Origin: Gracilibacter sp. BRH_c7a
Lineage (GTDB): Bacteria; Bacillota; Desulfitobacteriia; Desulfitobacteriales; Syntrophobotulaceae
Assembly (NCBI GenBank): GCA_001516055.1
Contig: LOEZ01000080.1
Location: 81,091 to 145,090, forward strand
DNA: 64,000 nt
Reading direction: 5' to 3'
The notes beneath the pieces are model-generated. The model had not been told where the DNA came from. It saw only the letters and a list, made by a program, of their open reading frames with translations, and ran no database searches. Shown here piece after piece: positions 1 to 64,000 of the stretch. The position numbers and the translations under genes were made by a program. The number at the start of each line of letters is the position of its first letter. Positions within the stretch are counted from its first letter, which is position 1.

Positions 1-11
1 GCTTTAGCAGA

Positions 12-731
12 ATGAAATGTTTTAAGATAGAAAAATTAAGTGTGGAAACAAATAGAAATGTAATCCTCAGAGATATCAATCTTCATATTCATAATGGAGA
101 GATTACAGCTCTGGTAGGGCCTAATGGAGCTGGGAAAAGCACCTTTTTCAAAGCTCTTATAGGAGATATCCCATATAAGGGAAAATTTATTTATCATAAC
201 AGTCTGATGCCTCATAGGAAGCCAAAGATCGGCTATGTCCCTCAGAAAATGGAAATAGATTCATCTTCTCCAATCAGTGTACTTGATCTCCTTTCTGCAA
301 GTGTTACAAAAATTCCTGTTTGGGTTACTCATACTAAAAAAGTAAAGCTTTCTGTCTATAAGTTCCTTAGCATAGTAAAAGCTGAACACTTAGCAGAAAA
401 AAGGTTGGGAGATTTATCCGGAGGAGAATTACAGAGAGTCTTACTTGCCTTGGCTTTAAATCCGTTACCGGATCTTCTTTTATTAGATGAACCTTTTTCA
501 GCCGTAGATCAAACTAATTTAGAAGGATTCTATTCTCTTGTCGAGAACTTGGTTCGAGAATATGATTTCGCAGCTATTATAGTTTCCCATGATTTATTCT
601 TAGCAGCTAAATATGCTCGTACCATGATTTTTTTAAATCATTCTATTCAATCAGTTGGAACACCCGAGCAAGTATTCGCTGACGAGAAGTTTTGCCAGAC
701 TTTCCCCCAGGGTATAAGAGCGGAGGTATAG
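12..731 (+). CDS. ABC transporter ATP-binding protein, metal (Zn/Mn) uptake type
   Basis: 239-aa ORF with Walker A GPNGAGKST, ABC signature LSGGELQR and Walker B LLLLDEP. Its stop abuts the RBS/start of the following ABC-3 permease. Confidence 0.85.
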   Translation: MKCFKIEKLSVETNRNVILRDINLHIHNGEITALVGPNGAGKSTFFKALIGDIPYKGKFIYHNSLMPHRKPKIGYVPQKMEIDSSSPISVLDLLSASVTKIPVWVTHTKKVKLSVYKFLSIVKAEHLAEKRLGDLSGGELQRVLLALALNPLPDLLLLDEPFSAVDQTNLEGFYSLVENLVREYDFAAIIVSHDLFLAAKYARTMIFLNHSIQSVGTPEQVFADEKFCQTFPQGIRAEV

Positions 732-733
732 GT

Positions 734-1552
734 ATGGAATGGACCCAATATCTTTTTATGAGGAATGCATTCTTGGCAATTATTCTAGTCACCCCGATTT
801 TTGCTTTGCTAGGAACCATGGTGGTTAATAATAGGATGGCTTTTTTTTCGGATAGCTTGGGTCATTCGGCATTCACAGGTATCGCCCTGGGAGTAATCAT
901 GGGCTTAAGGGATCCGTTGATCTCCATGATTGCCTTTGCTGGTATTGTTTCTATTTCCTTCTGTATCATTAAGAAGCTCACTAGGTTTTCCCCAGATACT
1001 ATTATTGGAGTTTTCTCGGCTACATCTATAGCTTTAGGAGTTGTAATCCTTTCTCGCGGAGGTGGATTCAGCAAGTATTCAAGCTTTCTTATTGGAGATA
1101 TCCTAAGTATCACGAGCCTGGAAATAATAGCACTCAGTTTTGTACTCTTAGCAGTATTGGTATATTGGTTTTTGTTTTTTAATAACCTGTTTCTTGTAAG
1201 TGTCAACACTGTACTTGCCAAAAGCAGAGGAATTAAAGTCCTAATGACTGAAATAATATTTGTTCTTCTCATTGCTGTCATTGTTATGGTCTCCATTCAA
1301 TGGATAGGAATACTTGTTATAAATGCCCTCCTTATCCTTCCGGCAGCTGCAGCTCGTAATCTCGCAATGAATATGCAAACCTATAACCTTCTAGCAGTAA
1401 CCATAAGCTTATTGGCAGGTATAATAGGTCTTATACTTTCCTATTATTGGGGAACAGCGGCAGGAGCCACTATAGTATTGTGTAATGCAACATTCTTTCT
1501 AGCCTCCTTACTCCCCGAGTTAAGACCATTACTGAATACCACTAGAACATAA
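734..1552 (+). CDS. ABC-3 family metal transporter permease (ZnuB/MntB-like)
   Basis: ATG at 734 preceded by GGAGG (723-727). Highly hydrophobic multi-TM protein directly coupled to the ATPase. The track start at 692 overlaps the upstream gene and lacks an RBS. Confidence 0.8.
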   Translation: MEWTQYLFMRNAFLAIILVTPIFALLGTMVVNNRMAFFSDSLGHSAFTGIALGVIMGLRDPLISMIAFAGIVSISFCIIKKLTRFSPDTIIGVFSATSIALGVVILSRGGGFSKYSSFLIGDILSITSLEIIALSFVLLAVLVYWFLFFNNLFLVSVNTVLAKSRGIKVLMTEIIFVLLIAVIVMVSIQWIGILVINALLILPAAAARNLAMNMQTYNLLAVTISLLAGIIGLILSYYWGTAAGATIVLCNATFFLASLLPELRPLLNTTRT

Positions 1553-1581
1553 AAAGTCTTACAAGCATAGATAGCTGCCCT

Positions 1582-1608
1582 AAGCCCCCCGAATCAGGGG
1601 GCTTTTTA
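1582..1608 (+). terminator. Rho-independent terminator after the ABC permease
   Basis: AGCCCCC / GGGGGCT stem followed by TTTTT. Confidence 0.7.
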
Positions 1609-1765
1609 GTTTAGGCTGATATATCAATAATTTTTGCGCATTAACATGAATGGCGAGTGAATAAGTAATTAGATTTTTTTTCCAAATATGGACATGCTTG
1701 CTCTCTTTAAAGCGTACACATAGAATAGAAAAATCTGTCAAGTGGGTACCAAGTTTAGAGGAGAG

Positions 1766-2743
1766 ATGAGAATGATAATAAAGAAATCTCAGTGGAGTAA
1801 ATGGCTTATCGTTTTTTTTCTAATGAGTTTTTTCACTTTGTTTCAAATGCCCATCAGTAAATACGCTTTGGGGGTAGCAGAAAAGAATACAAGTACAAGT
1901 ATAGATCAACAGATAACAGAGATTGTGAATGAAGTCGAGGGTGAGAACTTAAATAGTCAAAATGACAAAGAAGCCGAACTAGAAATTAACCATCATGATG
2001 AAGAAATAAATGTAGATTCAAATGAGGAAGGTAATGACGAAAGCAGCGATGGAACTAATCTTGAGGACATCGAGGAAAGCGTCATAGAAAGCGATGGAGA
2101 AGATAGCGATGAAGAAGATGGAACTGAAGAAGATAGCATTAATAAAAAGAAACCTGTCTATCTAACCATAGATGATGGCCCCAGTATAGTCTCCGATCAA
2201 ATATTGGATATTCTGGCAAGCTATGAGATTCAAGCCACATTTTTTGTCTTAGAACCGCGGGTCAGATATTATTCCGATATGGTAAACCGCATGAACATAG
2301 AAGGCCATAAATTAGGGGTTCATGGAGTTACCCATGATGTCAAGAGATTTTATGCCTCGCCGGAATCAGCTGTTAATGAATTTAACAGTACAAGATATAG
2401 TCTTAGAGAATTAACTGGCGAAGAACACTATTTAGCGAGAACACCTTATGGAAGTTGTCCTTATTTGAGCGAAGAACAAGAAAAAACAATTTTGCAGGAA
2501 GGTTATAAGATATGGGATTGGAATGTAGACAGTAGAGACTGGTATTTTAGAAATGAAAGGTATGTCCAGTTCACCATATCGCAGTTAGAGAGGCTACACC
2601 AAAACGGTACCATTCCAGTCATTCTTATCCACGAATTGGGTACGACAGCCAGGCATCTTCCCTTATTAATTGATTATCTCCTTGCTAATGATTATGAATT
2701 TATACCACTAGATTTAGAAGGTAATCCTGTAAGACTTCGGTAG
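1766..2743 (+). CDS. Polysaccharide deacetylase (NodB homology domain), membrane-anchored with acidic linker
   Basis: NodB motifs VYLTIDDGPS and HGVTHD. N-terminal TM segment WLIVFFLMSFFTLF and a D/E-rich low-complexity linker. RBS GAGGAG lies upstream of ATG 1766/1772; the track start GTG 1742 is less likely. Confidence 0.8.
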   Translation: MRMIIKKSQWSKWLIVFFLMSFFTLFQMPISKYALGVAEKNTSTSIDQQITEIVNEVEGENLNSQNDKEAELEINHHDEEINVDSNEEGNDESSDGTNLEDIEESVIESDGEDSDEEDGTEEDSINKKKPVYLTIDDGPSIVSDQILDILASYEIQATFFVLEPRVRYYSDMVNRMNIEGHKLGVHGVTHDVKRFYASPESAVNEFNSTRYSLRELTGEEHYLARTPYGSCPYLSEEQEKTILQEGYKIWDWNVDSRDWYFRNERYVQFTISQLERLHQNGTIPVILIHELGTTARHLPLLIDYLLANDYEFIPLDLEGNPVRLR

Positions 2744-2870
2744 ATATCTTATTACAACATAAAAAAAGTTCCTTCCTTGGATGACCGAAAACTGCAATAG
2801 ATTATGGAAAACATTACCGGAATTTATTGCATATATTGGGGTATGGATAAAAGTCTGGAGGAGTCAAGAT

Positions 2871-3572
2871 ATGTGTATTAATAAGCACTACTCTCAATCA
2901 AACAACCACAGCAACAAATTTCTATTAAAGCCGAATGGTCCGCTTAATCCCTTTACCGTCAATAATAAAAACTATTATGAGTACACTAGCAAGGGGACAG
3001 CATTAGATAAGAATACGAATGCATGGCCAGCAGCCTCAGTAGTAGGCTCATCTTGTCTCAGTCCTGGTTCTAATCCTTATGGATTCCAGAACAATGATCC
3101 TAACCTGCTCTTACTCACACCCGCAATATTTGGAGGGTTTGGAGCATTTATTGTTGGTTTCGGTTATTATGGACATAGTTTAACCGGAGGGTATTCCAAG
3201 TTCATATTATTTGTTAATATTTATGCCATTATTGCGACATTTGGAACAGGTTATTATATTTATGAACTTGTCCAGAAGAGAACAGGGGATGCTAGATTCT
3301 CAGATATCATTCTTCCTATTCTTGTAATCATATTATTCTATGCAGCTATATATAATCTTATTTACTCTTTGTACCCTAGTACTTTTAAGGGAACAATAGG
3401 CGATACGAAGATAACCCAATTTCTATCCTTTCTAGCAAGGAGCGTAGGAACTATTTCTATCGGGGAATCATTTAGTATTTCGGTAGAAACTTCGGGAGTC
3501 CAAGTCTTAACATCTGCAGAAGCATTGTTTAATTTCTTTGTGATAACTCTCCTGATATCTCTATTAGCCTAA
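2871..3572 (+). CDS. Hypothetical integral membrane protein
   Basis: ATG at 2871 with GGAGGAG RBS (2857-2863). N/S/P-rich N-terminal region followed by about 4 TM helices. No recognisable family. Confidence 0.55.
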   Translation: MCINKHYSQSNNHSNKFLLKPNGPLNPFTVNNKNYYEYTSKGTALDKNTNAWPAASVVGSSCLSPGSNPYGFQNNDPNLLLLTPAIFGGFGAFIVGFGYYGHSLTGGYSKFILFVNIYAIIATFGTGYYIYELVQKRTGDARFSDIILPILVIILFYAAIYNLIYSLYPSTFKGTIGDTKITQFLSFLARSVGTISIGESFSISVETSGVQVLTSAEALFNFFVITLLISLLA

Positions 3573-3618
3573 AGAGTTTCTTTATATCAGAAGCTTTCAT
3601 CAAAAGAGTAGAATCTTA

Positions 3619-3975
3619 TTATCTGGTGCGTCTTCGCCTTATAGGCAAGCATATTATCTGTCCAACTTGAAGGTTAGAGGGATCTACCCCTGCATTCATC
3701 TGGATAATGGCATTAAGCGTGATACCATATCTGCTAGCTAACTTAGAGAATGTATCACCTGCCTTAACTATATACCTATTGCCTGGAGAACAAGGAACTA
3801 TACTTCTTCTCACAGGGATACATATCGATTGTCCAATCTTAGGGTTATCAGGATTAACTTCGGAGTTGACGGCAGTAATCGCTTCAACAGTTGTATTATA
3901 CCTTTTGGCTAGGACAGCAAAATTGTCACCTGGTTTTATTTTATATGGGATTGTTCCTTGGGGGCATAGCGGCAT
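3619..3975 (-). CDS. LysM-domain peptidoglycan-binding protein (two LysM repeats)
   Basis: Two LysM repeats: YKIKPGDNFAVLAKRYNTTVEAITAVN...IGQSICIP and YIVKAGDTFSKLASRYGITLNAIIQMN...VGQIICLP. Confidence 0.8.
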   Translation of the reverse strand: MPLCPQGTIPYKIKPGDNFAVLAKRYNTTVEAITAVNSEVNPDNPKIGQSICIPVRRSIVPCSPGNRYIVKAGDTFSKLASRYGITLNAIIQMNAGVDPSNLQVGQIICLPIRRRRTR

Positions 3976-4187
3976 TTAGCTCACTCCTGTGTAATTATTT
4001 GTTGTTACTTATTCTATGTTGCGCTACTTGTCCGTCTTACCAAAAGAGCATTCCAAAAATATCTTCTTCTTAAGTCAAAGACAGAGCGAATACCCTATGA
4101 TTCGACTAATTTTTATCTCCTTTTATCAGAGGGACATTTCTAAGATATAAGAGGATAATTTGTAAAAATAAGTAGATAAATATAGAT

Positions 4188-4236
4188 AGTTTGATTGTTA
4201 AAATGTTTGACAACCAAATTATAGATGAGTTAATAT
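4188..4236 (+). promoter_or_regulatory. fab operon promoter (TTGACA-18-TAATAT) overlapped by two FabT-like operator palindromes
   Basis: AGTTTGATTGTTAAAAT (4188-4204) and TGTTTGACAACCAAATT (4204-4220) match the streptococcal FabT consensus ANTTTGATTATCAAATT at about 14/17 and 13/17. The -35 TTGACA is at 4207-4212 and the -10 TAATAT at 4231-4236. Confidence 0.55.
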
Positions 4237-4266
4237 TTGGATAGGTGTCTGAAAGGAGAGTAGAAG

Positions 4267-4734
4267 ATGGAGAAATCAGTCAGCTCTGTTTTAAATGAGC
4301 TGCTTGTTAAAACTTTTAACGATATCCTGGCAGTTGAAGAATATGAGCTGAGAAAAGGACCATTAAACAACCTATCTCTTTCAGAAATACATACTATTGA
4401 AGCTATAGGCATGTATCAGACAAGAACTATGTCCCAGGTGGCGACCAATTTAAGTATTACGATGGGTGCTCTAACCTCGGCAGTGAACAATCTTGTAAAG
4501 AAGGGTTATGTAAATAGAGAAAGAGATGATAGAGATAGAAGGGTTGTCAAGATAGCCCTTACAAGAAGTGGGAAATTAGCTTATAGGATACATGAAAAAT
4601 TTCATCATGATATGGTGAAACAAACAATTAAAGGATTAACGGAGAAGGAGAATATTCTCATCGAATCCTTAAGAAAGCTTAATGATTTCCTAGTATCAAA
4701 ATATACTTTAAAGAAATGTGGAAAAGGGAATTGA
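4267..4734 (+). CDS. fabT: MarR-family transcriptional regulator, FabT-like (fatty-acid synthesis repressor)
   Basis: 155-aa winged-helix MarR-like protein (LSLSEIHTIEAIG...MGALTSAVNNLVKKGYV). It is the first gene of the fab operon, the position FabT occupies in streptococci and clostridia. Confidence 0.7.
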   Translation: MEKSVSSVLNELLVKTFNDILAVEEYELRKGPLNNLSLSEIHTIEAIGMYQTRTMSQVATNLSITMGALTSAVNNLVKKGYVNRERDDRDRRVVKIALTRSGKLAYRIHEKFHHDMVKQTIKGLTEKENILIESLRKLNDFLVSKYTLKKCGKGN

Positions 4735-4735
4735 T

Positions 4736-5713
4736 ATGTACAATGTTGAAATTGTCGGTACAGGAAGCTATGTTCCTCTATACAAAGTAAGTAACGAGGA
4801 TATCTCCAAATTCGTTGAAACAAGTGATCAATGGATTAGTGAAAGAACAGGAATTAAAGAACGCAGAATCTGCACTACAGAAGATACAACGGACCTTGCG
4901 GCAAGAGCCGCTCTCGAAGCTTTAAAAGATGCAGAGATTTCTCCCGAAGAAGTGGATCTGATAATTGTAGCTACTGCCACTCCAGATTATTTCTTTCCAT
5001 CTACAGCTTGTCTCGTGCAGGAAAGAATTGGAGCCTGTAAGGCAACCGGTTTTGATATTAGTGCTGCCTGCACTGGTTTTATCTATGGGTTAACCATAGC
5101 CAGACAATTTATTAGAACGGGGATGTATAAAACAGCTCTAGTAATAGGGTCTGAGGTACTCTCCAAAATAACAGACTGGGAGGACCGTAACACTTGTGTT
5201 CTCTTTGCTGATGGCGCAGGGGCAGCGGTTCTTAGAAGAGGGGAAGAGGGTTTAGTCTCAGAGATGATTGGTTCGGATGGTAATGGAGCTGAAAACCTTC
5301 AATGTCCTGCAGTTCCTTTAAATAATAAGTTCACAGAAACCAAAAAACTCTCAGCCAGTTATATCAGTATGAATGGCCGTGAAATCTATAAGTTCGCAGT
5401 CAAAGTTATACCAGATTGTATTCATAAAGTCCTGGAGGACACAGGATATACCTTAGACGATATTAAAATAATTATTCCTCACCAAGCTAATGTGAGAATC
5501 GTGGATGCGGCCGCTAAAAAGCTTGGAATAGATAAGGATAGATTCTTTGTCAATCTTCATAGATATGGGAATACATCAGGGGCTAGCATTCCTATAGCTC
5601 TAGATGAAATGTCCAAACAGAAACTTCTTAAGAAAGATGATCTGATTATCTTGGTAGGTTTTGGAGCAGGCCTGACATATGGTGCCCAACTGATTAGATG
5701 GTCAAAGGTCTAA
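4736..5713 (+). CDS. fabH: 3-oxoacyl-ACP synthase III
   Basis: ATG 4736 one nt after the regulator stop. Active-site region DISAACTGF, then HQAN and GNTSGASIP motifs. Confidence 0.93.
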   Translation: MYNVEIVGTGSYVPLYKVSNEDISKFVETSDQWISERTGIKERRICTTEDTTDLAARAALEALKDAEISPEEVDLIIVATATPDYFFPSTACLVQERIGACKATGFDISAACTGFIYGLTIARQFIRTGMYKTALVIGSEVLSKITDWEDRNTCVLFADGAGAAVLRRGEEGLVSEMIGSDGNGAENLQCPAVPLNNKFTETKKLSASYISMNGREIYKFAVKVIPDCIHKVLEDTGYTLDDIKIIIPHQANVRIVDAAAKKLGIDKDRFFVNLHRYGNTSGASIPIALDEMSKQKLLKKDDLIILVGFGAGLTYGAQLIRWSKV

Positions 5714-5797
5714 ATATTTTTTTAAGCAATTGCACTTATCTGTTAATTTATAATAGTTTAATTCGACTAATGAGGATATAACAAAGATAAATATGAG

Positions 5798-6037
5798 GTG
5801 AAGTTAGTGTCTTTCGAAAATATCAAGCTTATTATAGCCAGGAAGCTAGGTGTTGATCTGGGAGAAATTAAGCTATCTTCTAAATTCAAGGAAGAGCTGG
5901 GAATTGACTCACTTGATATTTTTGAGATAGTTATGGAGGTAGAGGAACAATATTCCATAGAGATTCCGACTGAAGACCTAGAGGACATGAGAGTGGTAGC
6001 TGATCTTGTTAATTATCTTGAAGGCTTATCAGCCTAA
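5798..6037 (+). CDS. acpP: Acyl carrier protein
   Basis: 79 aa with the phosphopantetheine attachment motif LGIDSLD. An alternative GTG start at 5807 lies behind GAGGTG. Confidence 0.9.
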   Translation: MKLVSFENIKLIIARKLGVDLGEIKLSSKFKEELGIDSLDIFEIVMEVEEQYSIEIPTEDLEDMRVVADLVNYLEGLSA

Positions 6038-6067
6038 TAAAATAATATTTGCCAAAGGAGAGAAGGT

Positions 6068-7021
6068 ATGAATAATTTTAGTTTTTTCCATGAATTAGGA
6101 ATGAAGTACCCTATTATTCAAGGGGGTATGGCTTGGGTATCTGATAGCTCCCTGGCGGCCGCTGTATCTAACGCAGGTGGACTTGGAATAATAGCGGCTG
6201 CCAATACTCCTACACATATCGTTAAGGAAGAGATTCGAAAAGCTAAACAGCTTACAGATAAGACTTTTGGAGTTAATATAATGCTTCTGAGTGAGAACGC
6301 TGAGGAGATTGCCAAACTTGTCTGTGAAGAACAGATTAAGGTTATTACCACAGGAGCCGGAAGCCCCGGCAAGTATCTTAAAATGTGGAAAGAGCATGGA
6401 ATTACTGTTATTCCAGTCGTTCCTTCAGTCGCTTTGGCTAAAAGGATGGCTAAAGAAGGTGCTGATGCTGTCATAGCAGAAGGCGGGGAATCAGGAGGTC
6501 ACATAGGCGAGATAACCACCATGGCTTTACTTCCTCAAGTTATCGATGCAGTAGACATCCCTGTAATTGCTGCCGGAGGAATAGGTGACGGTCGAGGAAT
6601 CGCTGCAGCCTTTATGCTGGGAGCTAGTGGAGTTCAGGTTGGCACAAGGTTCCTTGTCTCCAAGGAATGTACCATCCATCAAAATTACAAAGACAGGGTT
6701 ATTAAAGCGAGAGATATAGATACAGTGGTTACCGGCAGACCAACAGGACATCCTGTCAGAGTCTTGAGAAATAAACTTACCAGACAATATGATGAACTAG
6801 AAAAAGCTGGAGCTTCTCTCGAACAGTTGGAAGCACTGGGTTCGGGGGCATTACGCAAAGCGGCCAGAGAAGGCGATATAGATAATGGTTCTGTCATGGC
6901 TGGTCAAATTGCCGGACTTATAAAGAAAGAACAGACCTGCCTAGAAATCATTGAAGAGATGTTCGATCAAGCCCAGGAGAGAATGACTGCACTGAAATCA
7001 ATCGGTATTATTAAAGATTAA
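6068..7021 (+). CDS. fabK: Enoyl-ACP reductase II (FMN-dependent, NMO family)
   Basis: NMO/2-nitropropane-dioxygenase-like sequence (PIIQGGMAWVS, GGESGGH, AAGGIGDGRG) in the fab operon position. No fabI is present in the cluster. Confidence 0.88.
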   Translation: MNNFSFFHELGMKYPIIQGGMAWVSDSSLAAAVSNAGGLGIIAAANTPTHIVKEEIRKAKQLTDKTFGVNIMLLSENAEEIAKLVCEEQIKVITTGAGSPGKYLKMWKEHGITVIPVVPSVALAKRMAKEGADAVIAEGGESGGHIGEITTMALLPQVIDAVDIPVIAAGGIGDGRGIAAAFMLGASGVQVGTRFLVSKECTIHQNYKDRVIKARDIDTVVTGRPTGHPVRVLRNKLTRQYDELEKAGASLEQLEALGSGALRKAAREGDIDNGSVMAGQIAGLIKKEQTCLEIIEEMFDQAQERMTALKSIGIIKD

Positions 7022-7078
7022 CAGCAAGAATAAAGGTCAAAATATTTTATTGTAACTGATAATTGGAGGATAACATAG

Positions 7079-8011
7079 ATGGGCAAGACTGCTTTTCTAT
7101 TCTCTGGTCAAGGTTCCCAGTATGTAGGTATGGGCAGGGAACTTCTAGAGAATAACGAAATTGTTTGTAGTATTTTTAACATAGCTGACCGAGAACTGGG
7201 ATTTTCTTTAAGCGAACTGTGCTTCCATGGACCCAAGGAGGAGCTAGACAAGACAGAGAATACCCAACCGGCTGTTCTTACCGTAAGTGTTGCAGCTTAT
7301 AAGGCATTGGAAGAGCAGGGAATACAACCAGATTTGGCTGCCGGCTTAAGTCTGGGAGAATACTCTGCCCTAGTCTGCAGCGGTGCTTTGGATTTCGCAG
7401 AGGCAGTTAAGCTGGTTCGTCAGAGAGGAAGATACATGCAAGAGGCCGTTCCTCAAGGTGAGGGAGGCATGGCGGCTATCCTTGGACTGGAAACTGATAA
7501 GGTTGAAGAAGCGTGTCGCTTAGCAAGTGTTGCAGGAGTGGTTCAAGTAGCTAACTACAACTGTCCAGGCCAGATCGTAATCTCCGGTCAGAGCAAGGCT
7601 CTTAGGTTGGCATCTGCCAAAGCAGGAGAGCTGGGAGCTAAAAGAGTAATCCCCTTGGATGTAAGCGGTCCTTTTCATACCGGATTACTCCAACCTGCTT
7701 CAGAAAAACTAAGTCTTGAGTTAAATAAAGTAAAGATAGATAGTTTACGAATACCTGTGATATCAAATGTCACAGCAGACTATATCCAAGATGGACAAAT
7801 CCTAGACCTTCTACCTCGACAGGTTATGAATCCTGTCCTCTGGGAGATGACCATTAGGAAAATGCTCCAGGAAGGTGTAGACACTTTTGTGGAAATTGGT
7901 CCGGGAAGTGCCTTGCGAGGATTTGTTAAGAAGATAGATAGAAAGACTACGCTCCTTAATGTCGAGGATATGACATCACTTCAAGCAGTAGTCGAGCATT
8001 TTAAAAGTTAA
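7079..8011 (+). CDS. fabD: Malonyl-CoA:ACP transacylase
   Basis: FLFSGQGSQYVGMG N-terminus and active-site GLSLGEYSAL. Confidence 0.93.
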   Translation: MGKTAFLFSGQGSQYVGMGRELLENNEIVCSIFNIADRELGFSLSELCFHGPKEELDKTENTQPAVLTVSVAAYKALEEQGIQPDLAAGLSLGEYSALVCSGALDFAEAVKLVRQRGRYMQEAVPQGEGGMAAILGLETDKVEEACRLASVAGVVQVANYNCPGQIVISGQSKALRLASAKAGELGAKRVIPLDVSGPFHTGLLQPASEKLSLELNKVKIDSLRIPVISNVTADYIQDGQILDLLPRQVMNPVLWEMTIRKMLQEGVDTFVEIGPGSALRGFVKKIDRKTTLLNVEDMTSLQAVVEHFKS

Positions 8012-8027
8012 AACTAGGAGGTTCACA

Positions 8028-8768
8028 ATGCTAAAGGGAAAAACGGCTGTTGTAACCGGAGCAAGCAGAGGTATTGGCAAAGCTATAGCTGTTAAACTTG
8101 CAGAACAAGGTGCCAACATCGTCGTCAACTACATTAACAATAAGGATGAAGCTGATAAGCTGGTCAAAGAATTTGAAACTCTTGGAACCAAGGCCTTAGC
8201 AATTCAGGCTGATATCAGTGATTTCAGTCAAGCTAAGAATCTGATTAACCGAACCAAGGAAGAACTGGGAGCAGTCGATATTCTGGTTAATAATGCAGGC
8301 ATCACGCGGGACGGTTTGGTTATGAGGATGACCGAAGAAGACTTTGACCGCGTTATCGAAGTAAACCTCAAAGGGGTTTTCAACTGTATTAGACACACAG
8401 TACCCCTCATGGTTAAACAGCGAAGCGGTCGGATAATCAACATCACTTCGGTTGCAGGTCTCTTGGGCAATCCAGGACAGGCCAACTATTCAGCAGCGAA
8501 AGCAGGAATAATCGGAATGACTAAAACGTTGGCGAAGGAAATCGGCAGTAGAGGTATAACTGTAAATGCCATCGCCCCAGGTTTCATTGAGACTGATATG
8601 ACCGCTGAGTTAGCAGATAAACTTAAAGAAACTATTAAAGATAGCACCGCTTTGGGAAAACTTGGAAAACCAGAAAATATCGCTGATGCTGTTGCTTTCT
8701 TAGCTGGAAGCACAGGAGAATATATTACCGGCCAAGTCTTAAGCGTAGACGGTGGAATGGCTTTTTAG
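8028..8768 (+). CDS. fabG: 3-oxoacyl-ACP reductase
   Basis: SDR with TGASRGIGKAIA cofactor motif, NNAG, and YSAAK catalytic motif. Confidence 0.93.
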   Translation: MLKGKTAVVTGASRGIGKAIAVKLAEQGANIVVNYINNKDEADKLVKEFETLGTKALAIQADISDFSQAKNLINRTKEELGAVDILVNNAGITRDGLVMRMTEEDFDRVIEVNLKGVFNCIRHTVPLMVKQRSGRIINITSVAGLLGNPGQANYSAAKAGIIGMTKTLAKEIGSRGITVNAIAPGFIETDMTAELADKLKETIKDSTALGKLGKPENIADAVAFLAGSTGEYITGQVLSVDGGMAF

Positions 8769-8778
8769 GAGGGTTAAT

Positions 8779-10020
8779 ATGAAAAACAGAGTGGTTGTAA
8801 CCGGAATGGGGGCTGTCACTCCAATCGGAAATAACACAGCCGATTTTTGGCAGGGCATCAAGGAAGGTAAATGTGGGATCGATACCATAACAGCTTTTGA
8901 TATCACCGACTTCAAGTCAACTCTGGCAGCTGAGGTCAAAGGATTTAAGCCTGAAGACTACATGGATAAGAAGGAAGCTAAACGGATGGACCGATATAGT
9001 CAATTTGGTATCGCAGCAGCTGAAGAAGCTTATAAGGATGCTGGGTTGGAAACCGCTGCGTTCGATAGGGATCGGTTCGGAGTCATAGTGGGCTCAGGGA
9101 TTGGCGGCCTTTTAACCATCGAAGACCAGCATAGCAGATTGCTTGAAAAAGGACCGGGAAGAGTATCACCGTTTTTTATCCCTATGGCCATCAGTAACAT
9201 GGCTGCAGGTAATATCGCCATCAAATTAAATGCCCGAGGATTCTGTACAAGTATAGTTACCGCTTGTGCTACCGCGACTCATGCTATCGGTGAATCCTTC
9301 CAGAAGATTAGAAGTGGTGAAGCAGACATTATAATTACTGGAGGAGCAGAGGCCCCGATAACTCCACTAGCTGTAGCGGGGTTCACCTCCATGACAGCCT
9401 TAAGCTCTAGCTCTAATCCTGCAAGGGCATCCATTCCTTTTGATAAAGAAAGAGATGGATTTGTCATGGGAGAAGGAGCAGGGATTATTGTTCTGGAATC
9501 CTTAGAACATGCTCTTAAGCGTAATGCCAAGATATATGCCGAGGTGGTGGGTTACGGAGCTACCTGTGATGCCTATCATATGACTGCTCCTGCTCCGAGT
9601 GGGGAAGGTGGAGCCAGAGCTATGCAAATGGCCCTTGATGATGCCGGGATCTCGCCGGATCAAGCTCCATATGTCAATGCCCATGGAACCAGCACCCCTT
9701 ATAATGATAAATATGAGACAGAAGCCATTAAGACAGTATTCGGGGATATGGCCTATAAGATTCCTGTCAGTTCTACCAAATCTATGACCGGCCATCTTCT
9801 TGGGGCAGCGGGAGGAGTCGAAACAATAATCTGTGTTAAGGCAGTAGAAGAAGACTTTGTACCTCCCACCATCGGTTATCGTGTTCCTGACGAGGAATGC
9901 GATCTTGATTATATACCGAATACAGGTCGTACTCATCCGTTAAACTATGCAATGTCTAACTCCTTGGGTTTTGGCGGACATAATGCTACAATACTAGTAA
10001 AAAAATGGTCAGAGGGATAA
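8779..10020 (+). CDS. fabF: 3-oxoacyl-ACP synthase II
   Basis: ATG 8779 after AGGAGG. MKNRVVVTGMGAVTP start, active-site ACATATHAIG, HGTSTP and GHLLGAAG motifs. Confidence 0.93.
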   Translation: MKNRVVVTGMGAVTPIGNNTADFWQGIKEGKCGIDTITAFDITDFKSTLAAEVKGFKPEDYMDKKEAKRMDRYSQFGIAAAEEAYKDAGLETAAFDRDRFGVIVGSGIGGLLTIEDQHSRLLEKGPGRVSPFFIPMAISNMAAGNIAIKLNARGFCTSIVTACATATHAIGESFQKIRSGEADIIITGGAEAPITPLAVAGFTSMTALSSSSNPARASIPFDKERDGFVMGEGAGIIVLESLEHALKRNAKIYAEVVGYGATCDAYHMTAPAPSGEGGARAMQMALDDAGISPDQAPYVNAHGTSTPYNDKYETEAIKTVFGDMAYKIPVSSTKSMTGHLLGAAGGVETIICVKAVEEDFVPPTIGYRVPDEECDLDYIPNTGRTHPLNYAMSNSLGFGGHNATILVKKWSEG

Positions 10021-10024
10021 ATGT

Positions 10025-10510
10025 ATGAATTTTAAAGAGATTCAAGAACTCATAAAAATTGTAGATGAATCTAATCTAACCACTGTCGAGGTGGAACAAG
10101 AAGGATTCAAAATCGTTCTGAAGAAAAAGGTAGAGAAGATTGTTGTCGCAGAAAGAACTGACTCTGCCTATCCAGGACAATTATCGCCAGGACAGATTTC
10201 AGCTAGTCAAGGACTACCAGATGGTATGACTTCAGGAAAAGCACACCAGATTACGGATCAAGAACCCGAAAACTATGAAACTATCAAATCTCCAATAGTG
10301 GGAACTTTCTATTCAAGTTCAGCACCTGGAGATCCACCGTTTGTAAGCCCGGGTGCCAAAGCAGATAAGGGGAGCACTCTCTGTATAATTGAAGCTATGA
10401 AACTAATGAATGAAATTGAAGCTGAAGAAGATGTCTTAATCCTTGAAGTATTGGTTCAAGATGGACAAATGGTTGAATATGGCCAGCCCCTTTTTAAGAT
10501 AAGTAAATAA
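10025..10510 (+). CDS. accB: Biotin carboxyl carrier protein of acetyl-CoA carboxylase
   Basis: 161 aa with the biotinylation motif EAMKLMNEI and a P/G/Q-rich linker. Confidence 0.9.
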
Positions 10511-10551
10511 ATCTCCATTTGGTATTGGAGATTAAACTAGTGGAGGTTAAT

Positions 10552-10977
10552 ATGCTGTTAGGAGTCAAAGAGATCCAAGAAATAATACCTCATAGGTATC
10601 CCTTTCTTCTTATAGACGGTGTAGAAGAACTTGAAGAAGGCAAAAGAGTCGTGGCTGTGAAAAACGTTTCCATGAACGAATACTTCTTTCAGGGACATTT
10701 CCCTCAGGAGCCTGTCATGCCTGCGGTACTGATTATTGAAGCACTTGCCCAAGCCGGGGCGGTTGCCCTTCTGCGTATGGAGCAATTTAAAGGGAAAATA
10801 GCATATTTTACTGGAATTGATAAAGCAAAGATTAGAAAGAAAGTCGTCCCGGGCGACGTTCTTAAATTGGAAGTGGAAATAATTAAGATCAAAGGCCCCG
10901 CGGGCATAGGAAAGGCTATCGCCACAGTAGCTGGACAGAAAGCAGTAGAAGCGGAACTGATGTTTTTCATCAGCTAA
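10552..10977 (+). CDS. fabZ: 3-hydroxyacyl-ACP dehydratase
   Basis: ATG 10552 after [15 protein letters not shown] and FFQGHFP hotdog-fold motifs. Confidence 0.92.
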
Positions 10978-11044
10978 GGAAGATGGCAGGAGCCACCGTA
11001 AATTGAATCAAGAATATTGTAAATTAAAAGTAGGTGGAAAAACC

Positions 11045-12391
11045 TTGTTTAATAAGATATTGGTTGCCAATAGAGGGGAGATCGCTGTCAGAGTAATCAG
11101 AGCCTGCAGGGAGATGGGAATCCAGACCGTCGCTGTCTATTCTGAGATAGATCGTCATGCCTTGCATGTAGATTTAGCAGATGAAGCTATCTGTATCGGA
11201 CCTGCTAGAGCTCGAGACAGCTACCTTAACGCGCAGAATATAATAAGCGCGACCGTTCTAACTGGGGCGGAAGCTATCCACCCCGGATTCGGATTCCTGG
11301 CGGAGAACAGCAAATTTGCTGAGATGTGCAGGGAATGCAATATTGTATTCATTGGCCCAGATCCGGAAGTAATCGAAATGATGGGCAATAAGTCTAAAGC
11401 CAGACAGATTATGACTGAAGCGGGAGTCCCTGTAGTCCCCGGGGTTAACGGTATCCTTAGAGACTTGAAGCAAGCTCTTAGTGCCGCCCAAAGCATTGGT
11501 TATCCGGTAATTCTTAAGGCTTCAGCCGGAGGCGGGGGTAAAGGAATTAGGATAGTACATGATGAAGAAGAACTAAAGAAAGCTTATGAAACTGCCAAAA
11601 CAGAAGCTAAGGCTGCTTTTAATGATGATTCCATGTACCTTGAGAAATTTCTTCTGTCTCCGAGGCACATAGAATTTCAAATTCTGGCAGATAATTATGG
11701 CAGGATAATCCATCTGGGAGAAAGAGACTGCTCGATTCAAAGGCGTAACCAGAAAGTAATAGAAGAAGCACCCTCCACTATCCTTTCGGATGAGCTAAGA
11801 AGCAAGATGGGTGAAGCTGCAGTACAAGCGGCTAAAGCGGTGGGATATAAAAATGCTGGGACAGTAGAATTCTTAGTCGATAAAAACGAAAGCTTTTATT
11901 TTATGGAGATGAATACCCGCATCCAGGTAGAGCATCCTGTCACCGAACTAGTGACCGGAGTAGACCTGGTTCAGGAACAGATTCGAATCGCTGCAGGTGA
12001 GAGATTGACCCTTAGCCAGCAAGACGTCACCATCCAAGGACATGCCATAGAGTGCAGGATAAACGCTGAGAACCCATCTAAAGGGTTCAGACCTTCTCCA
12101 GGCAAGGTAGATATACAATTATGGCCGGGTGGCAGCGGAGTCAGGTTAGATAGTGCGCTCTACAACGGCTATGAGATTCCTCCTACTTATGACTCTATGA
12201 TTGCTAAGCTTATATGTTATGGGCGCGACAGAGATGAAGCTCTTAAAAAGATGCGCAGGGCTCTGGACGAATTTATTATTGAAGGAATCGATACAAATAT
12301 CGAATTTATTTTTGATATTCTTAGTCATGAAAAATTCATTAATGGTGAAGTCGACACCTCATTTATAAACAGGGAATTCAATATTAGCTGA
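11045..12391 (+). CDS. accC: Biotin carboxylase subunit of acetyl-CoA carboxylase
   Basis: TTG 11045 behind AGGTGG gives the typical start (M)FNKILVANRGEIAVR. ATP-grasp motifs GGGGKGIR and EMNTRIQVEHPVTE. Confidence 0.92.
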   Translation: MFNKILVANRGEIAVRVIRACREMGIQTVAVYSEIDRHALHVDLADEAICIGPARARDSYLNAQNIISATVLTGAEAIHPGFGFLAENSKFAEMCRECNIVFIGPDPEVIEMMGNKSKARQIMTEAGVPVVPGVNGILRDLKQALSAAQSIGYPVILKASAGGGGKGIRIVHDEEELKKAYETAKTEAKAAFNDDSMYLEKFLLSPRHIEFQILADNYGRIIHLGERDCSIQRRNQKVIEEAPSTILSDELRSKMGEAAVQAAKAVGYKNAGTVEFLVDKNESFYFMEMNTRIQVEHPVTELVTGVDLVQEQIRIAAGERLTLSQQDVTIQGHAIECRINAENPSKGFRPSPGKVDIQLWPGGSGVRLDSALYNGYEIPPTYDSMIAKLICYGRDRDEALKKMRRALDEFIIEGIDTNIEFIFDILSHEKFINGEVDTSFINREFNIS

Positions 12392-12541
12392 TACATATTC
12401 ATTTAATATTCTTGTTTTAAAGAGAATGGGGCTTAGTGCTAAGATAGTGCTATTAAAGGTTAGTGTTTAGGCCGGATGGAATGAATTGCATTAATATGCT
12501 AAAATCACTATAAGTAGTATAAAATATATCGGTTGGTGCAA

Positions 12542-13420
12542 ATGTTTAAGTTTAATAAAGTTTTTAAGAAACCACGTTATCTGGTTCTACAACAAAATTT
12601 ACAGCAGGAAACTCCAGCAGAGAAAGCTGTTGTTCCTGCTATTCCTAACGGACTCTGGATTAAATGTGCCGGATGCTCAGAGACTATTTACAATAAAGAT
12701 TTTTGTCAAAACTATAAAGTCTGTGAGAATTGTGGCTATCATTATAGGATGGACTCCAGGGAAAGATTAGATTTAGTGATGGATACCGGGACTTTTAAAG
12801 AGATTAACCCAGACCTTAAAAGTGGGAATCCCTTGGATTTTGAAGGTTATGAAGAGAAACTCAATACCTATCAGGAGCAAACAGAACTATCGGAAGCCGT
12901 GGTCACCGGTTATGGTAAGATTCATGGACTTGATGCAGTAGTTGTTGTTATGGATAGCAGCTTCATGATGGGTAGTATGGGTTCGGTTGTAGGAGAAAAG
13001 ATAACAAGGGCTTTTGAGTTGGCCACATCTAAAGGGATGCCCATCGTTGTCTTTACGGCCTCAGGAGGAGCCAGAATGCAGGAAGGGATGATTTCCTTAA
13101 TGCAGATGGCCAAGACTTCTGCAGCAGTTTCCAGACACGATCAGGCGGGTGGACTCTATATAACAGTTTTAACAGATCCCACTACCGGAGGGGTAACAGC
13201 CAGTTTCGCCATGTTAGGAGATATTATCCTAGCAGAACCGGGGGCCTTGATTGGGTTTGCCGGCAAACGAGTAATTGAACAAACCATTAAGCAACAGCTC
13301 CCTGACGGATTCCAGACAGCTGAATTTCTGCAGGAACACGGATTTATAGATAAGATAGTAACCAGAGAGAATTTGAAACTGACCTTATCCCGTCTGATTA
13401 AACTACATCAGAATAGGTAA
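12542..13420 (+). CDS. accD: Acetyl-CoA carboxylase carboxyltransferase beta subunit
   Basis: N-terminal Zn ribbon CAGC...CENCGYH, then GGARMQEG. Confidence 0.92.
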
Positions 13421-13445
13421 CAAACGAGTACTTGGGAGTGTTTCT

Positions 13446-14390
13446 ATGATTGAGCGTGAAAAGGATATTGTGGAATTGAGTAAAAAAATTGATGAATTAA
13501 AAGAGTTTGCTCAAGAGAAACAAACTGACTTCTCATCCGAGATAGAATTATTAGAGGATAAATTAACAACTATGAGAGCACAAGTTCTGCAAAATCTGAC
13601 CCCAATGGACAAACTTACCCTCTCCCGGATGGTTGAAAGACCAACGTCTTTAGACTATATCGAGAGAGTATTTGATGTATTCATCGAACTTCACGGTGAC
13701 CGTCAGTTTAGAGATGACCCCTGTATTGTTGGAGGCATCGCCAGGCTGGGTAAACTTCCTGTTACTGTTATAGGTCAACAAAAAGGCAGGAACACCAAAG
13801 AGAATGTCCAAAGGAACTTTGGCATGCCTAACCCAGAAGGATTTCGTAAGGCTTTGAGACTTATGAAGCAAGCAGAGAAATTCCAACGTCCCCTGATTTG
13901 TTTCATAGACACTCCGGGAGCTTATCCAGGGATCGGAGCAGAAGAAAGAGGTCAAGGAGAGGCAATCGCTAGAAATTTGATAGAGATGGTTAACTTAAAA
14001 ATTCCTGTTATTTCTATCGTTATAGGTGAGGGTGGCAGCGGAGGAGCTTTAGCGCTTTCTGTAGCTGATGAGATTTGGATGCTGGAGCATTCGGTCTACT
14101 CAGTACTTTCTCCTGAGGGATTTGCCAGTATTCTTTGGAAGGATTCTTCCCGAGCTAAAGAAGCGGCTGAAATGATGAAGATAACTGCTCAGGATCTTAA
14201 ACAACTGGAGATTATTGACCGCATCTTGCAGGAACCTTCAGGTGGGGCCCATACTGATCCCCAGGCTATGGCGAATGTTATCAGACAATACCTATTGGAA
14301 GTCCCTTTCCAAGAGATGAAAAAAGATATACCCAAAATGGTAGCTCAGAGGTTCGACAAGTACAGAAAGATAGGAGCCTATATGGAGTAA
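13446..14390 (+). CDS. accA: Acetyl-CoA carboxylase carboxyltransferase alpha subunit
   Basis: Motifs [10 protein letters not shown] and [10 protein letters not shown]. Confidence 0.92.
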
Positions 14391-15187
14391 TGAGTAACCT
14401 TAATCAGAAAGATATTCAAAAACATCTAACCACCTCCATCCTGGGCCGGAAAATAATTTGCCTGGATATGGTTAACTCTACTAATAGTGAAGCAAAGAGT
14501 AGGGCACCTGAAGCGGTAGAAGGGACTATTATACTGAGCGAAGAGCAGACAGCTGGAAGAGGACGTCATGGGCGCCAATGGATTTCTCCCAAGGGTAAGG
14601 GTATTTGGATGTCTCTAATTCTTAGACCTCGAATTAATGCCCAAAAAGTTCCCCAGATTACTCAAATCGCAGCTGCAGCACTCTTCTTGGCTCTTAATCA
14701 GATGGGGATAAAGAAGGTAGAGATTAAATGGCCCAATGATATTCTGGTTAATGGTCGTAAGCTAAGTGGTATTCTCACCGAAATGCAGAGTAAAGGAAAT
14801 GCAGTTGACCACGTAATCTTGGGAATCGGCCTTAATGTAAACATGAACAGACAGGACTTTCCGGAAGATCTTCAGCAACAAGCTACATCTCTTTATCTGG
14901 AAACAGGAAAAGTATGGGGACGCTCACAATTGATTGCCGAGATTATCAATGCTTTTGAGCCATTATATATGCAATATGTTAAAGCTGGGGACTTGAGCTC
15001 AACCTTAAACATCTGTAAAGAGGAATCGGCTGTTATAGGAGCTCGTGTTCTCCTGCATAATCAAAATCTTGAACAAGAAGCGGAAGTGCTTGACTTAGGT
15101 CCCGAGGGAGAATTAATCGTCAGAACAGCCGATGGAACAATAACATCCATAGTTACAGGAGAGGTTTCCCTCAGAGTATTGCACTGA
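14390..15187 (+). CDS. birA: Biotin-[acetyl-CoA-carboxylase] ligase (group I, no N-terminal HTH)
   Basis: GRGRHGRQW biotin-binding motif. At 265 aa there is no DNA-binding domain. Its ATG overlaps the accA stop (TAATG). Confidence 0.88.
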   Translation: MSNLNQKDIQKHLTTSILGRKIICLDMVNSTNSEAKSRAPEAVEGTIILSEEQTAGRGRHGRQWISPKGKGIWMSLILRPRINAQKVPQITQIAAAALFLALNQMGIKKVEIKWPNDILVNGRKLSGILTEMQSKGNAVDHVILGIGLNVNMNRQDFPEDLQQQATSLYLETGKVWGRSQLIAEIINAFEPLYMQYVKAGDLSSTLNICKEESAVIGARVLLHNQNLEQEAEVLDLGPEGELIVRTADGTITSIVTGEVSLRVLH

Positions 15188-15285
15188 TAAGGTAAGCTTA
15201 GAGATCTGTTGTTCTTGTGGGGATAGGATACAACTTGGAATTATGATTTGGAAATAATAGATATTGAATCGGAGGTAGTCTTAAA

Positions 15286-15909
15286 ATGTATAACGTAGGA
15301 ATCTTGGAAAGTTATCGACAAAAACGCTTCTCTTTCTTCCAATGGCAACGGCAGTCAAGCTTAACAGCAAAAATAGTTATGGCTTTCAGTATGGCTGCCG
15401 TCACAGGATTGCTGGCTCAGGTTAAATTCTATTTACCTTTTACACCAGTACCCATCGTAGCTACCCAACTAGGAGTGATTCTGGCGGCAGTTCTCCTAGG
15501 AAGAAATTGGGGCGGCCTAAGCATGATCATTTATGCTTTAGGAGGATTCGCTGGAATACCTTGGTTTGCTGACCTCAATGGAGGTTTAGCGGCACTAACC
15601 GGACCCACTACGGGTTATATTATAGGATTTATCCTAGCCGCATTTTTCATGGGTCATCTTTATGATACGCAAGTCGAAAAGCGTCGGACTTTATCGGTCA
15701 CAGGAATAATAATCTTTGCTCAATTAGTACTGGTATATGTGCCAGGTCTGATTTACCTGGCCTTCTGGCTAAAGCTTGTAAGTGGTCAAACTATTTCCTT
15801 AGCCTCTGTCCTTTTGATGGGTTATGTACCTTTCATTTTCATAGATATCCTCAAATCTCTGGTTGGGGCAACAGTGGCAAAAGCTTTATTGCCAATGGAA
15901 GAATACTAG
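15286..15909 (+). CDS. bioY: Biotin ECF-transporter S component
   Basis: 207-aa protein with about 6 TM helices immediately after birA. BioY-like features (FTPVPI, GGxxG). Confidence 0.8.
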   Translation: MYNVGILESYRQKRFSFFQWQRQSSLTAKIVMAFSMAAVTGLLAQVKFYLPFTPVPIVATQLGVILAAVLLGRNWGGLSMIIYALGGFAGIPWFADLNGGLAALTGPTTGYIIGFILAAFFMGHLYDTQVEKRRTLSVTGIIIFAQLVLVYVPGLIYLAFWLKLVSGQTISLASVLLMGYVPFIFIDILKSLVGATVAKALLPMEEY

Positions 15910-15960
15910 GTATTATCGTAAATGACATGAAGTGTGGGTATAAGGCACAGAAAATAGCAA

Positions 15961-16009
15961 GGGGTGTAACGAAAACCGAGTTTTTCGTTACACCCCCTAT
16001 GTTTTTTTT
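15961..16009 (+). terminator. Strong Rho-independent terminator ending the fab-acc-birA-bioY operon
   Basis: 15-bp stem GGGGTGTAACGAAAA / TTTTCGTTACACCCC followed by a T8 run. Confidence 0.85.
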
Positions 16010-16174
16010 GAAAGATATCATTAGATAATAATCATTTGTGAAATTAATCTTAATTTGAAAGTTATCTGATAGTAATATACAATTAAATCGATAAAAAGAT
16101 ATTTTTGAGAAATTAACGGAATTTATAGCACTATTTGTTGAATAATTAGGAAATTAGTTAAAGGGAAGATAAAT

Positions 16175-17647
16175 ATGGATAATAACCTTTCACTTTTAAA
16201 TAAGGATTATTTGCAACTATCTCATGAAGATAACTGTAATTGTATATTTTGTCAGCAACAGATTCAAGGTGTCGAGAGGTTTCTTTGTTTAGCGACAGAT
16301 ATTTTTTGTTTAATCGACCTTAAAGGCAGGATACAGTGGATTAACGCTGCTATGGAGAAGTCATTGGGCTATAGTCCTGAAGAAATGAAGAACATGGATT
16401 TTTTTTCACTTATCCATCCGGATGATAGAGTAGATGCGCTTGGCGTAATAGATCAAGTTGCCAAAGACCATCTAAGTCTGCCAATAGAAGTACGATTATC
16501 CCTTAAGAACGAAATATACAGGTACTATGAATGGTATGTTTACCTTGATTCTCATAACCAACTTTATTATTCAGTTGCCAGGGATATTAGTACGAGTAAA
16601 GAATACGAAGAAAAACTATTGAGATTGAATACGATAGTTGAGTCTTCTTTGGATGCTATCTATGCTATAGATCAGGATGGACGCATCATGAGCTGGAACA
16701 ATGCTGCAGAACAAATATTTGGCTATAGTAAAGAAGAGATTATCGGGCAATCCATTAATTTATTGGCCTTCCCTGAGCAGAAAGATGAGATGGACAATAT
16801 CATTAGAATTATCCGTAATGGGGAGACATATAGCTACGAGAGCATAAGACATAGGAAAACAGGAGAGGTCGTAGTTGTCTTTATTACTTTGGCACCTATT
16901 AAAGATAGCGTGGGCAGAGTGATAGGGACTTCAGCGGTGGCTCGCGATATCACAGCGCATCAGAAATTTGAGAAAGAGATAGCTCATTTAGATAAACTTA
17001 ATACTATAGCTGAACTTGCATCAGTTATCAGCCATGAAGTGAGAAACCCGATGACTACGGTCAAAGGTTTCCTGCAACTTCTATATAACAAGATAAACGA
17101 TAAAACTTTTAAGGAATATTTTGAAATAATGATAGAAGAGATGGAGAGAGTGAACTCCATACTCCAGGAATTCAATAACATAGGTAAACATAAAGAAAGC
17201 CAGAGAACTCGGCATGATCTGAATCATATTATTAAGAGTATGACTCCCCTTTTAGAAGCTGACGCCATCCATCAAGGAAAGATGATCAAGTTCGACTTAA
17301 AAGAAGTGCCCAATCTAATTATCGATGCTAATGAAATCCGTCAACTAATCCTTAACCTGACACGCAATGCGCTGGAATCCATGGAGCAGAATGGACGGGT
17401 TATTGTTGGAACCTACTTTGATGATAAGAAGGCCATCTTATCTGTTCAAGATCAAGGTGAAGGAATTGCTTCTGAGAACCTTGAAAAGTTGGGGACGCCA
17501 TTTTTTAGTACCAAGGAAGAGGGAACCGGCTTAGGACTATATGTATGTTTCGAAATAGCGCAACGTAACAATGCCAGAATTAATGTTGATACAAGTCACC
17601 AAGGGACTACTATCTCTGTAGAATTTGAAGATATCTTCCATGATTAA
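16175..17647 (+). CDS. Cytoplasmic PAS-PAS sensor histidine kinase (orphan, sporulation-kinase-like)
   Basis: Two PAS modules, H-box SHEVRNPMT, N box NLTRNALES, G boxes DQGEGI and GTGLGL. No TM segment and no adjacent response regulator. Confidence 0.85.
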   Translation: MDNNLSLLNKDYLQLSHEDNCNCIFCQQQIQGVERFLCLATDIFCLIDLKGRIQWINAAMEKSLGYSPEEMKNMDFFSLIHPDDRVDALGVIDQVAKDHLSLPIEVRLSLKNEIYRYYEWYVYLDSHNQLYYSVARDISTSKEYEEKLLRLNTIVESSLDAIYAIDQDGRIMSWNNAAEQIFGYSKEEIIGQSINLLAFPEQKDEMDNIIRIIRNGETYSYESIRHRKTGEVVVVFITLAPIKDSVGRVIGTSAVARDITAHQKFEKEIAHLDKLNTIAELASVISHEVRNPMTTVKGFLQLLYNKINDKTFKEYFEIMIEEMERVNSILQEFNNIGKHKESQRTRHDLNHIIKSMTPLLEADAIHQGKMIKFDLKEVPNLIIDANEIRQLILNLTRNALESMEQNGRVIVGTYFDDKKAILSVQDQGEGIASENLEKLGTPFFSTKEEGTGLGLYVCFEIAQRNNARINVDTSHQGTTISVEFEDIFHD

Positions 17648-17651
17648 GATA

Positions 17652-17852
17652 TCATTTTCTTCTAAACATGTTCTGTATTCTGTTCCAATACATTTTCAAA
17701 GCAAACGGAATTGCGACCATTGCTGCAATAATTGACTGTAAAATTAGACTTCCTGTACCAGGATCAAGATAACCATATGCTGGTTTCGAAACAAAAGTGA
17801 TCAGAATAACTACTAAAGCAGACATGAACTTAAGGTGGTCTGATTTAAACAT
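17652..17852 (-). CDS. Small membrane protein (66 aa)
   Basis: AAGGAG RBS 8 nt upstream of the ATG. Two hydrophobic helices flanking the GYLDPGTGS motif. Confidence 0.5.
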   Translation of the reverse strand: MFKSDHLKFMSALVVILITFVSKPAYGYLDPGTGSLILQSIIAAMVAIPFALKMYWNRIQNMFRRK

Positions 17853-17929
17853 TTTAATAATCTCCTTAGTATTTAAAAATGTTTTTATTAAATTGTAAAG
17901 AAGGTTTACGACTTTTTTTATTTTAAGAA

Positions 17930-18151
17930 TTAATGATTTTTATTAATAAAAACCGCAGTAACTATTGTTGATTTTGAATCATCTTTAAAGATTGTCCAGA
18001 ATAATCCCTGTAATAATAAGGAGAATACAACAGCAAATGATATTGGTGCCAGCAGCTGATTTATAGTAAGTATTTCTATATTATGTGTGTATAAAAATAT
18101 TATTGGATATACTGAGATGAAGCTAGTGATCAGTAGTGATAGCGGTTTCAT
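17930..18151 (-). CDS. Small membrane protein (73 aa), possibly an N-terminal remnant of a larger membrane enzyme
   Basis: Two TM helices and a weak RBS. It resembles the N-terminus of polytopic membrane proteins but stops after 73 codons. Confidence 0.35.
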   Translation of the reverse strand: MKPLSLLITSFISVYPIIFLYTHNIEILTINQLLAPISFAVVFSLLLQGLFWTIFKDDSKSTIVTAVFINKNH

Positions 18152-18195
18152 GCAAACTCTATTTCCTTTCTTGGTTAGATAGCTTATTTAGGGAG

Positions 18196-18246
18196 TTGAC
18201 TACTAGATGTAGTGTTGGTAATATAATATGATACTAAGTCTAGATA
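18196..18246 (+). promoter_or_regulatory. nrdJ promoter (TTGACT-17-TAATAT) with tandem NrdR boxes
   Basis: Box 1 CTACTAGATGTAGTGT (18200-18215) matches acaCwAtATaTwGtgt at about 12/16. Box 2 ATACTAAGTCTAGATA (18231-18246) is weaker. Centre-to-centre spacing is 31 bp, the spacing typical for NrdR boxes. Confidence 0.6.
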
Positions 18247-18280
18247 TTTATGAAACAGAAAAGAAAGTTGGGGGATTTGA

Positions 18281-20635
18281 TTGAGTAGTACTGGACAATT
18301 GCCGGAATCATGGCCAAAAGTGAATCTTATGCCTAATGCTCGCGTAGTCTTAGAGCGTAGATATTTGAAACAAGAAAATGGGCAAGTCATTGAAACACCG
18401 GAAGAGATGTTATTTAGAGTTGCAGCCGTTGTAGCAGGCATCGAAGAAAAGTATGGGAAAAACGAAGAGGAAATCTTAGAATTGGCCGAAGAATATTATA
18501 AAATCATGGCCAATCTGGAATTTATGCCGAATTCCCCAACATTAATGAATGCTGGCAGAGATTTGGGACAATTAAGTGCTTGCTTCGTGCTTCCGGTTGA
18601 AGATAGCATGGAAGATATCTTTGATGCGATTAAAAATGCGGCAATCATACATAAATCGGGTGGAGGAACAGGATTTAGTTTTTCCCGTTTGCGTCAGAAG
18701 AACAGCGCAGTTCGCACAACAGGAGGGGTAGCTTCCGGTCCGGTATCTTTTATGAAGGTATTTAATTCTGCTACAGAAGCAGTAAAACAGGGAGGAACCA
18801 GACGGGGAGCTAATATGGGGATTCTCCGAGTTGATCACCCTGACATCTTGGAGTTTATCAACTGCAAAGAGGATAATAAAGAAATTACCAACTTTAATAT
18901 ATCTGTTGCAGTAACAGATAAGTTCATGGCAGCTGTCTATGCTGATTTGAACTATGACTTGATTGATCCACATACAGAGAACCCGGTAGGACAGCTATCA
19001 GCCAGAGAAGTATTTGCCAAGATTGTTGACAATGCCTGGAGTAACGGTGAACCGGGAATCGTGTTTATAGACCGCTTAAATAGGGATAACCCCACCCCGA
19101 AAGTAGGGGAGATTGAAGCAACTAATCCCTGTGGGGAACAACCTTTATTACCAAATGAAGCCTGTAATCTTGGTTCAATCAATCTTAAAAAAATGGTAAC
19201 TGAGAAAGATGGAAAGGCAACAATAAATTGGGAACGTTTAAGCTATCTAATAAAGCTATCCGTTCGCTTCCTAGATGATGTCATCGATGCCAATCAGTAT
19301 CCGTTGAGAGTAATCGATCAAATGGTCAAAAGTAATCGCAAAATAGGCCTTGGCGTTATGGGCTTCGCTGATATGATGATCCTGCTCCAGACTTCCTATG
19401 CTTCAGATGAGGCTGTGGAATATGCTGAGAAAATAATGCGTTTTATTCAGACAGAAGCTCGTCTGGAGTCACAACGTTTAGCGAAAGAAAGAGGAGTCTT
19501 TCCAAACTATCAAGGTTCCATCTATGATGGCCAAATAGAACTACGAAATGCGACGCTGACCACGATTGCACCTACAGGAACCATATCCATGATCTGTAGC
19601 GCTTCCAGTGGAGTTGAACCGCTCTTTGCGGTTGCTTATACCAAAACAGTCATGGACGGGACTTCGTTGATTGAAGTGAATCCTCTCTTTGAGCAATATG
19701 CCAAGGAGTATGATTTTTATTCTCCTGAGCTAATGGCCCAAATAGCTCAGCAGGGAACTGTAATAGGAATAGCTGGGGTTCCAGATTGGGTACAATCCGT
19801 ATTTGTTACCGCGCAAGAAATTGAGCCTGAATGGCATATCCGGATTCAGGCCGCTTTTCAAAAGTATACCGACAATGCAGTATCCAAGACCATTAATTTT
19901 GCTCATTCAGCCACAAGACAAGATGTAGCAAAAGTATATAATTTAGCCTACGAACTTGGATGTAAAGGGATTACAGTTTATAGAGATGGCAGCCGTGATG
20001 AACAAGTACTTTCTACCGGAACCCAAAGCTCGACCACAAATCCAGATGATGATAATGAAAAGAAATCATATATTCCAGAGGCCAATTCTATTATTCCTAG
20101 ACCTAGGCCTGCTGTAACATTAGGAGTTACAGAGAAAATTAAAATTGGCTGTGGAAATCTTTACGTTAGTGTAAATGCGGACGACAAGAGTATCTGTGAG
20201 GTATTTACTAATACGGGAAGGGCTGGTGGATGTGCGTCTCAGTCTGAGGCTACTGCCAGGCTGATTTCTATCGCCATGCGCTCCGGTATCTCAGTAGATG
20301 CTATCCTAGAGCAGATTCGTGGAATACGCTGTCCAGCTTGTATCAGAAGAGAAGGAGTAAACGTTACTTCTTGTCCTGATGCCATAGCTAGAGTAATTAA
20401 AAAGTATCGAGAAGATGGTCTTAATGGAGTAAATGGAGGAAATGGAAATTCTACCGTTGGTCAGGAAAACGAATCTGTTTTATCAACTGGGTTAGGAAAA
20501 ACAGAAAAAGCTGTAAGAAGAAAAGCACAGGTAGGAGTAGCGGTGGATAACGCCTGTCCTGAATGTGCAATGCCCATTAATCACGATAGTGGCTGTGTAG
20601 TCTGTGTGCACTGTGGATACTCTAAATGTGGGTAA
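18281..20635 (+). CDS. nrdJ: Adenosylcobalamin-dependent ribonucleoside reductase (class II) with C-terminal Zn ribbon
   Basis: 784 aa. RNR barrel motifs (NPCGEQPL, TIAPTGT), the class II C-terminal TSCPD-type domain (CPACIRREGVNVTSCPDAIA) and a terminal CPEC...CVHCG ribbon. TTG start. Confidence 0.9.
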   Translation: MSSTGQLPESWPKVNLMPNARVVLERRYLKQENGQVIETPEEMLFRVAAVVAGIEEKYGKNEEEILELAEEYYKIMANLEFMPNSPTLMNAGRDLGQLSACFVLPVEDSMEDIFDAIKNAAIIHKSGGGTGFSFSRLRQKNSAVRTTGGVASGPVSFMKVFNSATEAVKQGGTRRGANMGILRVDHPDILEFINCKEDNKEITNFNISVAVTDKFMAAVYADLNYDLIDPHTENPVGQLSAREVFAKIVDNAWSNGEPGIVFIDRLNRDNPTPKVGEIEATNPCGEQPLLPNEACNLGSINLKKMVTEKDGKATINWERLSYLIKLSVRFLDDVIDANQYPLRVIDQMVKSNRKIGLGVMGFADMMILLQTSYASDEAVEYAEKIMRFIQTEARLESQRLAKERGVFPNYQGSIYDGQIELRNATLTTIAPTGTISMICSASSGVEPLFAVAYTKTVMDGTSLIEVNPLFEQYAKEYDFYSPELMAQIAQQGTVIGIAGVPDWVQSVFVTAQEIEPEWHIRIQAAFQKYTDNAVSKTINFAHSATRQDVAKVYNLAYELGCKGITVYRDGSRDEQVLSTGTQSSTTNPDDDNEKKSYIPEANSIIPRPRPAVTLGVTEKIKIGCGNLYVSVNADDKSICEVFTNTGRAGGCASQSEATARLISIAMRSGISVDAILEQIRGIRCPACIRREGVNVTSCPDAIARVIKKYREDGLNGVNGGNGNSTVGQENESVLSTGLGKTEKAVRRKAQVGVAVDNACPECAMPINHDSGCVVCVHCGYSKCG

Positions 20636-20645
20636 TTAGAAAATA

Positions 20646-20674
20646 TTGTCAGCCATATTTAAATTTGTTACAAT
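20646..20674 (+). promoter_or_regulatory. Sigma-A type promoter for the cupin gene
   Basis: TTGTCA (20646-20651), 17-nt spacer, TACAAT (20669-20674), 27 nt upstream of the ATG. Confidence 0.5.
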
Positions 20675-20701
20675 GATTTAAAAGTACAAGGAGGCAACAA
20701 G

Positions 20702-21052
20702 ATGGAAAAAAGATTTTTTTATGTTAAAGATTATACGCAAAATGTTCCTGAAAAAGCTACCAAGAACGTCCTTCACCAAAACGATCAAACCAATTCAGTG
20801 ATTTGGGTTATTCCTCCAGGTGAAGTGCTTCCAGCTCACTATCATCCTGAAACGGATGATATCTGGATAATCCTCCAAGGCAAAGGTGAATACTTCCTCG
20901 GGAGAGGTGAGACATTCCCGATAGAACCTGGAATGGTCATTCCAGCTGTTAAAGGCGAGATTCACGGTGCCAAAGCTGTAGGGAATGAGCCACTCGTCTT
21001 TGCAGCAGTATCTGCCCCCATGCCCGCTGTCATGATTAAAGAAGGAGAATAA
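20702..21052 (+). CDS. Cupin-domain protein
   Basis: 116 aa with cupin metal motifs (PAHYHPETDD ... GEIHGAKA). Strong AAGGAGG RBS. Confidence 0.75.
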   Translation: MEKRFFYVKDYTQNVPEKATKNVLHQNDQTNSVIWVIPPGEVLPAHYHPETDDIWIILQGKGEYFLGRGETFPIEPGMVIPAVKGEIHGAKAVGNEPLVFAAVSAPMPAVMIKEGE

Positions 21053-21074
21053 TTTACACATTATTATAATAAGA

Positions 21075-21226
21075 AATCGACCGCAGTAAGCACGGTAAGC
21101 TCGCAATGACGCGAAGCGCGGCACTTTCGCCGCTCCTTGCCATCCATGGCACCGCGGCATTAGGTCATCCGTGACCGTTGCGACAGGATGTTGCTAGTGC
21201 CGGAAAGGCTACTGCGGTCGATTTTA
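21075..21226. repeat. GC-rich structured element closed by a 15-bp long-range stem (copy 1 of 2)
   Basis: AAATCGACCGCAGTA (21075-21089) pairs with TACTGCGGTCGATTT (21210-21224), enclosing about 120 nt that look GC-rich against the AT-rich flanks. Internal hairpins are GCGGC/GCCGC, GCCA-TCCA-TGGC and GGTCA-TCCG-TGACC. The core 21129-21176 recurs at 44356-44403. Confidence 0.6.
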
Positions 21227-21247
21227 TTGCTTTACTGAGGTCTGAGT

Positions 21248-22519
21248 TTACTCTAAGTCCACTGATAAATGCTTAACTGTATCTTGACAGTATTTAATCC
21301 TCTCCATATCTTCCTTAGTAAGGAGGGGAAACTTCTCATTGTTCGCTAATGCTTCATCTACAGGGATAACCTCATATACCAATCTGTTATTAATCCTTTT
21401 TTTATTGACCCAAGTAGGGATGGCTTCGGCATCAAGGATTCGAGGGCAATCGTCACAATAAACCCTGATAGTTACTTTAGCTATAATACCCTGCTCCGTA
21501 TAAATATCGTCAACAGTCTCTTTACGTTGATCTGAGATGAAGTTTCCCTGGGAATAGAAAACAGGGACTGCTCCTCCGCCTCCATAAGAAGAAGGCAAGT
21601 AGACTGCAGGCTGAAGAACATGAGGATGCCCGCCAAAAATCATATCTACCCCTAGTTCAACAAGCTTTTCGGCCAATTCTTGCTGGAAGGGGTTAGGTGA
21701 GCGGTGATATTCATTTCCCCAATGCAGACAGACAACAATGACTTGAGCACCAGCACTCCTGGCTTCCTTTATTTTATTACCCATCATTTCCACAGTACTA
21801 TCAAGATCTTCAGGATCGAACCCATCCATCAGATTAGCCATATCCTTAGGCAGGATTAAACCATTGATACTCAGACTTCCGTCCGCTAAAGAGCCACTAT
21901 ACCCAAAATTAAGGAAAGCAACTTTCACCCCTTTAATATCCTTAAGGACATAAGTTTTTTCCTCTTCTTTAGCCTTCACACCGATAATATCCAACCCTTT
22001 TTCTCTTGAGACCTCGATGGTGCGGTAAAAGCCGCTGATTCCTTTATCCATCCTATGGTTATTGGCAGCAGTTACGATATCCACACCAGCATCCTTGAGA
22101 GCATCCATGATAGAATCAGGCGTATTAAACTCGGGATAACCAGAGTATCCTCGATCTTGACCTGCCAAAGTTGTCTCAAGATTGGCGATTGTTATATCCG
22201 CATCTTCCAAATAGGGTTTTACATATTTAAACTGACTGCTGAAATCGTAGGAATTAGTTTGAGGATTAGAAGCTGCCATATAAACAGTGTTATGTATTAA
22301 GATATCCCCTACTGAAGCAATTGTAATATCTACATAATTTGGTTTAGTAGGCAAGGGTGGAGTAGTGGTATCGTTATTCGAGGGGGGAGAATCCTCTGTC
22401 ACCTTATCTGTAATGAGAATATTTCTCGCATGCTGAATTAAGTCATCTATCTGAAATGATAAACCACCCAAGTTTAAGGCAATACTGATTAGAATTATTA
22501 GGAGTAGTCTCTTTTTCAT
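21248..22519 (-). CDS. CapA-family (PGA_cap metallophosphatase-like) exported protein
   Basis: N-terminal signal/anchor, then SVGDILIH, NLET, AANNH and WGNEY motifs typical of CapA / poly-gamma-glutamate capsule family proteins. Confidence 0.75.
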   Translation of the reverse strand: MKKRLLLIILISIALNLGGLSFQIDDLIQHARNILITDKVTEDSPPSNNDTTTPPLPTKPNYVDITIASVGDILIHNTVYMAASNPQTNSYDFSSQFKYVKPYLEDADITIANLETTLAGQDRGYSGYPEFNTPDSIMDALKDAGVDIVTAANNHRMDKGISGFYRTIEVSREKGLDIIGVKAKEEEKTYVLKDIKGVKVAFLNFGYSGSLADGSLSINGLILPKDMANLMDGFDPEDLDSTVEMMGNKIKEARSAGAQVIVVCLHWGNEYHRSPNPFQQELAEKLVELGVDMIFGGHPHVLQPAVYLPSSYGGGGAVPVFYSQGNFISDQRKETVDDIYTEQGIIAKVTIRVYCDDCPRILDAEAIPTWVNKKRINNRLVYEVIPVDEALANNEKFPLLTKEDMERIKYCQDTVKHLSVDLE

Positions 22520-22684
22520 TTGAACTACACCTTCTTCCTTCTACCTTTTTTAGTAGTCTTCACTATTAATGTACTATAAAGACATTGAGAAAAAAAGAAC
22601 TTTCTCAATTAAAATTTTTTATGTTGCTATATTGTTTAAAACATGTTAACTGTTTTGCTAAGCAACTCAGGTGCTTAGCGTTCG

Positions 22685-23827
22685 TTATCCCCCACTTATA
22701 TTATTGGAAGCGGGAGTCTTAGGAATGGTTTTTGCGTCATAAATCAAATTGTCAACTAGACAGACTATATTATCAGGAGAAAGTGCTTTAGATATTTCTT
22801 GTGTCTTTTGAATCATACTTCGAAGAAGAACGGGGTCAGCTTGAAGCTTTCTAACTACTTTGCTCAAATCTGTAGAATCCCCTACCCTTATGGCTACACC
22901 TGCTTTGATTAGCACTTCTGTATTTTCTTCTTCCTGACCAGGTATGAAAAAAGGGATTACCATAGGAATATTTTTGCTGATGGCCTCAGAAATAGTTAAT
23001 CCCCCAGGTTTGGTAACAAGAACATCTGACTGGTCCATTAGTTCAGGTATATCTGATGTGAAACCGTAGATAATTACTTCCTTACCCCTGTAATTACTTG
23101 AATATTTCTCCTGTAATTCCTTTCGAAGTTTACTATTACTTCCGCAAACTACTATTATCCTTACGTCATTAAGGTCATTTATTAGTTTTTGCAGACATTG
23201 CTTCATGTATGGAACGCCCATGCTTCCTCCCATGATCAGCAAAGTAAAAGGTTTATTCATTATGACCTTTCTAGGCTGACGAAATTCTTTTCTAATAGGG
23301 ATACCATAAGCGAAAATCTTGTTTGCACTAATCCCTTTCTCGATAAAAGTATTTTTAGTGTATGTAGAGGCAACGATATAAGCGTCAACATATTTGCTCA
23401 CATAGAATTGATGTGCCATATAATCAGTAACCACAGCAATGAAAGGTAAATGAATTTTACCATTTGCCTTGAGACGAGAAACTACATTTACCAGAATGGG
23501 ATGAGTACTAATAATCAGATCTGGATGATAATCTTCGATAAGGAGATTAACCGTATTACCCAGAGCCTTATTAAAAAAAATCACGATTCCTTTGTTAATA
23601 TACTTTTGATCGGTTATCTTATAGATCTTGCCATACATTTTTGGTAATTTCGTAGCCAAAAGATTGTAGCCATCATCAATCAGCGTCTCCATGACACGAC
23701 CTTCTTCTTTCAAAGGTTCAGCAATTCTTACCTCATAGCCGGATGCTTCCAGGTCTTTTTGCAGACATTTGGCAGCTTGATTATGGCCGTGACCGGTTGA
23801 AGCTGACAGAATAAGTACTTTAGGCAT
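22685..23827 (-). CDS. MGDG-synthase family glycosyltransferase (diacylglycerol glycosyltransferase, UgtP-like)
   Basis: Characteristic N-terminus KVLILSASTGHGHNQAA and C-terminal GT-B motif KPGGLTISEA. Confidence 0.8.
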   Translation of the reverse strand: MPKVLILSASTGHGHNQAAKCLQKDLEASGYEVRIAEPLKEEGRVMETLIDDGYNLLATKLPKMYGKIYKITDQKYINKGIVIFFNKALGNTVNLLIEDYHPDLIISTHPILVNVVSRLKANGKIHLPFIAVVTDYMAHQFYVSKYVDAYIVASTYTKNTFIEKGISANKIFAYGIPIRKEFRQPRKVIMNKPFTLLIMGGSMGVPYMKQCLQKLINDLNDVRIIVVCGSNSKLRKELQEKYSSNYRGKEVIIYGFTSDIPELMDQSDVLVTKPGGLTISEAISKNIPMVIPFFIPGQEEENTEVLIKAGVAIRVGDSTDLSKVVRKLQADPVLLRSMIQKTQEISKALSPDNIVCLVDNLIYDAKTIPKTPASNNISGG

Positions 23828-23847
23828 CTTTTGAACCTCCTCTCACC

Positions 23848-24903
23848 CTAACACGCATACACTACACTGTTAGGTTGGATAGCAGTATTTTTCTCTAAAA
23901 AAAGGTCCCTACCTATCACGGTGTTACTACCAATCAAGGTACCTTCCTGAATAATAGTATTCATGCCTATAAGACAATTAGATCCGATGATAGCGTTATT
24001 AATCACGACATTATCCTGAATTGCAGAATTATCCCAGACAATACAATTATTCAAGCTCACATCACTACCTATCTGACAGTTACGACCTATAAATACATTT
24101 TCACCCAGATCAAGATTCAAGTTAGTTGACGTATTGATTCCTGAAAAACAGCTCCCTTTAAGCTGATAACGACCATCTGCTAAAGCGAAATTAAATAGGG
24201 TAGGGAGTCTTAGGATGTCTATATGGGCTAGTTTATAAGCCTCTATAGCCCCGATATCACACCAATAGTCATTCGTTTGGAAACCGAAAAACCCTGCTCC
24301 AAGTTCGAGTAGTTTGGGAAAAAGCTGACTTCCAAAATCATAAAAACCGTCAGGGATATAATTAAAGATTTCAGGTTCAAAAAGATATACTCCTGTATTA
24401 ACTATATTGCTTAATGCCTCTTGATGTGATGGTTTTTCCTGAAAAGCTTTTATAGTACCACCATAATCTGTGACTACTACCCCATATAGAGAAACATTCC
24501 TGACAGGCTTTAGAGCTATAGTGGCGATTGAACCTTTGCGTCGGTGAAACTCATACATATCTGATAGATTGATATCTGTTAAAGCATCTCCACTCAAAAC
24601 GAAGAAAGTTTCGTTAAGAAAACCTTTGTTGTTTTTAACTCCTCCAGCTGTTCCGAGAAGTTCCTTTTCATAGGAGTAACTGAGCTGAATGTTGAATCTC
24701 CTGCCATCACCGAAGTATTGTTTAATATACTGAGGGTTGTAATGAGTATTGGCAATAATGTCCCGAATCCCATGCTGCTTAAGAAGCTTAAGAGAATATT
24801 CCATAACAGGTGTATTAAGGATTGGTACCATAGGCTTTGGTAAAGGACTAGTCAAGGGTTTTAACCTTTCTCCCATACCGGCAGCCATTATCATCGCTCG
24901 CAT
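23848..24903 (-). CDS. Sugar-1-phosphate nucleotidyltransferase with C-terminal left-handed beta-helix
   Basis: N-terminal MAAGMGERLKPLT nucleotidyltransferase signature. Hexapeptide repeats at the C-terminus. ATG 24903 behind AGGTGA. Confidence 0.8.
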   Translation of the reverse strand: MRAMIMAAGMGERLKPLTSPLPKPMVPILNTPVMEYSLKLLKQHGIRDIIANTHYNPQYIKQYFGDGRRFNIQLSYSYEKELLGTAGGVKNNKGFLNETFFVLSGDALTDINLSDMYEFHRRKGSIATIALKPVRNVSLYGVVVTDYGGTIKAFQEKPSHQEALSNIVNTGVYLFEPEIFNYIPDGFYDFGSQLFPKLLELGAGFFGFQTNDYWCDIGAIEAYKLAHIDILRLPTLFNFALADGRYQLKGSCFSGINTSTNLNLDLGENVFIGRNCQIGSDVSLNNCIVWDNSAIQDNVVINNAIIGSNCLIGMNTIIQEGTLIGSNTVIGRDLFLEKNTAIQPNSVVYAC

Positions 24904-25039
24904 GAAAATCACCTACTTAGTCAGCGTTGGGGCCTTATAATACGGGATTAATCGAGATACACACATATATAGTATAGCATTATTTACCATATATTGGCTC
25001 GCCTTAATAGAAAATTTACTGCTTTATAACAGATGGCGT

Positions 25040-26338
25040 CTAAATCTTGTCAATTAACTGGAGGTCAATCAACTCGAGGGAAACTGTCACTAGATTTTGT
25101 GTGTAAGGTTTAGTTTTGAGTACTCCGATATATCGCTTGTCTGGGGAAAGCTTTAGCCAGGGTACTATTTCTTCTCCTTCTTGGAGATGAAGGAGAGAAA
25201 CGAAGTCGTATTTATCTTGAGTAATACTAAGAGCTGAATCAAAGGCGTAGGTTGTGGTATGATCGGAAGATTTGGCCGAAAGCTGTAATTTACCATTATC
25301 CCAACTAAAATCATAATTTGTTTCATAGCTATCTCGACGAGCTAAACTAGTGATTTTCAGGGTAGGAAGATCCAACAGAATCCATTGACCAAAAAAATCT
25401 TCACTATAAGGTCTGAAATACTCACTTACCACGACTTGATTAGAATCAGGAGACCAGATAGGATCTACAAAAGCATGATTATAAAGAGTATTAAAGTGCC
25501 GAATTATCCTTGTTTGTATATCTAATACCCACACTTTCGTGAGATAATGGTCAAAATATGCATAATTAGAACCTACAAGATACCTGCCATTTGGAGACCA
25601 AGTAAGAAACTCAGTAGAAAATGTATGAAAACTCTGGGAGTCTGGATTTTGTGTGAGCTCCCATTTATTCTGTTCCTGCGTCACAAAGTCTCGAATCACA
25701 ACATAACCTTTATCGATGTATGCAGCCCTCTTATTATCAGGAGAGACCGCAAAACTTTGGTCGTTCAGATAGTGAAGCAAAGATGAAGGGATAGAATCTT
25801 CTGTGTCTAAGCCTACTAACCCTACTCCCCGCGGGAGAGAATAGAACTGCAGGGTCTGTTCAGATGACCAGTTATAAAGATGATTCCAATCATTATCCTC
25901 ATACTTGAAAGAGACAAAAGGGTCAAATTGCCAGCCTGTCGGAGTTTTATTGGCCTCAATAGGCTTGAAAATCATAGTGCGTGCCAGAGTCGAGAGCTCT
26001 ATTGGTTCAGTGGTATCGAAATCACGTAAGAAGAATTGTTTCGGCTCATAGAAAGGACTAACTAGCCAAACACTTTCGGGACAAGGGTTATCATCTGCGA
26101 AATCACTCAGATATATAAGATCATTTTGATTATCATAATAATTATGCCACTTATCTCCAATTATGATTTGAAATACAGGTTCAAGGTCTTTAGTAGATAA
26201 TATGATTTTGGATATATCAAGTGAATTATTTAATTTCTCATCGTAAAAAGTTACTGTCTTCATATCGGAACAACTAACTGCACACAGCAAGACCATGAAA
26301 AAGAGAATAACCTTATATAGATTATAATTTTTCATCAA
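25040..26338 (-). CDS. Lipoprotein with TolB/PD40-like beta-propeller repeats
   Basis: Lipobox LLCAVSC|S. Repeated SPDNKR / WSPNGRY / WSPDSNQ / LSPDKRY motifs. Confidence 0.65.
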   Translation of the reverse strand: MMKNYNLYKVILFFMVLLCAVSCSDMKTVTFYDEKLNNSLDISKIILSTKDLEPVFQIIIGDKWHNYYDNQNDLIYLSDFADDNPCPESVWLVSPFYEPKQFFLRDFDTTEPIELSTLARTMIFKPIEANKTPTGWQFDPFVSFKYEDNDWNHLYNWSSEQTLQFYSLPRGVGLVGLDTEDSIPSSLLHYLNDQSFAVSPDNKRAAYIDKGYVVIRDFVTQEQNKWELTQNPDSQSFHTFSTEFLTWSPNGRYLVGSNYAYFDHYLTKVWVLDIQTRIIRHFNTLYNHAFVDPIWSPDSNQVVVSEYFRPYSEDFFGQWILLDLPTLKITSLARRDSYETNYDFSWDNGKLQLSAKSSDHTTTYAFDSALSITQDKYDFVSLLHLQEGEEIVPWLKLSPDKRYIGVLKTKPYTQNLVTVSLELIDLQLIDKI

Positions 26339-26589
26339 ACAGACTCCCTTAAGCGATAACCTTTTCTTATATTTATATACTATTATTATTACAACCTTTT
26401 AAGGACGCTAATCCGATTTGAAAAAAAATATTTTATCTATTTCAGTCCCTATTCCTGTGATAATGATGTTTAAGCTATATATCAGATGGCAATTTTATAT
26501 ATAGTTTAGTATACTTAATAACATTCAGGTGATCGGGGTATAATACCCAATTCAATATTAAAAGATAATGGAGAATAAACGACGATATA

Positions 26590-26619
26590 TTTGACCTTTA
26601 TTGACCTTTGTAATAAAAT
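26590..26619 (+). promoter_or_regulatory. CtsR operator overlapping the clpP promoter
   Basis: The bottom strand reads GGTCAAT-AAA-GGTCAAA, the CtsR direct heptad repeat. TTGACC (26591-26596), 17 nt, TAAAAT (26614-26619). Confidence 0.7.
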
Positions 26620-26668
26620 AAACATATAAAAATAATACAAATACAATAATAATGTTGGAGGGAATTAT

Positions 26669-27292
26669 ATGAGTTATTTAATCCCAATGGTAGTAGAACA
26701 AACAAACCGTGGTGAGCGTTCCTACGATATCTACTCCAGACTGTTGAAAGACCGTATCATCTTTTTGGGTGGGGCAATCAATGAAGACGTAGCTAACGTA
26801 GTGGTTGCTCAATTGCTTTTTCTGGAAGCTGAAGATCCGGAGAAGGATGTCTACCTATATATCAATAGTCCTGGAGGATCGATAACCGCAGGGATGGCTA
26901 TTTATGATACGATGCAATATATCAGATCGGATGTTCAAACTATCTGCATAGGAATGGCAGCGAGCATGGGAGCTTTCCTCCTTTCTGCTGGTGCTAAAGG
27001 GAAACGCACAGCTCTCCCCAATGCCGAGATTCTTATTCATCAACCATTGATTGCTGGTTCGGGTTTAGCTGGGCAGGCAACCGAGATTGAGATTCATGCT
27101 AAGCAATTGCTTAAAATTAAGAGCAAGCTAAACAAAATCTTAGCTGATAGAACGGGTCAGCCTTTAGAGAAAGTTGAGAGGGATACAGATCGTGATTTCT
27201 ATATGTCAGCAGAAGAAGCCAAGGATTATGGCATAGTTGACCAAGTACTGGAGAAAGCCATCGTTGATAAAAAGAAGAATACCTTAAAATAA
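26669..27292 (+). CDS. clpP: ATP-dependent Clp protease proteolytic subunit
   Basis: [19 protein letters not shown]-terminus, catalytic [11 protein letters not shown], then HQPL. Confidence 0.95.
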
Positions 27293-27346
27293 AAAAGACG
27301 TAAAAAAAATAGATGAATATTGTATTTTGTTATTACAATAATTAAT

Positions 27347-27379
27347 AAGCGCAGGAATTGTCCTGCGCTTAAATTTTTT
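27347..27379 (+). terminator. Rho-independent terminator after clpP
   Basis: AAGCGCAGGA-ATTG-TCCTGCGCTT followed by AAATTTTTT. Confidence 0.75.
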
Positions 27380-27489
27380 AAAGTTCATTTGTGGTTTATA
27401 GACCAATATATGACAAATATATAAATAAAACCGATAAAAAATGCCATACTAAGTGTTGAGGGAAAAAAATAATTAAAGGAGGAAGTATC

Positions 27490-28485
27490 TTGCGCAAAAT
27501 TCGTAAAGCAGTAATACCTGCTGCCGGTTTGGGTACAAGATTCCTTCCTGCAACTAAAGCTCAACCTAAAGAAATGCTTCCGATTGTTGATAAGCCTACC
27601 ATTCAGTATATTATTGAAGAGGCTGTACAATCCGGTATTGAAGACGTAATTATTGTAACCGGACGAAACAAAAGAGCTATTGAAGATCACTTTGACCGTT
27701 CGGTAGAATTAGAAGTCTTCCTTCAACAAGGAGATAAGTCGGAATTACTGGACATGGTAAAAGGTATTGCAGATCTTGTAGATATCCATTATGTAAGACA
27801 GAAGGATACTCTTGGTCTAGGTCATGCTATTTATAGCGCTAGGAAGTTCATAGGAGATGAGCCTTTTGCCGTTTTGTTGGGAGATGATATCATCTATTCA
27901 GCTGAGCCATGTCTCAGACAGATGATGAGGTATTACGAACTATATGGAAGTAATATTATAGGAGTACAAGAAGTTCTCCCTAGTGAAGTATCCAAATATG
28001 GCATCATTGACGGAAGTAAGATATCTCCTAGACTGTTTAGAGCGGAACACATGATTGAGAAGCCTCCTATTACAGAGGCTCCTGATATTCCCCTGGCTAT
28101 CATGGGTCGTTATATCCTCAATCCAGAAATATTTGATATCTTAGCTGAACTGCCTCCAGGCAGAGGCGGTGAAATCCAACTAACGGACGCCATCTTAGAG
28201 TTGAGCAAGTTGCAGGATGTATATGCCTATAATTTTCAAGGCAAAAGATATGATGTTGGAGACAAATTTGGCTTTGTTAGAGCAACGATAGAATTTGCCC
28301 TCCGACACGAAGAAATCGGTAACAGCCTTATGGACTACCTGGTAGATATGATAAGCCGTTATGAACAAGAAGGTCAGGAACTTCGTTTAATAACTACCAA
28401 GAGTACAGAAGAAGCCATTGTTTTCCCAATTGCTGATCCTGAAATGTTTTCTGGAAAAGGTAGACGGAAGCAGACAGTAAAGTGA
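27490..28485 (+). CDS. galU: UTP-glucose-1-phosphate uridylyltransferase
   Basis: TTG start behind AAAGGAGGAAG. Motifs KAVIPAAGLGTRFLPATKAQPKEMLP and VEKP-like MIEKP. About 40 aa C-terminal extension. Confidence 0.9.
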   Translation: MRKIRKAVIPAAGLGTRFLPATKAQPKEMLPIVDKPTIQYIIEEAVQSGIEDVIIVTGRNKRAIEDHFDRSVELEVFLQQGDKSELLDMVKGIADLVDIHYVRQKDTLGLGHAIYSARKFIGDEPFAVLLGDDIIYSAEPCLRQMMRYYELYGSNIIGVQEVLPSEVSKYGIIDGSKISPRLFRAEHMIEKPPITEAPDIPLAIMGRYILNPEIFDILAELPPGRGGEIQLTDAILELSKLQDVYAYNFQGKRYDVGDKFGFVRATIEFALRHEEIGNSLMDYLVDMISRYEQEGQELRLITTKSTEEAIVFPIADPEMFSGKGRRKQTVK

Positions 28486-28728
28486 AACTTGCCAAATTAT
28501 CGGCCTGGTTGAACTAATGTTTGTGATAGGTAGGTGGGACAAACTTTATCCTATTATGAAGAAACTAAGGTATAAGATGTAATCTATTAGTTACTAGTTG
28601 GAAGATGTTGGCGGATAATAAAGCTACTTAAAGAAAAATAGACAATGGGACATCCTCATTGCGACAAGCTTTTCCTCTGATTGTTGGTAATCTTATACAG
28701 AAAATACCAATAGTTAGGAGGGAAAAAG

Positions 28729-29460
28729 ATGGACTTTAGCCGCAAAAGCCTGCTAACCCTTACCGGGGCAGTAGTTCTGGCGGGGATAATTATTGTTGGT
28801 GGTATTTATGGGCCAACAGCCTGGAAAGTATTTCGGGGACAGGCTGAAGTTCCAGAAGATCAGGTGGTAATCCAGACTCCGCCAATTAACTACGGCGATT
28901 CGGAGGCAGGAAATAATACAGAGGGTAATAACGGTGATTCCTCGGCAACAACCGGAAACGTTACGCCTAACTCCACTCCCAATAGCGAGTCTACCACCGA
29001 TTCGGCAGGAATTAAAAAGTATAAGGAGCCGGACTTGAGTCTCCTGAATCTTGCTCCATCGGTAGAGGAATACTTCGGTGAAGGTGCTCTAAGCGATGCA
29101 GCAAGGACACTGGCTTTTGGGGCTTGCTGGAACATTCATCAGTATGCTGATGGATACCTATACGGTATTACCGCAGGACCCCAGATGAATGAGGACGATA
29201 TCAGAAAGTATATTATTTTCCACAAAACTTTGTGGGAGAAACAAATTGAAAACGAGGTGAATTCTAACAGAGCCGCAACCTTCGATGTCTACTTCCGAAA
29301 TCTTTTAAACAGGGGTATTGATGCCTTTGATACGAAAGATAAGGTAAGAATCGAACAGTTCCATCAAGAAATCCATGATTTAGATACCCATCTGTTTAGA
29401 GATGATATGAGTTCCAGAGTATATGGAGCAACGCCGTTTGCCACCAAACGCTCGGAATAA
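28729..29460 (+). CDS. Hypothetical membrane-anchored protein
   Basis: GGAGGG RBS, one N-terminal TM helix, an S/T/N-rich linker, and a globular C-terminal domain with no recognised motif. Confidence 0.6.
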   Translation: MDFSRKSLLTLTGAVVLAGIIIVGGIYGPTAWKVFRGQAEVPEDQVVIQTPPINYGDSEAGNNTEGNNGDSSATTGNVTPNSTPNSESTTDSAGIKKYKEPDLSLLNLAPSVEEYFGEGALSDAARTLAFGACWNIHQYADGYLYGITAGPQMNEDDIRKYIIFHKTLWEKQIENEVNSNRAATFDVYFRNLLNRGIDAFDTKDKVRIEQFHQEIHDLDTHLFRDDMSSRVYGATPFATKRSE

Positions 29461-29503
29461 ACAGAGAGAAAGAGCAAAAATAGAATAGGTGAAAACAAAA
29501 CCA

Positions 29504-29546
29504 AAAAGTTATCTCTGGAGGTCCGACCTCCAGAGATAACTTTTTG
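29504..29546 (+). terminator. Rho-independent terminator
   Basis: 18-bp stem AAAAGTTATCTCTGGAGG / CCTCCAGAGATAACTTTT plus a T run. Confidence 0.85.
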
Positions 29547-29684
29547 TAAAGGGATACGATTTTTATCCTTGACGGCATAATAATAGTATGTAATATTCAG
29601 TAGTAGAAGACGTGATAAGAATATTGTTAGATATTATCGCATAGTTAATGGTCAATGAACATTCGTAAATATGGAGGTGGATAA

Positions 29685-30014
29685 ATGATTGTCACAGTAA
29701 CCGCAGGATTATTTCTAATGGTCATAGGAGCTCTTATTTGGAAGTTCCGACTTATCCGTCTATTCGGCGGCAAACGGGCGGATAAAGAAACAGACGAAGC
29801 AGGGTTGGCAAAATGGATTGGCTTTAATCTGATTATTATTGGTATCGTAATTAGTATTTTTGCAGCAGTTCAGATGCAGATATTCCACACTACCTATATG
29901 CTTGTTGATTTCACGATAATCATTATTCTTTCTACCCGGATGGCAATGGGCACAGCAAAATTCCATAAGCCCAAGGGATCTTCCAAAAAAAAGAGTAATA
30001 AAGTAAAAAAATAA
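29685..30014 (+). CDS. Small membrane protein (DUF3784-like), lysine-rich tail
   Basis: GGAGGTGG RBS. Three TM helices with a cytoplasmic loop ...ETDEAGLAKWIG. The family call is from memory only. Confidence 0.55.
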   Translation: MIVTVTAGLFLMVIGALIWKFRLIRLFGGKRADKETDEAGLAKWIGFNLIIIGIVISIFAAVQMQIFHTTYMLVDFTIIIILSTRMAMGTAKFHKPKGSSKKKSNKVKK

Positions 30015-30148
30015 CCCTGGAATTGACTTTTTGCCTTTTTATATATTATCTTAATCAAGTGATTTATTTTTTTAAGAAAGATATGTTTAAAATCCGCTTG
30101 AAAAGGACAAGATGGTAATAAAATCCTTTTTAAGGGGATTGTGATTTT

Positions 30149-30802
30149 ATGCGTAAAACATATTGGTTTCTAACAGTATCTCTTTTCTTTCTTGGAATTC
30201 TTGTAGGAGTGGCGGGTTATATTGTTTGGGAGACATCTATTCAACCAGGAACACATTATCAGGAGAAAGATAATGCTACCAAAATAGACGCCAGCAAATA
30301 TCAGCTTCCGCTTCCAAGTGTCACCAGCCATGATTTAGGGCTGGGGAACCTTGATGAAAATGACCTAATTCCAAATAAATCTCAAGAAGAAAAGGATACA
30401 GACCTTTCCGCTGTGGAACAAGAGAAGATAATATCGGACTATAAACAGAACCTGGGAATTCTATTCGATGCTTGGAAAGCCGAAGACATATCAACTTTTA
30501 AAGAGTGTATCGCCGAGGCTTACACAGGACAACTTATGGAAACTCATATCCAAAAAGCTGAAAAGTTTCTTTCAGGTGGAACAGGTTTATATATCGATGA
30601 AGTAAGTTTTGACGATATTAGGATAGAAACAGCGGATAAACACTCGGCTACGGTTAAAGCCATTTATCGTTATACCGTTAGAGACTATGACCTAGCGGAA
30701 AAATCTCCTCGCGGTGAAGAATTTAAGCATTTTGTCCATGTTAGAGCTAACTTAATAAAAATGGATTCTCGTTGGCTGATAACTGGAGAAACATCTATTT
30801 AA
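30149..30802 (+). CDS. Hypothetical membrane-anchored protein with NTF2/Tim44-like C-terminal domain
   Basis: N-terminal TM helix. The C-terminal alpha+beta domain pattern is a tentative assignment. Confidence 0.55.
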   Translation: MRKTYWFLTVSLFFLGILVGVAGYIVWETSIQPGTHYQEKDNATKIDASKYQLPLPSVTSHDLGLGNLDENDLIPNKSQEEKDTDLSAVEQEKIISDYKQNLGILFDAWKAEDISTFKECIAEAYTGQLMETHIQKAEKFLSGGTGLYIDEVSFDDIRIETADKHSATVKAIYRYTVRDYDLAEKSPRGEEFKHFVHVRANLIKMDSRWLITGETSI

Positions 30803-30840
30803 CTCTTCGGGCAGGATTTAACCTGGATATGGCGAATATT

Positions 30841-30875
30841 AACAACTTGGAAATTTCTTTTCAAGTTGTTTTTAT
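30841..30875 (+). terminator. Rho-independent terminator lying only about 20 nt upstream of the next gene
   Basis: AACAACTTG / CAAGTTGTT stem followed by TTTTA. Confidence 0.65.
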
Positions 30876-30896
30876 GTGCGCAAAGGAGAGAATTAG

Positions 30897-32537
30897 GTGT
30901 TAAATAAGAAGAGAAAACTTTTAGTCGTTCTTTTTGTAATCGTATTGATCTTACCTCTATCAACCAAAGCCTCGGAGATTCAAAGCTACCAGAATCCCTC
31001 CTATGAGGAAATTGCTCGTAAACTAGAAGTTATAGCCCGATCAAAGAATATTCCTAGTGTAATTCTAAAGGTTGTGGCTTTTGTGGAAACCGGTTGGAGA
31101 CAGTTTGACAAGAATGGTAATGTAGTGACCAACCATGCTGGCCCGCGACCGGGTCTCGGTATTATGCAGGTTACAAGTTATAACGATTCAGATACCGAAC
31201 TAGTCAATAGGCTTAAATATGATATCGATTATAATATCTCAGTTGGAGCAGACTTATTAAACGCAAAATGGGATTTTGCACCTAAGATTGGTGATGGCGA
31301 TCGCAATAAACTAGAAAACTGGTATTTTGCTCTCTGGGCCTATAACGGTTGGGCCACAGTGAATAACCCTAACAATGCAGAGGCCAGAGGCAGAGTAGCC
31401 TACCAGGATGCTATCATTAGACGGGCTGCTATAGAGTATCTCCAGGGTGTAGTTACCCCCGTGCAGATAACACCCATCCCTCCGCATCTTTTGCCGATAG
31501 GAACGTTGCCCGACAGGAGTCTAACCTGGGAAACTCCTGAACCTTATACCCTTGGTGATCTTAGGGTTAGACTTGGAGATGACCCCAGTCGAGGGGATAT
31601 ACAAGGATCTATTACCAGGATAGCTGGTAAAAACAGGATAGAAACAGTTAACCAGATAGCACTAACTGGCTGGCCACACGGAACCGAGACCGTAATAATT
31701 ACAAGGTCTGATGATTTTCCTGATGCCTTAGCCGGAGTGCCCTTGGCAAAAAAGTATGCGGCACCCATACTGATAACAGACCCAAATGAACTGGACTCTA
31801 AGGTAATTGATGTCCTCAATACTTTGAAACCTACAACTGCAATAATTATCGGAGGAAAAGGAGCTATCAGCGAAAATACCGAGACCCAATTACGGGAAGT
31901 CCTTCATTGGACAGAAGATATCCGGAGGATCGCCGGGCAGAACAGATTTGAGACAGCCGCACTGATTGCTCAAGAATTCCCAAAAGAGAACCTCATCGCT
32001 ATTGCTACTGGAATGGATTTTCCTGATGCTTTAAGTTTGGCCTCGGCAGCGGCTAGTGCTGATATACCGCTTCTACTTACAGCCACAGATGCAGTGCCTG
32101 AAAGTACGATTCAAACCATGCGGGATCTACAACCAAGAGGTATCTATCTTGTAGGTGGCGAGAGTGCAGTCTCCGCGGGAGTAGTTGAAAAACTGTCTCA
32201 GGAATCAGGAATCGCTGCAGAAAATATAATTAGAATTTATGGAAGTAATCGCTATGAGACTTCTGTTAAGGTCGCAGAAGAGTTTCACCCTGAAGCAGGA
32301 GGGATTTTCCTTGCCACAGGACAGAACTTCACTGATCCTTTAGCTGCTGGAGCTTTAGCCGCCAGCAAATACGGCAGTTTACTTCTTGTTCCTCCGGGCG
32401 GTTTTAGCATCGGATCTCCTATAGAGAACTACCTTATGAAACAACCCTACTCCACTGACGTCACAATCGTGGGTGGAGAAAGCATCATCGATGAGCATAC
32501 AGTCCTTCAAATCCAATACCTCTTAAAACATATCTAA
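30897..32537 (+). CDS. Secreted lytic transglycosylase (SLT domain) with three CWB2 cell-wall-binding repeats
   Basis: Signal peptide. SLT motifs VETGWRQF (catalytic Glu), GLGIMQV and WAYNGW. Three CWB2 repeats start at RIAGKNRIET, RIAGQNRFET and RIYGSNRYET, each with FPDAL. Confidence 0.85.
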   Translation: MLNKKRKLLVVLFVIVLILPLSTKASEIQSYQNPSYEEIARKLEVIARSKNIPSVILKVVAFVETGWRQFDKNGNVVTNHAGPRPGLGIMQVTSYNDSDTELVNRLKYDIDYNISVGADLLNAKWDFAPKIGDGDRNKLENWYFALWAYNGWATVNNPNNAEARGRVAYQDAIIRRAAIEYLQGVVTPVQITPIPPHLLPIGTLPDRSLTWETPEPYTLGDLRVRLGDDPSRGDIQGSITRIAGKNRIETVNQIALTGWPHGTETVIITRSDDFPDALAGVPLAKKYAAPILITDPNELDSKVIDVLNTLKPTTAIIIGGKGAISENTETQLREVLHWTEDIRRIAGQNRFETAALIAQEFPKENLIAIATGMDFPDALSLASAAASADIPLLLTATDAVPESTIQTMRDLQPRGIYLVGGESAVSAGVVEKLSQESGIAAENIIRIYGSNRYETSVKVAEEFHPEAGGIFLATGQNFTDPLAAGALAASKYGSLLLVPPGGFSIGSPIENYLMKQPYSTDVTIVGGESIIDEHTVLQIQYLLKHI

Positions 32538-32550
32538 CGTCAATTAATAA

Positions 32551-32610
32551 GATACCGACTGAGAGAGCCTTTCGAAGTAATTTCGGGAGGCTCTCTCAGT
32601 CGGTATCTTT
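32551..32610 (+). terminator. Long-stem terminator after the CWB2 gene
   Basis: 19-bp stem GATACCGACTGAGAGAGCC / GGCTCTCTCAGTCGGTATC, followed by TTT. Confidence 0.7.
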
Positions 32611-32958
32611 CCCCAAGTACTCGCAGTTTACTGTTGAGTTTTGCTTAATACTTCATAGAAAGAAAGAAAAGATATATCCAAGTAATGTAAAAAATATCTT
32701 AAGCATTTAAAGGGATATCAGCAATAACGTCGAATAATTCATGTTGGATATTTCAAAAAAATGTTATTTATAGTTCTAGATAGACAGAAAAGAGTTTAAA
32801 GAAGAATGGACTCGCACAAACTATATAAATCTAGAAACATGAGATAGCTGCCTTTAAAGTACTACTGATAATTAACGATAAGATTCATAAACCACTAAGC
32901 TTCAAATATCAAGAAAGCAAATCTAATACTTTAACCTAAAGGTATTGGGGAGAATAAG

Positions 32959-33852
32959 ATGACTGTTAATATTGAACTAGAACAAGCCCAATCATTTCTT
33001 AATTATTTTAAAACTCTTGATGCAACAGTCTATTCATATACAATAGATGCAACAGATGCACAAAACCTTTTTGTAACCGATAGTATTGAAATCATTTTTG
33101 GTCTTTCTAAACTAGAATTCAACATGAATACTTGGAAAAAGTTTGTTCATCCCCAAGATAGGAACAAGGTTAATAGATGGAGAAAACTAGTGCATTCTAA
33201 ATTGGAATCTGGAGTTATCCAATATCGGATAACCCACTCTGATGGAAGTATCCGCTGGCTGGAAGATCATCTAACTGTCGTAACTACCATCGAGTCTCAG
33301 AACGTTTTTTTGGGTATTATCATCGATATTACAGCCAAGAAAGAATATGAGCAGCAAATAGAATACATGGCCTTTAATGATACGCTTACAGGCCTGCCTA
33401 ATAGGAATATGCTTAGCAGTTATTTTCCTAAAGCAATTGCACGATGCAAGAGAAAAAATACGAAGCTAGCCATCATGTATATAGATTTAGATAAATTCAA
33501 AAATGTCAACGATACCTTCGGACACGACATAGGAGATTTATTACTGAAACAAGTTGCCCAGAGGCTGCTTGAATGTGTGCGTCAAGGAGACATCGTAACA
33601 AGACAAGGTGGAGATGAATTTGTCATCTTACTTGAAGATACCAACATTCAGATACTACAGGAGATAGCCAAACGAATACTGGTTTGGATAGCGGAACCTT
33701 TTATAATCGAAATGGAAAAAATCAGCGTATCTGCAAGTATAGGCATAAGCATCTATCCCGAACACGGCGAAGACTTAGATACCCTTACCAGACTTGCAGA
33801 CGAAGCAATGTTTGAATGCAAAGCTAGTTCAATCTACCAATTCTACAAATAA
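32959..33852 (+). CDS. PAS-GGDEF diguanylate cyclase
   Basis: PAS domain, then LTGLPNR and an intact GGDEF (RQGGDEFVILL). No RxxD I-site. Cytoplasmic. Confidence 0.88.
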   Translation: MTVNIELEQAQSFLNYFKTLDATVYSYTIDATDAQNLFVTDSIEIIFGLSKLEFNMNTWKKFVHPQDRNKVNRWRKLVHSKLESGVIQYRITHSDGSIRWLEDHLTVVTTIESQNVFLGIIIDITAKKEYEQQIEYMAFNDTLTGLPNRNMLSSYFPKAIARCKRKNTKLAIMYIDLDKFKNVNDTFGHDIGDLLLKQVAQRLLECVRQGDIVTRQGGDEFVILLEDTNIQILQEIAKRILVWIAEPFIIEMEKISVSASIGISIYPEHGEDLDTLTRLADEAMFECKASSIYQFYK

Positions 33853-33865
33853 AGGTGTAAATTCA

Positions 33866-33927
33866 GTAAATTCAGGGACGGTTCTTCACTTTACATAAAG
33901 TTAGTAAAGTCAGGGACGGTTCTTTAC
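33866..33927 (+). repeat. Hairpin repeat locus 1 (two forward copies)
   Basis: GTAAATTCAGGGACGGTTCTTCAC (33866-33889) and GTAAAGTCAGGGACGGTTCTTTAC (33904-33927), 14 nt after the GGDEF stop. Confidence 0.85.
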
Positions 33928-34445
33928 TTTATAAAAAAGATAGACGGGAATTGTCTCCTACCTACGTAAAAAAGCTAAATCAAATGCGGTAAATAGCCGT
34001 TTTTTTTTGTAATGAGTATATAGGGTATAAGTAATTAGTGTAAAGAAGTGAATAAAATAGTGATATAAAGTTTAGATGATTTGGAGTTAATTGGAAATAA
34101 AAACGCAAAGGAAAAAATGCATCTGCTGACGAATAAAGAATAAAATCTAATGTAAAAAGATGGGAGAGGATAGAAATCAGATATAAGTATTTAATTCGTT
34201 TAGGGATAGTTCTGCTCCTCCTTATTTGCTTAGTTATTCCTCAAGGGCCAATAACTACACTTGCCTCCAATCAAAATCCATCCTTAGAGGAGATAGCTGG
34301 CATCTTTGACAGGGTAGGTAAAGAAAAGAAAATTCCTCCGGTTATCCTCAAAGCTATTGCTTACAAAGAATCAGGGTGGCGTCAATGGGATAGTAATGGC
34401 AATGTAGTAACGTCTTACTGGGGAAGTACCCCTAATATAGGAATA

Positions 34446-35822
34446 ATGCAAGTAGGATCGTATAATCCAAATAATGCCGACCTAGTTGCAAAACTGAAAA
34501 ATGATATAAGTTTCAATATCGAATATGGTGCTGACATTCTTCTCTCCAAGTGGAATGCAACTCCTCATATAGGTGATGGAGATCCCAATAAACTCGAGAA
34601 CTGGTATTTTGCACTCTGGGCTTATAATGGTTGGGTCACATATAACAACCCAAGTAATGCTGCAGCCGCCGGAAGAGAAACTTATCAGGAAAAAATATTT
34701 AAGCTTATTGGGTCTGAGTACTTTAAAGGGCTGGTAAATCCGAGTGCAGTTACCCCTATACCTACCAGCGTTATACCGGCAGGCACTCTCCCAACCAAAA
34801 ATACTATCTGGCAAACGCCGGAACCCATACATTACGGTGGTCTTGATGAAGTTTCTGCTCTCAGCGATTTGGAAATTAGCTTATTAGAATCGGTCAATCG
34901 CTTAGCCGGACCTGACAGGATAGAAACCGCCCTTAGAATCGCTTCACATGGCTGGCCTGATGGTAGTGAAACAGTTTTAATTGTAAGAGCAGATGATTTT
35001 CCTGACGCGTTAGCTGGAGTAGCACTTGCTAAGAAATACAATGCTCCCATTCTTCTCACTCCCAAAAATCATCTCGATTCTAGGGTTGAGGAAACTTTGA
35101 TAAAGCTTAAACCTCTAAAAGTAATCCTGCTCGGTGGACAGGATGCCTTAGGGAATCAGGTTGAGAAACGATTGAGAGAAGTACTTGACTGGACTGAAGA
35201 TTTTGAACGAATTGCTGGGAAAGATAGATTTGAAACAGCAGCCTTAGTAGCTTCAACTTTTTCATCGAACAGCGTTGTTTTAGCTACCGGCTATAATTTC
35301 CCCGATGCTTTAAGTCTAGCTTCGGCAGCAGGAGCTCAAGGTTATCCTCTACTGCTTGTAGGTTCAGACAGCCTACCCGTTGCCACCAAAGAATATTTAG
35401 AAAAAGCTAAACCTCAAACTCTGTATATCGCCGGTGGTGAAGGAATTATTTCGTCTAAGCTACTTGATAATATAGCTAAAACTTCAGGTGTGCCAGTTGA
35501 AGAGATCAAACGTTTAGCAGGTCATGATCGCTATGACACATCAATAAATATCCTGACAGAATTTTACCCTGCAGCATCGAAGATTTTCCTTGCCACAGGA
35601 CAAAATTTTCCTGATGCTCTGGCTGGCGCGGCCCTAGCCGCAAAGCAAAACGCCCCTATGCTCCTAGTTCCACCATCAGGATTAACTAATGGTTCTAGTA
35701 CAGAAAATTATTTAAAAAACCTCCCTCCAAAAGTAGAAATCGAAGTATTCGGGGGAAAAAACGCTATTTCGGATAAAGGTATCATCACGATTTTAAATCT
35801 ATTAGCCAATAACAAAATATAA
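34446..35822 (+). CDS. SLT lytic transglycosylase with three CWB2 repeats (paralog of 30897-32537); 5' end anomalous
   Basis: GIMQVG, WAYNGW and CWB2 repeats RLAGPDRIET, RIAGKDRFET, RLAGHDRYDT. The reading frame stays open back to 34137. That stretch encodes a signal peptide and the catalytic KESGW motif, but has no in-frame ATG, GTG or TTG. Confidence 0.75.
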   Translation: MQVGSYNPNNADLVAKLKNDISFNIEYGADILLSKWNATPHIGDGDPNKLENWYFALWAYNGWVTYNNPSNAAAAGRETYQEKIFKLIGSEYFKGLVNPSAVTPIPTSVIPAGTLPTKNTIWQTPEPIHYGGLDEVSALSDLEISLLESVNRLAGPDRIETALRIASHGWPDGSETVLIVRADDFPDALAGVALAKKYNAPILLTPKNHLDSRVEETLIKLKPLKVILLGGQDALGNQVEKRLREVLDWTEDFERIAGKDRFETAALVASTFSSNSVVLATGYNFPDALSLASAAGAQGYPLLLVGSDSLPVATKEYLEKAKPQTLYIAGGEGIISSKLLDNIAKTSGVPVEEIKRLAGHDRYDTSINILTEFYPAASKIFLATGQNFPDALAGAALAAKQNAPMLLVPPSGLTNGSSTENYLKNLPPKVEIEVFGGKNAISDKGIITILNLLANNKI

Positions 35823-35852
35823 ATCCTTAATAATAGTAAAGATAGTAAAGTT

Positions 35853-35965
35853 ATAAAGTTAGGGACGGTTCTTTACTTTGTAAAAAGAAAGCGGTCCTTC
35901 AAGTCGGGGACGGGTCTTTGTTTCACTCAACACAGAGGAAGCAGAAGAGCCGTCCCCTTGCTTCC
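35853..35965. repeat. Hairpin repeat locus 2 (one good forward copy plus a degenerate forward/reverse pair)
   Basis: TAAAGTTAGGGACGGTTCTTTAC at 35854-35876. The degenerate forward copy GTCGGGGACGGGTC (35903-35916) faces the reverse copy GAGCCGTCCCC (35947-35957). Confidence 0.75.
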
Positions 35966-36070
35966 TTTCCTTGCTTAAACCATGCTTCTCTAATTGTAAA
36001 TAACCCTAAATTGTAGTAAACTGATAATCGATAAAAACTAGTATTTTACTTCGAAAGGAAGTCAAGATAA

Positions 36071-37924
36071 GTGTCACACCCTAAACGCACCCTTGCTCTT
36101 ATGCTTTTTGATGCCCTTCTTGTTAATCTTGCCCTTTTCGGCAGTTTTTACCTGCGTTTTGAAGAAGGTCTGCCTCAAGAATATATACAAACTTATATTG
36201 ACGCTGCAGTAATTTCCACTGTAGCATTGCTGTTAGCTTTTCAATTTTTTGGCCTTTATAGGAATATCTGGCGGTATGCAAGTATCGGTGAAATGCTTTC
36301 GATTGTCTATGCGGTAACTATAGGCTCAGCCTTTACGGTTACTGTTGTATATTTTATTGCACCTATCAGACTGCCCCATTCCGTCAGCGTTCTGTTTTGG
36401 CTCTTAGTAATCGTCTCTATAGGTGGGTTTAGGTTCAGTCAACGACTGCGTCAAGAAAACCCCATCTTTACAGTTTGGAACAAAACTCCCAGAAAAGTCC
36501 TCATTATCGGGGCCGGGGATGCCGGAGTTCTAGCTTTGAGAGAACTCAAAAATCGAGATTTTCAAGATGGGATGCCCGTTGGATTTATTGATGACAGCGA
36601 AAGGAAGATATATCTTAATGTTCAGGGATTCCCAGTACTTGGTTCCAGAAAAGAAATACCTGAAGTTGTAGAAAAATATGGAGTAGAAGAAATAATAATA
36701 GCTATCCCCTCGGCCTCTGGTGATGCCATCAGGGAGATAGTTGAAATATGCAAAGAGACGAAAGCTTCTAACTTAAAAATATTACCGGGTGTGTATGATA
36801 TCCTCAGTGGGAAGATTACAGTAAGTTCCATCCGGGAAGTTCAGGTCGAAGATTTACTTGGACGAGATCCCGTCTGGGTTGATTTAGAGGAAGTGGCTCA
36901 TTACTTAAAAGGCCAAGTAGTCCTAGTGACAGGTGCTGGAGGTTCGATCGGTTCGGAACTCTGTAGACAGATTGTTAGATTCTCACCTTCCCAGTTAATT
37001 CTCACAGGACATGGAGAAAATAGCATCTTTGATATCCAGCAAGAACTTAAACAGCATCCGATTTTCACAGAAATTTTTGATATTAAGGATCAGCAAAAGG
37101 TCAACATTATTTTCGAAAGGTACAAGCCATCCGTTGTCTTTCATGCTGCAGCTCATAAACATGTACCACTTATGGAAGCTAATCCAGAAGAAGCTTTAAA
37201 AAATAATATTTTAGGAACAAACAATCTTGCTCAAGCCGCTGATCGAACAGGAGTTAAAACATTTGTCCTTATCTCCACTGATAAAGCAGTTAATCCAACC
37301 AGTATAATGGGAGCCTCTAAAAGAATAGCAGAGATGATTATTCAGGACTATAACTATAAATCCGAGACCAAATTCGTGGCAGTGCGGTTCGGAAACGTCT
37401 TAGGGAGCAGAGGGAGTGTAATCCCTACTTTTAAAAGTCAGATTACAGCCGGAGGTCCGGTTACAGTAACCGATCCTCGGATGACCCGGTATTTTATGAC
37501 CATACCTGAAGCTAGTCAACTTGTTATTCAAGCTGGATCCATGGCTACTGGAGGAGAGATATTCATTCTGGATATGGGTAAACCGGTTAAAATCATTGAT
37601 TTAGCCAGAGACCTTATCCGCCTTTCCGGCCTCGAACCCGATAAGGATATTAAGATAGTAATTACCGGAACCAGACCGGGAGAGAAGCTCTTTGAGGAAC
37701 TTCTTACCTCAGAAGAAGGAACCTCAGCTACAAAACATAAAAGGATTTTCATCGCTAGGCCGAACAATATTCCTTATGAGTCTATCGAACAATTAGTCCA
37801 GACAATAAGCCAACGTGGCAGTTATCTTGATAGAGACGAAATAGTTGCTGGTATAAGACAACTCTTACCTACTTTTCGCTTAGAGAAAGATAGTCTGCAG
37901 ACAGAGATGATTGTAAATAAATGA
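36071..37924 (+). CDS. Membrane-bound nucleotide-sugar 4,6-dehydratase (CapD/PglF/WbpM family)
   Basis: Four N-terminal TM helices, two Rossmann motifs (IIGAGDAG, VTGAGGSIGSEL) and the catalytic region HAAAHKHVP. GTG start. Confidence 0.88.
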   Translation: MSHPKRTLALMLFDALLVNLALFGSFYLRFEEGLPQEYIQTYIDAAVISTVALLLAFQFFGLYRNIWRYASIGEMLSIVYAVTIGSAFTVTVVYFIAPIRLPHSVSVLFWLLVIVSIGGFRFSQRLRQENPIFTVWNKTPRKVLIIGAGDAGVLALRELKNRDFQDGMPVGFIDDSERKIYLNVQGFPVLGSRKEIPEVVEKYGVEEIIIAIPSASGDAIREIVEICKETKASNLKILPGVYDILSGKITVSSIREVQVEDLLGRDPVWVDLEEVAHYLKGQVVLVTGAGGSIGSELCRQIVRFSPSQLILTGHGENSIFDIQQELKQHPIFTEIFDIKDQQKVNIIFERYKPSVVFHAAAHKHVPLMEANPEEALKNNILGTNNLAQAADRTGVKTFVLISTDKAVNPTSIMGASKRIAEMIIQDYNYKSETKFVAVRFGNVLGSRGSVIPTFKSQITAGGPVTVTDPRMTRYFMTIPEASQLVIQAGSMATGGEIFILDMGKPVKIIDLARDLIRLSGLEPDKDIKIVITGTRPGEKLFEELLTSEEGTSATKHKRIFIARPNNIPYESIEQLVQTISQRGSYLDRDEIVAGIRQLLPTFRLEKDSLQTEMIVNK

Positions 37925-37984
37925 GTTTAAAATACTTAGAAATTAAACAAAGATAACCTTGAAGAATAGAAGGAGGAAGCTTTC

Positions 37985-39340
37985 ATGCTTGAAGTCAAAC
38001 AAGTAATCACCGATCAAGATACAGTGGCTCTGGAACTGAAAAGAAAGATAGAAGGTCATAAAGCTATAATAGGAGTCATTGGGCTCGGATATGTGGGACT
38101 TCCTCTTGCCGTGGAGAAAGGTAAAGTCGGCTTTTCCGTTATCGGTTTCGATATAAACCCTGATAGAGTGGCCAAAGTTAATGCCGGAGACAATTATATC
38201 GGCGACGTTAAAGATGAAGAACTAAAAGAACTTGCTGACAGAGGCATAATAAAAGCAACCACTGACTTTTCCCAATTGGCTGATTGTGACGTCGTCATCA
38301 TATGTGTCCCCACGCCTTTAACCGTAACCCGTGATCCTGACATATCATACATGAAAGCCTCAGCGGATCAAATAGTCCATTATATTAGACCAGGACAGCT
38401 TATAACTTTAGAAAGCACGACGTATCCTGGAACTACTACAGAAGTAATACTCCCTATTCTTGAGACTTCCGGCCTCAAAGTAGGCAAAGATTTCTTTCTA
38501 GCCTTTTCTCCCGAAAGGGTTGATCCCGGAAATAAACGGTTTACCACGAAAAACACTTCTAAAGTAGTAGGAGGCGTTACTCCATACTGCTTGGAGATTT
38601 CTTATACCCTATATACTCAGACAATAGTCAATGTGGTTCCTGTCAGTTCACCGGCAGCAGCCGAACTTACAAAAGTCTTTGAAAATACTTATAGAGCAGT
38701 TAATATAGCTTTGGTAAATGAAATGATGCTGTTATGTGATCGTATGGGACTGGATGTTTGGGAAATCGTCGAAGCAGCTTCCACCAAACCCTTCGGTATT
38801 CATACTTTCTATCCAGGACCAGGAGTCGGAGGTCATTGCATCCCGATCGATCCTTTCTATCTCACCTGGAAAGCAAGAGAGTATAACTTTCATACCCGAT
38901 TCATTGAACTGGCCGGGGAAATAAATGTAGAAGTATCATATTATGTAGTCAATAAAGTATATAGAGCATTGAACGGAGTGAAAAAGAGTATCAAGGATGC
39001 TAACATCCTTATCCTTGGAGTCGCTTATAAGAAAGATATCGATGATGTCCGTGAATCGCCGGCCTTGATAATCATAGAACGGTTGCGGCAAGAAGGTGCC
39101 AACATCACCTATCATGACCCCTATATTTCAGAAATCCAGCCTCATGGAGGCTGTGAAATCCATTTGAAAAGCGTTGATCTTACACCCCAAGCCCTCGCCG
39201 CCTCAGACTGCGTCCTTATCCTTACAGACCATAGTAAGGTAGACTACGACCAAGTGGTCGAACAAGCTCAACTCATAGTGGACACCCGTAACGCTACGAA
39301 AAATGTCCTTGCCCATAGAGAAAAAATCTTTAAAATCTAG
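37985..39340 (+). CDS. UDP-N-acetyl-D-glucosamine/mannosamine 6-dehydrogenase (WbpA/WecC family)
   Basis: Nucleotide-sugar dehydrogenase with GVIGLGYVGLPLA, catalytic GGHCIPIDP, and C-terminal AYKKDIDDVRESPA. Confidence 0.88.
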   Translation: MLEVKQVITDQDTVALELKRKIEGHKAIIGVIGLGYVGLPLAVEKGKVGFSVIGFDINPDRVAKVNAGDNYIGDVKDEELKELADRGIIKATTDFSQLADCDVVIICVPTPLTVTRDPDISYMKASADQIVHYIRPGQLITLESTTYPGTTTEVILPILETSGLKVGKDFFLAFSPERVDPGNKRFTTKNTSKVVGGVTPYCLEISYTLYTQTIVNVVPVSSPAAAELTKVFENTYRAVNIALVNEMMLLCDRMGLDVWEIVEAASTKPFGIHTFYPGPGVGGHCIPIDPFYLTWKAREYNFHTRFIELAGEINVEVSYYVVNKVYRALNGVKKSIKDANILILGVAYKKDIDDVRESPALIIIERLRQEGANITYHDPYISEIQPHGGCEIHLKSVDLTPQALAASDCVLILTDHSKVDYDQVVEQAQLIVDTRNATKNVLAHREKIFKI

Positions 39341-39392
39341 TGGAATTTTAGACAGAAGAACCGTCTCTCTGTCTCTTGAGGAGTGGTATATT

Positions 39393-40451
39393 TTGATAAC
39401 ATCTAAGGAAAAGCTGCGTTTTGGAATTATAGGCTGTGGACGAATAGCTCCCAAACATGCAGAATCTATAATCGCTATCCCTGAAGCTGAACTTGTCGCT
39501 GTCTGTGATATTATCTCGGAGAAAGCAGAAAGGTTTGCGCATCTTTATAATGCTGATCCTTATCTAGATTATAAAGAGCTTCTTCAAAGAGAAGATATAG
39601 ATATCGTTACAATAGCTACCCCTAGTGGCATTCATGCAGAAATCGGAATAGAGGCGGCTAAGGCAGGCAAGCATGTCATGGTGGAAAAACCCATGGCAAT
39701 GACCTTAAAGCAAGCCGACTATCTCATTAAAGCCTGCCAGGAATATAACGTTAAACTAAGCGTAATTCACCAAAACCGCTATAATAAATCAATCAAAATC
39801 TTGAGAGAAGCCATGGAAAAAGGACGATTCGGAAAACTAACCCATGGACAAGCGACTATCAGGTGGAATCGGAATGAAGATTATTACATCCAAGCTCCCT
39901 GGAGAGGAACCAAGCTTCAAGATGGTGGAGTATTAATGAATCAATCCATCCATAACATCGATCTTCTGCAATGGATGATGGGACCTGTAGAGTCTGTTTT
40001 CGGGTATACCACCACAGCTCTACGTCAGATTGAAATGGAAGACGTTGCTGGTGCAGTAATTAGGTTTAAGAACGGAGCAATCGGCCTGATAGAGGCAGCT
40101 ACAACCATATACCCCAAAAATATAGAGGAAACTTTAAATATCTTTGGAGAGACAGGTTCGGTTGTAATAGGTGGAATTGCAGTTAATAGAGTTGAGGTTT
40201 GGGAATTTCCAGAAAGTGAAGGAGAGAAGAATCAGATTTTTTCAGCTCAGGAAAGCGATCCCCCTACGGTATACGGGTTCGGGCACCGAGAGATAATAGA
40301 GGATATGATTAAATCCGTTAAATCAAACACCTCTCCTCCGATAAACGGGGAGGAAGGGCGTAAAGCTCTGGAGATTATCTTGGCCATCTATAAATCTCAG
40401 GAGAGCGGACTTCCAGTTAAGCTACCACTATTAGACGACTTTGCTGATTAG
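39393..40451 (+). CDS. Gfo/Idh/MocA oxidoreductase (WbpB-like)
   Basis: TTG 39393 lies 9 nt after GAGGAG and gives ...KLRFGIIGCGRIAPKH at the N-terminus, followed by an EKPMA motif. The track start 39303 overlaps the upstream gene by 38 nt. Confidence 0.82.
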   Translation: MITSKEKLRFGIIGCGRIAPKHAESIIAIPEAELVAVCDIISEKAERFAHLYNADPYLDYKELLQREDIDIVTIATPSGIHAEIGIEAAKAGKHVMVEKPMAMTLKQADYLIKACQEYNVKLSVIHQNRYNKSIKILREAMEKGRFGKLTHGQATIRWNRNEDYYIQAPWRGTKLQDGGVLMNQSIHNIDLLQWMMGPVESVFGYTTTALRQIEMEDVAGAVIRFKNGAIGLIEAATTIYPKNIEETLNIFGETGSVVIGGIAVNRVEVWEFPESEGEKNQIFSAQESDPPTVYGFGHREIIEDMIKSVKSNTSPPINGEEGRKALEIILAIYKSQESGLPVKLPLLDDFAD

Positions 40452-40563
40452 ACGATTTTTGGGAAAACAAGGAAGCATTAGGTAATTAATCCCTTGTTAC
40501 TTAGAATTGCACTCCTCTTTTCGGTCCAACATACTCTATTACTACCCGGAACCGAAAAGGAGA

Positions 40564-40812
40564 ATGCCTATGATGCCACCTTATCAAGGACCTGGACATG
40601 GGATTCCACATACTATGCCGGACTATAATCGTGCTATCATGCACGTTATGCCAGCGATTAGACAAAGCTTAAGAGAAGCTAGGCCGGTTGGTGTTAAACA
40701 CGCGGTCACCGAAGCAGCCCTTATATCCTATCTTATAGGAAAGGGGTTTGATTTCTACCAAGCACTACGTATTGTGGAGTCATGGGAGAGGAATGAATCA
40801 TTTCCAATGTAA
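40564..40812 (+). CDS. Hypothetical small protein
   Basis: AAAGGAG RBS before the ATG cluster at 40564/40570/40573. P/G/H-rich N-terminus and a helical C-terminus. No recognised family. Confidence 0.5.
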   Translation: MPMMPPYQGPGHGIPHTMPDYNRAIMHVMPAIRQSLREARPVGVKHAVTEAALISYLIGKGFDFYQALRIVESWERNESFPM

Positions 40813-40850
40813 AGATGGCTACCCATGGTCAAAAAAGCAAAAAATGATTT

Positions 40851-40881
40851 AATATGGCTATAGCCTATTAGATTATTTTTT
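40851..40881. terminator. Putative bidirectional terminator
   Basis: AATATGGC-TATA-GCCTATT hairpin with an A run upstream and T6 downstream, between convergent small genes. Confidence 0.5.
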
Positions 40882-40882
40882 G

Positions 40883-41029
40883 CTATTCTTCTACCTCTTT
40901 AGCTGATTTCTCATAAATAGTGAGTACCGGCTCATCGGTTAAATCATTACTGCACGTTGGGCATATCCATTCCCTTTCAGAAGCAGAATATGAATACTCT
41001 TTGCACCGGGGGCAATACTTTCTGAACAT
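40883..41029 (-). CDS. Small zinc-ribbon protein (48 aa), absent from the ORF track
   Basis: Translation: MFRKYCPRCKEYSYSASEREWICPTCSNDLTDEPVLTIYEKSAKEVEE. CPRC...CPTC pair. AGGAAG lies 8 nt upstream of the ATG. Confidence 0.45.
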   Translation of the reverse strand: MFRKYCPRCKEYSYSASEREWICPTCSNDLTDEPVLTIYEKSAKEVEE

Positions 41030-41191
41030 ACAGTCATCTTCCTCTCATTTACTGAATTAAGCAGATACTGTACCACTACAGTTATTCAAACATTATCTCC
41101 AATAATCATTTCGTTTTTTACCCCAAAACCATATCTTTATATATTATTTATTTCTATTAGCTTACAACTAAAAAAATTACTACGATCATCT

Positions 41192-41227
41192 AATAAAAGA
41201 GGATGCCTCGGTTGAGACATCCTCTTT
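41192..41227 (-). terminator. Rho-independent terminator of the chemoreceptor gene
   Basis: AAAGAGGATG / CATCCTCTTT stem. On the minus strand it is followed by TTATT. Confidence 0.65.
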
Positions 41228-41266
41228 GGACTGCTTTAGTTATATTTAGATGTATTAAATCTTAGT

Positions 41267-43000
41267 CTACAGTTTAAACTTTTTTACTTGGGTATTTAAG
41301 CTTTGGGCCAACTCTGCTTGAGTCTGTGCAACTTTTGATACCTGATCCATAGCTTTAGAGGTCTCACCAATATTATTCGCTATATCTTGCGAGCTGCTTG
41401 TTGCCTCTTCCACAGATGCGGCAACAGTCTCTATTGCTCTGGTTACCTGTTCGATCGAAGCTGACATCTGCTCTGTAGTAGAAGCAAAGTCTCCAACAAG
41501 CCTTCCTATTGTTTCTGCATCCTTGGCATACTGTGTACCGATGTCGACCATGGTATCGTAATCAGGAGTTACTTTTTCATCGATAAAAGTTAGTATCTCC
41601 GACGAATTTTTGGAAAGATTCTTGAAGGCATTTTGAACTTTGACTATAACAGGTTGGATGCCTATAACGGTGTTGGCAGACTGTTCAGCTAATTTTCTCA
41701 CTTCCTCTGCTACCACAGCAAATCCTCTGCCTTGTTCTCCTGCCCGAGCAGCTTCGATCGCTGCATTAAGTGCCAATAAGTTTGTTTGCTCGGCGATATC
41801 GGAAATCGTTTGAGCCATCGACTCAATTTCCTGTACAACTTCCCCTTCTTTGATGGACTGAGTGATACCAACTTGTTTCTCTTGATAAATTTGATTGGCC
41901 ATTTCCTTGGAAGACTGAGCATCGGAACTCATCTTTTCAGCCCGTATTTCAATTTCTTTCACAATTTGACTGCCTTCGCTGGCTCTTTCAGCAAGCTCAT
42001 TAGCCCCTTTCTGCATTTCGACACCTGAAGCCATGACTTCTTCCGTAGAAGCTGAGGTCTCTTCCATCCCGGCTGCAATCTCTTGAGTTGCAGCACTGAC
42101 ACTCTGTCCTTGAGCTGTTACTTCTTCCGCAGATGCAGATAATTCCTCACTAGAAGCACTCATATCTTCTGCTGTATCCAGAACCTGACGAAAGAGATTT
42201 CTTAAGTTAAGGGTAATCTCATCAAAAGCCCGAGATAAGACCCCAATTTCATCTTTTCTGTCTAAATATACCGCTGAGACATCATTAGAAAAATCGCCTT
42301 GTGCCAACAACTTTGCATGTTCCACAGAAGCGATAATTGGACGACTGATAATTCGTCCAATTAACAGGCTGAAAGTAATCCCCAAGATCACACCAAAAAC
42401 AGACAGAATCAGCATTAAAAAGCGTGCAGATCTATCCACATCTTTAGCTTGCTGTCCAAGGTTATCTGTGTAAATATTGGCTTGTTCTTCAAGGCTAACT
42501 ATTAGTGCCCTTGTCTTATCACCTTCCAAGTGTATCTGGTCAATTTACTGAACTGCCTGAGCATAATTGCCTATTTGGACATACTGAATAGCTTGGTTGC
42601 GTATCTCCCTATAGTTCACAATACTTTCTTCGTATTCTGTCAGTAACTCCTTCTCTTTGTCATTGAGGTCATGTTGTTTAAATTCTTCAAATAACTCGTT
42701 GTTCTCCTGTCCAAGCTGGTCAATCTTTGCCTTTGCATTTTCTATTGATGTTTGGTTCTGAGTAACTTGGGACGCCCAAATAATTCCCTCTAATTCAATC
42801 TCTGATAGAAGAAGATTTTGATCGGCATGATTTAAGAGCCCAATCTGTTCAATACCTTGACTATTAATCAAATCAATGTTCTCATTAATCCTATCTAAGC
42901 TGATAATCCCTATAACTCCTACTACACCGATCATTAAAGCAATCAACATGAAGCTTAGCAAGAGCTTGTTCTTAATCTGCATATTAATAAACCATTTCAT
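41267..43000 (-). pseudogene. Methyl-accepting chemotaxis protein (4HB sensor-HAMP-MA) interrupted by one in-frame TAA
   Basis: ORFs 42545-43000 (TM1 plus sensor helix bundle) and 41267-42529 (TM2, HAMP, signalling domain with [33 protein letters not shown]) share one frame. They are separated only by a TAA at 42545-42547. Confidence 0.8.
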
Positions 43001-43398
43001 ATTATGTATTTCTTCCTTTCCATCTATTTAAAAGCTTCTGATATTTTCCTTATCGTAGTTTGTTTCCTTTTTCTTTATAATGTAATATACTTCTAAAATT
43101 CGATAAGATCATACACGCTAGTATATATTTCTTAACATGATTTAACTAATATTATATAATGAATTAGTGAAATTATATAATTGTTTACTTTCTATACCTC
43201 GAAAATAAGAGCTTTAAGACATAAAAAAGTTGCAAAAATTTAATTTTTAAGATGGTTATAAGCGTATTTTCATACTGAAAAAATCATTAAGTTAATTAAA
43301 CGTTACATTAGACCTAAAAAATAACTATAAATTCCTGATTATCTCGTATTATAATAGGAGAAACTACTTATTTATAATAAAAGAAGGAGGGTTAGTAA

Positions 43399-44271
43399 TT
43401 GAATAGTACAATACATTCCAGTGCCGTTATCGCTCAAAGTGCTGTTATAGAGGATAAAGTTAAGATTGCGCCCTTCTGCGTCATCGGAGAGGACACCGTG
43501 ATCGGGGAAGGGACTATCCTAGGTTCAGGCTGCGTCCTTGGAGAAGGTATTAAAATCGGAGCCAATTCTCGCCTTGGTAATCATGTTACCTTAGATAAAC
43601 AGGTAACTTTAGATAAGGAAGTGACCATAGGAGACCATACCGCTGTCTATTCCGGAACTGACATTGGAGAAGGTACATATATAGGAAGTAACTCATCTAT
43701 CGGCAGACCACCCAGAGCTGCCTCCACAAGCACAGTCAAAAACCTGGGTGATTTATCCCCACTTACAGTTGGCAGCCGGAGTATTATAGGGTGCTCAGCT
43801 GTCCTATATGCGGGGACAGTCCTTGGTGAAGCTGTATTCGTCGGAGACAGGGCACTCATCCGGGAACGCTGTGTTCTAGGGCCTAAGGTCGTGGTAGGAA
43901 GTGGTTGCGCTGTTGAGAATGACACTATGATAGGGGCTTATACCAAGATTCAAACAGGTTCTTATATTACTGCCTATATGGAGATTGAGGAGAGAGTCTT
44001 CATCGCTCCCATGGTAACTACCACCAATGATAACTATATGGGTAGAACAGAGAAACGTTTTCAATATATTAAAGGGGCAACTATTAGAAGAGGGGCACGC
44101 ATCGGTGGGGGAGCCATACTTCTGCCCAGTGTAGAAATAGGGGAAGAGACCTTTGTAGCGGCAGGAGCCCTAGTCACTAAAGATACACCTTCCGCTAAAA
44201 TGGTTAAAGGTTTTCCAGCTAGAATTGTAAAAAACGTACCGGAAGAAGAACTGGTAAAAAATAACGATTAA
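43399..44271 (+). CDS. Hexapeptide-repeat (left-handed beta-helix) acetyltransferase, WbpD/PglD-type role
   Basis: TTG start behind GAAGGAGGG. Continuous hexapeptide repeats over 290 aa. Confidence 0.78.
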   Translation: MNSTIHSSAVIAQSAVIEDKVKIAPFCVIGEDTVIGEGTILGSGCVLGEGIKIGANSRLGNHVTLDKQVTLDKEVTIGDHTAVYSGTDIGEGTYIGSNSSIGRPPRAASTSTVKNLGDLSPLTVGSRSIIGCSAVLYAGTVLGEAVFVGDRALIRERCVLGPKVVVGSGCAVENDTMIGAYTKIQTGSYITAYMEIEERVFIAPMVTTTNDNYMGRTEKRFQYIKGATIRRGARIGGGAILLPSVEIGEETFVAAGALVTKDTPSAKMVKGFPARIVKNVPEEELVKNND

Positions 44272-44355
44272 TAAACTAGAAATTACTACCCATAATATAT
44301 GTTCTTTTCAGTGCTATTGAAATAAACTGATAGAGAGTGTACCCTGATTATAAGA

Positions 44356-44403
44356 GCCGCTTCATGCCATCCCTGGCACCGCGGCATTAGGCCATCCGTG
44401 GCC
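44356..44403. repeat. GC-rich structured element, copy 2 (48-nt core only)
   Basis: About 90% identical to 21129-21176: GCCGC...GCCA-TCCC-TGGC...GCGGC-ATTA-GGCCA-TCCG-TGGCC. It sits 20 nt upstream of the aminotransferase start. Confidence 0.6.
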
Positions 44404-44424
44404 GTCAGAAAGGAAGGGAAGAGA

Positions 44425-45537
44425 ATGGCTATTCCACTTTTAGATTTAAAAGCACAGTATTTATCAATTAAAGAAGAGATAGATAATGCAGTAATGGGAG
44501 TTCTTGATTCCTGCAAATTCATACTTGGACCCGAAGTAAAAGCATTGGAAGATGAAATCTCAGCCTACTGCGGAACCAAGCATGCTATAGCTGTTGCCAA
44601 CGGTACGGATGCCCTGGTTCTTGCCCTCCAGGCATGCAAAATCGGTCCTGGAGATGAAGTAATCACCAGTCCTTTTACTTTCTTCGCTTCAGCGGAGACT
44701 ATTGCCAATGTAGGAGCTACCCCTGTTTTTGTAGATATTGATCCGGTAACCCTCAATCTAGATATCGATAAGATAGAAAAAAAGATTACACCAAGGACCA
44801 AAGCTATAATCCCTGTTCATATATTTGGCCAAATGGTAGACATGGATAGATTGATGAAGCTTGCTGAAAGGTACAGGCTTAGGATTATTGAGGATTCCGC
44901 TCAAGCTATTGGAGCAGAATATAACGGAAGAAAGGCTGGTTCCATCGGAGATGCGGGGACATTCAGCTTCTTTCCAACAAAGAATCTTGGTGGTTATGGT
45001 GATGGTGGGATGGTCATTACCAGTGATGATGCCATCGCCGAAAAAATTCGGATGCTTAGGTTTCATGGTTGTAAAAATAAATACTATCATGATGAGGTCG
45101 GTTACAACAGCCGCCTAGATGAGATTCAGGCTTCTATCCTCAGAGTTAAGTTCCGTTACCTTGATCAATGGAACCAAAGCCGCAGGGAAAAAGCGGAATA
45201 CTATGACAGGCTTCTAGATCCATTAATCCATCAGGGTAAACTTACTGTTCCCGGAAAAGACCCGAATGCTCTCCCTGTCTATCATCTCTATGTTCTGCGA
45301 TCCGATGAGCGTGAAAAAATAGCTATTGACCTGAATGAGAAAGATATAGCTTGTGGCATATATTACCCACTACCACTTCATCTACAGAACGCTTTTGCTT
45401 ACCTAGGTTATAAACTTGGTGACTTACCAATAGCGGAAGAAGCCTGTACCCAAGCCTTAGCCATTCCCTGCTACCCTGAACTTACCACGGAACAGCAGGA
45501 GGAGATTGTCCAGATTATATTTGCAGCTTTAGACTAG
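44425..45537 (+). CDS. DegT/DnrJ/EryC1/StrS-family PLP aminotransferase (WbpE-like)
   Basis: ATG 44425 behind AAGGAAGGGAAG. IPLLDLKAQY N-terminus and FSFFPTKNLG (PLP lysine). Confidence 0.88.
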   Translation: MAIPLLDLKAQYLSIKEEIDNAVMGVLDSCKFILGPEVKALEDEISAYCGTKHAIAVANGTDALVLALQACKIGPGDEVITSPFTFFASAETIANVGATPVFVDIDPVTLNLDIDKIEKKITPRTKAIIPVHIFGQMVDMDRLMKLAERYRLRIIEDSAQAIGAEYNGRKAGSIGDAGTFSFFPTKNLGGYGDGGMVITSDDAIAEKIRMLRFHGCKNKYYHDEVGYNSRLDEIQASILRVKFRYLDQWNQSRREKAEYYDRLLDPLIHQGKLTVPGKDPNALPVYHLYVLRSDEREKIAIDLNEKDIACGIYYPLPLHLQNAFAYLGYKLGDLPIAEEACTQALAIPCYPELTTEQQEEIVQIIFAALD

Positions 45538-45547
45538 GTATTAACTG

Positions 45548-45591
45548 GAGAACCGTCCTGCAGTAAAGAAAAGAACCGTCCCTGACTTTAC
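45548..45591 (-). repeat. Hairpin repeat locus 3 (reverse orientation, one degenerate plus one good copy)
   Basis: GAGAACCGTCCTGCAGTAAAG (45548-45568) and AAGAACCGTCCCTGACTTTAC (45571-45591), 11 nt after the aminotransferase stop. Confidence 0.8.
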
Positions 45592-45611
45592 TCTTTAAAG
45601 GTGGTTGGTAG

Positions 45612-46787
45612 ATGAGAGTTCTAGTGATATCGCATTTGTATCCTTCTTCTATAAATCCCACGTATGGGATCTCCGTTCATAAACAGGTTAATGCTTTGAA
45701 GAATCAAGGATGTGAAGTTAAAGTACTTGCGCCTGTTCCATTTACCCCTTGGCCTCTTCCCCTTTTGCGGAAGAAATGGGAGGACTATGCCAATACTCCT
45801 CGTAAAGATTTCATAGCAGGTTTGGAAGTTCTTTACCCTCGTTACTTGGTATTCCCACGTTCTTTACTGCTGGAGTATTCTGGAATCTTCATGTATCTGG
45901 GACTCAGGAAAATCATACATAGAATCTACGAAGAATTCCCATTTGACCTTATCCATGCTCATGTAGCCTTACCTGATGGACAAGCAGCCTATTATTTGAG
46001 AAAGAAATACAATGTCCCTATCGTAGTAACCATCCACGGCCAGGATTTTCAGTCTACTATTAACAAAAGCTTGAATTGTCGTAAATCATTATTCAAACTC
46101 TTAAGCTCAGCCGATAAAATAATTACAGTTAGCACGAAGCTTAAAAATTTAGTCATAGACCAACCTTTTAGTTCGAAAATAACAGTTATTAATAATGGCA
46201 TAGATTCAGAACATCTTTCAGATACTCTACCGAAGACTGTTCATAACGGCAAAAGAATTATAAGCATTTCCAATCTTAATAAAACCAAAGGAATAGACCT
46301 GAATCTGGGAGCTATGTCTTCTTTGGTCAGGGAATATCCTGGCCTTGAGTATTACATTGTAGGTGACGGAGAAGAAAGAAATAACCTGGAAACCTTGAGG
46401 GATCAATTAAACCTTAATGATAACGTCTTTTTCTTAGGGAGGTTGGACCATCAGCAAGCTATGCTTAAGCTTACCGAAGCCGATATCTTTTGCCTCCCGT
46501 GCTGGCAAGAGGGTTCTGAACTAGCGTATATTGAAGCAATGTCTCTCGGTAAACCAATAATAGCCGTAGAAGGAATCTCGGATATTGTGCACCATAATCA
46601 CAATGGATTATTAGTCAAACCTCAGGATGTTGATGATGTTATCCAAGCCCTAGGTACTCTCATACGTAATCCTGCTCAAGCCATATCACTAGGGGAGGCA
46701 GGGAGGAAGACGGTATTAGAAGGACTAACATGGAAAGATAATGCCCGTAAAACGAGAGAAATATATAGGCAGCTTCTAACTAACTAG
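45612..46787 (+). CDS. Glycosyltransferase family 4 (GT-B)
   Basis: MRVLVISHLYP start. The C-terminal region matches the EX7E pattern (QEGSELAYIEAMSLGKP). Confidence 0.8.
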   Translation: MRVLVISHLYPSSINPTYGISVHKQVNALKNQGCEVKVLAPVPFTPWPLPLLRKKWEDYANTPRKDFIAGLEVLYPRYLVFPRSLLLEYSGIFMYLGLRKIIHRIYEEFPFDLIHAHVALPDGQAAYYLRKKYNVPIVVTIHGQDFQSTINKSLNCRKSLFKLLSSADKIITVSTKLKNLVIDQPFSSKITVINNGIDSEHLSDTLPKTVHNGKRIISISNLNKTKGIDLNLGAMSSLVREYPGLEYYIVGDGEERNNLETLRDQLNLNDNVFFLGRLDHQQAMLKLTEADIFCLPCWQEGSELAYIEAMSLGKPIIAVEGISDIVHHNHNGLLVKPQDVDDVIQALGTLIRNPAQAISLGEAGRKTVLEGLTWKDNARKTREIYRQLLTN

Positions 46788-46815
46788 TTAATAGCAACTA
46801 GCACTAAATGATTTT

Positions 46816-48165
46816 TTGGGGGGAACAGAATTGGAACAATGGATTATCTTTGGTTTAACAATAGTAGTTCTGTTATTATTAATGGTATTGAAGCCCTCGT
46901 GGCTGGTTCCTTTACTCGTTTTTGCAGTAGCCCTAGAGATCTCCATTACTTGGTATCCTGACTTTGGCAGAATCGGAGAAATGCTCGGGATGGTATCTCT
47001 GGCGAAACTAACCAGTTTTGCTTTAATTCTTGCTGCTTTCTCTCGGGTACTTTTTCTGGAAGAGATGCGTCGTAAACTGAGTGCCGTTTTTCGAGACCCC
47101 CTGACCATAATGCTCACGTTGTTTCTTGTTCTAGGTGCCGCCAGTGTTGTATATTCTGCCGATCCTGGTAAGACTGTAGGAGAGACGGTAAGACTTCTGG
47201 TCCTATTCGCTGTCTTTATCTCCTGTGCACTTCTTTTGGATAAAGAAAAGACAATCATGGGATTTAGGGTTCTTCATCTAACAGCACTGGCTATAGCTCC
47301 TTTGACGTTCTATGAAGGCTTTACCGGTAATTTAATTTGGCAGGGTGAAAACCTCTTGCGTGAAGAAACGTTGAGAGTGAATGCCACCTTTATTGACCCC
47401 AATATTTTTGCCCGCTACATTATCCTCGGTATCGTATCGAATTTAGTGTTACAACTCCAAGTTAGAGATAAGGGAATTAAACTTGCCTATATGGCAAGCC
47501 TGGCTATCCTGCTCGCTCAATTGGCGTTTACTGCTTCCCGTGGCGGACTACTTACCGTAGTGGCAATCCTAATCGTAGCTCTGATAATATTGCCGAATAG
47601 AAAAGCGGTTTTATGGGTCTTAGGATTGGGAGCTCTTTTAGGACTTCTTGTTGTATTTCTGCAACCGGAAATGCTGACCAGGATACTTTCGATATTTCAG
47701 AACCCCGAAGTATCCAATCCACAGCGGTTGTATCTATGGAAGGTCGCAATAGCGATATTCCAGGATCATACCATTACAGGTACAGGCTTAGGAACTTTTC
47801 AAACCGTGTTTCTCAGTGATTATGCTCAGATGCAGACCGTTGAAGGAGCTACCCTTTCTCATACGACCGTCTTAACCATTGCAGCAGAACTAGGGGTAAT
47901 CGGACTGACCGTTTTGGGTCTGATTTGGATCGCCCTACTTGGAAAATTGATCAGTCTTTATAGTTCAAGTCATTCTTACCAAAACCTCTTTCACGATGAT
48001 GGTAACGAATATTATATCGGAGCAGGCTCATTTCTTTGGGCACTAACAGTTTTCATCAGTTCCCAAGGAGAAGGAAGGTTTTTTGAAGATCCAATCTTCT
48101 GGTTGAGCTGTGCAATCCTTGTAACCCTCAAGTTTGCTAGAGAATATAATGTGAAACTTAGTTAA
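46816..48165 (+). CDS. O-antigen polymerase/ligase-like membrane protein (Wzy family)
   Basis: 449 aa, more than 10 TM helices, with a large loop containing the SRGG motif typical of Wzy_C proteins. Confidence 0.7.
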   Translation: MGGTELEQWIIFGLTIVVLLLLMVLKPSWLVPLLVFAVALEISITWYPDFGRIGEMLGMVSLAKLTSFALILAAFSRVLFLEEMRRKLSAVFRDPLTIMLTLFLVLGAASVVYSADPGKTVGETVRLLVLFAVFISCALLLDKEKTIMGFRVLHLTALAIAPLTFYEGFTGNLIWQGENLLREETLRVNATFIDPNIFARYIILGIVSNLVLQLQVRDKGIKLAYMASLAILLAQLAFTASRGGLLTVVAILIVALIILPNRKAVLWVLGLGALLGLLVVFLQPEMLTRILSIFQNPEVSNPQRLYLWKVAIAIFQDHTITGTGLGTFQTVFLSDYAQMQTVEGATLSHTTVLTIAAELGVIGLTVLGLIWIALLGKLISLYSSSHSYQNLFHDDGNEYYIGAGSFLWALTVFISSQGEGRFFEDPIFWLSCAILVTLKFAREYNVKLS

Positions 48166-48218
48166 CGCATCAAAAGAACATCCTAATAGTGATATTTATA
48201 ATGAAGAAGTGATTTTCA

Positions 48219-49646
48219 TTGAACACCCGCTTAATAGCTAAAAATGCAACAGCTTTAGGGGTTGCAGGTGTTTTAGCCAAAGCCATATCAGCAGTAGTAG
48301 GAATCTTCGTTACCCGATATTTAGGGCCGGGACCGTTTGGAGATTACGCTGCTGCTTATGCCTATGTAGGAACATTTATTCTATTTAGTGAGATAGGAAT
48401 CAGCCAGCTTATGGTCCAGGAAGGATCGAGAGATCAGACTGTTATCCCTAAATACTTTGGCAATACACTATTATCAAAAACCATCATCGCTGTTTTTATC
48501 TATCTCCTCATGCTTATCCTCATGGTTCCGGCTGGGTATGATTCTACAGTCAAGAGCATGATCATCATCTTGGGAATCGCAGTAGGTTTTAATGCCATTA
48601 ACCAATCAGTCTATAATTATTATCAGACAAAACAGCAAATGTATCTCTCCGCTGGCTTTCAGCTCCTTACCACTGTTCTTATAGGTGGACTTACAGTCCT
48701 TGTCATTCTAGGCGGGCTTGGTGTTGTTGCCATAACTGCTACTCACTTAGCCAGCTACATCTTTACAAGTCTTCTTTTGTACCTCGCTCTTAGAAGAAAA
48801 GCTGAACCGAAGGTAGATTTCCCTCAACTTCCTCAAATGGTTAAGCGTGGATTACCATTTGGTATTCACCGTATTTTTTATAACATGTACTTTCAAATGA
48901 GCATTCTGATGCTTTCCCTATTAACTAGCAATGTAGAAGTTGGGGTATACTCTGCAGCTTTTAAACTCGTCTTGATGCTCATTTTTTTACCTAGCCTTAT
49001 GGCCAGTGCCATTTATCCCGTGCTCTTTCAGCTTGGGGTAACCGACAAGGGTAAACATCAAGAAACGATTGAGAAATTCTTTAAGTTTTTGTGTGCAGTA
49101 GGAATACCCATTAGCTTACTGCTTTTCGTTTTAGCAGAACCGATTATGATTTGGCTCTATGATGGGAAATTCAATGACTCCATCCCCATTATGATGATTG
49201 TGTGTTGGTTCTTTATGTTAGAATGTATGAGCTTTGCTCTCGGCGACATTCTGACAACGACCAATCGACAGTGGCTTCGGACAGCTATTCAAGGATCAGG
49301 CATCGTACTGCTGTTTATCCTTATCCTTCTGCTCTACCCTATAATAGGGATATATGGGGCAGCGTATGGGATGATTATCGTTGAAGCCCTGATATTTATA
49401 AGTTACTATGCAGTTGTACGCTTGAAGGTTTATAAAATAAGATTATGGAGGCACCTTACTGTTGTCATCATCGCATCAGCAGTAATGGGTATAGCCGCCT
49501 ATGCTTTATATAATTTCCATCCGGTTTTATCTTCGTTCTTAGCCGGAATTCTCTATTTGTTTGTTTTAATTATCTGGGACCGTGATTTTCGAAAGGTCGG
49601 TACATATGCCTTAAGGTCAGTACTTTCCTTGGTTGGAAGATCATAA
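48219..49646 (+). CDS. Polysaccharide flippase (Wzx, MOP superfamily)
   Basis: 475 aa, about 12-14 TM helices. N-terminus of the KNATALGVAGVLAKAISAVVGIFVTRYLGP type. Confidence 0.75.
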   Translation: MNTRLIAKNATALGVAGVLAKAISAVVGIFVTRYLGPGPFGDYAAAYAYVGTFILFSEIGISQLMVQEGSRDQTVIPKYFGNTLLSKTIIAVFIYLLMLILMVPAGYDSTVKSMIIILGIAVGFNAINQSVYNYYQTKQQMYLSAGFQLLTTVLIGGLTVLVILGGLGVVAITATHLASYIFTSLLLYLALRRKAEPKVDFPQLPQMVKRGLPFGIHRIFYNMYFQMSILMLSLLTSNVEVGVYSAAFKLVLMLIFLPSLMASAIYPVLFQLGVTDKGKHQETIEKFFKFLCAVGIPISLLLFVLAEPIMIWLYDGKFNDSIPIMMIVCWFFMLECMSFALGDILTTTNRQWLRTAIQGSGIVLLFILILLLYPIIGIYGAAYGMIIVEALIFISYYAVVRLKVYKIRLWRHLTVVIIASAVMGIAAYALYNFHPVLSSFLAGILYLFVLIIWDRDFRKVGTYALRSVLSLVGRS

Positions 49647-49730
49647 TCATTGGTTTAGAAATCATTATAAGTATTGTTTGGAAAAATAATTTGGAGTACT
49701 AAGAAAGGACCCCATTAAGAATAGGAAAGA

Positions 49731-50969
49731 GTGAAACTTTTGTCCAGATTACGTGTTCTGATTGTCACCAGTTGGTATCCAAATAAAACTAACCCTATCT
49801 ATGGAACCTTCGTCCGAGAACAGGCACAGGCCTTAGCAAAAAATCACGACGTTGAGGTTGCTTTGTTCTACCCTTCTGACCCTGAAGTTCAGACCAAGGC
49901 AAGACAAGAGAACAGTTCTGCTGCCTCCGGTAGTCTCACCGTCTCCGGAGAAGTCGTCTCACGTCTGGAGGAAGGAGTCAAAACCTATCGAGCGAACTTA
50001 AGATTTAGTGGTAATCCTCTTAAATATTTAAAAGGGGGCTTCCTGGCCGGGCGAGAGCTAAAAAAAATTATCCGTTTATTCAAACCCGATATCATTCATG
50101 TTCACGTCTCTTTTCCCGCAGGAATTCTTACAGACTTTGCCACACTCGGAATGTCGATTCCCTATGTCATCACGGAACATATGTCTTATCTTCAGGAATA
50201 TACAGATAAACCGCCTTATAGAATACTTCTTAAACATGCCTTTGAAAGAGCAGCTAAAGTACTAGTCGTCAGTCCTTTCCTGGCAACTCAATTTCAGTCA
50301 TTGAACTGGAAAGTGAGTCCTGAATATTTCCCGAATGTAGTTGATACATCTCGGTTTCAATTAAGTATTAACGAACCAAAAAATAAGAAAGCGGACGCTG
50401 TTAATATTCTCTTTATCGGGGGGATGGATCAGCGGGAGGTGAAAGGACTGCAGTATCTCCTTCCGGCCTTTGCTGAGGTATATAAGGAATTTGCTGAAGT
50501 ACACCTGGAATCCAGGGACAATAAAAAACCCCATCTTCATTTGGTTGGAGATGGAGAGAAAAGGTCTGCTTATGAACAGCTAGTTCAGGATCTAGGGATG
50601 TCTGATCACTGTACTTTTTATGGGGCACTGCCCCCAGAGGACATGCCTCAAATGTATAATCAATGTGATTTCTTAGTGTTGTCTTCTTTGAAAGAAACAT
50701 TTGGGGTGGTACTGATTGAAGCCTGTGCCTGCGGGAAACCGGTTGTCTCTACCGCTTGTGGCGGGCCGGAAACAATTGTAACGGATGAAGTCGGCATACT
50801 CGTAGAGAAGGAAAACATCCAAGCACTCGCAGAGGGCTTAAGACAAATGACAAACAGCTATAAAGACTATTCGCCTGAAGCCATTAGAACTTATGCTGTA
50901 AATAATTATAGCTCCCAAGTTATATCCCAAAAGCTAATCTCCTTGTATCAAAAAGTCATTTCCTCTTAA
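49731..50969 (+). CDS. Glycosyltransferase family 4
   Basis: LRVLIVTSWYP start and C-terminal EX7E-like ETFGVVLIEACACGKP. Confidence 0.8.
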   Translation: MKLLSRLRVLIVTSWYPNKTNPIYGTFVREQAQALAKNHDVEVALFYPSDPEVQTKARQENSSAASGSLTVSGEVVSRLEEGVKTYRANLRFSGNPLKYLKGGFLAGRELKKIIRLFKPDIIHVHVSFPAGILTDFATLGMSIPYVITEHMSYLQEYTDKPPYRILLKHAFERAAKVLVVSPFLATQFQSLNWKVSPEYFPNVVDTSRFQLSINEPKNKKADAVNILFIGGMDQREVKGLQYLLPAFAEVYKEFAEVHLESRDNKKPHLHLVGDGEKRSAYEQLVQDLGMSDHCTFYGALPPEDMPQMYNQCDFLVLSSLKETFGVVLIEACACGKPVVSTACGGPETIVTDEVGILVEKENIQALAEGLRQMTNSYKDYSPEAIRTYAVNNYSSQVISQKLISLYQKVISS

Positions 50970-51963
50970 TCAAACTCAAGATACTCCCCAAACCATAAGA
51001 AAAATGCAATACAGGAAATACTGGCACCAAACAAAGAGAGAAGAGCATACCTCTCTTTTTCTTTAACCCTTCATAAAGGGAGACCATGATGATGGGAAGC
51101 AAATACGCCAGTAGATATAATCCGAAAAGTTTAAAAGTCCAGAAAAACCCGACTAGGAGAAGAAGAAAGAATCCGATCACGAAAGCGGCTGGGATAAACC
51201 GTCTTATACTGGGAATGATTTTATGTTTCTGACAAAACTTATAGGCCCAAAACCCGTAGCGAAAGTATTGTTTCCAAAGCAGGTTGAGATTTTTGCGAGA
51301 AAAATATGTAAGTACTATTTTTGGATTCAGCACTACTCTATAGCCTTTTTCACGAGCTCGATAATTAAGATCATAGTCCTCATCGAAAAGAAGAGATTCA
51401 TCATACCCCCCCAAGTCTTCCCAAAGAGCCTTAGAGAAAGCACCAAACGGGACTGTATCGACATCCAGAGGTTTTACCACATCCGATCCTAAAGTTCGAT
51501 ACGCTGCATTTCCAACTCCCAGCGGGTGACGGACAGCTAGAGAGATCGCTCTTGCTATACACGTTTCTTCACCAGGATAAATAATAATCCTGCCTCCGGC
51601 GATTCCTTGGTATTCAATCTCCTCCAGAGTATTTACAGTCTCTAAGACATAATCATCCGGGACGTAGGTATGCGCATCGGTTCGGACGATGATATCAGAA
51701 GAAGCATGAAGACAAGCCATATTTAAGGATACGGGAATATGTTTTTGGGGGTTGTACAAAATTTGCAAAGAACGATTCGGAGGGAGGGTAGGGATGATTT
51801 CCTTCATGATAGCTGCCGTTCTGTCTGTTGAGCCCCCATCTACGACTACAATCTCCAAGTTGCCGCTCCATTTTTGATTAACCACTTTATTAACAGCATC
51901 TCTGATATGTTTCTCTTCATTATAAGCAGGCATGATAACGGTCACATTATCTTTATTTAACAT
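50956..51963 (-). CDS. Glycosyltransferase family 2 with C-terminal TM helices
   Basis: VTVIMPAYNEEKHI, DGGSTD and TDAH motifs. AAAGGAG RBS. Confidence 0.82.
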   Translation of the reverse strand: MLNKDNVTVIMPAYNEEKHIRDAVNKVVNQKWSGNLEIVVVDGGSTDRTAAIMKEIIPTLPPNRSLQILYNPQKHIPVSLNMACLHASSDIIVRTDAHTYVPDDYVLETVNTLEEIEYQGIAGGRIIIYPGEETCIARAISLAVRHPLGVGNAAYRTLGSDVVKPLDVDTVPFGAFSKALWEDLGGYDESLLFDEDYDLNYRAREKGYRVVLNPKIVLTYFSRKNLNLLWKQYFRYGFWAYKFCQKHKIIPSIRRFIPAAFVIGFFLLLLVGFFWTFKLFGLYLLAYLLPIIMVSLYEGLKKKRGMLFSLCLVPVFPVLHFSYGLGSILSLIKRK

Positions 51964-51983
51964 CGGAAGCTCCTTTGAACAGA

Positions 51984-53135
51984 TTATTGAGCAGATACTA
52001 AGTGGTTAACAATTTTTCCGCCGGCATCCCCGTCGCCATATAAGGCAATAGAGAAATCTAGTTTATCCTTACTGAACGCTTGCTCCGCGTTTAAGATAAG
52101 TTCGGGATTGGCACCCACAAGTTTGTTAAACCCATGGTTCACCAACTCCACCCATTCAGTTTCTTCTCTGAGGGTAATACAGGGCTTATGAAAGAAATAC
52201 GCTTCTTTCTGAACTCCGCCGCTGTCTGTGAATACACCATGACAACTGCTTAGTAGAGTAATCATATCGAAATACCCAATCGGGTCGATCAGATGAATGT
52301 TACGCACCTTAATTCCATAATCACTTATCATCTTTTTTGTCCGGGGATGGATAGGTAGAATTACCGGTTTATTTATGGATATCTTATCTAACGAATCCAA
52401 AATACCACCAAGCCTGGCCCGGTCATCCGTATTCTCAGCCCGATGAACAGTGGCCAGATAAAAGCCTTGAGCATAATCGTTGAGAAGGTTAGCCACCATT
52501 TCACTTGGTTTAGCAATATTTTTGTAATACAGAGCAGCATCATACATCACATCACCGACATTTAAGACCCTAAAGTTATTAGAGTTATTAGAGTGATTAA
52601 ACTGACTAGAATTATTAGACTGACTAGAATCACTAGAGATACCTTCGCTTCTTAGATTCGCGACTGCGACCTCTGTCGGACAGAAAAGCCAATTGGAAAT
52701 CCGATCCGTTAAGATCCGGTTGATCTCTTCAGGCATTTTCATATTGAAAGAACGAAGTCCGGCTTCCACATGAGCTACAGGAACATGAATCTTCACAGCA
52801 GCCAGAGCACCAGCCAGAGTAGAGTTCGTATCCCCATAAACGAGCAGAACATCTGGTTTCTCCTTAATTAATACATCTTCGATGCCCTCCAGCATCTTAC
52901 CCGTCATACTCCCATGAGAGCCTCCCCCGATTCCCAGGTTATAGTTAGGTACAGGAATCCGCATTTCCTGAAAGAAGACATCCGACATATTACTATCATA
53001 GTGCTGGCCAGTATGAACAAGCACCTCTACTATTTGATTAGCAGGATTTTTTTCATTATAGGAACTTATAGCCCTGGAGACCACAGCAGCCTTTACGAAC
53101 TGAGGGCGAGCTCCGATGATGGTAAGTATCTTCAC
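51984..53135 (-). CDS. UDP-N-acetylglucosamine 2-epimerase (non-hydrolysing, WecB/WbpI family) with S/N-rich insertion
   Basis: MKILTIIGARPQFVK, HTGQHYD, HVEAGLRS and GGVQKEA motifs. GTG start overlaps the upstream stop (GTGA). There is a 22-aa insert SSDSSQSNNSSQFNHSNNSNNF. Confidence 0.88.
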   Translation of the reverse strand: MKILTIIGARPQFVKAAVVSRAISSYNEKNPANQIVEVLVHTGQHYDSNMSDVFFQEMRIPVPNYNLGIGGGSHGSMTGKMLEGIEDVLIKEKPDVLLVYGDTNSTLAGALAAVKIHVPVAHVEAGLRSFNMKMPEEINRILTDRISNWLFCPTEVAVANLRSEGISSDSSQSNNSSQFNHSNNSNNFRVLNVGDVMYDAALYYKNIAKPSEMVANLLNDYAQGFYLATVHRAENTDDRARLGGILDSLDKISINKPVILPIHPRTKKMISDYGIKVRNIHLIDPIGYFDMITLLSSCHGVFTDSGGVQKEAYFFHKPCITLREETEWVELVNHGFNKLVGANPELILNAEQAFSKDKLDFSIALYGDGDAGGKIVNHLVSAQ

Positions 53136-54235
53136 GCTTCTAACTCCTTATATACCGAAATGAGAACTTTGGATTCTACTTCCCAGTTATACTTATTCAG
53201 AACAGCTTGGTATCCGTTTTCACCCATCGCATTCGCCTCTTCCGGATGATCGAGGATATACTGAATTGCTTGGGCGATATCATCTTTAGAGAGAGGGTCT
53301 ACGCATAATCCACAGGAATTGCCCTCGATAATCTCTTTCCACAACGGAAAATCAGAGCCGATAAGGGGCAGTTTTGCCGACATATATTCAAACATTTTAT
53401 TCGGCTGAGCATCAATGTGATTGGGAGCGGGATGCAGTAAGATAAGACCGGCCATCGCTCGAGCGAAGGTCTCTGCTACAGTTTTTCGATCCAGCTGCCC
53501 CAATTCCTCCACCTGCGACCATCCTGCAAGCTTGATAATCTCTTCTCGCAGTTCTTGAGGTGAGAATTTTCCGCCAAGAAGAAGCTTAGCGTCAGTTTTT
53601 CCCGCAGCTTCGACCATCTCTGTAATACCACGTATTTTGGTAATACTTCCCACATAGGTAACAGCGCTTTCTTTCTGCTGCAAGTCTATCTCCGGAACTT
53701 CAAGTTCATGAAGGATTGGATAATTATTCACCACTTCTACGTGGGGGACCAGGCGTTGGAAACGCATCTTTATGAAAGGTGTGGCGGTGATGATATAGCT
53801 CATTTTTTTGGAAGCATAATTCTCCAATACCTCAAATGACTTAGAAATCAGCATCCTGAGCGGCGCAGGAATCCAACTCTTAGTCAATATATCCCTGGGA
53901 ACATCTTCATGAACATCATAGATTACTTTCTTGCCCGATCTACGCAAAAGTAAGGCAGCAGGGATAAGTTCAGGATCATGAAAATGATAGATATCTGCGT
54001 TAAGTGATTTGGCCTTTTGGAAGACATTCCACATCGTCTTCGTCATCCGGGTAAGGCGCCCACCTTCTGACCGAGGAGAGCTATGTAAAAAAACACCGTT
54101 TTCAATTTCATTTTCAGGTGCGTCCGGTGCTACCAGATGGACCTCGTATCCTTCGGCAGCTAATGTACTGCATTCTTTTAATAAGATTCTGGTATCTCTA
54201 TAGGGATGCACTGAAATAAAGTGACAAATTTTCAT
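53132..54235 (-). CDS. Glycosyltransferase family 4
   Basis: MKICHFISVHP start (ATG 54235); the track GTG 54250 lies inside the RBS. The C-terminal region matches the GT-B EX7E pattern (NKMFEYMSAKLP). Confidence 0.78.
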   Translation of the reverse strand: MKICHFISVHPYRDTRILLKECSTLAAEGYEVHLVAPDAPENEIENGVFLHSSPRSEGGRLTRMTKTMWNVFQKAKSLNADIYHFHDPELIPAALLLRRSGKKVIYDVHEDVPRDILTKSWIPAPLRMLISKSFEVLENYASKKMSYIITATPFIKMRFQRLVPHVEVVNNYPILHELEVPEIDLQQKESAVTYVGSITKIRGITEMVEAAGKTDAKLLLGGKFSPQELREEIIKLAGWSQVEELGQLDRKTVAETFARAMAGLILLHPAPNHIDAQPNKMFEYMSAKLPLIGSDFPLWKEIIEGNSCGLCVDPLSKDDIAQAIQYILDHPEEANAMGENGYQAVLNKYNWEVESKVLISVYKELEA

Positions 54236-54267
54236 GCAAATATGAAGCACCTTTCGTTATCGTATAT

Positions 54268-55533
54268 CTAAAAATAGGTTAGACCTTTTTTGCGTCGGGC
54301 TAAATCGGCGTACATGATTCCACAGAGAAGAGCATAAATCACGTTAATCCGAGGCTCTTGGGAAGGGACATTGGTTAAAGCACTTATAAAGATAAAGGCA
54401 CTGAACAACAGTAAACTCCGAGCAGAAATTATTTTCCTATGCCACAGAGCAGTTAGCGCCGGGATGCCCAGCCAAAGAAGGTAGAGGAATAATCCAGGAA
54501 ATCCATAGCGCCAGGTCATCAGCACATAATCACTCTCAGCAAAAATGTTATTGGCATAGAAGTATTCCTTATTGGGACCGTAACCAATCCAGGGAGAATC
54601 TTTAATCATGATCCATAAATGCTCCCATATTTCCACGCGACCCATTATCGAAGCATTTTCAGTCAGTTTATCGGTCCATAACGATGAGATATAGGTGATA
54701 TTCAAGAGTTGAACTAAGACGATGAGAGAAGCACCGAGTAAAGCAAATCCTATTAGTGCCTTAGGCGAAGCTTTCGATATAATGAAATACAGTCCAAATA
54801 CACCGATGATGGCTATAAAAGCGGTCCTGGAACCTGTCATCAGCAGTAACAATAAAGCCGTACTCGCGAGAAAAGCACTGAAGTAGCGGCCTTCTTTTCT
54901 CTGTACCGCCTGGTTGATAAAAACGATACTGAAAAAGCCCATGATGATTGCATTATCATTCGGATTTCCCATCGAACCCAGTAGCCGTTTAACATCCGGG
55001 AGACCAACACTGTTAAGCCCAAATCTTGCTAATTGATGTTCCCCCGCATAGAAAGGCATAACAACCTGGTTAAAATTCAATAATCCGTAATAGTGCATCA
55101 GATTAAAGAATACAACTCCGTAGAAAACAAGCCGTAAAAAGTGGTATCCGTTCCCTTCATAAAAACCTTGATCCTTAAATGTTAGATAGAAGAAAACCAC
55201 CACAATAATGAATTTAAACATCTTATAATATTCAAAATAGTCACTAATAACAGTCAGTCTTCCATTAGCTAGTTGGGTAACTAACATCCATATGATGAGG
55301 ATAGAGATTACAAAAACATATTCCCTAACTCTAATGTTTAAGTTCCAAGGATAAACCAGAAGCATGGAAAGAAGCATGAGATATACAAAAAGATCATCTA
55401 ATCTGACTTGTGGGGCACCACTATAAAGCTCAAAGCCCGGTAGAATGAAGATACTTAATATAAAGCCGAGCGCAATAAATTGAAAGATGCCTATAGACTG
55501 CTGACGTGGCTCTAAAGCCAAAGAATTAAGCAA
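54268..55533 (-). CDS. Second O-antigen polymerase/ligase-like membrane protein (Wzy family)
   Basis: 421 aa, more than 10 TM helices, GSRTAF loop motif. TTG start behind AAAGGAGGGG. Confidence 0.68.
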   Translation of the reverse strand: MLNSLALEPRQQSIGIFQFIALGFILSIFILPGFELYSGAPQVRLDDLFVYLMLLSMLLVYPWNLNIRVREYVFVISILIIWMLVTQLANGRLTVISDYFEYYKMFKFIIVVVFFYLTFKDQGFYEGNGYHFLRLVFYGVVFFNLMHYYGLLNFNQVVMPFYAGEHQLARFGLNSVGLPDVKRLLGSMGNPNDNAIIMGFFSIVFINQAVQRKEGRYFSAFLASTALLLLLMTGSRTAFIAIIGVFGLYFIISKASPKALIGFALLGASLIVLVQLLNITYISSLWTDKLTENASIMGRVEIWEHLWIMIKDSPWIGYGPNKEYFYANNIFAESDYVLMTWRYGFPGLFLYLLWLGIPALTALWHRKIISARSLLLFSAFIFISALTNVPSQEPRINVIYALLCGIMYADLARRKKGLTYF

Positions 55534-55577
55534 CGGTTGCCCCTCCTTTCCTTTACCTTAGTGATCTCAGAAGGAAA

Positions 55578-56198
55578 CTAGCGTACTTTCCTCAATTCAG
55601 GGTTCCTAGCAAATTCTAATAAGAAAGCCAAAAGGACAGAAGAGAGAAGCCCCAGTATTCCTGATAAAATAACTTTAGCCATTTTACCGGCAGAAGATAA
55701 TGGCGAAGTTGGGATGACCGCAGGATCTACAAGTAGCGCGACATCACCTTTTTCGATTTCTGCTAAACGTTCGATAATGGTATCGGCGGTAATATTACAG
55801 ATTTCTGCAGCTTTTTCAGGATTACGATGTCGGAACTTAACATCCAGAATCTGTGTTTCAGGAACTTTGGAGACTTGCAGGCCTGAGAGAATCATACCTG
55901 CAGAAGTTTTTTCAGGAAGCTGAACGGCGACCCTTTCAGCGATAATTCCGGTTTTAGCGATATTCATGTAGGTATCGACTAAATCCTTATTTGCCTGTTG
56001 TAGATAAAAGTATTCCCGACCAACTTCATCTCCCACTCGTTTACCAACAGCAATCTTAGCTCTCGCCTCATAAATAGGTTCATTATCCTTGAAAACATAG
56101 ATTGAACTAAGGGCAACAGCAATGATTGGAATTATGAGAATGAGTATCCAGCGTTTGCGAATAATTGCAAAATAATCGAACAATGTAATATCTCCCAT
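55578..56198 (-). CDS. Polysaccharide chain-length determinant (Wzz/PCP-2b-like, CapA/YveK type)
   Basis: 206 aa. N- and C-terminal TM helices flank a soluble domain. Typical start DITLFDYFAIIRKRW. GGAGGAAAAG RBS. Confidence 0.75.
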   Translation of the reverse strand: MGDITLFDYFAIIRKRWILILIIPIIAVALSSIYVFKDNEPIYEARAKIAVGKRVGDEVGREYFYLQQANKDLVDTYMNIAKTGIIAERVAVQLPEKTSAGMILSGLQVSKVPETQILDVKFRHRNPEKAAEICNITADTIIERLAEIEKGDVALLVDPAVIPTSPLSSAGKMAKVILSGILGLLSSVLLAFLLEFARNPELRKVR

Positions 56199-56271
56199 GT
56201 TCTTTTCCTCCGATCTTTTCCCTTATGACAAATAATTGTACCATTCTTCAGTTTACAACATAACATACTGC

Positions 56272-56359
56272 TTGACAACTTCAGTTCAGACGGTTAGATA
56301 ACTTAAATATGCCCATATCTAACTCAAGCTTTGCAAAAAAAAGTTCTTAATAGTAAAAT
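56272..56359 (+). promoter_or_regulatory. Two candidate sigma-A promoters with an intervening hairpin, upstream of the aminotransferase/sugar-transferase operon
   Basis: TTGACA-17-TAGATA (56272-56300) and TTGCAA-17-TAAAAT (56331-56359). An 8-bp inverted repeat GTTAGATA/TATCTAAC lies at 56293-56323. Confidence 0.35.
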
Positions 56360-56435
56360 GGATTATATTACTTAATCAAGGAAAAAATGCTATCCTATAT
56401 ACATGCTAATTTTGCTTTAGGAAAGGATGATATCC

Positions 56436-57599
56436 ATGGGTGATAATCGGAGAACAGAGTTTCTTCCGTATGCCATCCCCCTAATTGAACAGGATGATAT
56501 AGATGCAGTGGTGGATAGCCTGAGATCCAACTGGGTTACGAAGGGCCCCAAAACTGTAGAATTTGAGAAAAGGTTTGCAGAGTTCGTTGGTTCCAAACAT
56601 GCGATAGCAGTAAACTCCTGTACAGCAGGATTACATACGGCCTTGGTTGCTGCCGGAATTGGGGATGGAGATGAAGTGATTACTACCCCCATGACCTTTG
56701 CTGCTTCAGCCAATGTTGTGATTCATGCCGGAGCAACTCCCGTATTTGTGGATATTGACCCTGTAACCATGAATATTGACTATACCAAGATTGAAGAGAA
56801 GATCACCCCAAGGACAAAGGCGATTATTCCAGTACATATTGCAGGACTGCCCTGTCAGATGGATGAGATTTTAGATATAGCACGTAAACATAATCTTTTT
56901 GTTTTAGATGATGCAGCGCATGGGGTCTATACTCAGTATAAAGGGAAAATGATCGGTTCGATCGGCGATGCGACAGCGTTTTCCTTCTATGCTACTAAGA
57001 ATCTTGTGACAGGAGAAGGTGGGATGATTACCACCAATAATGATGAACTCGCTGATAGGATGCGGGTTTACAGCCTGCACGGCATGAGTCGCAATGCCTG
57101 GAATCGTTATTCAACCGAAGGTTCTTGGTTTTATGAGATCAATTACCCAGGCTATAAATACAATATGACCGATATCCAAGCAGCCCTTGGCATGACCCAG
57201 CTGGCAAAGCTTGATTCTATGCAGACTCGAAGAGAGCTTATTGCGAAACGCTATCAAGAAGCTTTCTCCAGGCTGAGTGAGATCGAAGTCCCTGCCGATA
57301 GAGATTATGCCCGACATGCTTGGCATCTGTATATCATAAAGTTGAATCTGGAAAAAATATCTATTAATAGATCCGAGTTTATTGAGCAGCTTAAAGCAGA
57401 AAACATCGGAACCAGCGTACATTTTATCCCTGTTCATCTTCATCCTTACTATCGAGAAACCTATGGGTATAAACGTGGTGATCTGCCTCAGGCAGAAGCC
57501 GTCTTTGATCGAATTGTTTCTCTCCCTCTCTTCCCGAAGATGAGCGATCAAGATGTTGAAGATGTTATCGCTGCTGTCCAGCGAATCATAGAAATCTAA
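56436..57599 (+). CDS. DegT-family PLP aminotransferase (PglE/EpsN-like)
   Basis: FLPYAIPLIEQDDIDAV N-terminus and FSFYATKNLVTGEGG (PLP lysine). ATG 56436 is 8 nt after AGGAAAGGA. Confidence 0.88.
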   Translation: MGDNRRTEFLPYAIPLIEQDDIDAVVDSLRSNWVTKGPKTVEFEKRFAEFVGSKHAIAVNSCTAGLHTALVAAGIGDGDEVITTPMTFAASANVVIHAGATPVFVDIDPVTMNIDYTKIEEKITPRTKAIIPVHIAGLPCQMDEILDIARKHNLFVLDDAAHGVYTQYKGKMIGSIGDATAFSFYATKNLVTGEGGMITTNNDELADRMRVYSLHGMSRNAWNRYSTEGSWFYEINYPGYKYNMTDIQAALGMTQLAKLDSMQTRRELIAKRYQEAFSRLSEIEVPADRDYARHAWHLYIIKLNLEKISINRSEFIEQLKAENIGTSVHFIPVHLHPYYRETYGYKRGDLPQAEAVFDRIVSLPLFPKMSDQDVEDVIAAVQRIIEI

Positions 57600-57618
57600 A
57601 TTCTGTTATCTGGAGTGT

Positions 57619-58236
57619 TTGTTTTTGTTTGCGAAACGTCTTTTGGATCTTCTCATAGCCATACCCCTTCTTATTGTCATATCACCACTATGGATTTTTA
57701 TCGTTCTATGGATTAAAGTGGACTCTCCTGGCTCCGCCATCTTTCGTCAGCAAAGAGTAGGACGCAAAGGAGATCTATTTACCATTTATAAGTTTCGGAC
57801 TATGGTACCGAATGCGGAGGGGGTTATGAAGGCCAAGATTGAACAGCTGAAGCAAGAAGGTAAGTTCGACCCGGACAACTTTGTCTTTCAGGAGAAGAAT
57901 GACCCCCGTATTACCAACAGCGGCAGATTCTTAAGAAAGACAAGCCTGGATGAATTGCCTCAGCTATTGAATATCATTAATGGAAGTATGAGCCTTGTCG
58001 GTCCACGCCCGGAAGTGCCAGAGATCGTCGATAAATATACACCAGAACAGCGTAGCAGATTGAACATGCCCCCGGGAGTAACCGGACTGGCGCAAATTAA
58101 CGGAAGAAGTGACTTGCCTCTTACCCAGACTCTCAATTATGATATGCAATATGTAAAGGACTGGTCTATCTGGCTTGATGTTAAGATCCTTTGGAAGACA
58201 TTCTTTGTAGTGTTTACCGGGAAGGATGCGTATTAA
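57619..58236 (+). CDS. Undecaprenyl-phosphate sugar phosphotransferase (small PglC/WcaJ-C-terminal type, initiating enzyme)
   Basis: One N-terminal re-entrant helix. Motifs KFRTM, DELPQLLN, SLVGPRP and PGVTGLAQ. Confidence 0.88.
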   Translation: MFLFAKRLLDLLIAIPLLIVISPLWIFIVLWIKVDSPGSAIFRQQRVGRKGDLFTIYKFRTMVPNAEGVMKAKIEQLKQEGKFDPDNFVFQEKNDPRITNSGRFLRKTSLDELPQLLNIINGSMSLVGPRPEVPEIVDKYTPEQRSRLNMPPGVTGLAQINGRSDLPLTQTLNYDMQYVKDWSIWLDVKILWKTFFVVFTGKDAY

Positions 58237-58237
58237 G

Positions 58238-59725
58238 TTGTTATTCAATTCGGCTACATTCTTAATGTTTTTCCCATTCGTTTCATTAGTGTATTTCTTA
58301 ATTCCGCATAGAGTTCGTTGGGCATGGCTGCTGCTAAGTAGTTATGTTTTCTATATGTCTTGGAACCCCAAATACGCTATCTTGTTAGCCACATCCACTC
58401 TGATTACGTATGCTAGCGGCATATTAATAGCTAAAGCGAATGAATTAAGAGATAGAGAAAAAGCTACACGAATGAAGAAAACTTGGGTAGCTTTAAGTCT
58501 GCTGTCTAATCTAGGGATACTTGTTCTCTTTAAATATATAGATTTTTTTGGTACCAACCTGATTAGGCTGTCTCTATGGCTTGATTTAGCCATTCCAATA
58601 CCTAACTTTAATATATTGCTTCCGATTGGAATTTCGTTTTATACCTTTAAAGCTCTCAGTTATACCATTGATGTTTACCGGAACGACGTAGAACCCGAGA
58701 CACATCTCGGAAGATATGCCTTATTTGTATCATTCTTTCCCCAATTAGTTGCAGGACCAATCGAAAAATCCAAGACCTTTCTCCACCAGTTCCAAGAAGA
58801 GCATTTCTTTGATTATACAAGAGTGAGAGATGGTCTTTTATTAATGCTATGGGGATTTTTCCAGAAAGTTGTCGTCGCTGATAGATTAGCAATCTTGGTT
58901 AATACGGTATATAACGACCCCGCTTCTTATAGAGGATTTGCGATTGTTATCGCTACTGTATTTTTTGCCTTGCAAATCTATTGTGATTTCAATTCATATT
59001 CGGATATTGCAAGAGGTTGTGCGCAAGTTATGGGGTTTAGATCTTCAAGGAATTTCGGACAACCTTACCTATCCAGATCGATAAGAGAATTCTGGGCAAA
59101 CTGGCATATTACCCTCTGCAGCTGGTTCAAGGATTATCTCTATATCCCGCTTGGTGGGAACCGCTGTAGTAAGCTTAGAAGTTATTTTAATATATTCGTT
59201 GTGTTTGTAGTCAGTGGTATATGGCATGGTGCAACAATAAACTTCCTCATTTGGGGCGGATTGCATGGATTATACCGTGTTGGGGAAGATTTACTCCGAC
59301 CTCTGAAAGACAAGCTTGTCAGACTTTTAAACATCAGAACTGAGACCTTAAGTATGAACCTGTTCCAAGGATTCCTGACTTTTTCCTTGGTTTGTTTTGC
59401 TTGGATCTTTTTTAGAGCCAATACCTTTTCCGAAGCGGTTCTATTACTAAATAATATGCTTTACTTTAACCCGGAGATTTTTACCCGCGGCTTGATTTTC
59501 GAACTGGGACTAGATTGGAAAGAATTCATCGTCGCTCTCCTCGGAATCTTCATTATCATCTTGGGCAACATCATGCAACGCACAAAACGTTTTGGGTTTG
59601 ACATTAGCGAATACCATATTGGTTTCCGATGGACTATTTACGTTACCGCAATAGTGTTTATCTTGGTTTTCGGAATCTATGGGCCGGATTTTGATGCTCA
59701 GCAGTTTATTTACTTACAATTTTGA
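58238..59725 (+). CDS. MBOAT-family membrane O-acyltransferase (AlgI/DltB/PatA-like)
   Basis: TTG 58238 gives the canonical (M)LFNSATFLMFF start. The conserved FWANWHITL and SGIWHG histidine motifs are present. Confidence 0.85.
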   Translation: MLFNSATFLMFFPFVSLVYFLIPHRVRWAWLLLSSYVFYMSWNPKYAILLATSTLITYASGILIAKANELRDREKATRMKKTWVALSLLSNLGILVLFKYIDFFGTNLIRLSLWLDLAIPIPNFNILLPIGISFYTFKALSYTIDVYRNDVEPETHLGRYALFVSFFPQLVAGPIEKSKTFLHQFQEEHFFDYTRVRDGLLLMLWGFFQKVVVADRLAILVNTVYNDPASYRGFAIVIATVFFALQIYCDFNSYSDIARGCAQVMGFRSSRNFGQPYLSRSIREFWANWHITLCSWFKDYLYIPLGGNRCSKLRSYFNIFVVFVVSGIWHGATINFLIWGGLHGLYRVGEDLLRPLKDKLVRLLNIRTETLSMNLFQGFLTFSLVCFAWIFFRANTFSEAVLLLNNMLYFNPEIFTRGLIFELGLDWKEFIVALLGIFIIILGNIMQRTKRFGFDISEYHIGFRWTIYVTAIVFILVFGIYGPDFDAQQFIYLQF

Positions 59726-59733
59726 GGGATATT

Positions 59734-60702
59734 ATGATTAAAAAAGCACTAATTAAAAGTATATTACTGCTCACCCTGCTCGGGCTTATTCTTTCTGTCC
59801 TTAATCCTATTTTTATACTAAAAGAGGGTCATCGCAACAAGCTATATCAAGGATTATACGAACATCAAGGAGACAGTTTAGATGTAGTATTCTTAGGTTC
59901 AAGTCATATGATTAACTCATTCAATCCGAATATTCTTTGGGATAAATATGGTTTTACCAGCTTTAACTACGGTACTGGGGGAGAACCAATTGATGTCACC
60001 TATTATCTTCTGAAAGAAGTACTCAAGTTCCATGATAATCCCATAGTAGTAATTGATTTATATTACTTGGGTCTGACAGATGAATACGGCAATGAAGAGT
60101 ATGTGCGTTATGTTCTTGATAATATGAAGATGTCGGTTAATAAAATCGATGCTATCTTCCATACTACACCCAGCCATAATCGTCTGAGCTTTCTATTGCC
60201 TATCCTAAAATACCATGGACGTTGGAAGGAGTTATCCGAACAAGATTTCAAGTTCGACGTTTTTAGTACCTATTATGCTAAGGGGTATAGTGCCGGAGAG
60301 AATATTTACGGTAAAAACAATACCTTTTCCAATCACACAAAGGAAACAGCAGAAATCCCTCCTAAAGCAAAACTATATCTCGATAAGATAATAGAGCTTT
60401 CCAAAGAAGAAGGATTTGAACTTATCTTCACCCTTGCTCCCCATGACTATAACAGCACTTTAGAAATACCATCCTGGCACCCAGAACCTGCAAAGATGTT
60501 TAACCAGGTGGCCGAAATCGCCGAAGACAACAATATCCCTTTTATCAACTACAACAATCTATTTGATGACTTAGACTTCGACTTCAAGACCGATATGTAT
60601 AATGCAGGACATATGAATATCTGGGGCTCCAACAAAATCAACGCCCACTTCGGAGAATTCCTCCATAACAACTACCACCTACCTGACCACCGCAAAAAGT
60701 AA
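59734..60702 (+). CDS. Extracytoplasmic partner of the MBOAT (DltD/AlgJ/SGNH-like acyl-transfer protein)
   Basis: N-terminal anchor, FLGSSHM (Ser-His block) and NAGHMN motifs. Translationally coupled to the MBOAT gene. Confidence 0.65.
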   Translation: MIKKALIKSILLLTLLGLILSVLNPIFILKEGHRNKLYQGLYEHQGDSLDVVFLGSSHMINSFNPNILWDKYGFTSFNYGTGGEPIDVTYYLLKEVLKFHDNPIVVIDLYYLGLTDEYGNEEYVRYVLDNMKMSVNKIDAIFHTTPSHNRLSFLLPILKYHGRWKELSEQDFKFDVFSTYYAKGYSAGENIYGKNNTFSNHTKETAEIPPKAKLYLDKIIELSKEEGFELIFTLAPHDYNSTLEIPSWHPEPAKMFNQVAEIAEDNNIPFINYNNLFDDLDFDFKTDMYNAGHMNIWGSNKINAHFGEFLHNNYHLPDHRKK

Positions 60703-60707
60703 AGCCA

Positions 60708-60799
60708 GTAAAGTCAGGGACGGTTCTTTACTTTACTTTTTTTATCTGAACTGCTTATTGAAAGCAGTTATTCTTTTAAAGTTAGGGACGGTTCTTTAC
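60708..60799 (+). repeat. Hairpin repeat locus 4 (two forward copies inside a tandemly duplicated ~70-nt module)
   Basis: GTAAAGTCAGGGACGGTTCTTTAC (60708-60731) and TAAAGTTAGGGACGGTTCTTTAC (60777-60799). Each is followed by a CTGAA(C/T)TGCTT...AGCAGTT hairpin. Confidence 0.85.
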
Positions 60800-60813
60800 T
60801 TTAATTTTCACTG

Positions 60814-60838
60814 AATTGCTTAGTTTAGCAGTTTTTTC
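60814..60838 (+). terminator. Rho-independent terminator ending the O-acylation operon
   Basis: AATTGCT-TAGTTT-AGCAGTT (one G-U pair) followed by TTTTTT. A sister hairpin AACTGCTT/AAGCAGTT lies at 60749-60769. Confidence 0.6.
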
Positions 60839-61011
60839 TTTATAGGAACAAAATTATTGTAATATTAAACAGGGATAAAGTAAAAGACGTCGAATTATCT
60901 CAAAAAAATAAACTTAATTAGGCCTAAAGGATACACTTTTCTTTATCTTTAGATTTTACATAAACCGTCTCTGGCTCTAATAAAGGTGCAACAATAGAAG
61001 GGTTGATAATA

Positions 61012-61914
61012 ATGGAGAAGAATACCATTATGGTTGTCGATGACCAAACTCTTAATTTATATTTATTAAAAGATGTACTAAATGAATATAAAGTTATCTT
61101 AGCAAAAGATGGAGAACAAGCTCTCAAAATTCTGGAAGAAGAGATTTTACCTGATCTTATATTACTTGACATTCTTATGCCTGGAATGAGTGGATTTGAA
61201 GTAATTAAGATCATTAAAGATAATGACAGGACAAGAGATATCCCGGTTATTTTTATCACCGGTCTTAATTCGGCCGAGGACGAAGAACAAGGCTTAAATC
61301 TTGGTGCCATGGATTATATCGTGAAGCCCTTTAACCCAGCCATCGTTCGTGCCCGGATTAGAAACACGCTGAAATATAGAAACCAACAAAAAATGCTGGA
61401 AACTATGGTACATATAGATGGTTTAACCGAGATTCCCAACCGCAGAAATTTTGATATCATCCTAGATAGAGAATACAAGAGTGCAGTTCGGAATAAAAGA
61501 TGGCTTTCTCTAATCATGATAGATGTTGACCAGTTCAAACACTATAATGATAATTATGGCCACGCAAAAGGTGACGAAGCACTTATTAGAATTGCTAAAA
61601 CAATAAAGTCATGCCTGAAACGTCCTGATGATTTTGTTGCTAGATATGGTGGAGAAGAATTTGCAGTTATACTTCCGGATACTGATGAAGGCGGAGGAAG
61701 AAAAGTCGCAGAAAATATTCGTCAGGCAATCAATAGTCTTAGAATAAAACATCAGAAACCAGAAGGTGATCCTTGGCTAACAATAAGCCTAGGTAGTTAT
61801 AGTTCAATGCCTAACGCTTTCCGAAAGGAGAATAGTCTTATTGAAAAAGCTGACGCCTGCTTGTACAAAGCAAAGCACAACGGTAAAAATTGCACGGTAT
61901 GTGAACAGGAATAA
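61012..61914 (+). CDS. Response-regulator diguanylate cyclase (REC-GGDEF, PleD/WspR-like)
   Basis: REC domain (VVDDQ ... DLILLDILMPGMSG ... KP). GGEEF active site with the I-site RPDD five residues upstream (RPDDFVARYGGEEF). Confidence 0.88.
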   Translation: MEKNTIMVVDDQTLNLYLLKDVLNEYKVILAKDGEQALKILEEEILPDLILLDILMPGMSGFEVIKIIKDNDRTRDIPVIFITGLNSAEDEEQGLNLGAMDYIVKPFNPAIVRARIRNTLKYRNQQKMLETMVHIDGLTEIPNRRNFDIILDREYKSAVRNKRWLSLIMIDVDQFKHYNDNYGHAKGDEALIRIAKTIKSCLKRPDDFVARYGGEEFAVILPDTDEGGGRKVAENIRQAINSLRIKHQKPEGDPWLTISLGSYSSMPNAFRKENSLIEKADACLYKAKHNGKNCTVCEQE

Positions 61915-61915
61915 A

Positions 61916-61977
61916 GTAAAGAACCGTCCCTGACTTTACTAAACAAGAATAAAGTAAAGAACCGTCCCTAACTTTAC
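61916..61977 (-). repeat. Hairpin repeat locus 5 (two reverse copies in a 38-nt tandem)
   Basis: GTAAAGAACCGTCCCTGACTTTAC (61916-61939) and GTAAAGAACCGTCCCTAACTTTAC (61954-61977). The gene stop TAA (61912-61914) lies in the extended repeat arm ATAAAGTAAAG. Confidence 0.85.
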
Positions 61978-62037
61978 TAACTTTAATGCGTAAAGGTGTG
62001 TGAAGAAAACTTGCTGCTATCCAGACATAATCGAAGG

Positions 62038-64000
62038 TTGACTTCCCCGAAAAGGACATGTACTTTATTTATTTTGTCTTTATTTACTCTTCTGGCTCTA
62101 GTTTTCCCAGCAAATATATTAGCAATAACTGATAATTATGAAACTGAAAGGCTCGCCGGCAGTAATCGGATGGAGACCATGTATCAGATAGCGCTCCATC
62201 AGTACCCGGGGATGGTCGATAATGTTGTACTGGCTTCCGGATATGGATTTGCCGATGCCTTAGCAGGTGTTCCTTTTGCTCATCAAAAAAATGCACCCAT
62301 CTTGCTTGTAAATCAAATGCCAAAAGCAGATAGTCAGGCAATTAAATATATAACCGATCATCTTCGGATTGATGGTAAGGCCTACATCCTTGGAGGAGAT
62401 GGTGTTATCAGTCCGGAATATGAAAAAGCACTTACCGCTTTAGGCATACCCGCTGAGAACATTATCAGGATTGCCGGAGCCAATCGCTATGAGACTGCAG
62501 TAGAAATAGCCAAGAACATGGTACATGATGGCAGTGAATATTATCTCGTCTCTGGTGTAGACTTTCCAGATGCCTTAAGTGCATCGGTCCTCGCAGCCAC
62601 GACAAACTATTACTCTGCCGAGGAAGTAAATTATCTTGCTAGCAAAGGCAAATCAATCGAGGTAAGCAGAGGTGGAGTACCGATAATACTATTACCTTCG
62701 AATGGAACCATACCGGATATCATCGTCAAGTATCTGAATAACTCTCTCCTTGATATAACTCAGAAGCAAACTCTACAGGTAATAGGTGGTACAGGTGCAA
62801 TCTCAGAAGAATTAACTCAAGAATTAAATACCAAAGTAACATACTTATCTTCCGAAGGTGTAAAACGTATCAGTGGGAGTGACAGATACCATACTAATAA
62901 AAGTCTTGTCCTCCAACAAGACAGATTCAATAAATCCTGGCAGAACAATGGACGGGGCTTACCAGTCCCGCAGCTGGTTCTGGCCTCCGGACAGGATTAT
63001 CCTGACGCTTTATCTGGAGCAGTTCTAGCCGCCAATATCAAAGCACCACTGGTGCTAATTAACGAAAACCTTCCAACAGCCACCTCAGATATATTATTAA
63101 ACTATTACCAGAGAAACCTTTCTGCTCAAGCAACCCCCAGCAACATCATTGTTCTGGGTGGTACAGGCGTTGTATCACAGGAGACTGTCACCAAAGTACA
63201 CTATATCTTCAACTATGGCAAAATACCGGTAGGGAAGCAAGTAAGCACATTAGCTACTGATTTTAACTTTCCTTTCGCAGCAGTTCAGGCGGCTAACGGA
63301 AATATATATGTTTCTGATACCAAGAATCACTTGATAAAGGTGGTCGAGGCAGACGGTTCTGTAGCAACTTTTGCTGGTAACATAGATAAAACAGATGACT
63401 ATGGGATGCCTGTTGGTGGACTGGTAGATGGACAAAGGGAGAAGGCCAGATTTAATCTCCCCAGCGGCTTAGCCTTAGATAATAAAGGAAACCTCTTTAT
63501 CGCTGACTCCGGTAACGGAGCTATTAGAGTTATCGACAATAACGGGCTAGCATCTACCTTAATCAAGGACTTGAGCCTCCCTTCTGATATCATTCTCAGC
63601 ACAAAAGGAACGCTCTATGTCACGGAAACTTTAAAGCATAGGGTGCTTGAAGTTAAAATGGACGGGACTTATGAAGTTATCGCTGGCGGAAACTATGAAC
63701 AAAAAGATGGTTACCTAGAAGGAGCATTCACTGATGGCCGAGGAGAGGAAGCCAAGTTCAATGAACCAATCGGGCTTACCTTGGGAGCAGATGGAATTAT
63801 CTATGTCACTGACAGTGGTAACCAAAGGATTAGGATGATAACACCAGATAAACAAGTTTCAACCTTAGCAGGTAGCGGTACGGAGTTTACACCCTACACT
63901 ACCTATATAAAGGGAGGATTTAATGACGGAATCCTTCAGACGGCTGAGTTCAACTTTCCTACCGGGATTACCATAGGTCCAGACGGGTCTATCTATGTAG
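62038..64000 (+). CDS. Secreted CWB2-repeat cell-wall protein with C-terminal NHL repeats (3' partial, runs off the window)
   Basis: Not in the ORF track because there is no stop inside the window. The frame opens at 61987. Signal peptide ...LFILSLFTLLALVFPANILA. CWB2 repeats RLAGSNRMET, RIAGANRYET, RISGSDRYHT. NHL repeats such as FNLPSGLALDNKGNLFIADSGNGAIRVI. The start is uncertain: TTG 62038, TTG 62011 or GTG 61996. Confidence 0.75.
   Translation, partial: MTSPKRTCTLFILSLFTLLALVFPANILAITDNYETERLAGSNRMETMYQIALHQYPGMVDNVVLASGYGFADALAGVPFAHQKNAPILLVNQMPKADSQAIKYITDHLRIDGKAYILGGDGVISPEYEKALTALGIPAENIIRIAGANRYETAVEIAKNMVHDGSEYYLVSGVDFPDALSASVLAATTNYYSAEEVNYLASKGKSIEVSRGGVPIILLPSNGTIPDIIVKYLNNSLLDITQKQTLQVIGGTGAISEELTQELNTKVTYLSSEGVKRISGSDRYHTNKSLVLQQDRFNKSWQNNGRGLPVPQLVLASGQDYPDALSGAVLAANIKAPLVLINENLPTATSDILLNYYQRNLSAQATPSNIIVLGGTGVVSQETVTKVHYIFNYGKIPVGKQVSTLATDFNFPFAAVQAANGNIYVSDTKNHLIKVVEADGSVATFAGNIDKTDDYGMPVGGLVDGQREKARFNLPSGLALDNKGNLFIADSGNGAIRVIDNNGLASTLIKDLSLPSDIILSTKGTLYVTETLKHRVLEVKMDGTYEVIAGGNYEQKDGYLEGAFTDGRGEEAKFNEPIGLTLGADGIIYVTDSGNQRIRMITPDKQVSTLAGSGTEFTPYTTYIKGGFNDGILQTAEFNFPTGITIGPDGSIYV

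What the first reader, a model, noticed from the sequence alone, without database searches (positions are those of the whole stretch)
21075..21226. GC-rich, heavily structured 150-nt element inside a bidirectional terminator-like stem
Between the convergent cupin and capA genes, a 15-bp stem (AAATCGACCGCAGTA / TACTGCGGTCGATTT) is flanked by A-rich sequence on one side and T-rich sequence on the other. It encloses about 120 nt that look far more GC-rich than their surroundings.

Nested helices inside it:
- TCGCAA/TTGCGA (21101-21106 with 21178-21183)
- GCGGC-ACTTTC-GCCGC
- GCCA-TCCA-TGGC
- GGTCA-TCCG-TGACC

It matches none of the common structured RNAs I can recall (tRNA, tmRNA, SRP, RNase P, 6S, cobalamin, c-di-GMP or T-box leaders). 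Its 48-nt core recurs at 44356-44403.

Inference: either a small structured RNA, or a mobile GC-rich module inserted into a terminator loop.
Basis: partly seen in the sequence, partly recalled or inferred. Interest (0 to 1): 0.62.

Follow-up and report, generated by a model that had tools for sequence, protein, structure and literature searches.

The report
Repeat module inside a terminator hairpin
The 151-nt GC-rich element is the terminator hairpin shared by two convergent genes, and its loop holds a 52-nt double-hairpin repeat that occurs many times in this genome and in several other anaerobic Clostridia; it is an undescribed family of a familiar kind (REP/BIME/BOX-like intergenic repeats), not a new class of RNA gene.

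Summary
A perfect 15-bp stem (21074-21088 / 21210-21224) encloses the GC-richest 121 nt of the window (0.61 against 0.40). Nothing in Rfam 15 matches.

The repeated unit is a 52-nt core (21129-21180; second copy 44356-44407), not the whole 151 nt. Read depth over the core is 10-27 times that of its flanks in four metagenomes of the source habitat. The arms of the element are single copy.

The core is more than 90% identical in about 14 other loci from at least 7 Clostridia MAG species. It occurs bare, in tandem, or at the apex of long hairpins whose stems differ between lineages.

At the orthologous cupin/capA spacer:
- one relative has the outer stem with a 13-nt loop;
- one has it with a small insert but no core;
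- one has the full mosaic.

The outer stem shows 6 compensatory pairs out of 17. The site upstream of DegT is also polymorphic: full core, second hairpin only, or empty.

Best reading: a bidirectional terminator hairpin whose loop carries a mosaic of REP/BIME/BOX-like hairpin modules.

The parts
21074..21088 (+). 5' arm of the outer stem (AAATCGACCGCAGTA), preceded by an A-rich run.
   Evidence: In the four orthologous spacers the stem is 97% paired, and 6 of 17 pairs show compensatory double changes.
21210..21224 (+). 3' arm of the outer stem (TACTGCGGTCGATTT), followed by TTTTATTGCTTT. With the 5' arm it forms the likely bidirectional intrinsic terminator of cupin (+) and capA (-).
   Evidence: L037 has the same stem and flanks with a 13-nt loop.
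21089..21118 (+). 5' inner arm (AGCACGGTAAGCTCGCAATGACGCGAAGCG). It is homologous to the insert also present in L036 and L038. In those two it is a hairpin whose loop is the complement of the AUCC loop (CACGGATGTG, CATGGATTG). In the window it is degenerate.
   Evidence: Alignment A7; sequences.
21119..21199 (+). 81-nt unit present in the window and L038 but absent from L036 and L037. It is closed by the inner stem CGGCACT (21119-21125) / AGTGCCG (21196-21202) and contains the core and hairpin H3.
   Evidence: Alignment A7; constrained fold.
21129..21180 (+). 52-nt core, copy A. P1 is 21129-21133 / 21154-21158. H1 is 21139-21142 / 21147-21150, loop UCCA. H2 is 21163-21167 / 21172-21176, loop UCCG.
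   Evidence: Model R1 scores it at 81.1 bits. Depth is 563 against 20.7 on the flanks in X1. Three pairs show compensatory changes, and H2 is 100% paired in 15 distinct copies.
21180..21194 (+). Hairpin H3 (GCGAC-AGGAU-GUUGC). Its loop is complementary to the AUCC loops of H1 and H2. Together with CTAGTG (21195-21200) it forms a second module shared with L013, L038 and, inverted, L011.
   Evidence: The stem is GGAAC/GUUCC in L013, which is compensatory.
44356..44407 (+). 52-nt core, copy B. It is bare, lies 30 nt upstream of the DegT-family aminotransferase start, and is followed directly by the Shine-Dalgarno sequence GAAAGGAAGGG.
   Evidence: 79.1 bits. At the orthologous site L001 has a copy 49/52 identical. 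The site is empty in L030, holds only H2 in L031, L032 and L033, and holds no recognisable core in L034.
20702..21052 (+). Cupin_2 gene that ends 21 nt before the element.
   Evidence: Pfam PF07883, E = 1.4e-12.
21248..22519 (-). CapA (PGA_cap) gene, convergent with cupin, that ends 23 nt after the element.
   Evidence: Pfam PF09587, E = 2.9e-71.

Best explanation
The 151-nt element is a composite with two layers.

**(1) The outer stem is a shared terminator.** The 15-17-bp stem, with A-rich and T-rich flanks, is the hairpin shared by the convergent cupin and capA genes. It most likely acts as a bidirectional intrinsic terminator and 3'-end protector. This step is inferred from the anatomy and from compensatory evolution; no 3' ends were mapped.

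**(2) The loop holds a mosaic of small GC-rich hairpin modules.** All modules carry the same loop motif, C-AUCC-N-U-G, or its complement when inverted. The centre is a 52-nt core: P1 enclosing hairpin H1, then AUUA, then hairpin H2, then GUCA.

**What is shown about the core.**
- It is a dispersed repeat, with roughly 10-25 copies in the source organism and two in this window.
- It is more than 90% identical in several families of anaerobic Clostridia.
- It occurs bare, in tandem, or at the apex of long hairpins.
- It is present or absent at orthologous sites among relatives.

**What is inferred.** It spread as DNA, as REP/BIME, BOX or ERIC elements do, through an unidentified mechanism that acts in trans. 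It is kept mainly in the sense orientation inside transcription units, because there it behaves as a stable RNA structure, for example as an mRNA end protector, a terminator loop or a 5' leader.
For: **No known family.** Rfam 15 gives nothing at gathering score over the window and 11 loci, and nothing below E = 4 locally.

**The core is the repeated unit.**
- Model R1 finds exactly two copies in the window.
- Summed contig depth over the core against its flanks is 563 vs 20.7 (X1), 815 vs 21-24 (X2), 410 vs 8 (X5) and 122 vs 8.3 (X3).
- Several long contigs at the organism's own depth (about 20) carry the core, and assemblies break at it. The arms of the element stay single copy.

**Spread.** The exact 18-mer TGGCACCGCGGCATTAGG hits 11 real loci in 7 Clostridia MAG species, plus metagenome contigs. 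There are none in viral contigs, phages or plasmids.

**Variety of forms**:
- tandem units (L018);
- a divergent copy (L025:10480);
- a copy truncated in the H2 loop (L019);
- an extra hairpin module inserted in L011;
- three different long-hairpin settings.

**Orthologous cupin/capA spacers.** L037 has the stem with a 13-nt loop, L036 has the stem with a small insert but no core, and L038 has the full mosaic. In the outer stem 6 of 17 pairs show compensatory changes and 97% of cells are paired.

**Orthologous DegT site.** The full core is present in the window and L001 (49/52 identical, although the proteins are only 72-80% identical). L031, L032 and L033 have H2 only, L030 is empty, and L034 has no recognisable core.

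**Structure.** H2 is 100% paired, with CG, UA and AU at one pair and GC and UA at another. It is replaced by longer hairpins in L005 and in one porewater copy. P1's closing pair is G-C or A-U. In the long 'type E' hairpins, 7 of 38 pairs are compensatory.

**Context.** Among co-directional gene pairs, 9 copies are sense and 1 is antisense. Three lie between convergent genes and none between divergent genes. No transposase lies next to any copy.

**RNA.** One 215-nt metatranscriptome contig is 50/50 identical to the core.
Against: - No transcript ends or termination were measured for this locus. A 121-nt 'loop' is atypical for an intrinsic terminator, and the simple scan did not call it because its loop limit is 8 nt.
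- The direction of the presence/absence differences is not resolved. At the DegT site parsimony favours ancestral presence followed by deletions, and L037's second hairpin looks like a deletion remnant. Active mobility is therefore inferred, not seen.
- The copy number comes from summed contig depth in metagenomes, where other organisms also contribute.
- 94% identity at an orthologous site between organisms whose proteins have diverged by 20-28% is unusual for a selfish repeat. It points to selection on the sequence itself, that is a specific function, or to concerted evolution.
- The core is rare worldwide: about 7 of 185,579 species genomes hold the exact 18-mer.
Confidence: 0.72

Rival explanations
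1. The core is a functional RNA motif under purifying selection. It would be a binding site for a conserved protein or RNA, or a kissing-loop domain in which the AUCC loops pair with the GGAU loop of H3. Its many copies would then be a regulon of cis-acting elements within mRNAs, not a selfish repeat.
For: - The core is 94% identical at an orthologous site while the flanking intergenic DNA is barely alignable and the proteins are 72-80% identical.
- It is more than 90% identical across several families.
- Orientation is 9 sense to 1 antisense.
- G-U wobbles occur almost only on the sense strand (6 cells, against 3 A-C cells from one lineage). H2 covaries and can be replaced by longer hairpins.
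- Lineages that lost the 5' half kept H2 directly upstream of the Shine-Dalgarno sequence.
- Several copies sit 0-15 nt before a Shine-Dalgarno sequence.
Against: - The neighbouring genes share no theme: DegT, galU, rpsP, rbgA, ligA, hisB, purC, cbiB, rubrerythrin.
- One copy is antisense. Copies also occur in tandem, truncated, and between convergent genes.
- The closest relative (L030) does without the core at the DegT site.
- Sense bias can equally arise from replication-coupled single-strand DNA insertion, because most genes in Bacillota are co-oriented with replication (established knowledge).
- The 18-mer used for the scan inflates the apparent conservation of the centre of the core.
Confidence: 0.17
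2. The core and its relatives are non-autonomous elements moved on single-stranded DNA by a Y1 (HUH) transposase of the IS200/IS605 or RAYT type, which would recognise the two similar hairpins H1 and H2 as left-end and right-end signals. This rival concerns the mechanism of spread and is compatible with the best explanation.
For: - The core has two similar subterminal hairpins, no terminal inverted repeats of its own, and no clear target duplication.
- Head-to-tail tandem units occur.
- Near-exact absence occurs at an orthologous site.
- The sense-strand bias is as expected for lagging-strand-template insertion.
- The genome encodes a REP-associated tyrosine transposase 10 kb left of the window.
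Against: - That transposase gene is flanked by a different repeat (GTAAAG...CTTTAC with an AACCGTCCC loop), not by the core.
- There is no core within 20 kb around it.
- The left flanks of the core copies share no target tetranucleotide.
- The core has no GTAG tag, and it does not fit the published CGTC families, which have 8-9-bp stems starting with A-T.
- No Y1 gene lies next to any of the roughly 14 loci.
Confidence: 0.2
3. The 151-nt element is a stand-alone small RNA gene: a trans-acting sRNA with its own promoter and the outer stem as its terminator.
For: - The fold is very stable (z = -5.2).
- The pyrimidine-rich exposed motifs (CUCCUU, AUCC) resemble the C-rich seed regions of Bacillota sRNAs (my knowledge).
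- One RNA contig carries the core.
Against: - The scan finds no promoter-like site in front of the element. The cupin stop codon is only 21 nt upstream.
- The orthologous site in L037 holds just a simple hairpin.
- Other copies lie inside operons or leaders.
- The arms of the element are unique to this locus.
Confidence: 0.05

Closest known systems
REP / BIME elements of Enterobacteria and Pseudomonas (with RAYT transposases)
   Same: - Small GC-rich extragenic hairpins, dispersed, and transcribed as part of mRNAs.
- Located between co-directional and convergent genes, never between divergent promoters.
- Units combine in alternating orientation into larger mosaics that fold into long hairpins.
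- Known to protect mRNA 3' ends and to contribute to termination.
   Different: - There is no GTAG or CGTC tag.
- The conserved part is the loop (AUCC) plus a 52-nt two-hairpin unit, not a single 20-40-nt palindrome.
- The copy number is tens, not hundreds.
- The only RAYT-like gene nearby is flanked by a different repeat.
- The core is nearly identical across several families, whereas REPs are usually specific to a species or genus.
BOX elements of Streptococcus pneumoniae (boxA-boxB-boxC)
   Same: - Modular intergenic repeats in a low-GC Gram-positive organism.
- A central module (like boxB) occurs once, several times or alone, and outer parts pair into a long stem.
- No transposase of their own.
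- They are transcribed and can affect neighbouring genes.
   Different: - No sequence relationship was tested.
- Here the outer stem at this locus is the local terminator and is single copy, not a repeated boxA/boxC pair.
- The host range is different and much wider.
MITEs such as Correia (Neisseria), RUP (pneumococcus) and Bcr1 (Bacillus cereus)
   Same: - The size (about 150 nt), the terminal inverted repeat, the intergenic location and the strong secondary structure of the composite are similar.
- In one MAG the roughly 290-nt 'type E' composites occur in at least 3 near-identical copies.
   Different: - At this locus the 15-bp 'TIR' is orthologous to a plain terminator stem and is not repeated elsewhere.
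- No consistent target duplication was found, only a possible GA at one site.
- No parent IS is known.
IS200/IS605-derived palindrome-associated elements (PATEs)
   Same: Hairpins near both ends, no terminal inverted repeats, no evident target duplication, strand bias, and near-seamless absence at an orthologous site.
   Different: - No conserved target sequence lies next to the left end.
- No TnpA or TnpB partner was identified.
- At 52 nt it is far smaller than described PATEs.

Membership tests
Any Rfam 15 family | Covariance-model score at or above the family's gathering threshold. | tested here: not met
   There were 0 hits in the 64-kb window. The best local hit has E = 4.3 and is a vertebrate lncRNA, i.e. 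chance. Across 11 related loci the only hit is a 6S RNA elsewhere in L002.
REP/BIME (RAYT-associated) | A conserved unpaired GTAG or CGTC tag at one end of a 20-40-nt palindrome. | tested here: not met
   There is no GTAG. CGTC occurs at the 3' foot of H2 (GGCCGTCA), but the stems are 5 bp long. Published CGTC families have 8-9-bp stems that start with A-T, and a CCA tail.
REP/BIME (RAYT-associated) | A cognate single-copy RAYT gene flanked by the same repeat. | tested here: not met
   The Y1 transposase at L029:11134-11967 matches NF047646 (REP_Tyr_transpos) at 78.3 bits, just under the 80-bit cutoff. It is flanked by GTAAAG..CTTTAC repeats, not by the core. No core lies in L026 or L029.
REP/BIME (RAYT-associated) | Dispersed, extragenic, between co-directional or convergent genes, in mosaics of alternating orientation. 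| tested here: met
   There are 10 co-directional contexts, 3 convergent and 0 divergent. In L038 and the window the hairpin modules run inverse, sense, sense, inverse.
MITE | Terminal inverted repeats that belong to the repeated unit, with a target-site duplication. | tested here: not met
   The outer arms are single copy in the source metagenomes and are orthologous to a plain hairpin in L037. The core itself has no TIR. A duplication is at most GA at one site and is ambiguous.
IS200/IS605-type PATE | Subterminal hairpins, no TIR, no duplication, and insertion 3' of a fixed tetra- or pentanucleotide. | tested here: inconclusive
   Hairpins are present, and TIR and duplication are absent. However, the left flanks differ (AAGA, GTTT, ATGG, TTTC, ACAC, GTGA ...). 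The transposase partner was not testable.
Intrinsic (Rho-independent) terminator | A GC-containing stem directly followed by a U tract on the transcribed strand. | tested here: inconclusive
   The 15-bp stem is followed by UUUUAUUGCUUU on the plus strand and UUUCUUAUUAUAAU on the minus strand, and it is kept by 6 compensatory pairs in four orthologues. But the loop is 121 nt, the scan's loop limit excludes it, and no 3'-end data exist.
Riboswitch / cis-regulatory leader | A fixed position upstream of functionally related genes, in the sense orientation. | tested here: not met
   The neighbouring genes are unrelated. One copy is antisense, three lie between convergent genes, and there is one tandem pair.

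The most novel reading that the evidence does not exclude
The 52-nt core is a new conserved structured RNA domain of anaerobic Clostridia (Peptococcaceae, Desulfitobacteriaceae, Gracilibacteraceae and neighbours). Its invariant AUCC loops and CUCCUU internal loop would be read by a conserved cellular partner, either a protein or the complementary GGAU loops, to set mRNA stability or translation at many loci. It would be a repeat family that the host has taken over as a post-transcriptional signal.
Probability: 0.18. Interest if true: 0.7.

Novelty: new member of a known kind. Interest (0 to 1): 0.42.

Why it matters
Small structured intergenic repeats are well studied in Proteobacteria and pneumococci but hardly at all in anaerobic Clostridia.

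This family is absent from Rfam 15, and its core sequence appears in none of the papers searched. Three features make it worth noting:
- It is almost sequence-invariant across several families.
- It is strongly biased towards the sense strand of transcription units.
- It nests inside terminator hairpins.

There are also practical consequences:
- It breaks metagenome assemblies. Contigs end in the core in X1, X2 and X5, and at L007/L012.
- It misleads gene callers. Database DegT homologues begin 'MAVRKEGKRM...' from a GTG inside the core.

If the conservation reflects a host function, the family would give a handle on mRNA-end control in organisms that are hard to study genetically.

Tried and rejected
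**Searches that found nothing**
- Rfam at gathering and at permissive thresholds.
- Viral contigs, phage records and plasmid records.
- The core sequence in full-text papers, and two keyword searches on clostridial repeats and MITEs.
- Earlier notes of this scan, queried by sequence.
- RNA-seq for the source organism. Only one metatranscriptome contig from another habitat touches the core, and the cold-seep runs hold nothing.

**Tools unavailable.** A whole-genome census, an orientation test against the replication strand and a transposase co-occurrence test could therefore not be run.

**Ideas considered and dropped**
- Riboswitch: the neighbouring genes are unrelated.
- Sigma-54 promoter: TGGCAC is present, but the GG-to-GC spacing is 2 nt short and no TTGC follows (read from the sequence).
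- Cis anti-Shine-Dalgarno pairing of CUCCUU with the downstream ribosome-binding site: the loop changes to UUCAU or CUCUUU without matching changes in the site.
- CsrA-type GGA-loop sites: the GGA loops lie on the strand opposite to transcription in 9 of 10 oriented copies.
- Protein coding: four frames are open across the core, but nothing is conserved outside it.
- Membership of the published CGTC REP families.
- A link to the nearby RAYT-like gene.

Full report
**1. What is at the coordinates**

The sequence shows a perfect 15-bp inverted repeat, AAATCGACCGCAGTA (21074-21088) and TACTGCGGTCGATTT (21210-21224), with 121 nt between the arms. It is the only inverted repeat of 14 nt or more in the window with a long spacer.

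The left flank is A-rich and the right flank T-rich. The cupin gene (Pfam Cupin_2) stops at 21052. The convergent capA gene (PGA_cap) stops at 21248.

The interior is 0.612 GC, the GC-richest 121-nt stretch of the whole 64 kb (mean 0.403, sd 0.061). The plus strand folds at -74.6 kcal/mol (z = -5.2) and the minus strand at -69.7 (z = -4.4).

Rfam 15 has nothing. There are no gathering-level hits in the window, and locally only chance matches with E above 4.

**2. The repeated unit is a 52-nt core, not the 151-nt element**

The stretch 21129-21180 recurs at 44356-44407. A covariance model of the core, R1, was built from 11 copies with the structure P1[H1]-AUUA-H2-GUCA. It scores the two window copies at 81 and 79 bits, against 10.7 bits for the next-best place.

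Contigs from four DNA metagenomes of the source habitat (rock porewater and subsurface) were laid on both loci. Flank depth equals the organism's depth, and the core rises far above it:

| Run | Locus laid | Flank depth | Depth over the core |
|---|---|---|---|
| X1 | copy A | 20.7 | 563-572 |
| X2 | copy A | 21-24 | 815 |
| X5 | copy A | 8 | 410 |
| X3 | copy B | 8.3 | 122 |

Several long contigs of the organism's own depth (59.9, 26.9, 24.4 and 16.3 kb) carry a core with 3-7 differences. The assemblies break inside the core. Nothing outside 21127-21187 is repeated at 80% identity or more. The source genome therefore holds on the order of 10-25 copies. This is an upper estimate, because other organisms also contribute to summed depth.

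**3. The family elsewhere**

The invariant 18-mer TGGCACCGCGGCATTAGG was scanned through 185,579 species genomes and 241 million metagenome records.
- Genomes: 13 hits, of which 11 are real, in seven Clostridia MAG species. These are Peptococcaceae, Candidatus Dehalobacter alkaniphilus, Gracilibacter, Gracilibacteraceae, two Clostridiaceae-labelled MAGs and one Eubacteriales MAG.
- Metagenomes: 12 hits, of which 8 are real.
- Viral contigs, phage records and plasmid records have none. No paper holds the sequence.

R1 adds a divergent copy (L025:10480-10531, 62 bits) and a copy whose second hairpin is replaced by a longer one (L005).

Outside the 18-mer the copies remain nearly identical. The consensus is (G/A)CCGCTCCTTGCC-N-TCC-N-TGGCACCGCGGCATTAGG-N-CATCC-R-TG-N-CCGTCA.

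The settings differ:
- **Bare cores in short intergenic spaces:** hexapeptide transferase to DegT in the window and L001; recR to galU, in tandem, in L007/L012/L018; ffh to rpsP in L009; rplS to rbgA, antisense, in L005.
- **Cores at the apex of long hairpins of three kinds.** 'Type E' is 230-290 nt and occurs in L004, L010, L011, L008 and L016. 'Type D' occurs in L002, L015, L019 and L025c. The third kind is the window's own, shared with L038 and partly with L013.

Type E has 7 compensatory pairs of 38 among three lineages. One MAG holds at least three 90-95% identical type E copies plus one type D copy. L019 is truncated in the H2 loop. L011 carries an extra inserted hairpin module.

No transposase lies beside any copy.

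Orientation: among co-directional gene pairs, 9 copies are sense and 1 is antisense. Three lie between convergent genes and none between divergent genes.

**4. Structure**

Counts are on 15 distinct copies.
- H2 is paired in every copy. One pair is C-G, U-A or A-U (8, 5 and 1 copies). Another is G-C or U-A.
- The closing pair of P1 is G-C, or A-U in L038.
- H1 never varies except at its top pair.

Part of this invariance is imposed by the 18-mer used to find the copies.

G-U wobbles occur on the sense strand in 6 cells from about five lineages. A-C cells, which would be wobbles on the other strand, occur in 3 cells from one lineage.

All hairpins of the mosaic share the loop C-AUCC-N-U-G. This holds for H1, H2, H3 and the 5'-arm hairpin of L036 and L038. 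H3 and the 5'-arm hairpin carry its complement, meaning the same module inverted. The arrangement resembles a BIME mosaic.

In the window, the fold with the family structure enforced costs only 1.5 kcal/mol more than the MFE. It closes the core and H3 with the stem CGGCACT/AGTGCCG.

**5. The decisive comparison: the orthologous cupin/capA spacer**

CapA homologues of 76-79% identity were traced to their contigs. Three keep the convergent cupin gene; a fourth locus, L039 (72% identity), has lost it.

| Locus | Outer stem | Loop content |
|---|---|---|
| L037 | AAATCGATCTTAGTAAG / CTTACTGAGATCGATTT, same left flank as the window | 13-nt loop; a second small hairpin follows that looks like a deletion remnant |
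| L036 | AAAGTGACAGCTGTAAG / CTTACAGCTGTCACTTT | Only AACGACAAGCGAAGCATGGATTGCGAAGCG-CCGAAAAGT; no core and no H3 |
| L038 | AAATTGACAGTTGTAAG / CTTACAGCTGTCAATTT | Whole mosaic, colinear with the window, including a 66-bit core |

Relative to L036, the window and L038 have 81 extra nucleotides (window 21119-21199). The boundaries of this segment coincide with the base of the CGGCACT/AGTGCCG stem.

Across the four orthologues the outer stem is 97% paired, and 6 of 17 pairs changed on both sides. The pairing of the outer stem is therefore under selection whatever sits in its loop. A shared terminator hairpin would behave this way.

**6. The second site behaves the same way**

Upstream of DegT, relatives have the following (DegT identity to the window in brackets):
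- full core: the window and L001 (80%);
- only AUUA-H2-GUCA directly before the Shine-Dalgarno sequence: L031 and L032/L033 (85%);
- no recognisable core: L034 (84%);
- an exact gap...CCTAATTAA|AGAAAGG...: L030 (87%).

The same gap shows up as a low-depth joined contig in the porewater runs.

The window and L001 cores are 49/52 identical, although the surrounding intergenic DNA is barely alignable and the flanking proteins are 72-80% identical. Parsimony here favours an old core with later deletions. Presence/absence alone therefore does not prove recent insertion.

**7. Interpretation**

*Shown:*
- a composite made of a selected outer hairpin and a loop filled with hairpin modules;
- a 52-nt core that is multi-copy, dispersed, modular, polymorphic at orthologous sites and conserved across families;
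- no Rfam family, and no adjacent transposase.

*Inferred:*
- The outer stem terminates and protects both convergent transcripts.
- The modules spread as DNA through an unknown mechanism acting in trans.
- They persist mostly in the sense orientation because they are tolerated, or useful, as stable RNA structures.

The nearby REP-associated tyrosine transposase gene is flanked by a different repeat and has no core near it. It is not the evident partner.

The strongest rival is that the core sequence itself is functional RNA. That would explain the extreme conservation, the sense bias and the retention of H2 next to ribosome-binding sites. The unrelated gene neighbourhoods argue against a regulon with one physiological theme, as do the tandem, truncated and antisense copies and the core-less closest relative. 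A general role at mRNA ends is not excluded.

**8. Comparison and novelty**

The element works like REP/BIME and BOX elements. It fails the defining tests for REP (tag and cognate RAYT), for MITEs (repeated TIRs and target duplication) and for every Rfam family. I file it as an undescribed family of a known kind of element.

Noticed in passing
window 44398-44436, with proteins P0003, P0005 and P0006: The longest ORF of the DegT gene starts at a GTG inside hairpin H2 of the core. Public gene calls for three relatives start there too, with N-termini MAVRKEGKRM or MAVIKEGKRM. These nine extra residues are almost certainly repeat DNA plus the ribosome-binding site, not protein.
   Followed up: partly
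window 44317-44345, and L001 (alignment A6): A block TTGAAAT-N-GATA-N-GTGTAC about 10-35 nt upstream of the bare core is conserved in the window, L001, L030 and L034. It looks like a promoter in front of DegT. If so, the core would form the very 5' end of that mRNA.
   Followed up: no
L029:11134-11967 (about 10 kb left of the window): A 277-aa Y1 transposase matches NCBIfam REP_Tyr_transpos at 78.3 bits, just under the 80-bit cutoff. It is flanked on both sides by the other repeat family of this genome (GTAAAG..AACCGTCCC..CTTTAC).
   Followed up: partly
L037:2787-2947 (cupin/capA spacer of a relative): Two similar hairpins stand in tandem (AAATCGATCTTAGTAAG... and AAATTGACTACTGTAAG...). The terminator-like stem itself has paralogues, and the window's single stem carries the left flank of one and the right flank of the other.
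   Followed up: no
L018:2970-3064, and the contig ends of L007 and L012: In one Clostridiaceae-labelled MAG, two head-to-tail core units lie between recR and galU, the first lacking its 5' strand. The MAG's contigs end inside the repeat.
   Followed up: partly
L011:440-505: A 62-nt insertion relative to its sister copies L004 and L010 is bounded by CTAG...CTAG. It contains an extended GCCATCCATGGC hairpin and an inverted copy of the H3 module, so small modules insert into larger elements.
   Followed up: no
L002:32-212: A 6S RNA gene (Rfam RF00013, 62.9 bits) lies 2.2 kb upstream of the Dehalobacter copy. It is unrelated to the element.
   Followed up: no
L039:2754-2767: In one relative the cupin gene is missing, and capA abuts a convergent ApbA-family gene with only 12 nt between them.
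   Followed up: no

Follow-up and report, generated by a model that had tools for sequence, protein, structure and literature searches.

We identified a family of short intergenic hairpin repeats in a 64,000-nt stretch of DNA from Gracilibacter sp. BRH_c7a (hereafter the window) and, with a probability of roughly 0.8, we regard them as a REP/REPIN-like family, the non-coding partners of a RAYT transposase of the TIRtron/TIRYT type (Group 1, subclass 2.1, as judged from domain architecture and motifs rather than from the original authors' own profiles). Elements of this kind are already known, the present family being a clostridial version of the REP/RAYT systems. The window corresponds, with 100% identity, to part of the JGI contig Ga0247259_100038, which belongs to a Gracilibacter relative. 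A gene on this contig (L025 10001-10834), located 9.2 kb to the left of window position 1, encodes P0006, a 277-aa Y1/HUH transposase, and is bracketed by inverted repeat units at L025 9950-9979 (+) and 10871-10900 (-). The initial annotation had proposed a REP/MITE-like structured repeat belonging to no recognised family and had advised looking for a RAYT/IS200-type transposase. The REP/MITE-like reading is borne out by the bracketed RAYT gene on the window's own contig, an arrangement that recurs in eight further homologue loci, and the class does have a name, TIRtron/TIRYT (PMC3733652).

The repeat unit and its copies in the window

The annotated repeat family is real. A scan with the suggested pattern GTAAAG-N12-CTTTAC gave four exact matches in the window against 0.01 expected, and the 24-mer with up to three mismatches gave eight against none expected. 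These eight near-perfect copies lie at five spots, starting at 33866, 33904, 35853, 60708, and 60776 on the plus strand and occupying 45568-45591, 61916-61939, and 61954-61977 on the minus strand; relative to the upstream gene, five are forward and three are reverse. With a covariance model made from 41 distinct copies, they scored 45.9-53.3 bits (E 1e-11 to 1e-13), and the model found no comparable match in 1-33800, in agreement with the reported absence of copies from the housekeeping part on the left. Three degenerate copies lie at the same five intergenic spots, and a sixth site, at 39350-39374, had been missed by the initial annotation. The five stop-codon positions given ahead of the loci are all correct, and the window contains no match to an Rfam family at the gathering score.

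The conserved unit is 30 nt long (GTAAAGTYAGGGACGGTTCTTTACTTTACA) rather than the 24 nt first proposed. It starts with GTAAAG, ATAAAG, or GCAAAG, ends with TTTACA, and folds into a hairpin in which positions 1-9 pair with 21-29. The stem, of about nine pairs, varies in sequence between lineages and subfamilies, and the 11-nt loop, GGGACGGTTCT, is invariant. This pairing covaries strongly in a set of sequences picked partly after the arms were known (0.513 versus 0.254 +/- 0.036 for shuffled alignments, with none of 500 shuffles as high), and all nine stem pairs are changed on both sides, whereas the 6-bp stem and 12-nt loop previously suggested, corresponding to a 1-6/19-24 pairing, show no covariation. 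A GTAG (or CGTC) tetranucleotide tag is absent from the end of the palindrome, CGTC occurring only within the loop on the complementary strand. Many units carry one or two extra copies of the left arm. Such duplications, of one to three truncated 5' copies that restart at position 1 and break off within the loop's G-run or close to it, recur in Gracilibacter, Anaerovirgula, and one further MAG. The forward-strand RNA of one unit has a folding energy of -9 kcal/mol (z = -3.3). The unit is not a canonical intrinsic terminator, its stem being AT-rich with no T-run after it; separate terminator-like hairpins are found downstream of units at 33986-34000 and 60749-60769.

The leftmost cluster begins 5 nt past the stop codon of a PAS-GGDEF gene (33850-33852) with an extra left arm, GTAAATTCA (33857..33865, +), recognised from its sequence and the arm duplication pattern. 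It is followed by the unit GTAAATTCAGGGACGGTTCTTCACTTTACA (33866..33895, +; 45.9 bits, E 6.6e-11, two mismatches to the 24-mer), a further left arm, TAAAGTTA (33896..33903, +; from sequence), and a second unit in direct tandem with the first at a period of 38 (33904..33933, +; 53.1 bits, exact 24-mer), with the 33986-34000 hairpin lying downstream. On the 3' side of the CWB2 gene stop codon (35820-35822), two extra left arms, GTAAAGATA and GTAAAGTT (35836..35852, +; from sequence), lead into a unit at 35853..35882 (+; 49.7 bits, ortholog alignment); the Gracilibacter MAG LH_M27 also has a copy at the orthologous position (L021 6107-6136).

The three copies annotated as degenerate fared unequally. 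The copy at 35898-35926, for which we place the element at 35898..35927 (+) with the core GGGGACGGGTCTT, is marginal by covariance model (11.8 bits, E 2.4) and was also picked up by fold and core scan; in the predicted fold it pairs with the element at 35937..35965 (-) to form a long hairpin. The latter, which corresponds to the annotated copy at 35945-35963, is a hairpin variant whose arms differ (GGAAGCA/TGCTTCC), with the loop AGGGGACGGCTCTTC, a core with one mismatch, and an 8-bp complementary stem, and it was counted in the covariation test. The copy at 45548-45568 reduces to a partial core, AGGACGGTTCT (45549..45559, -; partial model match, 11.4 bits), a remnant of a second copy next to the unit at 45562..45591 (-; 49.5 bits). 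This unit fills most of the 74-nt spacer between an aminotransferase and a glycosyltransferase gene and is kept at the orthologous LH_M27 site (L018 5455-5484). At the sixth site, a variant hairpin with arms AGACAG/CTGTCT and loop AGAGACGGTTCTT (39350..39374, -) lies 10 nt past the stop codon at 39338-39340, and the arms at the orthologous site in LH_M27 are GTGACA/TGTCAC. Because the 45.5-kb and 39.35-kb copies are situated inside an operon-like run of polysaccharide genes, a general placement at junctions between gene modules is not supported.

Near the right end, an extra left arm, GTAAAGCCA (60699..60707, +; from sequence and the ORF end), includes the stop codon of the upstream gene (60700-60702) and adjoins a unit at 60708..60737 (+; 53.3 bits). 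Downstream of this unit and outside the repeat itself, a terminator-like hairpin, AACTGCTT..AAGCAGTT, followed by a T-rich tail, occupies 60749..60769 (+), which places the 60708 unit in the presumed 3' UTR. The unit at 60776..60805 (+; 50.6 bits) is the second member of a 68-nt direct duplication. The last cluster comprises a unit that overlaps the stop codon (61912-61914) of a REC-GGDEF gene (61910..61939, -; 52.0 bits), its direct tandem at a period of 38 (61948..61977, -; 52.7 bits), and an extra left arm that reads TTAAAGTTA on the minus strand (61978..61986, -; from sequence). Stop codons thus lie inside repeat sequence at both 60700-60702 and 61912-61914. The window copies flank two GGDEF genes, the CWB2 wall protein gene, and polysaccharide genes.

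The RAYT gene and its bracketing hairpins

The LH_M27 orthologue of P0006 matches Pfam Y1_Tnp (E 4.5e-18) and the NCBIfam model for REP-associated tyrosine transposases (NF047646; 87.2 bits, cutoff 80), while the NCBIfam IS200 model scores the RAYT protein at 25 bits, below its cutoff of 55. The HuH motif (H60, H62) and the Y119-x3-N123-P124 signature are invariant among 60 homologues. The top structural match of the AlphaFold model (pLDDT 85) is 4ER8 (E 9e-8, target TM 0.77), the structure of E. coli TnpA-REP bound to a REP hairpin, and the predicted N-terminal fold superimposes on it with an rmsd of 2.2 A over 150 columns. In the model, the C-terminal region (residues 141-272) is all-helical; this extension probably contains a helix-turn-helix, the Pfam matches in the region all being sub-threshold (HTH_23, E 0.02-0.06; Bac_DnaA_C, E 0.06; Sigma70_r4, E 0.001-0.01). 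The gene holds a syntenic position in four genomes, with the same beta-eliminating lyase, tRNA_edit, DUF218, and acetyltransferase neighbours, and tblastn returned no second RAYT copy in the window and the loci examined from each genome.

Inverted hairpins of 29-30 nt surround the RAYT gene in all nine homologue loci examined (51-100% protein identity), which belong to Gracilibacter relatives, Formimonas, Sporomusa, Anaerovirgula, and two further MAGs. The loop GGGACGGTTCT is common to the bracketing hairpins of all nine while their complementary arms differ, one Sporomusa copy deviating just outside the loop, and its conservation extends to taxa with the labels Clostridia, Negativicutes, Chloroflexota, and Desulfobacterota. 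In the four Gracilibacter-type loci, about 22-25 nt separate the upstream inverted repeat from the start codon, compared with about 40-56 nt in Formimonas, Sporomusa, and Anaerovirgula; at the other end, the downstream repeat either overlaps the RAYT stop codon or follows it within about 43 nt.

Dispersal, turnover, and alternative explanations

The loci examined hold 83 copies in 59 clusters, all intergenic and none in called ORFs, with copy counts for the window's organism referring to about 84 kb of contiguous sequence and a few contigs. The stop-codon bias seen in the window extends to the whole family: gene 3' ends that face a copy are a median of 17 nt away and 5' ends that do so a median of 74 nt (p = 3e-8), divergent spacers are under-represented (4/59 clusters), and several units overlap a stop codon. 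The supposed confinement to the cell-surface and c-di-GMP half of the window was too narrow, as the 20 kb immediately left of the window also contain copies, located after the genes for a nitroreductase-family protein, the RAYT, and an acetyltransferase, and further copies are present on other contigs of the organism.

Orthologous sites in LH_M27 are occupied for all six window loci, the genes of the two species being about 20-25% diverged. Copy number and arrangement differ between these sites, with one presence/absence difference, and the repeat core is identical amid flanking intergenic DNA that is almost unalignable. The occupied orthologous sites are explained by long-term retention, possibly with a host function, no less well than by recent mobility. 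About 11 inverted doublets of 43-65 nt occur in the loci examined, ten of them in LH_M27 and one on L024; doublets are also found in the window's organism on L039 and L040. There is no perfect doublet inside the window, where direct tandems dominate (periods 38 and 68). The L001 doublet folds at -51.8 kcal/mol, and one 65-nt doublet is present at two places in opposite orientations (L001 1173 and L003 4767). Target-site duplications are absent from all 11 doublets, and single units are as common as doublets.

It could be argued that the units are host-selected 3'-UTR or operon-internal elements, held by selection on the expression of their neighbours as mRNA 3'-end stabilisers, RNase barriers, translation termination modulators, or host-protein binding sites, the RAYT being a historical source or incidental. 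The occupation of 6/6 window loci in LH_M27 despite unalignable surroundings, the short median distance to stop codons and the overlaps with them, the position of units upstream of the terminator-like hairpins at 33986-34000 and 60749-60769, and the stability of the forward-strand RNA would all suit such elements, and E. coli REPs have secondary roles of this sort. However, we consider this explanation unlikely: window units stand in both orientations relative to the upstream gene, G-T wobbles in the stem would become C-A mismatches in RNA from the other strand, the T-run is missing, and copy number at the same site differs between species. Moreover, the same loop surrounds the RAYT genes of distant taxa that have no amplified family, which ties the sequence to the enzyme and not to a host RNA function.

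Doublets of 53-65 nt also resemble small MITEs, and DDE transposase genes lie within a few kb at two unrelated loci (L034 and L050). Nevertheless, an origin as MITEs or solo ends of a conventional DDE-type insertion sequence is very improbable because target-site duplications are lacking at the doublets, single units are no rarer than doublets, and the Y1 transposase is the only gene consistently bracketed by units (9/9 loci), compared with no DDE transposase gene so bracketed in the approximately 300 kb examined. The gene content beside the window copies (GGDEF, CWB2, and polysaccharide genes) might instead suggest operator sites for a regulator of cell-surface and c-di-GMP genes, a proposal that we find hardly credible. 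The copies are 3' of genes rather than in promoter regions, as the scarcity of occupied divergent spacers attests; outside the window they also follow nitroreductase-family and acetyltransferase genes and surround the RAYT gene; and their near-perfect 22-nt identity contrasts with operators, which are usually degenerate.

Relation to known systems and a possible mechanism

TIRtron/TIRYT repeats (Di Nocera et al. 2013, PMC3733652), the type to which we assign the family, correspond to RAYT Group 1 (Bertels et al. 2017, PMC5581495) and TnpA-REP subclass 2.1 (Quentin et al. 2018, PMC6006769). As in the present case, a RAYT-like Y1 gene is situated between inverted repeats of about 30 nt rather than GTAG-tagged REPs, the repeats are moderately abundant and dispersed as singles, dimers, and clusters, and the protein is long (~275 aa), with a Y-x3-NP signature and a C-terminal extension; that of the class resembles a helix-turn-helix of the Bac_DnaA_C, HTH_23, or HTH_28 type, a likeness that is probable for the present protein. 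Against the published consensus GGGG(A/T)(C/G)A(C/G) (GGGGWSAS), to which alone the comparison was made, GGGGACGG or AGGGACGG matches at 7/8 positions, with G for A at position 7. The presence of Group 1 in Clostridia has already been reported, and the searchable literature holds no description of this repeat family in Gracilibacter or its clostridial relatives. The subclass 2.1 survey of Quentin et al. found no REP-like structures beside these genes (PMC6006769), whereas here they are accompanied by hairpins whose arms covary around an invariant loop of 11 nt.

The REP/BIME units of E. coli with their TnpA-REP (RAYT, YafM) are likewise short extragenic palindromes, mostly 3' of genes, found as singles and pairs and bracketing a Y1/HUH gene, apparently single-copy here as well, whose product shares the predicted N-terminal fold (4ER8). 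They differ in having the GTAG guide tetranucleotide and a GC-rich stem with a small variable loop instead of an AT-rich stem with a large conserved one, and the present protein is extended at its C-terminus by a domain of about 140 aa and shares only ~18% identity with TnpA-REP. Pseudomonas REPINs (Bertels and Rainey 2011, PMC3116915) similarly join two inverted units and a short spacer into a long hairpin, and in both systems one doublet occurs at several sites in both orientations, appearing to replicate as a unit; the RAYT is vertically inherited and syntenic in Pseudomonas and appears to be so here. Unlike REPINs, the window copies form direct tandems and no perfect inverted doublets (these being in LH_M27 and on L039 and L040), and REPINs use RAYT Groups 2 and 3, a different group from the one found here. 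IS200/IS605 elements (IS608, ISDra2) share the HUH/Y1 chemistry, subterminal hairpins on single-stranded DNA, the absence of target-site duplication, and a similar fold (Foldseek E about 1e-4). However, the present units are non-coding and far shorter, and the gene appears to be single-copy and syntenic across species, while IS200/IS605 transposases are multi-copy.

By analogy with E. coli TnpA-REP and IS200/IS605, the RAYT may recognise the hairpin and its loop on single-stranded DNA, cut beside the hairpin, and rejoin it elsewhere. Such cutting and rejoining would spread the units and keep them homogeneous as singles, direct tandems, and inverted doublets (REPIN-like hairpins of ~65 nt). Copies would survive where they are least harmful, mostly in the first tens of nucleotides past stop codons and ahead of terminators, where they are probably transcribed into 3' UTRs, and any effect on mRNA stability or translation termination would be a secondary consequence. 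Adjacency and homology are what suggest that P0006 mobilises the units, and any host function is likewise something that we infer.

More tentatively, it is possible that the hairpin with the loop GGGACGGTTCT serves the largest RAYT class (Group 1/subclass 2.1) in general as a DNA substrate that has so far escaped notice, that Gracilibacter represents a natural expansion of it into a REP/REPIN-like population in Bacillota, and that the left-arm duplications are footprints of cleavage and rejoining. If this is true, the hairpin would be the substrate for a RAYT class that has been reported without REP-like structures.

A hairpin unit with a variable stem

The repeat feature of the window is real and non-random. 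The exact pattern GTAAAG-N12-CTTTAC occurs four times against 0.01 expected occurrences, and the 24-mer occurs eight times at three or fewer mismatches against an expectation of zero. These scans bear out the copy positions listed in the initial annotation, and the stop codons listed there are likewise all correctly placed. The motif was originally given a length of 24 nt, but aligning 58 copies, drawn both from the window and from related DNA, bounds the conserved unit at 30 nt (GTAAAGTYAGGGACGGTTCTTTACTTTACA), outside of which information content falls steeply. Under a covariance model trained on 41 distinct copies, the eight strong window copies score 45.9–53.3 bits, and nothing of comparable score exists at positions 1–33800. 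Of three copies previously listed as degenerate, 35898–35927 is marginal, 45549–45559 is a partial core, and 35937–35965 (minus strand) is a variant hairpin with other arms. A sixth locus, missed previously, lies on the minus strand at 39350–39374, 10 nt after a stop codon, with arms AGACAG/CTGTCT around AGAGACGGTTCTT. Five units lie on the plus strand, the presumed leading strand, and three on the minus strand. At two places (60700–60702 and 61912–61914) a stop codon can be read inside the repeat sequence.

The stem proposed earlier, positions 1–6 with 19–24, exhibits no covariation, as position 2 changes and position 23 stays. We instead aligned 18 copies, each with its own distinct arms, in a fixed register and paired positions 1–9 with 29–21; all nine pairs contain changes on both sides. 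In this alignment, for which sequences were partly selected with knowledge of their arms, covariation scores 0.513, compared with 0.254 ± 0.036 for shuffled alignments (0 of 500 shuffles as high; 0.08–0.19 in slid registers). Nine covarying pairs around an unchanged core indicate that the unit is a hairpin in which the stem varies and the 11-nt loop is invariant. Arm subfamilies within Gracilibacter genomes include GCAAAGT/ACTTTGC, AGACAG/CTGTCT (an 11-bp stem in L013, one of the loci fetched from related DNA), GTGACA/TGTCAC, and GGAAGCA/TGCTTCC. As RNA, a single unit is moderately stable (−9 kcal/mol, z = −3.3) and stability is very high in inverted doublets (−51.8 kcal/mol).

A second arm subfamily, (G)AGACAG/CTGTCT(C) or GTGACA/TGTCAC, places the same loop on a stem that is richer in GC and reaches up to 11 bp, and is present in both Gracilibacter genomes (window 39350–39374; L018 1537–1560 and 5372–5396; L013 7526–7640). 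Many units also carry one to three truncated copies of their own 5' part upstream (8–11 nt, occasionally 14–18 nt), each of which begins again at position 1 and stops at or within the G-run opening the loop. Such copies are located in the window at 33857–33865, 33896–33903, 35836–35852, 60699–60707, and 61978–61986, and in related DNA at L003 3420–3450, L023 1215–1245, L036 approximately 10893–10915, and L049 downstream of 2378. Their presence in Gracilibacter, Anaerovirgula, and another MAG makes them a family trait. Candidate causes are slippage at the hairpin and a cleavage-and-rejoining event that left them as its footprint.

A RAYT gene bracketed by inverted units

A check for a RAYT- or IS200-type transposase had been proposed with the initial annotation, and a gene for a RAYT (REP-associated tyrosine transposase), bracketed by inverted units, is found on the same contig as the window. 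Every ORF in the fetched loci was screened for the HUH...Y motif, which yielded a single candidate (L022 2054–2887). Its product matches Pfam Y1_Tnp (E 4.5e-18) and reaches 87.2 bits against the NCBIfam model NF047646, 'REP-associated tyrosine transposase' (cutoff 80), compared with 25 bits against the NCBIfam IS200 model (cutoff 55). One unit ends 22 nt before the ATG of this gene, whose stop codon is overlapped by an inverted unit. A search for homologues yielded 1460 proteins of approximately 275 aa, mostly from Clostridia and often named RayT by their sources. One of these, the 277-aa protein P0006 (78% identity), is encoded 9.16 kb left of position 1 (L025 10001–10834), with units at L025 9950–9979 (plus) and 10871–10900 (minus) on either side; the window itself contains no RAYT gene. 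The RAYT orthologues at L022, L028, and L029 (72–86% identity) have the same neighbour genes on either side and the same kind of bracketing. A homologue in Clostridiales UBA4821 (L020 7237–7794), whose stop codon lies within a unit, is frameshifted and split over three reading frames, and is thus likely a pseudogene.

The AlphaFold model of P0006 (mean pLDDT 85) has as its best structural match 4ER8, the E. coli TnpA-REP in complex with a REP hairpin (E 9e-8, target TM 0.77, rmsd 2.2 Å), followed by the IS608 and ISDra2 transposases, and a sequence profile also places 4ER8 first (E 9e-4). The HuH and Y-x3-NP motifs are invariant among RAYT homologues. The C-terminal 140 residues are helical, with matches to HTH_23, Bac_DnaA_C, and Sigma70_r4 that are all below threshold.

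The hairpin is invariantly associated with a RAYT-class Y1 gene. Distant homologues in Formimonas (55% identity), Anaerovirgula (57%), and Sporomusa (51%), as well as in MAGs labelled Desulfobacteraceae and Anaerolineaceae (51–52%), are bracketed by inverted elements. The core GGGACGGTTCT is unchanged in these distant brackets and the arms differ (TTCAATTC/GAATTGAA, GCAAG/CTTGC, and CAATTC/GAATTG).

Intergenic distribution and turnover between species

Across the window and the non-redundant related loci, we counted 83 copies in 59 clusters, none of which lies inside an ORF as defined by simple longest-ORF calls. Their intergenic position is biased towards gene 3' ends: the median distance of a cluster is 17 nt when the facing gene end is a 3' end and 74 nt when it is a 5' end (Mann-Whitney p = 3e-8). 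Clusters also sit closer to the upstream stop codon in 32 of 43 co-directional spacers (p = 0.002) and are under-represented in divergent spacers. Units occur in either orientation relative to the upstream gene, and the TTTACA ends of inverted pairs always face inward, which is the polarity seen around the RAYT gene. This inward polarity is also displayed by units bracketing a REC-GGDEF gene (61003–61914; bracket 60708–61977), with two plus-strand units upstream and two minus-strand units overlapping or following its stop codon, and the bracket is kept with one unit per side in the related Gracilibacter MAG LH_M27 (L023 1237–2344). A look-up of the REC-GGDEF protein returned no record, probably owing to a start codon called differently. 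Both this diguanylate cyclase gene and a second one, PAS-GGDEF (32959–33852), are interleaved with repeat loci, as are two paralogous CWB2 cell-wall-binding genes (30897–32537 and 34446–35822).

The repeat, originally described as confined to the surface and c-di-GMP half of the window, is not tied to genes of those kinds: within 20 kb to the left of the window, units follow a nitroreductase-family gene, surround the RAYT gene, and lie between acetyltransferase and cation antiporter genes. On other contigs of the same organism, additional units occur singly, in direct tandem, and as inverted doublets. Most of the copy-free left half of the window is taken up by a long fatty-acid-synthesis operon together with ribonucleotide reductase and similar genes, and by our own estimate the absence of clusters from 33.8 kb is only marginally unusual (approximately 8 clusters per 84 kb, Poisson P ~0.04). 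When species-representative genomes were scanned with a 22-mer, exact matches were returned from three MAGs only: Gracilibacter sp. LH_M27 contributed 22 stretches, and Clostridiales UBA4821 and a MAG labelled Syntrophomonadaceae contributed one each; a metagenome scan with the 24-mer returned only seven stretches, all from one sample.

Window genes share 75–85% nucleotide identity with LH_M27, and synteny with LH_M27 contig 78 extends over 28.8–64 kb of the window. Each of the six window loci is matched by a copy at the orthologous site in LH_M27, and comparison of the two genomes demonstrates unit turnover between species. Two window units correspond to one in LH_M27 at 33.9, 60.7, and 61.9 kb, the partner elements differ at 35.9 and 45.5 kb, and LH_M27 possesses one more copy immediately following its orthologue of the CWB2/SLT gene (30897–32537), where the window has a long perfect hairpin unrelated to the repeat (32540–32620; gataccgactgagagagcc...ggctctctcagtcggtatc). 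At orthologous sites the core is identical and the flanking intergenic DNA is almost unalignable, a pattern suggesting that the units are under sequence constraint or are being homogenised. One 65-nt doublet occurs at two LH_M27 sites in flipped orientation, both halves of the LH_M27 doublets carry matching arm variants, and the target-site duplication that we looked for at the repeat doublets is absent. In the window, a 68-nt segment comprising a unit and a hairpin that resembles a terminator (AACTGCTT..AAGCAGTT, then ATTGCTTAG..) is present as a direct duplication (60708–60840).

The window glycosyltransferase (45612–46787) is also encoded on JGI contig Ga0247259_100038 (257 kb), which is 100% identical to the window, and on near-identical contigs from rock-porewater metagenomes. 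No polymorphism was seen at the repeat loci of four near-identical contigs from other samples (L030–L033), in which indels occur inside coding genes only, and this strain comparison detected no recent mobility. Small indels in L030 (window 35626–56787; 99.86% identical) split a polysaccharide-synthesis gene (36071–37924) and a hexapeptide transferase gene (43399–44271) into two ORFs each, and could represent strain-level frameshifts in surface-polysaccharide genes or assembly errors.

Class assignment and implications

Several other identities were rejected. Rfam yields no match at the gathering threshold anywhere in the window. A CRISPR-like array is ruled out by anatomy, as 30-nt units at periods of 38 and 68 nt leave spacers of just 8–38 nt, and the neighbourhood contains no cas genes. 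The 3' TTTACA is a possible −35 promoter box, yet it lacks a conserved −10 box downstream. Phage origin was rejected, as the five exact 16-mer matches in viral contigs are all without arms and, by a rough estimate of collection size, are no more numerous than chance allows. A plasmid-borne element was rejected because plasmids carry only relatives of less than 60% identity, and a MITE of the DDE type because there is no target-site duplication.

The REP-like reading of the initial annotation is correct, and the family fits a class that has already been described. RAYT-like genes that lie between long inverted repeats with a common GGGGWSAS motif are known as TIRtrons or TIRYTs, and their repeats form moderately abundant dispersed families of singles, dimers, and clusters (Di Nocera et al., PMC3733652). 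They have been equated with subclass 2.1, which is Bertels' Group 1 and whose long proteins carry at their C-terminus a helix-turn-helix similar to DnaA_C or HTH_23, and REP-like structures were not found alongside subclass 2.1 genes (Quentin et al., PMC6006769). Group 1 RAYTs also occur in Clostridia, with few associated repeated 16-mers (Bertels et al., PMC5581495). The Gracilibacter family fits the class by the architecture of its gene, by its motifs, and by the bracket of inverted repeats, and its core agrees with GGGGWSAS at seven of eight positions; it differs from canonical REPs in lacking their defining GTAG tag. The repeat is another REP-like family of this class and no new kind of element. 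Our literature search found no paper describing it, and three points appear to be additions to the literature: the hairpin covaries around a loop that is invariant, it is conserved in distant hosts, and its population is amplified in a clostridial lineage.

The mechanism used by TnpA-REP and the IS200/IS605 transposases is established biology. By analogy, the RAYT enzyme would recognise the hairpin on single-stranded DNA and would cleave and rejoin beside it, a reaction that may spread and homogenise units without generating target duplications. Secondary effects at the host level are plausible, and may include 3'-UTR hairpins and interference with termination where a unit lies within approximately 15 nt of a stop codon.

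The assignment accounts for a repeat that would otherwise be puzzling. In Gracilibacter-like genomes, annotators should be prepared for dozens of these hairpins downstream of stop codons; some units supply the stop codon itself, and units can break assemblies or confuse gene calling. Most REP/REPIN work concerns Proteobacteria, and a REP/REPIN-like population is now documented in clostridia. The invariant 11-nt loop on a variable stem provides a concrete and testable candidate DNA partner for a large, biochemically uncharacterised class of RAYTs with a C-terminal DNA-binding-like domain.
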